This document shows positions 1 through 30,534 of a stretch of DNA of 30,534 bases, in pieces. The notes below the pieces were generated by a model. That model was not told where the DNA came from, did not search any database, and saw nothing but the letters and a program-made list of their open reading frames with translations. How positions within the stretch are numbered: the first letter of the stretch is position 1; every line of letters begins with the position of its first letter. The translations under genes were made by a program, and so were the position numbers. Source of the stretch: Verrucomicrobia bacterium UBA6775 (GTDB lineage: Bacteria > Verrucomicrobiota > Verrucomicrobiia > Limisphaerales > UBA1096); NCBI GenBank assembly GCA_002453165.1, contig DKGH01000188.1, positions 1 to 30,534 on the forward strand. The letters are read 5' to 3'.

Positions 1-2045
1 AGCTTGGCCAAGTCGACCTCCAAGGTCGCTTCCTTTTGATCCTTCTTCACTTCCAGTTCGCCCAATTTGTCCAACTGGGATACGCCGTATGCCTTGAGTT
101 TGAAGTTCGCGGTGAATTCCCCATGCCGCTCGATGCCAAGCGGAATCTTCACCTTGCCGTTCGCTGGAGCCTTGAACAGCGCTTGGCCAACCGGTGCCAC
201 TCGCACTGGCTCGGGATCGCTGCCATTCACCGACAACACACTGCCCTTGGCCAAGCGCGCCAAGACAGGCTCATTATTGTAATCGCCGACACGATGACGA
301 GTGACCGTGGTCGAGGCAGGCACTTCTACCGGCTTCCCCCCGATCTCGGCCTGGCCTACGAATCGTATTTCACCCGTAAAAGCTTCCTCCGCACTCTCGT
401 TCATCAGGTGCGCGGTAATGGCACCCTGCCCCTGCTTGATCTCATCATTCCTCAACCTGACCCCCTTCGGCAGGTTTTGGGTTTGAATCTTGATCGGCCC
501 GTTGAAGTTGCCACTTCGGATTGCCACAAATCGAATCGGCAAACTGGAGCCCTTACGGAGGTGTGTTGCCATCAACTCAATATTTCGCTTGTCCTTCGCC
601 ACCGGTACGGTCTGTGGATGAACGAGCAGCTTAAAACCGGGGGTCTCCCGCCGAACAGAAACAAGGTAGGTCTTGAATGAATCATCCGAGGCCTGGTTAA
701 ATAAGTCGCGCAATTCAACCCGCAGGTAGCCGTCGGACTTTGCCTGAAACCGCCACGACACGTCGCGGTTGGTCATGTTAAATTCACGACCACCCGGATT
801 GGTTTTCAACTCGTAAAACTCATTGGCCTTCTCAGGACTCTCCTTACCATCCGCAGCAACGTTTACTACCTGTGCTGTGACGTACGGATTCGTGTTATGC
901 CCCAACCGTTGTGAGTGGACGTCCAGCCAGTATACGCCGTCCTTTTTCACTGGGAACCTGTACACGTCCACATCCCGCGCCGGGAAAAACCGACCGGCTA
1001 GCACCCCCGGTGAAGACACCTGTTGCGGTTTTGCTTGGTTTTCGACGTCATCCTTTTCAAGTGTGATCGCTTGACCGTTCGCATGGGCGATGAAAAACGG
1101 ATTGCTCACCGACGATCCGGATGCCAAGCGGTACACGCCCCCGTCCAAAACGATTGATGCGGGAGGCAAAATGACACCACCCGGCAACGCGGCCCGAGCC
1201 AAATCCCCAGCCCGAACAACCAGTTTTTCAAGCGACCGGCCGTCCGCGCCCTTTTTATTAGATGGCACCGAATTGGGAAGATTCCTGCCGTACAGCGTCA
1301 CCGCCGATTCCTTCAAGTCACTGAGCACTGGCGGGTAGACGAAGTCAATGTGCAAGCCAGTCGTAATTTCCAACCGAAAGAAATGCTCCTGCCCCCCGGC
1401 GAATGCGGTATCATGGACTTGAATAAATAAATCTGCGTCCCCGGCCGGGATATGATCGATCAAGCCATCCGCTCCGGCGCGTTTCAAACGACCGCCAGTG
1501 GCGTCCCTCAAATACACAACCGGATCCAATCTTGAGTCAAGCGCCTCCGCCGAGAGTCGCAGCAGTAAACGCTGATCCTTTTTCGCGGGTAACCTGAACC
1601 ATGCGGACTGTCTCGCAATGGCGACTCCGTTCACGACAGATAGGGCACGTACAGCGAAGGCTGCCGCCATGCTGGTGTTGTTTCCGGGGCTGCTTAATTC
1701 ATCGAGCGGGCCAACAGAAAACGGCCTCGGATTCGACACCCCGAACGCTCCGATGTAACGAACCTCGTAGACACCGGACGGTACTTCTGCCGCCGCCTTT
1801 ACCCGGAATTTATTCTCTCCCGGCTTGATCAGTTCGGCACTGATACCTGAGTGGGAAAAATAAAGACCGGTCGCCCCCTCCAAATCTCCACCGAATGCAG
1901 TGATCACCGTCTCTCCACCGGCTTGGCAGCCCAAAGGAAAGACGGCGGTCAATCGTGACGTTGGCAGTTGGCCAAGCGCTTGGCCAAGCGCGCCAAGCAA
2001 CAGCAGGCCAACAAGCGAACACCGGGAAAAGAATCGAAAAGCCAT
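1..2045 (-). CDS. Secreted hypothetical protein, 3'-partial (runs off the window start), with a signal peptide and PPC-like beta-sandwich segments
   Basis: Absent from the ORF track because it has no stop inside the window. Hand translation of the minus strand from ATG at 2045 gives 681 codons to position 3 with no stop (MAFRFFSRCSLVGLLLLGALGQALGQLPTS...LEVDLAK). The N-terminus is hydrophobic and signal-like. Segments such as ARDVDVYRFPVKKDGVYWLDVHS resemble pre-peptidase C-terminal (PPC) domains. The + strand ORFs at 36..2094 are short shadow ORFs. Confidence 0.8.
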   Translation of the reverse strand, partial: MAFRFFSRCSLVGLLLLGALGQALGQLPTSRLTAVFPLGCQAGGETVITAFGGDLEGATGLYFSHSGISAELIKPGENKFRVKAAAEVPSGVYEVRYIGAFGVSNPRPFSVGPLDELSSPGNNTSMAAAFAVRALSVVNGVAIARQSAWFRLPAKKDQRLLLRLSAEALDSRLDPVVYLRDATGGRLKRAGADGLIDHIPAGDADLFIQVHDTAFAGGQEHFFRLEITTGLHIDFVYPPVLSDLKESAVTLYGRNLPNSVPSNKKGADGRSLEKLVVRAGDLARAALPGGVILPPASIVLDGGVYRLASGSSVSNPFFIAHANGQAITLEKDDVENQAKPQQVSSPGVLAGRFFPARDVDVYRFPVKKDGVYWLDVHSQRLGHNTNPYVTAQVVNVAADGKESPEKANEFYELKTNPGGREFNMTNRDVSWRFQAKSDGYLRVELRDLFNQASDDSFKTYLVSVRRETPGFKLLVHPQTVPVAKDKRNIELMATHLRKGSSLPIRFVAIRSGNFNGPIKIQTQNLPKGVRLRNDEIKQGQGAITAHLMNESAEEAFTGEIRFVGQAEIGGKPVEVPASTTVTRHRVGDYNNEPVLARLAKGSVLSVNGSDPEPVRVAPVGQALFKAPANGKVKIPLGIERHGEFTANFKLKAYGVSQLDKLGELEVKKDQKEATLEVDLAK
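1968..1991. repeat. Tandem dimer of the iterated palindrome (TTGGCCAAGCGCTTGGCCAAGCGC) inside the signal-peptide coding region
   Basis: Read directly from the sequence. Cores are at 1968 and 1980, and 1976..1991 is a perfect GCGCTTGGCCAAGCGC. The gene frame translates it as ALGQALGQ. Confidence 0.95.
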
Positions 2046-2056
2046 GCTCATTAATA

Positions 2057-2070
2057 CGCTTGGCCAAGCG
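2057..2070. repeat. Single intergenic palindrome copy CGCTTGGCCAAGCG
   Basis: Perfect 14-nt palindrome in the 45-bp gap between the stop at 2091 (minus) and the next minus-strand start at 2045. Confidence 0.95.
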
Positions 2071-2090
2071 GCAGCATTCAACGCAACAAC

Positions 2091-4595
2091 TTAGTGGTTG
2101 AAGAGAAATTCCTTGGTGTTCACCAAGGCCCAGAGGATGTCCTCGAATCGCTCCTTGGTTTTGTCCACCGGCTTGCCGTCTTTGTCCACGGCCTCGCGAT
2201 TCAGATAACCCACCGCCACATCGACCTCCTCCTTGCGGGGCAGTCTCGCGAATGCCCGGTAGTAGAGGCTGTTGAGTTTCATTTCATGACTGCTCTCCTT
2301 GTCGGACGCCAGTTCTGCCGCTCGGCCATCTTTCCGAGCCAATTGTTCGTGGATGTTCTTCGCGTTAAACAGGTGAAGACTTTGGGCAAGGCTGGCCTCC
2401 TGTGATCGTTCGCATTCGCAGGCACTGGATGAGTCCGGCCGACCGAACACGCTCAGGAAATAATTCGAGCTGTTGTAGCTGTTGTCCGGCAGACACACCG
2501 CTCGGGTGCCCACCGGTAGGCCGCTGAAATCGCTCTTGGCCAAAATCAAGTCATTCAACGAATCGTAGAGCACCTCCGCCGTCAGGCGCTTGGGCTGGAA
2601 ACGCGAGAAGTAGTGCTTGTCCTTTGCGTTGTGCTCGTTGGGCACGGAACTGAACTGGTAAGTGGTCGAAGTGGTGATTACCCGGACAAGTTCCTTCAGG
2701 TCGTAATTTGATTTCTCAAAATGATTCGCCAACTCATCCAGCAAGGCCGGATGGGTCGCCGGGTTTGTGGAACGAAAATCATCCTCGGGATCAACAAGCC
2801 CGCGACCAAAGAAATGTTTCCAGTAACGGTTCACGAGCGTCTTGGAGAACAGGCGATTGTCATCGACCTTCATCCAGTCGACCAAGCGATGCCGGGGATC
2901 TTCGACTGCCGCGATCGCCAACTCGCCCGAGCCCAACCCGGCCGGCTTGACCGGCTTGTTGGTTTTCTTGTTTGTCACCTGTGCGACGCCGGCGCGGTGG
3001 AAAATCATGTCCTCCCCGGGGCGACCGGCGTTTGCCTTGCCCACTCGCGAGAAAAACGCCATGAAGCTGTAGTAATCGTTTTGCGACCATTTCTCGAACG
3101 GATGATGGTGGCACTGGGCACACTGCAGGCGAGTGCCAAGGAACAACTGCGCCGTGTCCTCCATTTGGGCCTGCTGCGAGTTGACCTGCTTGAACCAGAC
3201 CGTCGGCGGGCTTTGTTTGATGTCTCCCGACGCGGCGAGAATCTCGCGCACAAAACGATCGTACGGCTTGTTATTGTAAAAACTCTCCTTGATCCAATCG
3301 TAAAACGCCATAGTGGTTTTCAACTGTGCCCCGTTGGCTCGCTTGTTGCGAAGGAGCGACGACCACTTGTTGGCGAAAAACTCGGCGTACTCCTCCGTCC
3401 TCAGCAGGCGCTCTACCAAAGCGGTTCGTTTGTCGGGCGACTTGTCTGCGGCGAATGCCTTCGCCTCGTCCACCGTGGGTAACCGCCCTGTGATGTCGAG
3501 TGTCACACGACGGAGAAAGGTCGAATTGTCCGCCACAGCCGAGGGTGGCATGCCCACTTTTTTCAACTTTGCGAAAATGAACTTGTCAACGAAATTCTGC
3601 TCGGATGGCAAACTCTCGACAGGCGCTCCCAGCGGAACCGACGCCCGAAAAACGGATGCCTTGTCCTGGTAACGAATCATCACTGCTATCTCACCGGGAT
3701 GATTTCCCGCAGTCACCAAGCCGGTGTTGTCGGCCTCGGCGAATTCGCGATCGTTCGCTTCGTACACGGCCGAGTGGGTGATGTCTTCCACTGAACCGTC
3801 AGTCATCCGCGCCAACACCACGAGTTGCTGCTGTGCGCCTGGCTTCATCACGCGCTCGGCAGGGTGCACCTCGATCGCGTCCAGCTTGGGATCGGTCGGC
3901 TTGCCGTAGGGCATGCCCTGTCGCATCCACTTGACGATCATCTTGTAGTCAAATGAGCCGGCATCAATCCGTGATCCGCCGCCGTGCGGCAACTGGCCGC
4001 TGGCTTTCAGCAAAAGCAGACTGCGCTCCGGCGCGGCCGGAAAGATGCGCCGCCCGCGCGCCTCGCGGAGTAGATACTCGTAATCCTCCGGTGGCTCGAA
4101 GCCGAGCAGCGAGAGTTTGAATCCGTTCTGGCCGCCGGACTTTCCGTGGCAGCCGCCCCCGTTGCAGCCGTGCTTGGTGAACAACGGCACGATGGAGTTT
4201 GAAAAATTGACCTGTTTTTCGAGCGCGGCGTTTTTGACCTCGAACGGGATGGATGCCTTTTCGCCAGTCTCGGTCTCGACAGTAATCTGCCCTACCCCGT
4301 TCACGACCGGCTCGACCAATCCATTGGTAACCCGAACCAGCCCTTCTGGCTGGGTCGTCACCCTGACCGTGCGAGTGTGGTCGACGAGAAAACCGTCCGG
4401 CAACGATTCGGTGACGAGCAGTTGCTGTCTCGCGTCAGAGCCATCGAGCACGACGCGCTCTAGCGACTTGCCACCCCAACCTGGAGTGGCGACCTGAATT
4501 GCGGCGTTTAGTGATGCAAGACTCAGCAGGCAAACGACGAACACACCTGCTAAACCTGCAATCCTCCTTGAAATTGCTGTTAATCCAACAGACAT
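2091..4595 (-). CDS. PSCyt2 (DUF1549) / PSD1 (DUF1553) domain protein with an N-terminal Ig-like domain
   Basis: The track ORF is 2091..4658. The likely start is the internal ATG at 4595 (MSVGLTAISRRIAGLAGVFVVCLLSLASLNA, a signal/anchor). It has an Ig-like segment and a CNGGGCHG motif. CAQCHHHPFEKW is typical of DUF1549, and the C-terminal FGRPDSSSACECERSQEASLAQSLHLFN is typical of DUF1553. Confidence 0.85.
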   Translation of the reverse strand: MSVGLTAISRRIAGLAGVFVVCLLSLASLNAAIQVATPGWGGKSLERVVLDGSDARQQLLVTESLPDGFLVDHTRTVRVTTQPEGLVRVTNGLVEPVVNGVGQITVETETGEKASIPFEVKNAALEKQVNFSNSIVPLFTKHGCNGGGCHGKSGGQNGFKLSLLGFEPPEDYEYLLREARGRRIFPAAPERSLLLLKASGQLPHGGGSRIDAGSFDYKMIVKWMRQGMPYGKPTDPKLDAIEVHPAERVMKPGAQQQLVVLARMTDGSVEDITHSAVYEANDREFAEADNTGLVTAGNHPGEIAVMIRYQDKASVFRASVPLGAPVESLPSEQNFVDKFIFAKLKKVGMPPSAVADNSTFLRRVTLDITGRLPTVDEAKAFAADKSPDKRTALVERLLRTEEYAEFFANKWSSLLRNKRANGAQLKTTMAFYDWIKESFYNNKPYDRFVREILAASGDIKQSPPTVWFKQVNSQQAQMEDTAQLFLGTRLQCAQCHHHPFEKWSQNDYYSFMAFFSRVGKANAGRPGEDMIFHRAGVAQVTNKKTNKPVKPAGLGSGELAIAAVEDPRHRLVDWMKVDDNRLFSKTLVNRYWKHFFGRGLVDPEDDFRSTNPATHPALLDELANHFEKSNYDLKELVRVITTSTTYQFSSVPNEHNAKDKHYFSRFQPKRLTAEVLYDSLNDLILAKSDFSGLPVGTRAVCLPDNSYNSSNYFLSVFGRPDSSSACECERSQEASLAQSLHLFNAKNIHEQLARKDGRAAELASDKESSHEMKLNSLYYRAFARLPRKEEVDVAVGYLNREAVDKDGKPVDKTKERFEDILWALVNTKEFLFNH

Positions 4596-4661
4596 AGGTT
4601 TTGGGAAACATCCGCGAATTTCGGGTAGATGCAAGCGGAAAAATGCGCTTGGGCACATAGC

Positions 4662-5276
4662 TCAATGAAGTACGGGAAGGTCGCTAGGCTGCACCACCAG
4701 CTCCGCATCCAGTTCGAGATAGAATTCGAGGCGCCGCTCAGTCTCCAATTCGTCGATACGCTTGGCCATGAGCAGGTACGAGGCGTAGTGATTTCCCTCC
4801 GACTTCACCAAATCGCCATAAAACTTGGCCAAGCGCTGGTCCACCGAGGCCAATGCCACCGCGAGAATCTGAAATTTCTCGCAACTCCGCCCCTCAATCA
4901 TCGCCGCGCAGAGCAAATGATCGATCACCTGCTCGTTCCGCCCCCTGCGAACCGAGTTCATCATGCCGGAAATCCAAGGGCTGGAGATCGCTTGGCCAAG
5001 CGCCATCCCCCTGTCATCCAGTATCTTAAGCACCAAGTTGAAATGCTCCAACTCCTCGATGGCGATCTCCGTCAACTCAGGCAGCGAGTCCGCCAACTGC
5101 TGATACCGTTGGAGTTTCAGGGCCGATTGCGCCGCTTTTCTCTCCAAATGGGCATGATCGACCAGCACGGCATCCAAGTTTGCTAGCACCTTGGTCAGCC
5201 ACGATTCCGGAGGTTTTGCTCGGAGCATCAACATCGCTACACCGCAAGCGCGGCGGGCGAACAGTACGGCAGTCAT
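4662..5276 (-). CDS. miaE: tRNA-(ms2io6A37) hydroxylase MiaE-like di-iron protein
   Basis: The C-terminal 200 aa of track ORF 4662..5597 match my recollection of MiaE: LVDHAHLERKAAQSAL, IEELEHF, LLCAAMIEGRSCEKF and SEGNHYASY, which are paired E..H-type di-iron motifs. The 5277..5597 extension overlaps rpmH antisense and is low-complexity. Start chosen at ATG 5276; ATG 5234 or 5228 are also possible. Confidence 0.75.
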   Translation of the reverse strand: MTAVLFARRACGVAMLMLRAKPPESWLTKVLANLDAVLVDHAHLERKAAQSALKLQRYQQLADSLPELTEIAIEELEHFNLVLKILDDRGMALGQAISSPWISGMMNSVRRGRNEQVIDHLLCAAMIEGRSCEKFQILAVALASVDQRLAKFYGDLVKSEGNHYASYLLMAKRIDELETERRLEFYLELDAELVVQPSDLPVLH

Positions 5277-5337
5277 CCCTCGAATGGCAAATCCCGGAAA
5301 AAATCCGGTTTTTTGAGTGATTACGGGATTCTGGTGC

Positions 5338-5365
5338 TTGACAGTCGGCTTGTTACTGCTAGTTT
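5338..5365 (+). promoter_or_regulatory. Candidate sigma70-like promoter upstream of rpmH (TTGACA, 16 nt spacer, TAGTTT)
   Basis: TTGACA at 5338..5343 and TAGTTT at 5360..5365, about 110 nt upstream of the rpmH ATG in a 200-bp divergent intergenic region. The -10 match is weak and promoter consensus in this lineage is uncertain. Confidence 0.25.
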
Positions 5366-5476
5366 TCTTTCCCTTTTTCCGAGCGAAAGAGGGGAAACAG
5401 GGGATGCACCATGTGGCGCACAGACGACTTTGAACCACATTCTTCCCGCTCACTGGGGAGATTTTTTTAGATTCAG

Positions 5477-5614
5477 ATGAAACAAACATTCCAGCCGTCG
5501 AACATCCGACGCAAACGCAGGCACGGTTTTCGCGCACGTATGGCCACCAAGGCAGGTCGCAAGATTTTGGCCGGTCGCCGCGCGCGCGGTCGGGCACGAC
5601 TCACTCCCGCCTAA
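5477..5614 (+). CDS. rpmH: 50S ribosomal protein L34
   Basis: Hand translation gives [45 protein letters not shown] (45 aa), the classic L34 sequence pattern. It lies immediately upstream of rnpA. It is too short for the ORF track. Confidence 0.95.
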
Positions 5615-5629
5615 GCCCTTCCGGCATCC

Positions 5630-6034
5630 ATGACGGCCTCCGGCCAAACTGAGATTTTTCCTAAGTCCAGCCGTATCCAAGCCAGCGCGGATTTCCGGGC
5701 CAACCGGGAAAACGGTCAGCGCTTGGCCAAGGGCTGTCTTTTGGCCAATTGGCAAACGCTACCGCCGAATTCTCCCTCCCGCCTAGGGGTGGTCACCAGT
5801 CGCCGTGTCGGCAAAGCGACAATTCGAAACCAAGCTCGTCGCATGATGCGCGAATGTTTTCGACTGCATCACGGCGAGTTACTCAAACGGGTTGATTTGG
5901 TTTTGGTCGCAAGACAGTCCATCGCCAATCGGGGGTTCCGGGCTGTGGAGAGGGATTTTCTCCGCTTGCTGAAAAAGACCGGCCTCCTGCCCAACTCGTC
6001 CGGCCCGGCCTACCCGGCGACAGACTCCAATTGA
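5630..6034 (+). CDS. rnpA: Ribonuclease P protein component
   Basis: [28 protein letters not shown] matches the RnpA RNR motif region. It sits in the conserved rpmH-rnpA-yidD-yidC order. Confidence 0.9.
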
Positions 6035-6309
6035 TGAATCCGCTGCAACATCTTCTTTTGCTGATGATCCGTTTTTACCGTCTGGTTTTGTCCCCGGCTA
6101 AGAATGCCCTGCTTGGTCCGGGCGGTTCCTGTCGTTTTTCACCAACCTGCTCTGCGTATGCAGTGGACGCCATCAAGGCCCACGGCGCGCTGCGTGGCAG
6201 CTGGCTTGGGCTCCGCCGAATCGTGCGTTGTCATCCGTGGGGTGGATGCGGGCATGATCCCGTCCCGGCCAAGTGGACTGAGCTTGGCCAAGCCAAGACC
6301 TCTCGTTAA
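6034..6309 (+). CDS. yidD: Membrane protein insertion efficiency factor YidD
   Basis: [10 protein letters not shown]...[46 protein letters not shown] is a typical YidD sequence. ATG 6034 shares one nt with the rnpA TGA. The track start at 6031 is TTG in the same frame. Confidence 0.9.
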
Positions 6310-6324
6310 TAGAAATAGACTTTC

Positions 6325-8094
6325 ATGGATCGTACCGGAATCATCGTTGTCACCATCTGCGTCATTCTGCTTTTCCTGACTTGGCCGGAGATGCCGCAGC
6401 GCCCGCAGCAACCGCAGCCTGTGACAACCTCCACCAATGCGGTTGGCACCAACGTGGTCCAGCAACCGGTACAACCGGCCGCCGCCCCCCTGCCTTCCAC
6501 TCCGGGGATCAAACCATCCGTCGAGTTGGAGTCGGAAAAACTGGTCACGCTGGAGACTGAGGATTCAGTATACACATTCACCTCGGCTGGCGGACTGAAA
6601 ACGGTGGGGCTGAACCATCACGAAGCCAAGCCTTGCAGCAGTACGAATCAAGCGGATGTGATTCACTTAAATCACGGAGTGGATTTGCCAGTGTTTTCGC
6701 TGAACGGCCTCGAGGACTCGGAGTTCAGCATCGATCGCGATGGAGGACTTGTCACAATGGTTTCCACCAATCAGGCTGGCATCCGAATCACAAAACAATT
6801 TGTGGCCGGCACCAATTATCTACTCCATACAAGCATCAAGCTGGAAAATAAAGGGAGTGAATCGGTAAAATTGAACCCCTCGAAACTGGTACTCGGCACA
6901 GCGATGCCTCTCCGGCCCGATGACACATATCCGGTCTGGGGCACCCAATGGCACAACGGCGAGGACTTGGAGGAGATCGACGAGGGATGGTTCGCCAATC
7001 GCACGCTGGGCTGCTTCCCGGGCACGCCGCGTGCGCAGTTCGTTTCCCCACCGCAAGCCCCGATCAATTGGGGCGGTGTGCACAATCGTTTTTTTGCGAT
7101 GACCACCATGCCGAAAACACAGCTGCCCGGCGCACGGATTCATTCTCAAAAAACAACCAACCACCGGTTGCTAAACGACATCCCGACCGAAGGGCAGTAC
7201 GTTCATCATGCCGGAATTCTGGCTACCCTCGAGTTGCCGCATAGCGAGCTTGAGGCCGGCAGCGCCGTGACGCACGAGTTCACTACATACGCCGGCCCGA
7301 AGGAGTACCGCACACTGGTGGCACACGGTGTGGCCGAGAATAACTCGCTTCAGTCAGTGATGGGGTTTGACGGTTTCTTTGGTTTCTTTGCCCGCGTCCT
7401 GTTGCGATCGATGAACGGGTTGAACGGGTTTGGCCTGTCGTACGCCTGGAGCATCATCGCAATCACCATCATCATCAAAATATTATTCTGGCCGCTGACC
7501 AAGGCCAGCACCGTCTCGATGAAACGCATGTCCGCCTACCAACCGCAGATGGCCGATATACGCGAAAAGTACAAGAGCGACCCGCAAAAGATGAACCGCA
7601 AGATCATGGAGTTCATGCGGGAACACAAAATCAATCCGATGGGAGGTTGTCTCCCGATCCTTATTCAGCTCCCGGTTTTCTTTGGTTTCTTCACGATGCT
7701 CCGCAGTGCGGTGGAATTGCGCGGGGCTGAGTTTCTCTGGATTTGTGATCTGTCTGAGTCCGACACAGTGGCACACATCTTCGGCTTCCCGATCAACCCA
7801 ATGCCGATGCTCATGGCGGTTACCATGCTGGTTCAAGCCCGGTTGACACCGACCTCCCCCACCATGGATCCCATGCAGCAGAAAATGATGAAGTACATGC
7901 CATTGATTTTCATCGTGATCCTATACAATTTCTCCTCTGGCCTGACCCTTTACTGGACGGTGCAAAACATGTTGAGCATCCTGCAGACCAAACTCACCCG
8001 GAACATCGTTGTAGACGTTCCGGATGCGAACACCGCCAACGCAGCCTTGGCCAAGCCGATCAAGGCCAAGCCGAAAAACAAACGTAAAAAATAA
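6325..8094 (+). CDS. yidC: Membrane protein insertase YidC
   Basis: 589 aa with an N-terminal anchor and a large periplasmic domain. The C-terminal 60-kDa insertase core includes WSIIAITIIIKILFWPL, NPMGGCLPILIQLPVFFGFF and a basic tail. Synteny supports the call. Confidence 0.95.
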   Translation: MDRTGIIVVTICVILLFLTWPEMPQRPQQPQPVTTSTNAVGTNVVQQPVQPAAAPLPSTPGIKPSVELESEKLVTLETEDSVYTFTSAGGLKTVGLNHHEAKPCSSTNQADVIHLNHGVDLPVFSLNGLEDSEFSIDRDGGLVTMVSTNQAGIRITKQFVAGTNYLLHTSIKLENKGSESVKLNPSKLVLGTAMPLRPDDTYPVWGTQWHNGEDLEEIDEGWFANRTLGCFPGTPRAQFVSPPQAPINWGGVHNRFFAMTTMPKTQLPGARIHSQKTTNHRLLNDIPTEGQYVHHAGILATLELPHSELEAGSAVTHEFTTYAGPKEYRTLVAHGVAENNSLQSVMGFDGFFGFFARVLLRSMNGLNGFGLSYAWSIIAITIIIKILFWPLTKASTVSMKRMSAYQPQMADIREKYKSDPQKMNRKIMEFMREHKINPMGGCLPILIQLPVFFGFFTMLRSAVELRGAEFLWICDLSESDTVAHIFGFPINPMPMLMAVTMLVQARLTPTSPTMDPMQQKMMKYMPLIFIVILYNFSSGLTLYWTVQNMLSILQTKLTRNIVVDVPDANTANAALAKPIKAKPKNKRKK

Positions 8095-8108
8095 TTTCCC
8101 ATCATATC

Positions 8109-8570
8109 ATGAGCGAATCCACTCAAGACCCCAAGGCACTCCTCGAGTCCATCCTGAATAATCTCGGTTTCGAGACTACCGTTGAGGAGAAGGACAAGGA
8201 CGGAAGCAAAGTACTCGACATCCAGGCACCGGAGGATTCCGGTCGACTGATCGGTCGCAAGGGCCAGACGCTCTTCGACCTGCAGTACATCCTCAACCGC
8301 ATCCTGTTTCAACAGGACGAAAACGCGGACAAGGTGCTGGTCGATGTGGCCGGGTATCGATTCAGCGAGCAGGACAAACTCGTCGACAAGGCGATCAAGG
8401 CCGCAGATCAGGTTCGTCGCTGGGGCGACATTGTCGAACTGGAGCCGATGAACTCCTACGATCGTCGTATCATCCACAACGCGCTCAAGGACGATCCCGA
8501 CATCGAGACACACAGCGTCGAGGTCGACGGCACCCACGACAAGGCGATCATCCTTCGCCCGAAGAGCTAA
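8109..8570 (+). CDS. jag: Jag/KhpB-type RNA-binding protein (KH + R3H domains)
   Basis: It has a KH-like GRLIGRKGQTLFDLQYIL segment and an R3H-like MNSYDRRIIHNALKD segment. It sits directly downstream of yidC, as in many bacteria. Confidence 0.85.
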   Translation: MSESTQDPKALLESILNNLGFETTVEEKDKDGSKVLDIQAPEDSGRLIGRKGQTLFDLQYILNRILFQQDENADKVLVDVAGYRFSEQDKLVDKAIKAADQVRRWGDIVELEPMNSYDRRIIHNALKDDPDIETHSVEVDGTHDKAIILRPKS

Positions 8571-8581
8571 TTCCTTTTCAA

Positions 8582-8608
8582 GCGCTTGGCCAAGCGCTTG
8601 GCCAAGCG
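8582..8608. repeat. Intergenic tandem dimer of the palindrome (GCGCTTGGCCAAGCGCTTGGCCAAGCG)
   Basis: Cores at 8586 and 8598. Positions 8583..8608 form a 26-nt perfect palindrome (11-bp stem, 4-nt loop possible). It starts 12 nt after the jag stop and ends 12 nt before the thrS ATG. Confidence 0.95.
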
Positions 8609-8620
8609 GACACCGCCAAA

Positions 8621-10435
8621 ATGGAATCCGCCAAACACGACGTTCAGCGCAAGACCCTCGAGGAACGCAACCAGATGAGCGAACTCGAGCGACTGCGGCA
8701 CTCCTGCGCGCACCTGCTCGCCACCGCCGTGCTTCGCCTTTGGCCCGATGCCAGGCTCGACATCGGTCCGCCCACTGCGGAGGGATTCTATTACGACTTC
8801 GACCTTGAGCACCGTTTTTCACCCGAGGACTTCGAGACCATCGAGGCCGAGATGAAAAAGGTAACGAAGGAAAACCAGACATTCGAGCGCAGCACAAAAA
8901 CACGCGAGGAGGCCAAGGCCTACTACGCCGAGCGCGGGCAAAATTTCAAGGTCGAGCGCGTCGACGACATCCCCGAGGGCGAGGAGATTTCGTTTTACCA
9001 AAACGGCGAGTTCGTCGATCTGTGCGCCGGCCCGCATGTCATGCGCACCGGCAACATTAAGGCATTCAAGCTGCTGCGAGTCGCCGCCGCCTACTATCGC
9101 GGTAACGAAAAGAACCCGCAACTGCAACGCATCTACGGCACGGCGTTTAAGAATAAGACACAGCTCAACGAGTGGCTCGAGGCTCAGGAGGAGGCGCGCA
9201 AGCGTGACCACCGCAAGATTGGCCGCGAGATGCAGCTTTTCGCGTTTGACGACGATGTCGGTCCCGGGCTGCCACTCTGGCTGCCCAAGGGCACGGTGCT
9301 CATCGAGGAACTGGAAAAACTGGCCAAGGAGACGGAATTTGAGGCCGGCTACGAGCGCGTGCGCACGCCACATCTCGCCCGCGAAAACATGTACAAAACA
9401 TCGGGACACCTCCCCTACTACGCCGAGAGCATGTTTCCGCCAATGGAGGTGAAGGATGATGATCCGGACAAGCCGACCGACCGGATTTATCTCAAGGCGA
9501 TGAACTGCCCGCATCACCACAAGATTTTCTCAGCCGTGCCACGCAGTTACCGCGAACTGCCGTTGCGACTGGCTGAGTACGGAACCTGTTACCGATACGA
9601 GCGCTCCGGCGAATTGATGGGCCTAATGCGCGTGCGCTCGATGCAGATGAACGACGCGCACATTTACTGCACCCCGGAGCAGTTCGCCGACGAATTTCGC
9701 GCCGTCAATGAGATGTACCTGAAGTACTTCAGGATTTTCGGATTCGAGAAATACAGCATGCGCTTCAGCACCCACAGCCCAGATCGGCTTGGCGACAAGT
9801 ATGTCGACGAGGCGGAGTTGTGGACACAAACCGAGAACATGGTGCGCGACGTCCTCGTGGAGTCCGGCGTCGACTTCGAGGAGGTTCCGGACGAGGCGGC
9901 GTTCTACGGACCGAAGATCGACGTGCAGGTCTACAGCATCTCCGGTCGTGAATTTACAATCGCCACCAATCAGGTGGACTTCGCCGTGCCCAAGCGCTTC
10001 GGACTTGAATATAAGACTCGCGAGAACACACCGGAAGTCCCGTTGTGCATCCACCGCGCCCCGCTTGGCACGCACGAGCGGTTTATCGGTTTTTTAATCG
10101 AGCATTACGCCGGAAACTTTCCCCTTTGGCTGGCACCGGATCAAGTACGTCTCCTCCCATTTGGCGACGATCAGATCGAGTACGCCAAGGAAGTTGTCAA
10201 CGAGTTCCGCAAACACGAGGTGCGCGTCAGCCTGGACACGACCTCGGACAAGATTGGTGCCCGCATTCGCCGGGCCGAGACGGAAAAAGTTCACACTATC
10301 CTGCTTGTTGGCCAACGGGAACAGGAAGCCGGCAACTTGGCGGTCCGCGAACACGGCAAAGGCGATCTCGGAGCCAAGCCGAAAACCGAAGTCATTAGTG
10401 ATCTGCTCGAACGAATCAACACACGCCAAGGCTGA
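8621..10435 (+). CDS. thrS: Threonine--tRNA ligase, short N-terminus (no TGS domain)
   Basis: RHSCAHLL (editing/SAD region) lies at residues 26-33. Class II motifs are present, including NCPHHHKIF, GLMRVRSMQMNDAHIY and FYGPKIDV, plus a C-terminal anticodon-binding domain. Confidence 0.95.
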   Translation: MESAKHDVQRKTLEERNQMSELERLRHSCAHLLATAVLRLWPDARLDIGPPTAEGFYYDFDLEHRFSPEDFETIEAEMKKVTKENQTFERSTKTREEAKAYYAERGQNFKVERVDDIPEGEEISFYQNGEFVDLCAGPHVMRTGNIKAFKLLRVAAAYYRGNEKNPQLQRIYGTAFKNKTQLNEWLEAQEEARKRDHRKIGREMQLFAFDDDVGPGLPLWLPKGTVLIEELEKLAKETEFEAGYERVRTPHLARENMYKTSGHLPYYAESMFPPMEVKDDDPDKPTDRIYLKAMNCPHHHKIFSAVPRSYRELPLRLAEYGTCYRYERSGELMGLMRVRSMQMNDAHIYCTPEQFADEFRAVNEMYLKYFRIFGFEKYSMRFSTHSPDRLGDKYVDEAELWTQTENMVRDVLVESGVDFEEVPDEAAFYGPKIDVQVYSISGREFTIATNQVDFAVPKRFGLEYKTRENTPEVPLCIHRAPLGTHERFIGFLIEHYAGNFPLWLAPDQVRLLPFGDDQIEYAKEVVNEFRKHEVRVSLDTTSDKIGARIRRAETEKVHTILLVGQREQEAGNLAVREHGKGDLGAKPKTEVISDLLERINTRQG

Positions 10436-10440
10436 CCGGG

Positions 10441-10453
10441 CTTGGCCAAACGC
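10441..10453. repeat. Single intergenic palindrome copy (CTTGGCCAAaCGC, one mismatch in the flank)
   Basis: It begins 6 nt after the thrS stop (10433..10435) and lies 18 nt before the serA ATG. Confidence 0.9.
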
Positions 10454-10471
10454 TCAACAATTTCAAACATA

Positions 10472-12061
10472 ATGAAAGTACTTGTCTGCGACCCCATTTC
10501 TCAAACGGGGATAGAACACCTGCAGCAGCAGAACGGACTAGAAACTATCGTCCTCGACCGCTGCCACTCAGAGGAAGAATTGATGCCGATCGTTAAGGAC
10601 GTCTCGGCCATGGCCATCCGTTCCGAGACCAAGGTCACCAAGGCAATCCTCGAGGCAGCGCCGGAGATGCGCATCGTCGGCCGCGCCGGGGTTGGCGTGG
10701 ACAACATCGATATCGAGGCCGCCACGCAAAACGGAGTCATCGTGATGAACACGCCCGGTGGAAACACCACCGCCACCTGCGAGCTAACCTTTTCGATGAT
10801 GATGGCCCTCGCCCGGAACATCCCACAGGCTCACGGCTCAATGGTTGCCGGCGAATGGAATCGGAAGGCATTCAAGGGGGTCGAACTTTACGGGAAGACA
10901 CTCGGCGTCCTCGGAATGGGGCGCATCGGCGGTGAGGTTGCCCGGCGCGCCGTAGCATTTGGCATGCGCGTGATGGCCTACGACCCGTACATCACCCCAT
11001 CGCGAGCCAAGGCGTTGCAGGTCGAATTGGCATCACTTGAGGATATTTACACTGCGGCGGACTTCATCACCGTGCATATGCCGATGACCGACGAAACCCG
11101 CGGCATGCTCAACAAGGACACCTTCGCCATCATGAAGCCCAGCGTGCGCCTACTTAACTGCGCCCGCGGTGGCATCATCAACGAAACCGACCTCTGCGAG
11201 GCGTTAACGGCGGGTAAAATCGCCGGCGCGGCACTTGATGTTTACGAGAGCGAACCGCTTTCCAATGACTCACCCCTGCGCGATTGCCCGAACCTGATTT
11301 TAACCCCACACCTCGGCGCTAGCACCGTGGAGGCACAGGACAATGTCGGCCTCGAGGTTGCCCAAGGGATTTCAGACTACCTGCTGCACGGCAGCCTGAT
11401 GAATTCCATCAACATGCCCAGCCTCGATGCCCAGACCTCGGCCAAGGTACAGCCCTACCTGCGCCTCGGCGAAAAAATGGGTGTGCTGTTGGCCAAGCTT
11501 GGGCAGGTCGGTACCGAGCGACTCGCGATCACCTACGGCGGTCTGGCCACCGAGTTGCCCGGCGACCCGATCGCCCGATCGATAATCAAGGGCTTCCTCG
11601 GCGCGGCCGAGGGCGAAGAGGTCAACCTCGTTAACGTCCGTTCGATGGCCAAGGAACGCGGATTGGTAGTTGAGGAAATCAAGTCCACCGAACAGGTGGA
11701 CTTCCGTGAGTGGCTCCACATTCGTGCCTGGGCCGGTGAAGAAAAAGTCTCTGTCGCCGGTTCATTTTTCGGCCTCGCCCAACACCCGCGCATCGTCCGC
11801 CTCAACAGCCAACCGGTAGAGATTATTCCGGACGGCATCCTGTTCATGATGACAAACAAGGATCGCCCCGGCATCGTCGGCCACCTCGGAACGGTCCTTG
11901 GCAATCACGGCGTCAACATCGCCAACATGAGCCTCGGCCGAGACCGCGAGGGAGGCCAAGCGCTAACCGCGCTGAATATCGACAGCATCCCCCCCGCTGA
12001 GTGCCTGGCCGAGCTTGAGGCCGACCCGGACATCGGCACCATCCGCATCGTACAGTTTTAA
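10472..12061 (+). CDS. serA: D-3-phosphoglycerate dehydrogenase (long form with ASB and ACT domains)
   Basis: MKVLVCDPIS..., a GxGxxG NAD site (GVLGMGRIGGEVA), catalytic-region motifs and a C-terminal ACT-like segment. The track start at 10442 is a TTG inside the palindrome, so ATG 10472 is preferred. Confidence 0.9.
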   Translation: MKVLVCDPISQTGIEHLQQQNGLETIVLDRCHSEEELMPIVKDVSAMAIRSETKVTKAILEAAPEMRIVGRAGVGVDNIDIEAATQNGVIVMNTPGGNTTATCELTFSMMMALARNIPQAHGSMVAGEWNRKAFKGVELYGKTLGVLGMGRIGGEVARRAVAFGMRVMAYDPYITPSRAKALQVELASLEDIYTAADFITVHMPMTDETRGMLNKDTFAIMKPSVRLLNCARGGIINETDLCEALTAGKIAGAALDVYESEPLSNDSPLRDCPNLILTPHLGASTVEAQDNVGLEVAQGISDYLLHGSLMNSINMPSLDAQTSAKVQPYLRLGEKMGVLLAKLGQVGTERLAITYGGLATELPGDPIARSIIKGFLGAAEGEEVNLVNVRSMAKERGLVVEEIKSTEQVDFREWLHIRAWAGEEKVSVAGSFFGLAQHPRIVRLNSQPVEIIPDGILFMMTNKDRPGIVGHLGTVLGNHGVNIANMSLGRDREGGQALTALNIDSIPPAECLAELEADPDIGTIRIVQF

Positions 12062-12063
12062 TC

Positions 12064-12088
12064 CGCTTGGCCAAGCGCTTGGCCAAGC
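12064..12088. repeat. Intergenic tandem dimer of the palindrome (CGCTTGGCCAAGCGCTTGGCCAAGC)
   Basis: Cores at 12067 and 12079. Positions 12065..12088 form a 24-nt perfect palindrome. It occupies essentially the whole 27-bp gap between the convergent stops of serA (12061) and the Lon-N gene (12089). Confidence 0.95.
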
Positions 12089-12769
12089 TCAACTATTCAA
12101 ATCAATCTCGGCCGCCAGAAATGCGGCGGCTCGGTTCAATCGTGTTGGCACATCAATGGATGACAACACGATCTGCCGTTCGAAAGGGTTCCGCAAAAAC
12201 GTAGCAGCGGTGTAGTCGGCCAAACCCGACGCGTTATCGATCAGCTTCATCATATCAGCGCCAACTTCCGACATAGTATCAGCCATGCCCTTATCCGACA
12301 GGGCCTGCTTTTGGTTGAACAACGCAGAGGGAATCATCCTCGGCGACAGCCCTTCGGTCCCAAGTTCCAGCCGTTTTTCAATTAGATCCATCAACCGGTC
12401 GCGCAGCGATTCGATCTCGGGCGAGTCTTCCCCGGACGACTCCATCACCCGGACTCTCTCCAAACGATAGGGCCGATACTTCTCCGCCCCGAGACATTCC
12501 ACGCGTGCCACACCCATCAACAACAGATTTGAAGTACCGTCCTTCGCATCAATACACACCCGCACCATCCCCACACCGACGATGGGCATCGGGGATTCCT
12601 TCCCGGCAACGGACTGCCTTAAAGCCACACCAAACATGCGATGTGAGCCCAGAACATCCGATAGCATCCGGCGGTATCTAGGCTCGAAAATATGAAGCGG
12701 AAGCAACGCGTCAGGGAAAAGAGTCGCATTCGGAAGGATCATTAGGGGAATGACATCCGGAATGTGCAT
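12089..12769 (-). CDS. Stand-alone Lon protease N-terminal (LON substrate-binding) domain protein
   Basis: IPLMILPNATLFPDALLPLHIFEPRYRRML and the following GVGMVRV segment are typical of the LON N-domain. There is no AAA+ or protease part. ATG 12769 is preferred over the track start at 12850. Confidence 0.75.
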   Translation of the reverse strand: MHIPDVIPLMILPNATLFPDALLPLHIFEPRYRRMLSDVLGSHRMFGVALRQSVAGKESPMPIVGVGMVRVCIDAKDGTSNLLLMGVARVECLGAEKYRPYRLERVRVMESSGEDSPEIESLRDRLMDLIEKRLELGTEGLSPRMIPSALFNQKQALSDKGMADTMSEVGADMMKLIDNASGLADYTAATFLRNPFERQIVLSSIDVPTRLNRAAAFLAAEIDLNS

Positions 12770-12862
12770 TGAAAAAAAACTAGCCGAATGGCGTATTTTC
12801 ACAAGTAAATCATAAAATTTGGGGTTGCCATGTCGGGCAGAGCGACCCACTATAGCCCAACT

Positions 12863-13669
12863 ATGAAAGGCGGTGGATTACTCATTTTAGCGGTCGTGGC
12901 GCTCATCGGTGGAGCGGTCTCAGTGGTTTTTCTTTCCAAAGCGAAGACTCAAGTCAAGGAACACGAGGCGACTATCGAGACTCAAAAAGGCAAAATCGAC
13001 ACCCTGACTCAGAAGAACATTACACTGACTCAGGAGAAAGCCGACTTAACAACGAATCTCACTCAGGCCCGGGATACGATCACCCAAACTGAAAATCGCC
13101 TGTTGAAACTGAAGGATGATTTCGACGTACAAAAAGCCGAGCATGATGCGTTTCTCGAGAAAACAGCAGAGGAGTTGGCTGCCAAGGACGAGACGATCAA
13201 GGCTCTCAATGACGACCTGGCCGCTGCCAAAAACAAGCACCGGGATTACGACACGCAGATCAGCGATTTGAATACCCAGATCGTCACCAAGGATCAGAAA
13301 ATCGACGCGATCCAACGGCGCCTTGAGGCCAGTGATGCCGACCGCGAGTTTCTCCTCAAGCAACGTGACAAGCTCATCGCCGAGAAGGCCGAACTCGAGA
13401 AACAGTTTCAGGACATCGCCGTACTTCGCGAAAAGGTTTTGAAACTTCAGGGCGAACTCATGGCCTCAAGGAAACTTGAGTGGATTCGTCGCGGACTCTA
13501 CGGCGGCGCCCGTCAAAAAGGCGGCTCCAAGCTCATGAGCATGAGCCGCAGGAAGCCGAAGGAAGTGCCAACGACCAACGCCGACTTGAACGTCGAAATC
13601 CGACGCGACGGCACGGTCAAGATCGCCCCGACCTCCACCAACACTCCCCCCGATGGTGTGACTCCATGA
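12863..13669 (+). CDS. Membrane-anchored coiled-coil protein, function unknown
   Basis: One N-terminal TM helix (GGGLLILAVVALIGGAVSVVFLS) is followed by about 200 aa rich in heptad-like K/E/Q/L residues and a basic tail. An alternative start exists at ATG 12830. Its stop overlaps the moaA start (ATGA). Confidence 0.7.
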   Translation: MKGGGLLILAVVALIGGAVSVVFLSKAKTQVKEHEATIETQKGKIDTLTQKNITLTQEKADLTTNLTQARDTITQTENRLLKLKDDFDVQKAEHDAFLEKTAEELAAKDETIKALNDDLAAAKNKHRDYDTQISDLNTQIVTKDQKIDAIQRRLEASDADREFLLKQRDKLIAEKAELEKQFQDIAVLREKVLKLQGELMASRKLEWIRRGLYGGARQKGGSKLMSMSRRKPKEVPTTNADLNVEIRRDGTVKIAPTSTNTPPDGVTP

Positions 13670-14733
13670 CGCCGTCCGAGGTACTTCAGGACACTCACAA
13701 ACGAATCATCCGGGACTTGCGGGTCAGCATCACTGACCGCTGCAATTTCCGTTGTGTCTATTGCCTTCCCGAAACTGAGGAAGCAGCCAACTTTTATCGT
13801 CACCAGCGGCCTGACGAACATCCATCGAAACAGGAAACAAAGCTCTGTTACACGTGGAAACCTCGCGCGCAAATTCTGACGTATGAAGAAATCACCCGTA
13901 TGATTCGGGTTGCCTCCTCGCTTGGCCTCAACAAAGTTCGGATCACTGGCGGCGAACCGTTGCTCCGCAGGAACGTGGAATCGCTGATTGAATCCATCGT
14001 AGCGCTTGGTACCATTGATGACCTTTCCCTGACGAGCAACGGCACCCATTTCCCGCGCTTGGCCAAGCGCTTGAAAGAGGCCGGCCTCTCTCGCATCACT
14101 CTCAGCCTCGATTCACTTGACCGCGAAAACTTCAGAAAAATCACCGGCCGCAATGGGCTCGACGATGTGCTCGAATCCATCCGCTTGGCCAAGGCGCTTG
14201 GCCTGACTCCTGTCAAAGTCAACGCCGTCATCATTCGCGGCCTGAACGACCACGAGATTGGGGCACTGGCCCATTTCGCCGTGCAGGAAAATATCGTGAT
14301 GCGGATGATCGAGTTCATGCCGTTGGACTCCGGCCGAGCGTGGCAGCGCGAACACGTTGTGCCCGGCAGCGAAATTCTGGAACGAGTTCAGGCCGAAATC
14401 CCCGTCGCTCCCCTGCCCGCTCAACACGCTGCAGAGACGGCATCCCGTTGGTCTCTCGGCGATGGCCAGGCGGAGCTTGGGATCATCGCCCCGGTGACCC
14501 AGCCATTCTGCGGCCAGTGCAACCGCATCCGCCTGACTGCTGATGGCCACATTCGCACCTGCCTGTTTAGTGTCCATGAACACGACCTGAAACCGTTACT
14601 TCGCAATGACTCCAGCGACGATAAACTTGCCGCTGAATTGCAGCGGATCGTCTGGAATAAGGAGCCTGGACATCAAATAGGACAGTCCGGATTTGTCCAA
14701 CCGGAACGCTCCATGAGCGGTATTGGTGGCTGA
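13666..14733 (+). CDS. moaA: GTP 3',8-cyclase (molybdenum cofactor biosynthesis protein A)
   Basis: It has the radical-SAM CNFRCVYC motif, TGGEPLLR, and the C-terminal cluster CGQCNRIRLTADGHIRTC ending in GG. The start ATG 13666 overlaps the upstream stop. The track's 13480 start is an out-of-context extension. Confidence 0.9.
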   Translation: MTPSEVLQDTHKRIIRDLRVSITDRCNFRCVYCLPETEEAANFYRHQRPDEHPSKQETKLCYTWKPRAQILTYEEITRMIRVASSLGLNKVRITGGEPLLRRNVESLIESIVALGTIDDLSLTSNGTHFPRLAKRLKEAGLSRITLSLDSLDRENFRKITGRNGLDDVLESIRLAKALGLTPVKVNAVIIRGLNDHEIGALAHFAVQENIVMRMIEFMPLDSGRAWQREHVVPGSEILERVQAEIPVAPLPAQHAAETASRWSLGDGQAELGIIAPVTQPFCGQCNRIRLTADGHIRTCLFSVHEHDLKPLLRNDSSDDKLAAELQRIVWNKEPGHQIGQSGFVQPERSMSGIGG

Positions 14734-14779
14734 AAAAGAGTGACGTTTCGCTGGAGAACCCCTAACAATTCCCCATCCC

Positions 14780-15997
14780 ATGGATCTGACCACGAATTAT
14801 CTGCGCTCAATCAACACGATCGAAAACATCGACATCGCGATCCTTGTCAACAACATCATTCTCGATGCGGTCGGACAGCAGTCGAGCGACATCCACATTG
14901 AGCCGTGGGAGAACACCATTGCCGTCCGCATCCGTGTTTCCGGCATCCTGCAGGAACTGACGCACCTGCCGCTCGAGTTGCTTGACCGGATCACCGGGCG
15001 AATCAAGGTCATGTCCGACCTTGTAACCTACGAGTCTGAATTGCCGCAGGAAGGCCGCGCGCCAGCCAGCCCCGACTTCGGCAACGTTGAATTGCGCGTC
15101 TCCGTTTTCCCAACTGTTCGCGGCGAAAAGGTGGTGGTTCGATTGTTCGATCCGCGAAACCGGAGTTTTGACCTGAAGACGCTCGGGTTCGAATCGGATA
15201 CACTCAAGCAATTCATGAAACTGATTCGCAGACCAAGCGGATTGATACTATTGAACGGCCCCACCGGCTCCGGTAAAACCACCGCCATTTACTCCGCGCT
15301 CTGTCACCTCGTTGAAACCCACGGCCCCACCGTCAGCATCAGCACCGTGGAAGATCCGGTGGAATTCAACCTGCCAATGATCAGCCAATCGCAGATCAGC
15401 AACTCACGTGGGTTCACCTACCCGAAGGCGCTGCGGTCGTTGATGCGGCAGGATCCCGAGGCCATCATGATCGGTGAGATTCGTGATCCAGAGACCGCCT
15501 CCATCGCGGTGCAGGCCGGGCTGACCGGGCACATGGTCATTAGCACCATCCACAGCGACAGCACGGCCGGCGTCTACGCCCGGTTGATTAACATGAACAT
15601 CGAGCCGTTTTTGTTGGCATCCAGTATCGCCGGGGTGCTTGGCCTGCGACTGCTCCGGACCATCTGCGAGCATTGCAAATTAGAGACTCAGCCCAACGCC
15701 GAGCAACTTGGCCTGCTGCCTGAAGAATTTGTACAGTCGACCACATTTTACACCGGACAGGGATGCGACCACTGCGCCGACACCGGCTATCACGGACGCG
15801 TGGCGGTGACGGAGTTGCTCATGTCCGACGAGGTGACCCGGGAAGGCGTCATCCAAAAAATGCGGACCCGCAAGCTCCGCGACTTGGCCATTGATCAGGG
15901 CATGACCACACTCTGGCAAAATGCCCTGGCCAAGGTGCAGCGAGGCGAGACCAGCATGGATGAAGTCATTCGTATCGTCGCTGTTGACCAGCTTTAA
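14780..15997 (+). CDS. GspE/PilB-family secretion/pilus ATPase, minimal form (N2 + C-terminal ATPase domain)
   Basis: Walker A GPTGSGKTT, Asp box VEDPVE, Walker B AIMIGEIRD and His box TGHMVISTIHS are all present. It also has the tetracysteine motif CEHC...CDHC typical of GspE/PilB and not of PilT. At 405 aa it has no long N-terminal domain. Confidence 0.85.
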   Translation: MDLTTNYLRSINTIENIDIAILVNNIILDAVGQQSSDIHIEPWENTIAVRIRVSGILQELTHLPLELLDRITGRIKVMSDLVTYESELPQEGRAPASPDFGNVELRVSVFPTVRGEKVVVRLFDPRNRSFDLKTLGFESDTLKQFMKLIRRPSGLILLNGPTGSGKTTAIYSALCHLVETHGPTVSISTVEDPVEFNLPMISQSQISNSRGFTYPKALRSLMRQDPEAIMIGEIRDPETASIAVQAGLTGHMVISTIHSDSTAGVYARLINMNIEPFLLASSIAGVLGLRLLRTICEHCKLETQPNAEQLGLLPEEFVQSTTFYTGQGCDHCADTGYHGRVAVTELLMSDEVTREGVIQKMRTRKLRDLAIDQGMTTLWQNALAKVQRGETSMDEVIRIVAVDQL

Positions 15998-16002
15998 TTA
16001 GC

Positions 16003-16025
16003 CGCTTGACCAAACGCTTGGCCAG
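16003..16025. repeat. Degenerate tandem dimer of the palindrome (CGCTTGaCCAAaCGCTTGGCCAg)
   Basis: It has the same 12-bp period and the same position (6 nt after a stop codon) as the perfect dimers, with 3 substitutions. Confidence 0.7.
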
Positions 16026-16029
16026 ACAC

Positions 16030-16062
16030 AAAAAAATGCGCCCTCCGATTGAAGGGCGCATT
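16030..16062 (-). terminator. Rho-independent terminator downstream of the RNase E/G gene
   Basis: A perfect 9-bp stem, ATGCGCCCT (16037..16045) with AGGGCGCAT (16054..16062), encloses an 8-nt loop. On the minus strand it is followed by a run of 7-8 U (A-run 16030..16037 on plus). On the plus strand only TT follows. Confidence 0.75.
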
Positions 16063-16075
16063 TGGGCAAAACTAC

Positions 16076-18097
16076 TTACCGATCCACCTTGGCCAAGCGC
16101 TTGTTCGAGGTGGCATCGTACACCTCGAACTCCTCGGGGTGCATCCCCTTCTCTGCGCGGAATGAGATTTTCACAAGGTAACGCTTTTCCATGTCGATGA
16201 AAATATCCTCATCCTCGTTCCGCAAGCGATCGAGCACCGTCGGATGCACGTTCACACGCAGGTTGAAGTCGGATTCCTGTTCGCGACGCTGCTCAAGTTT
16301 GTCACGTTTCTTGATGATCTCACCTAGCTTGCGCTGGATGTCCACGCTCATCGTCAGCGAACTCTTCAATTTACCTCGGCCGCTGCAATGTTCGCAGTCG
16401 GAATAGGCCGTGTCGCGCACGCTCTCCGACTGGCGCTGGCGCGTCATCTCCATCAGGCCAAGGTCCGAGATGGGCAGCACGTGTGTCTTGGCCTTGTCCT
16501 TGCGAAGCCCGTCGCGCATCCGCTGGAACACCTCACGCCGATCGCGCGGCGCCTTCATGTCGATGAAGTCCAGCACGATCAGGCCTCCGATGTTTCGGAG
16601 TCGCAGTTGGCGACAGATCTCCTCCGCCGCCTCAAGGTTCACCCGCAGCAACGTTTTGTCCTGTTCCTTTTTGTTTTTGTTCTTATTCCGATGGCTGCCG
16701 GTGTTGACGTCGATCGCGACGAGTGCCTCGGTTTCGTCAATGATGATGTAGCCACCGCTTGGCAACGAAACTTGCCGCAGGTACGCGGTCTCGAGCTGCC
16801 GGGTAATGCCGAACCGGTCGAAAATCGGCTCGGAAGAAGCGTACCGTTGAACCTTCTCGATGGAGCGCTTGGAAATGCGTCCGATGAGTTCCTTTACGCG
16901 CTCCGTCTCCGATGCGTTATCGATGACGATCCGCTCGATGTCCTCGGTCAGGAAATCCCGAACGGTCCGCTCTATCAGGTCCGGTTCCTCAAAAACACAA
17001 CTACCCGGCGACTGGCTATGAACCCTGCCGGTGATTTCCGCCCATGTGTCGAGGAGGATTTTTAGGTCACGAATGAAGTAACCCTTGCGTTGGTTTTGAC
17101 CGGCAGTACGGATGATCACCCCCATGCCGTCCGGGATATTCAGTTCGCGCACGATTTTTTTGAGACGTGAGCGCTCCTCCTTGTTTTCGATCTTACGCGA
17201 AACACCCGACTGCTCGGAGTTGGGCAGCAACACGAGATAACGCCCCGGTAGGAGCACGTTAGTTGTCACGCGTGGCCCCTTGGTGCCGATTGGCCCCTTG
17301 GTCACCTGAACGATCAATTCCGTCCCAGCCGGGTATTTTTTCGGAATATCCTTGTTGGTGATCTTGGGCTTGGACTTCTTCTTTTTGCCACAGTCAACCA
17401 CGTCGTAGGAGGAGTCCAGCGGGCTGGGGATGATGTCCCAGTAATGCAGAAACGCATTCTTCTCGTAGCCGATATCGACGAACGCCGCCTTGAGTCCATC
17501 CTCAAGGTTTCGAATCTTGCCCTTGTAGATGCTGCCCACCATGCGTGGGTCGTCCACGCGCTCAATGGTCAGGTTCTCGAGTTGTCCCTTGACCGTCACC
17601 GCCACGCGGGTCTCAAGGGATTCCGCATTGACGAGGATCTCCTTGTGGGAGTGCTGTATCGGCCGAAATATTCCCTTCACCTTGCTGACGAATTTCTTCG
17701 CCGTGCGCTGTATTTTTTCGGAGACGGAATTGGCGGGTTCTTCCGGCAAATCCACCGGCGTAAAATCACCATCGCCCGCCTGCCCTTTTTTGCCACGGGA
17801 CCGCCTGCCCTTGGGCTTGGGACCTCCGTTGCCATTTTCCTCATTACTAAGTTGGCGCTGCGCCTTGGCCGAATCCGTGTCGGTGTCCGGCGGCAGCCCG
17901 TGCGCCTGGTTCTCGGCGCGAACGATTTCCTTCTCGTGTTGTTTCGTGTTGTAGATTTCATCCTGCGGCGTCTCGATCGTCTCGACATTTTCCCGGGCCT
18001 TTAGGCCGGATCGATCGGGACGACGGTTGAGCCCGCCGGAGGGTTTGAATCTCATGCCGCGTTTATTGCTGCGGCGAAATGAACTCTTTTCAGCCAT
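16076..18097 (-). CDS. Ribonuclease E/G family endoribonuclease (Rng-like context) with a basic N-terminal extension
   Basis: It has an S1 domain (VGSIYKGKIRNLEDGLKAAFVDIGYEKNAFLH), a DNase-I-like core (GGYIIIDETEALVAIDVNTG, NIGGLIVLDFIDM) and a Zn-link CEHCSGRGK. The first 165 aa or so are R/K/G-rich and low-complexity. Confidence 0.9.
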   Translation of the reverse strand: MAEKSSFRRSNKRGMRFKPSGGLNRRPDRSGLKARENVETIETPQDEIYNTKQHEKEIVRAENQAHGLPPDTDTDSAKAQRQLSNEENGNGGPKPKGRRSRGKKGQAGDGDFTPVDLPEEPANSVSEKIQRTAKKFVSKVKGIFRPIQHSHKEILVNAESLETRVAVTVKGQLENLTIERVDDPRMVGSIYKGKIRNLEDGLKAAFVDIGYEKNAFLHYWDIIPSPLDSSYDVVDCGKKKKSKPKITNKDIPKKYPAGTELIVQVTKGPIGTKGPRVTTNVLLPGRYLVLLPNSEQSGVSRKIENKEERSRLKKIVRELNIPDGMGVIIRTAGQNQRKGYFIRDLKILLDTWAEITGRVHSQSPGSCVFEEPDLIERTVRDFLTEDIERIVIDNASETERVKELIGRISKRSIEKVQRYASSEPIFDRFGITRQLETAYLRQVSLPSGGYIIIDETEALVAIDVNTGSHRNKNKNKKEQDKTLLRVNLEAAEEICRQLRLRNIGGLIVLDFIDMKAPRDRREVFQRMRDGLRKDKAKTHVLPISDLGLMEMTRQRQSESVRDTAYSDCEHCSGRGKLKSSLTMSVDIQRKLGEIIKKRDKLEQRREQESDFNLRVNVHPTVLDRLRNEDEDIFIDMEKRYLVKISFRAEKGMHPEEFEVYDATSNKRLAKVDR

Positions 18098-18103
18098 TGT
18101 TTC

Positions 18104-19306
18104 CTAATATGATTTTTTATGTAGTTGCACGTTTTGCAGGACAGCAATCGCAATCAACGAACTAAGCACGGAGGACCCCCCGTAGCTCAGCAGTGGTAGT
18201 GGTATGCCGGTCACTGGCATCACCCTCAGGTGCATGCCGATATTCACGAACACATGGCAAAAAATGAGAGCCACTACTCCCACCGCCAACAGCTTGCCAA
18301 GGCGATCCCTCGCCTCGGCTGCGATCTGCATTCCTTTCAGCAGAATGATCGTGTACAGCGCCAACACAGCTATGCTGCCCAAAAACCCAGTCTCCTCCGC
18401 GATGACGGAGAAGATGAAGTCGTTGTGGGCCACGCCCCTCGGGAGGTATCCCAACCGGGTTTGCGGCCCCTGCCCCCACCCCTTTCCGGTCAACCCGCCA
18501 GAGCCAACCGAAATCTCAGCCTGCCTGATGTTGTGAGTCCGCTCTCGCTGCAACTCACGGGCAGCCTTGCGCTCCGCCGGGGTGGCGTTTGGCGGAGCGA
18601 AATCCTTGTCAAAATAAACCAACAACCGTTGGCGTTGATATTCCTGGAGGGAGATGCGCCAGTCCGCGGGAAAATACAGCGCGTTGATGATCACAAACAA
18701 AACCACCACCGTGGAAGCGCCCAAAAATTTCCCGAGAAAACGAAGCGGCACACCCGCAACAAACATCATCGCGGTGCCGATCGGGAAAAAGACCAGCGAC
18801 GAACCCAGATCCGGTTCTTTTAATATCAACAGGAACGGCAGCGCCGTCATTCCGAGGGCCTTGAGAAAGACCCCTGGCATCAACATCTCCTCGTTTGGCC
18901 GGGTTAAAAAATCAGCCAAGGCGAATATAAACGCCAGTTTCGCAAATTCCGAGGGCTGAATGAGGGTTATTCCCAAATCAAACCAACGCTGGGCACCGTA
19001 GCGCACCACGCCGATGCCGGGAATCAGCACCAAAATAAGTAGGATAATCGTGATCCAGTATGCCGTCCGCGCCCAACCGGCCAAGCGATGATAATCCACC
19101 ACGATAAAAAACAGGCCTAGCGTCAATCCTACGGCATAAAAACCGAGTTGCCGAAAAAAATAGGTATTGAGCAACGGCTCGATCTCGTACTGATCCATCG
19201 CGGCGCTGAGGATGAACGTCGCCCCAAACACCATCAGGCCAAGCAGGCTGAATAGGAGCATTAGGTCGACGCGAAGCTTGCGCAAATGTACCAGAACTGA
19301 CTCCAT
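18104..19306 (-). CDS. rodA: Rod shape-determining SEDS protein RodA
   Basis: Polytopic FtsW/RodA/SpoVE family sequence containing PSEFAKL, GKGWGQG, HNDFIFS and GIPLPLLSYGGSS. ATG 19306 overlaps the mrdA stop by 1 nt. The track start at 19309 is GTG. Confidence 0.9.
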   Translation of the reverse strand: MESVLVHLRKLRVDLMLLFSLLGLMVFGATFILSAAMDQYEIEPLLNTYFFRQLGFYAVGLTLGLFFIVVDYHRLAGWARTAYWITIILLILVLIPGIGVVRYGAQRWFDLGITLIQPSEFAKLAFIFALADFLTRPNEEMLMPGVFLKALGMTALPFLLILKEPDLGSSLVFFPIGTAMMFVAGVPLRFLGKFLGASTVVVLFVIINALYFPADWRISLQEYQRQRLLVYFDKDFAPPNATPAERKAARELQRERTHNIRQAEISVGSGGLTGKGWGQGPQTRLGYLPRGVAHNDFIFSVIAEETGFLGSIAVLALYTIILLKGMQIAAEARDRLGKLLAVGVVALIFCHVFVNIGMHLRVMPVTGIPLPLLSYGGSSVLSSLIAIAVLQNVQLHKKSY

Positions 19307-21363
19307 CACCGCGTGACCAAGCGAGGCCCTCCTTTCCCTTTGTTCCTTTCAATCTCCTGTATCGCACGATAAATCCGACCGGCAATCGGGGCGCAGGTCG
19401 TGCCTCCGGACTCGCCGCTCTCCACCATGACCACGACCGCATAACGCGGTGACTCCACCGGTGCAAACGACACAAACCAAGTAATGTGATCAGTCCGGTA
19501 CAATCGCACTCCGGTGCGCGGATGAAATTTTCCGGTCGGCACCTTCTTTTGAGCCGTGCCGGTTTTGCCCCCGACCGACATGCCTCGGACCCTTGCGGCT
19601 CGGCCGCTGCCATCGCGATCGTCGACGTCCGCCAGCATCGCCTTATGCAACAGCGAGATGGTCTCCGGCTTGAGATTGAGGTCGGCCACCACCTTGCTTG
19701 GAATAACCCGGTTCTGCGCTTGGCCAAGCGCGTGCGGTGATTTCACCCGCAAGATCAGGCGCGGCTGCATCAGCTTACCCCCGTTGGCCACGGCCGATGT
19801 CATCACCGCCATCTGCAACGGCGTCACGATGATCTCCCCCTGACCGATACACAGGTTCGCCACGTCCCCGGCCGCCCAACGCGAGCTTTTGCCGTACTGG
19901 TCTACTTTCTTGAATTCATTCCCACGCGGAGGGAAGTACCCTTCGCCTTCACGAATCGGGCTGGGCAATTCATCGCCATCGATCGCCCAGGGCTGAATGG
20001 TTTTTTTGCCCAACCTAAAACGATTTCCCCAATCCAACAGGATGCGCTTACCCTGCTGCCACTGGTCGGTACGATCGTCCGGTGTCAGTGCATAATGGAT
20101 AAAATACGTGTTACTCGACCGCTTGAACGCCCTGACAAAATCGTAGTCACCCGGAGGGGCTGTGTCATCCAGCGTGTAGTTCGGATACAGCCTCTCGTTA
20201 CGGAAAAAGCCCAGGTTGTAAACCTTGACTTCCGGGTCGAGGATTCCCTCCTCGAGATAGGCGATGGAGGAGATGATCTTAAAAACCGATCCCGGTGGAT
20301 AAGCCACGCCGCCACTACCCACAGCACGATTGAGCCAACGGTTGAGCCGGCTGTCACTGAGCTGGGCAATTTCATCCTTGGAAAAACCTGTGATGAATTT
20401 GTTCGAGTCAAACCCTGGACGTGAAACCAATGCCAGCAGGTCGCCGTTGTTCGGATCCATAACAACCACGGCAGCGCGCGTCTCCGCGCCGTGCGATTTC
20501 AGTGCCTCCTCGGCGGCCAATTGAATGTCTCGGTCAATGGCCAACTCAATATCCTGCCCGGACTTCGGCCACGCCCAGACATCTTCGCTTGTCCGGTAGC
20601 TGATGTTGTTAACCCGGATTGTCTTCGCCCCGGCCTCGCCGCGCAACCTCCGGTCGAACAACCCCTCGAGGCCATCGATACCGGCGTAGTCCGGCAGTCG
20701 GTAGCGATAGGAAAACGGCACCTCTTTGTCGTCCGCCGGTTTATCCTCGCGACGCAGATAACCCAGCGTATGAAACGCCATGTCGCCGTTGGGATACGTC
20801 CGCACCGGGTTGACCGACAAATCAATTCCCGGCACTCCGTGAATGAGTTCCACAAACTTGGCCACCTGATCTGGCGAAAGATCCTGCATCACCGCCAGCG
20901 GCATATAGAGTTTTTGATGATAGTGCCGGTGAAACCGCTCCGAGTCGAGCACGAGCGGCTGGCCAAGACGCATGCTGACCTGCATCGTCAGATTGCTCAC
21001 CACCTGGTACCGCGCTTCGCGACCAAGTTTTCGTTGCGCCGTGCGCCCAAGTTCTCGGCCGTTCTTCAATCGGAAATAATGCTCACGAAAAAGTGGACGC
21101 AACTCATCGATGTAGACGTGCACATCGAACCGCAACCTGTTGACGGCGAGCGGTTGCTTGTTGCGGTCAAGAATCCGGCCGCGCGTGGCTGGCAGGCGAA
21201 TCGCCCTGACAGACTGGTTCTCCTGTTGGCTTCGATAGTCTGCAGCTGTCGCCACCTGCAAATTCCACAGCTTACCGACCAACAGCAGCATGCAGCACAG
21301 GATAAAGATCACCATCAACCTGATCGGGAGATCCTTGCTGCGGAGTTGATCAAAAACGAACAT
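19306..21363 (-). CDS. mrdA: Penicillin-binding protein 2 (elongasome transpeptidase)
   Basis: SxxK (GSVFKI), SxN (SSN) and KTG (GKTGTA) motifs are present with an N-terminal anchor. It lies between mreD and rodA. Confidence 0.9.
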   Translation of the reverse strand: MFVFDQLRSKDLPIRLMVIFILCCMLLLVGKLWNLQVATAADYRSQQENQSVRAIRLPATRGRILDRNKQPLAVNRLRFDVHVYIDELRPLFREHYFRLKNGRELGRTAQRKLGREARYQVVSNLTMQVSMRLGQPLVLDSERFHRHYHQKLYMPLAVMQDLSPDQVAKFVELIHGVPGIDLSVNPVRTYPNGDMAFHTLGYLRREDKPADDKEVPFSYRYRLPDYAGIDGLEGLFDRRLRGEAGAKTIRVNNISYRTSEDVWAWPKSGQDIELAIDRDIQLAAEEALKSHGAETRAAVVVMDPNNGDLLALVSRPGFDSNKFITGFSKDEIAQLSDSRLNRWLNRAVGSGGVAYPPGSVFKIISSIAYLEEGILDPEVKVYNLGFFRNERLYPNYTLDDTAPPGDYDFVRAFKRSSNTYFIHYALTPDDRTDQWQQGKRILLDWGNRFRLGKKTIQPWAIDGDELPSPIREGEGYFPPRGNEFKKVDQYGKSSRWAAGDVANLCIGQGEIIVTPLQMAVMTSAVANGGKLMQPRLILRVKSPHALGQAQNRVIPSKVVADLNLKPETISLLHKAMLADVDDRDGSGRAARVRGMSVGGKTGTAQKKVPTGKFHPRTGVRLYRTDHITWFVSFAPVESPRYAVVVMVESGESGGTTCAPIAGRIYRAIQEIERNKGKGGPRLVTR

Positions 21364-21365
21364 GC

Positions 21366-21926
21366 CTAATCCTTGCCGCGCACGATCTGGCGGTTTTCAT
21401 TGGGCCAACGGTTGGGATCGTATACCGGATGGGAAAACCAGCCGACCAAGCGCTTGGCCAAGCCGTCAAACAACGGCACGGCCGCGCCACAGAACAGCGC
21501 GTTGATCAACGCCCACAGGCCCATCTCCCAGCCGAGCAACGGCATCGCGCCCGTCATCTTCAGCAAGCCGATCTGCATCAACGGCACGATCAACCCGGCT
21601 GTGGTGCCGAGATAAAACTGGGCCACAAATTCACCACCGAGGATTTTCTTCCGAAAGCAGTAAACAACCCACCCCGCAGCAAACAGCGGCAGGATACTGA
21701 CGCCAAGCGGATTGGCGGAGAGACTGTCCAGCCACAAGCCACTCAGCACTGCGGTGGTCGAGATGTGTCCCGCCCCCATTCTCAGCCCAACGCAGACCAG
21801 CAGCGCCGGCGTCAAATCCGGCTGGAACCCCAGCCAGAGCCTTGGCCAATCGAGGTGCGACTGCAGAAAAATGAGAAGATAAGCCCCCAGCAACAGCACA
21901 AGTATCTTGTTGAGGCGTCCTGTCAT
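21366..21926 (-). CDS. mreD: Rod shape-determining protein MreD
   Basis: Small polytopic membrane protein placed directly after mreC, with 1 nt between the mreC stop and this start. Confidence 0.8.
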   Translation of the reverse strand: MTGRLNKILVLLLGAYLLIFLQSHLDWPRLWLGFQPDLTPALLVCVGLRMGAGHISTTAVLSGLWLDSLSANPLGVSILPLFAAGWVVYCFRKKILGGEFVAQFYLGTTAGLIVPLMQIGLLKMTGAMPLLGWEMGLWALINALFCGAAVPLFDGLAKRLVGWFSHPVYDPNRWPNENRQIVRGKD

Positions 21927-21927
21927 G

Positions 21928-22758
21928 TCAGTACTCCGTCAACACCCGCACTTCCTCGAGTTGGTTTAAGTCTGCGTTCAGTTTGACTCGCGCCTCGATG
22001 TAAAGACCGTCCTTGGACAGCCACGAGTCTTCCACCACGCCAACTGGAATCTCCTTCGGGAACGCACCTCCGAGGCCGCTGGTCACGACGGTCTGCCCCG
22101 GGCGCACTTCGGCGTCGTTTGGCAGGTAGGTCAATTCCACTACCCGATAGTCGGAACTGAACTGCCTCGGGGCGACGATGCCGCCCTGGTTGCGGGACTC
22201 CTTGATGAGCGCGGAAAATCGGCAGTTGGGGTCGCCCACGAGAACGGCCCATGAGGTCTTTGGGCCAACTTCAGAAATGCGGCCAACCAACTGTCCCTCC
22301 GTCGAGATGACCGGTTGATTGAATCGAATGCCCGCCTGGCTGCCCTGATTCAGCTTGATCCGCCGCCACCAATTGAACGAATCGCGGCCCACGACCTGTG
22401 CCAGTTCTGACTTCCACGGAATGCGCCGCCCCAAGTTTACCGCCGCGCGCAACCGCTGGTTTTCGGCACGGAGATGGTCCAATTCCATCTTCATGTCGGC
22501 CACGGCAAACTCGGCCTGCACCGCTTGGCCAAGCGCTTGGTTATGGGGGGGATTTCCCGGCTCTGTGGAGGCCGCTTGGCCAAGTGAACTGACCACGCTC
22601 TGGCCAGCCGTACTGACACCGATCACCGGAAGGAACAGCCCCCCGATGGCCGACTTCAGCTTGGCCCGGGCGCTTTCCGGCAGTAGCAGGAGCAGGAACA
22701 CGGTCAGGAGCACTGCCCCGACCGCTGTCTGCTGCGATCTATAAAAAAACTGTTTCAT
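21928..22758 (-). CDS. mreC: Rod shape-determining protein MreC
   Basis: N-terminal anchor, coiled-coil segment (LDHLRAENQRLRAAV), then beta-barrel domains (PVISTEGQLVGRISEV, VVTSGLGGAFPKEIPVG). ATG 22758 is preferred over the TTG at 22770. Confidence 0.9.
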   Translation of the reverse strand: MKQFFYRSQQTAVGAVLLTVFLLLLLPESARAKLKSAIGGLFLPVIGVSTAGQSVVSSLGQAASTEPGNPPHNQALGQAVQAEFAVADMKMELDHLRAENQRLRAAVNLGRRIPWKSELAQVVGRDSFNWWRRIKLNQGSQAGIRFNQPVISTEGQLVGRISEVGPKTSWAVLVGDPNCRFSALIKESRNQGGIVAPRQFSSDYRVVELTYLPNDAEVRPGQTVVTSGLGGAFPKEIPVGVVEDSWLSKDGLYIEARVKLNADLNQLEEVRVLTEY

Positions 22759-22785
22759 CCCGTCTCTCAACGGGACGAACGCACG

Positions 22786-23814
22786 TTATTCGCCGCTGGA
22801 GGAAGCCACTCTCCGGAGGAACTGCAATTCCTGCAGCACTCTGCCGGTTCCCTCGGCCACAGCCGTCAGGGGTGAGTCCGCGATGTGAACCGGCAGGCCG
22901 GTTTCCTCCGCGATCAACTGGTCGATACCCCTCACGAGGGCTCCGCCGCCGGCCACCACGATCCCTCGGTCGACCAGGTCGGCCGAGAGTTCCGGGGGAC
23001 AGCGTTCCAGCGTCAGGCGGATGGACTCCAGAATGTTGTTTAGGGGTTCCTTCAATGCCTCGCGGATCTCCTCGGAGCGAACCGTCATGATCCGCGGCAG
23101 GCCTGCGCTCAGGTCGCGGCCCTTGACATCCATTGAAAGCTCCTCCTCGAGCGGATATGCGGAACCAATCGTCATCTTGATTTCCTCCGCTGTACGTTCG
23201 CCTATCATTAGGTTATAGGCACGCTTCATGTAGGCAACGATGGTGTCGTCAAACTCGTCACCGCCGACACGCAGACTTCGACTGAACACGATGCCAGCGA
23301 GCGATATAATCGCTATCTCGCAGGTGCCGCCGCCGATATCCACGATCATATTGCCCGTGGGCTCATGCACCGGCAGCCCCACGCCAATCGCGGAGGCCAT
23401 CGGTTGCTCGATCAAATACACTTCACGCGCACCGGCGTGGGTGGCTGAATCCTTGACTGCCCGTTTTTCCACCTCGGTGATTCCCGACGGTACCGCCACC
23501 ACCACCCGAGGTGCGATGAGTTTGCGGTTGTGAACCTTCTGGATAAAGTTCCTCAGCATCGCTTCGGTAATCTCGAAGTCGGCTATGACCCCATCCTTCA
23601 TTGGACGGATGGCAACGATGTTGCCCGGGGTACGACCAAGCATCCGCTTGGCTTCGTCCCCCACCGCCAAAACGGTGGTCATGCCGGCCTCGATCGCGAC
23701 GACAGAGGGTTCACGCAAAACGATTCCCCGGTCTCTTACATAAACCAAGGAATTCGCCGTGCCCAAGTCGATTCCAATATCGTTGGAAAACAGGCCTTTA
23801 AGATCGCCTAACAT
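22786..23814 (-). CDS. mreB: Rod shape-determining actin homologue MreB
   Basis: [29 protein letters not shown] and [15 protein letters not shown] are canonical MreB/actin-fold motifs. Confidence 0.97.
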
Positions 23815-23920
23815 GAATAGCGCCTAAAAACCCTAACGTACGATTTGCACTTCCAGCCCGTCAAGTGAATACCCCTTAAACCGCTAGAAAATCAGGAGTT
23901 ACCGACCCAAAAACGGCGCC

Positions 23921-24889
23921 TCAACGAATCCGAACCTTGGCCACGGGGATGGTCTCGTCGGCGATGTTTCCCTTATTCCCCAGCAAATGAAACTCGATGA
24001 ACGTCCGGAATCGCTCCGGCAACACGCCCCTCCCCCCGCTGTGCCCGCCACCGTCCACTGTCAACAGAGCCGACCGCACCCCGGCCTTCTTCAGCGCATT
24101 GTGCAGCAGCACCGACTGGTTATACGGCACCAACATGTCCTTCGTCCCATGCATGATCAAAAACGGGGCGTCACTCTTGTCCACATACGAAATCGGATCC
24201 GCGGTGAGCGTCCTTTTTTTGTTCTCCTGAATCGCCCCGCCGATCAATTGGCTCTCGGGCGAGTCCGCCGCATCGTGATCGATCCGGCTTTCAAAATCGT
24301 TCATCCGTAGAAAATTCGTCGGGCCGTAATAGTCGATCACACATTGCACCCGCGTCGACTGGTCGGTGTGCGGGCCGATCGATCCATCCATCGCCTCGAC
24401 CCCGGCAGACGTGCCGAGCATCGCGACGAGGTGTCCCCCGGCCGATGTGCCGTGGACGGCAATCCGGTTAGCATCGAGATTGTACTTTTTGGCGTTGGCC
24501 CTGATCCAGCGGATGGCAGCCTTGCAGTCGTGAATCTGCGCCGGCCACTTGGCGTGCTGGCTCAGGCGATACCCGACCGTCACACCCGCGTACTTGCCGG
24601 TTTTCAAATAACCGTGCAGGCGGTTCAGCCCGCCGTCCTTGCTTCCTGCACGCCACGCCCCTCCGTGAATATAGGCGATCACCGGCAGCGGCTTGTCGTT
24701 TCTGCGTTTCAGCGGCAGGGCCATGTCCAGCCTCTGCCGTTCATGATCCGTTCCCGCATAGGCGATGTCTTTCGTGACTTTGAATCCGCTCCAATCCCGG
24801 GTGGGGCGCTTTTGGCGTGAGTCCTGCGCGACCGCTTGGCCAAGCGCCGCGACACACCCCATCACGACTGCCAATCTGGAAAAGTTCAT
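23921..24889 (-). CDS. Secreted alpha/beta-hydrolase esterase (carbohydrate-esterase-like)
   Basis: Signal peptide MNFSRLAVVMGCVAALGQAVAQ, oxyanion HGGAW, nucleophile elbow GTSAGGH and a late Asp/His pair. ATG 24889 is preferred over the track's GTG at 24988. Confidence 0.8.
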   Translation of the reverse strand: MNFSRLAVVMGCVAALGQAVAQDSRQKRPTRDWSGFKVTKDIAYAGTDHERQRLDMALPLKRRNDKPLPVIAYIHGGAWRAGSKDGGLNRLHGYLKTGKYAGVTVGYRLSQHAKWPAQIHDCKAAIRWIRANAKKYNLDANRIAVHGTSAGGHLVAMLGTSAGVEAMDGSIGPHTDQSTRVQCVIDYYGPTNFLRMNDFESRIDHDAADSPESQLIGGAIQENKKRTLTADPISYVDKSDAPFLIMHGTKDMLVPYNQSVLLHNALKKAGVRSALLTVDGGGHSGGRGVLPERFRTFIEFHLLGNKGNIADETIPVAKVRIR

Positions 24890-24906
24890 GCCAAAAACCT
24901 GCCGCA

Positions 24907-24918
24907 CTTGGCCAAGCG
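24907..24918. repeat. Single palindrome copy (CTTGGCCAAGCG) in a divergent promoter region
   Basis: It lies in the 89-bp gap between the divergent starts at 24889 (minus) and 24979 (plus). Confidence 0.9.
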
Positions 24919-24978
24919 ACACAAGCCCGACCCGACTCCGGTCTTGCATCCCGGGCGCCGCTTGGCTTGGATGCCGCC

Positions 24979-26289
<1,311 letters not shown>

Positions 26290-26296
26290 CCGGCAG

Positions 26297-26318
26297 CTCT
26301 TGGCCAAACGCTTGGCTT
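26297..26318. repeat. Degenerate tandem dimer of the palindrome (CTCTTGGCCAAaCGCTTGGCtt)
   Basis: It fills the 27-bp gap between the convergent stops at 26289 (plus) and 26317 (minus), and its last bases overlap the minus-strand stop codon. Confidence 0.75.
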
Positions 26319-28848
26319 AGAATGTGTTTTTGCGGCCGGGCGTGCCGCCCTTTTCGCGCGAGGCTTTCCAATTTTCGGGATCATTTCCGTCGCCGCCCTT
26401 TGCCGAATCGACTCGGGAGAGGGAGCGACCACTGCCATCCGCCTTGCTTGGCCAAGGCGCCTTGTCTTTGAACGTCACCGAGTCGATTTCATTTCCAAGC
26501 GCGTCGGAAAGGATCACCGTTTCCCCGTTGTTGCTGAGTGAGCGGATGTACTTGCCCGTCGGCTTGAAGCCGTAGCGTGATTTGAACGCCTTCGGATCAG
26601 CGGCCACCACCGTGTGCCCTCCCGGCTCCAGTATCGCCCCGTCTGGAAACTGAAAATACACCCCTCGAGTCAACGCGACCCCGGTGAGAGCCACAGCCTC
26701 TTTGCCGGGGTTCCTGATCTCGACAAACTCAAACCGCTCGGCCGCCACGTTTCGCCCCTCTTTTTTGTCGCCGTTGGCGTGGTATTGAATCTCTGAAATC
26801 TCAAGCGCTGACCCGGCAATCGGCCGGACAAAATACAATTCACGCAACGCGCTCCAATCCTCCGCATTTTTGGTTCGTGTTTTCAACACAACCCCGACCA
26901 GATCCACCGGCTTACCAAGTTCAACTTTTTGAGCCGTGTCCGAAATACCCCCGCCGATTGCCCGGGGATCACTCCCATCCTGTGTGACATAAACCTCCCC
27001 CTTGGCACCAGCCGGTAACTGAATAATGACCGAGGCATCGGCCGGCGCCTCCCTCACTCGATGTACAATCGGTTCGTCCCCAAAAACAACCATCGGCGCC
27101 GGCAACTCGGGATACAGACCACGACGCTGAAGTTGCCTCACAACCTTGTCACGACGGGCCGGAAGCCAGTACTTGAGAAGATAGTCTGCGTTGCGCCGCC
27201 ACCGCGTCGGGGATTCATCGGTGGTGTTTCCCCAACGTGCCGCCTCCGCCGGGATCGCCCGCTCCACCTCAGCGACGCGACGCGCCATTTGCTTAACCGA
27301 GTTTCCCGGCGTCATGGAACCGTTGTTGAACAGGTGGCGGTGAACGTGGTCCGCAAACAGAAGTCGATACTCTTCGTTTTTTGAAAGGCGTTCGTGGAGC
27401 GTTTGCCCGTTGAACCATTCCAACCGACGAAACTTCGCATCGGTGGCCGGGGCCGTACGATCCTCCCAGCCGACATCCATCGAGTGCTCCGCGTCGTGCC
27501 GGAAAAATTGAAACCCGAACGGTTCGTCGTGATCGACCATACAGAAAAAGTTGTTGGTGGATCGCCCACCCCACGCCGCCGCCTCGTCATTGCTGCCGGT
27601 GTAGAAAATCCCCAGCATGTAATCGATCAGGTTGTCGGGATCGACCAATACCTTGCCATCCGGATCCGGCGATCCATCCGGCTTTCGACCAAGCAGCGCG
27701 AAGTAGTCGGCGTTGCTCCCGGACCAGTCGAGCGTCTTTTCGAACAATTCGCGGAACAGGTCGACCGTACCGTCAGTGACTTCGGTCGGCTTCATCCAAC
27801 CCATCGCCTTGATGACGTCAAAGTCTGCGGCATCACCGCCAAAATAGGATGCACCAAATCGTGCCTCCGCACGTTCCTGCGTCATGAAAAGCCCCCAGTA
27901 AATGCCGTTCATGTACGCATGATAGTAGTTGCTCTTCGTGTGATGATGCCCGCTGATACCCTGCAGGTCGCGACAGAAAATATCGCGAAGAAATGTGTTC
28001 CTTTTGCTGTTCTCAAACGCCCACGAGTGGTTTTGCGCAGTCCGCAGATCGATCTTGTCAAACTCGTCCACCCCGGCTTTTCCAAACAACGGATACCTAA
28101 GTTTTCCGTTGCCGTATTCCTTACGAAAGAAGAATCGATACGAATGTTTCGGGTTACGGGAGGACGCACTGTATCCACCACGAATCCGAATCCCGGTGTT
28201 GACCTGAAACCCCTTTTTCCCGTCCGGATAAATCAGCTCAAGCGAACCGGCGATCTCCGTTTTTTTGCCCTGTTCGCGTGGATTTGAGTACAGCCCTGTC
28301 TCCGAATTGAACCACGAATCCAGCGGAGCCACGATCGACATGGTCGGGATGGATTTCAACGCCGAGACGATTTGATCCTTCCAGCGTGGATCATCGAGCA
28401 CCTCCCGGTTCATGCCGTAAATCAAAACCTGCCGATTCGCACGGTTCCCCTCCGGCCATCCGCCCCCCGGACTGCGATGGGACTGTTCCCGAACCTGTTC
28501 CGCGAACAGGTAGGTTGCGGTATCGACATTCGACGGTTTCACCCCCTCCTTCCTGGCGTAGACGCGAAGAATCACCCCCGGCGACAACGGCCTCCCATCC
28601 CGGCTTGTCGGATCAATCTTTACCTTGAGCGGATTCGTCCCCCTCCGGGCAGTGGCCGACTCGCGCGGGTCACTGCCGTCCAATGTATAAACCAAAGTCG
28701 CCCCCTTGGTCTTGGTCGTAATTGTCTCCTCGAATGGCGTCTCGTAAAAACCTCGACCATGCTCAAATTTGGTATCCGCTACGGATGCAGCCCGCAATGT
28801 TGTCGCAAACAGCAGCCCAAAAAGTGCAACGGTAAGATGAAGTTTCAT
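26317..28848 (-). CDS. Secreted CotH-family (atypical kinase fold) protein with a C-terminal lamin-tail domain
   Basis: Signal peptide MKLHLTVALFGLLFATTLRAAS and an N-terminal FYETPF...LVYTLDGSDP segment (chitobiase/hexosaminidase C-like). The CotH core includes IRIRGGYSASSRNPKHSYRFFF and YHAYMNGIYWGLFMTQE. The C-terminus is LTD-like (LEISEIQYH...FEFVEIRNPG...). ATG 28848 is preferred over the TTG at 28908. Confidence 0.7.
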   Translation of the reverse strand: MKLHLTVALFGLLFATTLRAASVADTKFEHGRGFYETPFEETITTKTKGATLVYTLDGSDPRESATARRGTNPLKVKIDPTSRDGRPLSPGVILRVYARKEGVKPSNVDTATYLFAEQVREQSHRSPGGGWPEGNRANRQVLIYGMNREVLDDPRWKDQIVSALKSIPTMSIVAPLDSWFNSETGLYSNPREQGKKTEIAGSLELIYPDGKKGFQVNTGIRIRGGYSASSRNPKHSYRFFFRKEYGNGKLRYPLFGKAGVDEFDKIDLRTAQNHSWAFENSKRNTFLRDIFCRDLQGISGHHHTKSNYYHAYMNGIYWGLFMTQERAEARFGASYFGGDAADFDVIKAMGWMKPTEVTDGTVDLFRELFEKTLDWSGSNADYFALLGRKPDGSPDPDGKVLVDPDNLIDYMLGIFYTGSNDEAAAWGGRSTNNFFCMVDHDEPFGFQFFRHDAEHSMDVGWEDRTAPATDAKFRRLEWFNGQTLHERLSKNEEYRLLFADHVHRHLFNNGSMTPGNSVKQMARRVAEVERAIPAEAARWGNTTDESPTRWRRNADYLLKYWLPARRDKVVRQLQRRGLYPELPAPMVVFGDEPIVHRVREAPADASVIIQLPAGAKGEVYVTQDGSDPRAIGGGISDTAQKVELGKPVDLVGVVLKTRTKNAEDWSALRELYFVRPIAGSALEISEIQYHANGDKKEGRNVAAERFEFVEIRNPGKEAVALTGVALTRGVYFQFPDGAILEPGGHTVVAADPKAFKSRYGFKPTGKYIRSLSNNGETVILSDALGNEIDSVTFKDKAPWPSKADGSGRSLSRVDSAKGGDGNDPENWKASREKGGTPGRKNTF

Positions 28849-28896
28849 GGTGCGCGGACTGTCCTCGCGCTTGGTTTGGAAGACAAGGCAATTTGA

Positions 28897-28909
28897 GCGC
28901 TTGGCCAAG
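28897..28909. repeat. Single palindrome copy (GCGCTTGGCCAAG) upstream of the CotH gene
   Basis: It lies about 50 nt upstream of ATG 28848 in the 242-bp divergent intergenic region. Confidence 0.9.
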
Positions 28910-28979
28910 TGTGCTCATTAGAAAAAATGACTGGAAAAATGCCCAACCCTTAACACTCCATTCATGATCTAGGGCTTTC

Positions 28980-29001
28980 ATATGTAGTTGCTACAACATA
29001 T
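28980..29001. promoter_or_regulatory. Imperfect inverted repeat ATATGTAG-TTG-CTACAACATAT, candidate operator
   Basis: TGTAG (28983..28987) pairs with CTACA (28991..28995), and the outer ATAT arms are offset by a 2-nt bulge. It sits in the only clearly AT-rich stretch of the window, between divergent genes. Confidence 0.3.
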
Positions 29002-29052
29002 TTTGCTGCAATTCTATCATTTCATCAACCATTAAAGTTCACGCTTGCAACT

Positions 29053-29065
29053 CGCTTGGCCAAGC
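29053..29065. repeat. Single palindrome copy (CGCTTGGCCAAGC) upstream of the TIM-barrel gene
   Basis: It lies 26 nt upstream of ATG 29091. Confidence 0.9.
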
Positions 29066-29090
29066 CGGACTCTCACCGGCCATTTTTGAG

Positions 29091-29906
29091 ATGATTCGAT
29101 CAAGCGTTACAATTGCACTGGTGCCGGAGGCCAAGGGTGGGCCATTTGTGTTTTGGGATGACCTCGCCGCTGGCTGCGCCAAAGCGGCTGAACTGGGGTT
29201 CGACGGTGTGGAGGTCTTCCCGCGTGGACCGGAAGCCGTTGACAAGGTGCAGCTGCAGGATTTGCTGGCGCAGCACAATCTTCAGTTTGCCGCAATGGGA
29301 ACCGGTGCCGGCATGGTCGTGCATCAGCTTTCCCTCACACATCCGGAAGCCGACATCCGGTCAAAGGCGATCGACTTTATCAAGAGCATCATCGACTTCG
29401 CCGGGCCGCTTGGCACACCGGCGATCATCGGCTCGATGCAGGGCCGACACGGCGGCGATGTCAGCAGGGAGCAGGCGCTCAACTGGCTCAGCGCCGGTCT
29501 CAACGAACTGGGCACCCACGCCGACGGTCACGACGTTCCGCTGCTCTACGAGCCTCTCAACCGTTACGAGACCAATTTGTTCAACCGCATCGGCGAGGCG
29601 GCGGACTTTTTGCGCACGCTGGATGCGGAAAACGTCAAGATTCTTGCCGACCTGTTCCACATGAACATCGAGGAGCCGTGCATCGCGCAGGGTATCCGCG
29701 ACGGCGGTGACAAAATTGGCCACGTCCATTTTGTCGATAGCAACCGTCAGGCCGCGGGGCGTGGCCACATGGATCACGCCCCGATCGCCACCACGTTGAC
29801 CGAGATCGGCTATGACGGTTTTGCCTCGGCTGAAGCCTTTCCGGTTCCTGACTCGGACACGGCAGCCAAGGCGACAATTGATGCCTTCAATAAGCACTTC
29901 CGTTAA
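29091..29906 (+). CDS. Sugar phosphate isomerase/epimerase (xylose-isomerase-like TIM barrel)
   Basis: 271 aa containing AAELGFDGVEVF, YEPLNRYETN, LADLFHMNIEE and HVHFVDSN, the metal-ligand pattern typical of the AP_endonuc_2/TIM-barrel family. Confidence 0.7.
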   Translation: MIRSSVTIALVPEAKGGPFVFWDDLAAGCAKAAELGFDGVEVFPRGPEAVDKVQLQDLLAQHNLQFAAMGTGAGMVVHQLSLTHPEADIRSKAIDFIKSIIDFAGPLGTPAIIGSMQGRHGGDVSREQALNWLSAGLNELGTHADGHDVPLLYEPLNRYETNLFNRIGEAADFLRTLDAENVKILADLFHMNIEEPCIAQGIRDGGDKIGHVHFVDSNRQAAGRGHMDHAPIATTLTEIGYDGFASAEAFPVPDSDTAAKATIDAFNKHFR

Positions 29907-29907
29907 T

Positions 29908-30534
29908 ATGGGTAAACAACCAAAAAGCGCATCAGGCAAAACCGGCCCACTGGTCGGCAACTGGATTCACATCGTCCGGGTTCTACTGTTCTCCGCAGCG
30001 ATCATCACCGCCTACCTTTCGCTGGCCGCGCTTTCGCAGGCGGAAACCATTCCCGGCTGCGGCCCCGACTCCGGCTGTGACAAGGTGCTCAACAGCAAGT
30101 GGGCCAAGTGGCTCAAAATTCCAGTCTCCCTCCCCGGCCTCGGGCTATACGCGTTTTTCTTCGTCAGTACATTCGGAATTAAGGGAGGCAACCGCGAGAA
30201 AGCCAAGCGTTCGCTGAACACACTCACTCTGTGTGCGGCGGGAATACTTGCGGCAGCGATATGGTTTGTTGGCATCCAGGCGTTCGCCATCAAGTCATTC
30301 TGCACCTACTGCTGCACCGCCCATGCGCTGGCCTCCATCGCAGCCATCCTGTTCCTCACTCAGGCCACCTCAGTCGCGGATAAATTATCCGTGCGACTCA
30401 ACCTTGGCGGGGCCGGAGCTGCCGCAGCGGGACTCGTCGCGCTGATTGCCGCAGGCCAGGTGCTCATGCCAGCGGACGATCACTGGGCCAAGCAAATGGC
30501 CGACAAACAAACAAATAAAGTAACGCAGGTCGCC
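29908..30534 (+). CDS. Vitamin K epoxide reductase (VKOR) family membrane protein, 3'-partial
   Basis: Absent from the track because it has no stop in the window. Hand translation gives 209 codons: MGKQPKSASGKTG...CGPDSGCDKVLNSKWAKWLKIPVSLPGLGLY...FCTYCCTAH.... It shows the loop Cys pair plus the CxxC of VKOR and several TM helices. Confidence 0.7.
   Translation, partial: MGKQPKSASGKTGPLVGNWIHIVRVLLFSAAIITAYLSLAALSQAETIPGCGPDSGCDKVLNSKWAKWLKIPVSLPGLGLYAFFFVSTFGIKGGNREKAKRSLNTLTLCAAGILAAAIWFVGIQAFAIKSFCTYCCTAHALASIAAILFLTQATSVADKLSVRLNLGGAGAAAAGLVALIAAGQVLMPADDHWAKQMADKQTNKVTQVA

Follow-up and report, generated by a model that had tools for sequence, protein, structure and literature searches.

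The window analysed here, a 30,534-nucleotide stretch of DNA from an uncultured marine member of the Limisphaerales (Verrucomicrobiota), carries genes such as miaE, rnpA, yidC, thrS, serA, moaA, mreC and mreD, for which gene calls were taken from matching contigs; yidD was recognised at 6031-6309. Both the genes and the gaps between them contain a palindrome with the consensus sCGCTTGGCCAAGCGs, built of a 10-bp core (CTTGGCCAAG) and weaker symmetric flanks. The 8-mer TTGGCCAA occurs 34 times by exact match, and every one of the starts listed in the first-pass annotation was confirmed, with none overlooked. Dinucleotide-preserving shuffles of the window averaged 0.69 copies and never exceeded 3, and Markov models predicted 0.77 (order-1), 1.42 (order-2) or 2.48 (order-3); the excess is thus about 14-50 fold (34 vs 0.7-2.5 expected). 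The perfect 16-mer GCGCTTGGCCAAGCGC starts, as had been claimed, at 1976, 8582, 14055 and 19716; sites within three mismatches of it number 28 (0.37 expected). The one-mismatch cores reported at 4762, 15884, 16006 and 16018 are real, and the window does open within a copy (AGCTTGGCCAAG at 1-12).

Twenty-two of the 34 copies lie in frame in conserved genes. Those in the TTG-GCC-AAG frame, which encodes Leu-Ala-Lys (LAK), are found in a 695-aa hypothetical gene (243..258, a 15/16 match), a PSCyt2/PSD1 gene (2532..2547), miaE (4821..4836, intact also in the relative L118), rnpA (5719..5734, where relatives keep the peptide using other codons), yidC (8043..8058), serA (11485..11500, where other lineages instead use neighbouring LGQ codons 10 nt downstream), moaA (14181..14196, plus a perfect 16-mer at 14055..14070 encoding RLAKR), the C-terminus of an RNase E/G gene (16085..16100) and mreD (21450..21465); the yidC and RNase E/G copies are common to L117, L118 and L119. 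The xTT-GGC-CAA frame encodes VGQ in the 695-aa gene (179..194) and in thrS (10304..10319, intact in most clade members), and LGQ in miaE (4988..5003), the C-terminal tail of yidD (6280..6295), the PBP2 gene mrdA (19716..19731, a perfect 16-mer encoding ALGQA), mreC (22521..22536 and 22572..22587, the latter polymorphic, as TTGGCTAA, in contig L243) and a minus-strand esterase gene (23921-24889; copy at 24832..24847). An LAN frame occurs in rnpA (5737..5752) and the rare TGG-CCA (WP) frame in mreD (21838..21853) and a CotH-domain gene (26444..26459). The copy cut by the window start (1..15, core 4-11) is in the 695-aa gene, on the minus strand.

Does codon usage account for these copies? Synonymous-codon shuffles gave 2.4 ± 1.5 coding copies (maximum 7) against 21 observed, and 12 of the 14 LAK tripeptides are spelled TTGGCCAAG against 0.9 expected, so codon usage, which the first-pass annotation had named as a potential refuter, is no explanation. 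LGQ tripeptides likewise use the motif codons in four of six cases (0.14 expected), and the LAK tripeptide is itself 3.5-fold over-represented. Synonymous codons yield copies wherever a Leu-Ala-Lys or Leu/Val-Gly-Gln peptide permits, and copies sometimes force amino-acid changes: that at 4988..5003 in miaE altered the protein, because relatives encode FTQ or FGK there, and relatives have FDQ or FGH in place of the mrdA copy.

The motif is palindromic, repeated and intergenically enriched, and the window starts in a copy; a mobile repeat (a MITE, or a REP with its RAYT transposase) or an artefact of composition or assembly might be suspected on these grounds. Codon alignments with orthologues, however, show no length change at in-frame copies and often the same peptide in other codons; flanking repeats and target duplications are absent, and the motif is just 10-16 bp long. 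As to artefacts, neither codon-preserving shuffles nor Markov models reproduce the excess, and all copies in the window were found again in eight independent assemblies from other samples made with different assemblers, so the motif is not an artefact, another refuter that the annotation had named. We regard this whole group of explanations as effectively refuted. Copies arise by point substitution, not by insertion or transposition, so the motif is neither a REP nor a MITE. REP/BIME elements are similarly palindromic and abundant, with intergenic, hairpin-capable copies at gene 3' ends, but they are confined to extragenic DNA, measure 20-40 nt, are imperfect and owe their spread to a transposase, whereas about two thirds of the copies here are in frame within conserved genes and substitution-derived. 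The REP comparison made in the first-pass annotation therefore fails.

Twelve of the 34 copies are intergenic, in about 5% of the window with yidD counted as a gene; the earlier estimate (about 10 of 34, in 4%) was roughly right. With yidD not yet called as a gene, 13 of the 34 copies fell in the 5.7% of the window then taken as intergenic, or 7.4 per kb against 0.73 per kb in coding DNA (p = 2e-8), an approximately 10-fold difference. Single intergenic copies lie about 20 nt beyond the PSCyt2/PSD1 stop (2056..2071; stop at 2091, minus strand), immediately past the thrS stop (10438..10453), between the divergent esterase and glucuronoyl-esterase-like genes (24904..24919), in a divergent region upstream of the CotH-domain gene, whose called start is 28848 (28897..28912), and about 30 nt upstream of the start (29091) of an IolO-like epimerase gene (29052..29067). 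Doublets spaced by 12 bp, forming 28-nt palindromes, are frequent just past stop codons. They occur downstream of the PSCyt2/PSD1 gene, in the intergenic gap (1964..1991, cores 1968 and 1980), 12 nt past the jag stop (8582..8609, cores 8586 and 8598; predicted RNA hairpin -21 kcal/mol) and between serA and the convergent LON-substrate-binding-domain gene, where the doublet fills the 27-nt gap (12063..12090, cores 12067 and 12079). A copy with a degenerate second unit (26296..26319, core 26300) fills a 27-nt gap between another convergent pair, and an eroded doublet (16002..16029, TTGACCAA at 16006 and TTGGCCAG at 16018) follows the T2SSE-ATPase stop.

This arrangement could mean that the motif serves primarily as an RNA or single-stranded DNA hairpin at the 3' ends of genes, terminating transcription or stabilising mRNA in the manner of REP/BIME elements or paired DUS, with coding copies as spill-over. 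The 10-fold intergenic density would fit, as would the position of seven of 12 doublets no more than 16 nt from a stop codon, the two 27-nt convergent gaps filled by doublets, and the stable folds predicted for doublets (-18 to -21 kcal/mol; z about -4 at 12050-12100). But single 16-mers are predicted to fold weakly (-8.4 kcal/mol, z = -1), T tails are lacking at the doublets, roughly two thirds of copies are within genes, and canonical terminators are present in this organism, including one (16034-16063) that adjoins the eroded doublet. Moreover, a hairpin predicts compensatory variants, yet stem-preserving palindromic double variants are not enriched, and conservation is strongest at the central GGCC, bases that are unable to pair in a hairpin. 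We consider a 3'-end hairpin function highly improbable; it is the sequence that is retained, rather than the fold. The doublets probably arose by slippage between GCGC ends, and may be tolerated, or secondarily used, as 3'-end hairpins.

The base composition of the copies indicates how much of the motif is read. Information content peaks at the centre and declines symmetrically outward; the best-conserved bases, GGCC, occupy what would be a hairpin loop. Position frequencies (C at -1 in 83%, G at -2 in 70%, C at -3 in 74%) bear out the conserved flanks noted in the first-pass annotation, and mismatches to the 16-mer in the flanks are fewer in intergenic (1.6) than in coding copies (2.9). Single one-off variants are enriched 2-19 fold. 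Among the 16 NNGGCCNN palindromes, TTGGCCAA alone is enriched (496 vs 25 expected); ATGGCCAT, CTGGCCAG and GTGGCCAC are at expectation, as is GGCC overall. A GGCC or TGGCCA enzyme site alone is therefore insufficient, and whatever reads the motif spans at least 8-10 bp; the restriction or methylation targets hinted at earlier as an explanation are unsupported as stated, since other contexts are at expectation.

The motif is not peculiar to this contig. It is a highly iterated palindrome of 10-16 bp, present about once per kb in genes and at gene ends throughout a group of marine Verrucomicrobia that are uncultured. Its density is 0.7-1.9 copies per kb in at least 16 related marine Verrucomicrobiota MAGs of species level, and pooled clade DNA contains 368 copies of CTTGGCCAAG in 446 kb against 1.4 expected (about 250-fold). 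The 42 non-Verrucomicrobial matches are single chance occurrences. Density ranges from 0.07 to 1.1 per kb in relatives with at least 87% ThrS identity and falls to background at 78% identity and below. Orthologous copies occur across the clade, inside genes as well as just past stop codons, and individual sites persist between species. For example, the copy after thrS is intact in L117 and L248-L250 but eroded in L118-L120, L245 and L246, and the first unit of the eroded doublet is intact in L117, L249, L250 and L119. Synonymous third-position differences from relatives are 30%, 38% and 15% in copies against 55%, 52% and 47% outside, although these tests involve small numbers (individual Fisher p values 0.02-0.4). 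The motif has decayed in sister lineages to relics with one mismatch, which are numerous in close relatives of low density, some of them at orthologous sites. L118, of a low-GC sister lineage (GC 48.5%), has eight TTGGTCAA/TTGACCAA and seven TTGGCTAA/TTAGCCAA relics against six intact copies; most of its relics carry C-to-T changes affecting the two cytosines at the centre.

Such relics would fit a methyltransferase-linked repair ratchet (Elhai's HIP1 model, or a very-short-patch-like bias), in which a putative orphan DNA methyltransferase would mark the palindrome and methyl-directed or T:G-specific repair would convert near-cognates, making abundance a by-product and not a selected signal. 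The perfect palindrome with a GGCC centre resembles Type II methyltransferase targets, and other 6-bp palindromes are depleted in the clade, so restriction-modification systems act on it. HIP1 has been linked to the methyltransferases DmtA and DmtC (PMC4390886), and a candidate m5C TGGCCA motif occurs in an unidentified marine MAG (PMC8919816). Against this, the enrichment is limited to TTGGCCAA and spans 10-16 bp, a pattern not expected from a 4-6 bp enzyme site; motif-rich genomes show no specific depletion of the C-to-T one-off variants; and general AT drift in L118 accounts equally well for its relics. A weak test, a search of about 520 kb of clade DNA, gave no C5-methyltransferase or Vsr signature, and Hiraoka et al. 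described five marine Verrucomicrobia MAGs (clade unknown) without methylated motifs or methyltransferase genes. Site conservation, too, favours retention over continual regeneration, an argument already made for HIP1 (PMC5861425). A repair ratchet thus seems unlikely to us. The very-short-patch skew of CCWGG in E. coli is comparable in being an over-represented palindrome with a possible cytosine-methylation site. That effect, which is tied to methylation, is mild, does not extend beyond the 5-bp site of the enzyme, and leaves one particular T-containing variant depleted; the present excess is far larger (for the 10-mer as for the 8-mer), extends over 10-16 bp and shows no such depletion.

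Alternatively, the motif might bind an abundant, putative nucleoid-associated or chromosome-organising protein, the selection being on chromosome architecture and not on DNA exchange. Dyad symmetry over 16 bp with graded core and flanks is typical of sites for homodimeric DNA-binding proteins, and conserved sites occur both within and between genes. Xu et al. proposed a chromosome-organising function for HIP1, which shows periodicity at 10-90 kb (PMC5861425). Locally, however, copies of the present motif are spaced in clusters or at random (CV 1.06, with 3.6 kb as the largest gap) and not evenly, 13 of 33 intervals being 170 bp or less (P = 0.0004); such spacing gives no support to functions that need regularity, and the strong preference for positions after stop codons is also left unexplained. 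We judge this reading quite unlikely.

The resemblance to HIP1 and to USS/DUS proposed in the first-pass annotation is upheld: about one copy per kb, coding and non-coding sites, accommodation to reading frame, hairpin pairs at gene ends, clade-wide occurrence and conserved sites. HIP1 (GCGATCGC) and the cyanobacterial HIP variants (GGGATCCC, CAGGCCTG, TCGATCGA) are also short perfect palindromes. HIP1 has a similar excess (15-300 fold) and density (0.3-2.7 per kb), lies inside and between genes, has palindromic extensions past the 8-mer and enriched one-off variants, and is lineage-wide with some member lineages having lost it, as is the motif described here. The present motif differs in sequence and phylum, in its longer information-bearing span, in its intergenic enrichment and 12-bp tandem doublets, and in a much narrower clade, roughly genus to family rather than phylum. 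No earlier report of it was found in the literature; sequence and phylum are both new for this type of motif. The USS of Haemophilus and other Pasteurellaceae and the DUS of Neisseriaceae occur about once per kb, have a core with weaker flanks, fall in frames encoding common peptides, are common to related species, and in intergenic DNA are enriched as pairs that can form hairpins shortly after gene ends. The density, flanks, frame use and intergenic doublets seen here match these features at the level of sequence, and USS/DUS are in addition associated with preferential uptake, a ComP-like receptor and competence. USS/DUS form hairpins from inverted pairs only, whereas the present motif is itself palindromic; to our knowledge no characterised uptake sequence (USS, DUS) is palindromic, each of them being asymmetric, which counts against an uptake reading. 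Chi is another short, dense motif, and like it the palindrome could label DNA as self for the machinery of recombination, but Chi is asymmetric and strand-skewed relative to replication, whereas a palindrome has no orientation. A Chi-like action has been suggested for HIP1 (10.1101/2024.09.10.611283).

Our best explanation, held tentatively and with somewhat less than even confidence, is that the motif is a self-DNA recognition sequence of the HIP1/USS class, held by selection or biased gene conversion. Methylated HIP1 sites increase natural transformation by as much as 100-fold (10.1101/2024.09.10.611283), and the abundance of HIP1 varies together with DNA-uptake genes (10.64898/2026.06.24.733823). 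A genome-wide, sequence-specific pressure would then keep the motif, its source probably being a clade-specific protein, most likely homodimeric, with a reading span of at least 10 bp on duplex DNA. The phage-like contig L189 has the motif at 0.59 per kb, which a pure uptake drive does not predict, although a prophage resident in the host could gain copies. The process that seems most likely to us is recognition of conspecific DNA in uptake and/or recombination, with the motif as a self-DNA tag like USS/DUS or the recently reported HIP1 effect: fragments bearing it would be preferentially taken up or recombined by these marine Verrucomicrobiota, and the motif would thereby be spread and maintained.

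The 8-bp core TTGGCCAA occurs 34 times in the window; an exact recount confirmed each of the 34 starts listed in the first-pass annotation and found no others. One hundred shuffles that keep dinucleotides gave a mean of 0.69 copies and a maximum of 3, and Markov models of order 1, 2 and 3 predict 0.77, 1.42 and 2.48 copies, respectively. The perfect 16-mer GCGCTTGGCCAAGCGC was located, as previously listed, at 1976, 8582, 14055 and 19716, the one-mismatch cores listed with it are likewise present in the sequence, and 28 window sites match the 16-mer with at most three mismatches (0.37 expected). In an unbiased k-mer ranking, the top 8-, 10- and 12-mers of the window are nearly all sub-strings of this one motif. 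When the window was pooled with 68 MAG loci (446 kb of clade DNA), the 10-bp core CTTGGCCAAG was found 368 times against an expectation of 1.4.

Could codon usage produce such numbers? Synonymous codons were shuffled 500 times, gene by gene, preserving the proteins and each gene's codon usage; this gave 2.4 +/- 1.5 coding copies of TTGGCCAA (maximum 7) versus the 21 observed, so that the claimed over-representation survives codon correction. In the window proteins, 12 of 14 Leu-Ala-Lys (LAK) tripeptides are spelled TTG-GCC-AAG, where codon usage predicts 0.9, and 4 of 6 Leu-Gly-Gln (LGQ) tripeptides are spelled CTT-GGC-CAA (0.14 predicted). The LAK tripeptide is itself 3.5 times commoner in these proteins than amino-acid composition predicts. 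The window is matched at 99.6-99.9% identity by eight contigs, which stem from other samples, other projects and other assemblers, and all the motif copies that they cover recur except one, the copy at 22576, which reads TTGGCTAA in the near-identical contig L243. A further 12 copies lie in the adjoining 9.4 kb of this genome, past the right end of the window. Taken together, the shuffles, the Markov models and the eight matching contigs exclude that the signal comes from chance, from a bias in codons or dipeptides, or from an artefact of assembly.

The genes of the window are core chromosomal ones (rnpA-yidD-yidC-jag, thrS, serA, moaA, rng [RNase G], rodA-mrdA-mreDCB and others), together with a stand-alone PilB/GspE-like ATPase gene at 14780-15997, which says nothing about DNA uptake; Rfam and tRNA scans of the window gave no matches. 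The yidD gene is a 92-aa ORF at 6031-6309 (+), between rnpA and yidC, with the signature CRFxPTCS...RCHPWGG..DPVP. It is missing from the gene calls on the matching contigs and is called in the related locus L118; the motif copy at 6284 falls in its C-terminal tail. Another copy with a bearing on annotation is the one after thrS (10442-10449), whose first TTG opens the longest serA ORF (10442-12061). In related contigs serA is called from 10472 or 10583, and so this copy probably lies in a 36-nt spacer.

With gene models refined using the calls on matching contigs and the recognition of yidD at 6031-6309, 22 copies are coding (65% of the 34) and 12 are intergenic, intergenic DNA making up about 5% of the window. 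Before yidD was recognized, the models placed 13 of the 34 copies in the intergenic 5.7% of the window, a density of 7.4/kb versus 0.73/kb in coding DNA (p=2e-8). According to the first gene model, 13 copies are read as TTG-GCC-AAx (LAK or LAN) and 10 as xTT-GGC-CAA (L/V-G-Q); the Trp-Pro frame is rare (2 copies). A position matrix was built from 33 fully flanked window copies and 392 copies from related MAG loci, one perfect copy per MAG locus being left out on account of ascertainment. It shows the 10-bp core; 83% of copies have C at -1. The flanks are symmetric but weaker, with 61-70% G at -2, 59-74% C at -3 and S at -4, and sCGCTTGGCCAAGCGs is the consensus. Flank mismatches to the 16-mer are fewer in intergenic copies (1.6) than in coding ones (2.9), which argues that the flanks are part of the DNA motif and not a coding by-product. 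Copies are clustered: 13 of 33 intervals in the window are 170 bp or less (5.7 expected, P=0.0004), and the pooled loci repeat this pattern with 124 short intervals against 78 expected. Shared reading frames account for part of the clustering, as is seen from the bias of short intervals towards multiples of 3. No sign of even spacing was found in the window (CV 1.06).

How the copies arose can be read from codon-guided alignments of 13-14 syntenic genes, which show no length change at copies. Orthologues have an equal or similar peptide at motif sites, written with other codons; for instance, RLAKGC of rnpA is encoded by CGC-TTG-GCC-AAG in the window and by CGA-TTG-GCT-AAA in L118. In comparisons with low-density relatives the tripeptide was identical in 23 of 37 cases and different in 14, indicating that most copies use pre-existing peptides and that some have altered the protein. 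Examples of altered peptides are PBP2, with ALGQAQ in the window versus FDQ or FGH in relatives, and MiaE, with LGQ versus FTQ. In serA, neighboring LAK and LGQ options, the latter 10 nt downstream, are used alternatively between lineages. As orthologous positions are gap-free and differ by point changes only, a MITE or other insertion-borne repeat is ruled out. The likeness to REP elements drawn in the first-pass annotation fails in the same way. REP/RAYT elements are exclusively extragenic, imperfect palindromes of 20-40 nt; the present motif spans 10-16 nt, and two thirds of its copies lie in frame within conserved genes and differ from orthologues by point changes.

The window contig is found in many marine metagenomes, and close homologues of its ThrS are labeled Limisphaerales or Verrucomicrobiota by their sources. 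An exact 16-mer scan of one genome per GTDB species returned at least 111 stretches. Among the matches listed, 69 of 111 stretches belong to marine Verrucomicrobiota (19 MAGs or SAGs), and the 42 from other phyla are essentially one chance match each (background about 0.02/kb). At least 16 of the MAGs/SAGs (GC 55-62%) have TTGGCCAA densities of 0.7-1.9/kb in 8-kb pieces, values somewhat inflated because the pieces were picked for containing a perfect 16-mer. The window has no nucleotide overlap with the sampled MAG loci, and orthologous loci were reached through ThrS; the resulting divergence series, drawn from assemblies and JGI metagenomes, is free of the 16-mer ascertainment bias. In this series the window has 1.11 copies/kb, and the loci with at least 87% ThrS identity have 1.08 (L117), 0.86 (L246), 0.82 (L250), 0.59 (L248), 0.58 (L249), 0.37 (L119), 0.34 (L245), 0.29 (L118), 0.22 (L120) and 0.07/kb (L247), a more than 10-fold variation within the clade. 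Among the loci with 78% identity or less, the longer ones show background or nearly background densities (up to 0.17/kb), and a few short ones give 0.2-0.5/kb, resting on 1-2 copies; 46 loci with 52-57% identity pool to 0.027/kb. The series thus limits the motif to a genus- to family-level clade. A more distant locus, L265 (67% ThrS identity, GC 66%), has 20 copies of CCGGCCGG in 21.7 kb (1-21755). Pooled clade DNA has CCGGCCGG at expectation (60 versus 58.7), and the copies in L265 may represent a distinct and milder iterated palindrome of another Verrucomicrobial lineage, the L265 figure being a raw count uncorrected for composition.

Within the clade, several copies are intact through much of the group, namely those at alignment columns 93 of rnpA, 1732 of thrS, 405 of moaA, 444 of miaE and 2004 of the RNase G gene. 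Right behind the stop codons of thrS, serA and T2SSE-ATPase, intergenic copies occupy orthologous positions between species, some species having them intact and others eroded. Synonymous third codon positions within window copies differ from L118 in 30% of cases versus 55% outside (Fisher p=0.02), from L120 in 15% versus 47% (p=0.03) and from L119 in 38% versus 52% (p=0.41); for the close relative L117 the values are 0% and 12% (p=0.39). Individual motif sites are conserved between genomes above neutral sites, in a small sample of 6-12 sites per comparison. Per-gene motif density showed no correlation with protein conservation (rho=-0.21, p=0.5).

Lineages of high and low density are interleaved in a neighbor-joining tree, and the eroded ones are L118, L119, L120 and L247. 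At sites where others are intact, one-mismatch relics number 9 in L118, 6 in L119 and 1 in the window. Seven of the nine in L118 are C-to-T changes at central cytosines, and the whole L118 locus has 8 copies of TTGGTCAA/TTGACCAA and 7 of TTGGCTAA/TTAGCCAA alongside 6 intact ones; in L247 nearly all copies are gone. The simplest reading is a motif-rich ancestor followed by repeated loss of a maintaining factor and then mutational decay. AT drift accompanies the erosion in L247 (GC 41%) and L118 (GC 48.5%), both far below the 57% of the window at ThrS identities of 87-93%. A separate observation concerns the window and L243, between which 12 of 41 SNPs are packed into 137 bp of mreC (22497-22633). 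This cluster spans the motif copies at 22525 and 22576, one SNP being that which alters the latter, and looks like a short imported recombination patch.

Is the motif an enzyme target? The suggestion that a GGCC/TGGCCA restriction or methylation site explains it was not borne out. Among the 16 NNGGCCNN palindromes, only TTGGCCAA is enriched in the 446 kb of clade DNA (496 versus 25 expected); ATGGCCAT (14 versus 12), CTGGCCAG (11 versus 17.5) and GTGGCCAC (18 versus 17.4) are not, and GGCC overall is at expectation (4343 versus 4577), so that a GGCC/TGGCCA site as such is excluded. Regex searches of about 520 kb of clade DNA, a small sample, found no C5-methyltransferase motif IV, Vsr, or N6/N4 methyltransferase motifs. 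The spectrum of one-off variants, which mostly reflects synonymous positions, has no methylation signature. A marine metaepigenome survey lists TGGCCA in one MAG as a candidate m5C motif, for which REBASE has no match, and reports neither methylated motifs nor methyltransferase genes for five Verrucomicrobia MAGs (PMC8919816); for the present clade the survey is no more than a lead. A methyltransferase-linked repair ratchet (Elhai, PMC4390886), in which repair would drive sequences towards the site, is weakened by the 10-16 bp specificity, by the absence of a specific depletion of one-off variants and by the conservation of sites, and we consider it unlikely.

Several 6-bp palindromes (GGGCCC, CAGCTG, GAGCTC, AGATCT, AAGCTT and CCGCGG) are depleted in the pooled clade DNA, with observed/expected ratios of 0.3-0.5. 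This is a restriction-avoidance signature, opposite to the behavior of TTGGCCAA, and indicates that restriction-modification systems act on the clade. The motif also occurs on a phage-like contig, L189 (IMGVR_UViG_3300032087_002358, 1-13670), which has 8 copies of TTGGCCAA (0.27 expected; 0.59/kb) along with genes for a large terminase, DnaB helicase, DnaD-like loader, exonuclease and RusA; no methyltransferase was recognized on this fragment. L189 is probably a (pro)phage of the same Verrucomicrobial clade, having the host motif in common with it.

Some copies are arranged as doublets (TTGGCCAAGCGCTTGGCCAA), in which two units at 12-bp spacing have GCGC in common and with their flanks form a 28-nt perfect palindrome. 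The window has three, at 1964-1991, 8582-8609 and 12063-12090, and related loci add nine doublets and one triplet; in 7 of the 12 doublets a stop codon is at most 16 nt away. Two convergent 27-nt gaps are made up almost wholly of a doublet (12062-12088) or a degenerate doublet (26290-26316), and in the third convergent gap of the window an eroded doublet (16002-16029) adjoins a terminator (16034-16063). The latter is canonical and bidirectional, with a 13-bp stem and T and A tracts on both sides; it separates the T2SSE-ATPase gene from the convergent RNase G gene, directly beside a motif copy, and is kept at this position in relatives with a stem sequence that differs outside the window/L117 pair. 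A further observation is that the jag-thrS spacers of L118-L120 and L245-L250 have no doublet upstream of thrS and share a different conserved element, attgccctttgcccggcaagtttctaacctc, possibly a leader or regulatory element of thrS; in the window and L117 this element is missing or replaced.

The doublets are predicted to fold stably as RNA (-18 to -21 kcal/mol), which would suit a primary role as a 3'-end RNA hairpin. Single 16-mers fold weakly, however, and the central GGCC, the best-conserved bases, would be the hairpin loop. Selection for a hairpin as such is excluded, because stem-preserving palindromic double variants are not enriched; single one-off variants of the motif are enriched 2-19 fold. 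Nor are these structures intrinsic terminators (a GC-rich stem followed by a T tract), since the doublets have no T tail and a terminator scan of window positions 1-20000 called no motif copy or doublet. We consider a primary hairpin role very improbable.

With which known class does the motif belong? Hyper-abundant short motifs are rare. In every testable respect the motif behaves as a member of the HIP class, which is defined by behavior: it is a short perfect palindrome, hyper-abundant against Markov, shuffle and codon-aware nulls; its copies lie within and between genes and arose by substitution rather than insertion; its individual sites are, in the small sample, better conserved than neutral ones; and it is lineage-wide, with member lineages that have lost it. 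HIP1 proper, which is GCGATCGC or differs from it by one step and belongs to a cyanobacterial host, is ruled out, the motif being CTTGGCCAAG in Verrucomicrobiota. HIP1 also goes with cognate orphan methyltransferases, which methylate sub-sites within it. HIP1 is the closest formal analogue, from which the motif differs in sequence, phylum and its longer span, and to which it adds a doublet class. The uptake sequences of Haemophilus (USS) and Neisseria (DUS) are found at about one copy/kb; they have a core with flanks, accommodate reading frames and form hairpin pairs at the ends of genes. The motif has all of these features, its flanks being weaker than its core. What defines USS and DUS is that competent cells, through a specific receptor, take up DNA bearing them in preference to other DNA. 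To our knowledge the USS/DUS examples so far described are all asymmetric, whereas the motif is a perfect palindrome. The searchable literature yielded no earlier description of the motif or of a HIP-like element in Verrucomicrobiota; it is a clear, clade-wide genomic signal without an earlier report.

The process behind the motif works on the sequence of duplex DNA, across 10 bp or more and with dyad symmetry. Its strength suffices to fill almost every synonymous opportunity and to alter amino-acid usage, and is greater still where there is no coding resistance; the process is both heritable through the clade and losable. Such a profile is in keeping with a site recognized by a clade-specific protein, probably a homodimer, which favors site-bearing DNA; all that goes beyond a sequence-specific pressure on duplex DNA we infer. 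A nucleoid-structuring site, in which the bound protein would organize the chromosome (Xu et al., PMC5861425), we hold to be a little less probable than the repair ratchet. Ranked first among the processes known to give such patterns, with somewhat less than an even chance, is self-DNA recognition in uptake and/or recombination, because of the features in common with USS/DUS and because of two reports on HIP1: methylated HIP1 is reported to raise natural transformation up to 100-fold (10.1101/2024.09.10.611283), and HIP1 is reported to co-vary with DNA-uptake genes (10.64898/2026.06.24.733823). The fuller proposal, that the motif is a palindromic uptake/recombination self-signal for natural transformation in an abundant uncultured marine Verrucomicrobia clade, is tentative and in our judgment doubtful.

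The function of HIP1 has been debated for 30 years, with methylation-linked repair, nucleoid structure and DNA uptake all proposed, and an independent HIP-like system in another phylum provides a second test case for these ideas. Its useful properties are a longer recognition span and relatives that range from 1.1 copies/kb to background with visible erosion. With this density gradient the clade supplies a natural series of gains and losses, in which the responsible gene could be mapped by phylogenetic association, and since sister lineages have lost the motif recently, comparative genomics could find the cognate receptor or enzyme. On the practical side, the motif is a strong taxon-specific k-mer signature for binning Limisphaerales of this clade, for flagging the clade's phages and for spotting foreign DNA in its genomes. 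If the motif is a true self-signal, the independent uptake-sequence systems would number only three, the first two being those of Pasteurellaceae and Neisseriaceae, and the new one might be of the same kind as cyanobacterial HIP1. Conspecific DNA exchange would then be frequent in the open ocean, and species-specific DNA exchange signals would exist in abundant uncultured marine bacteria.
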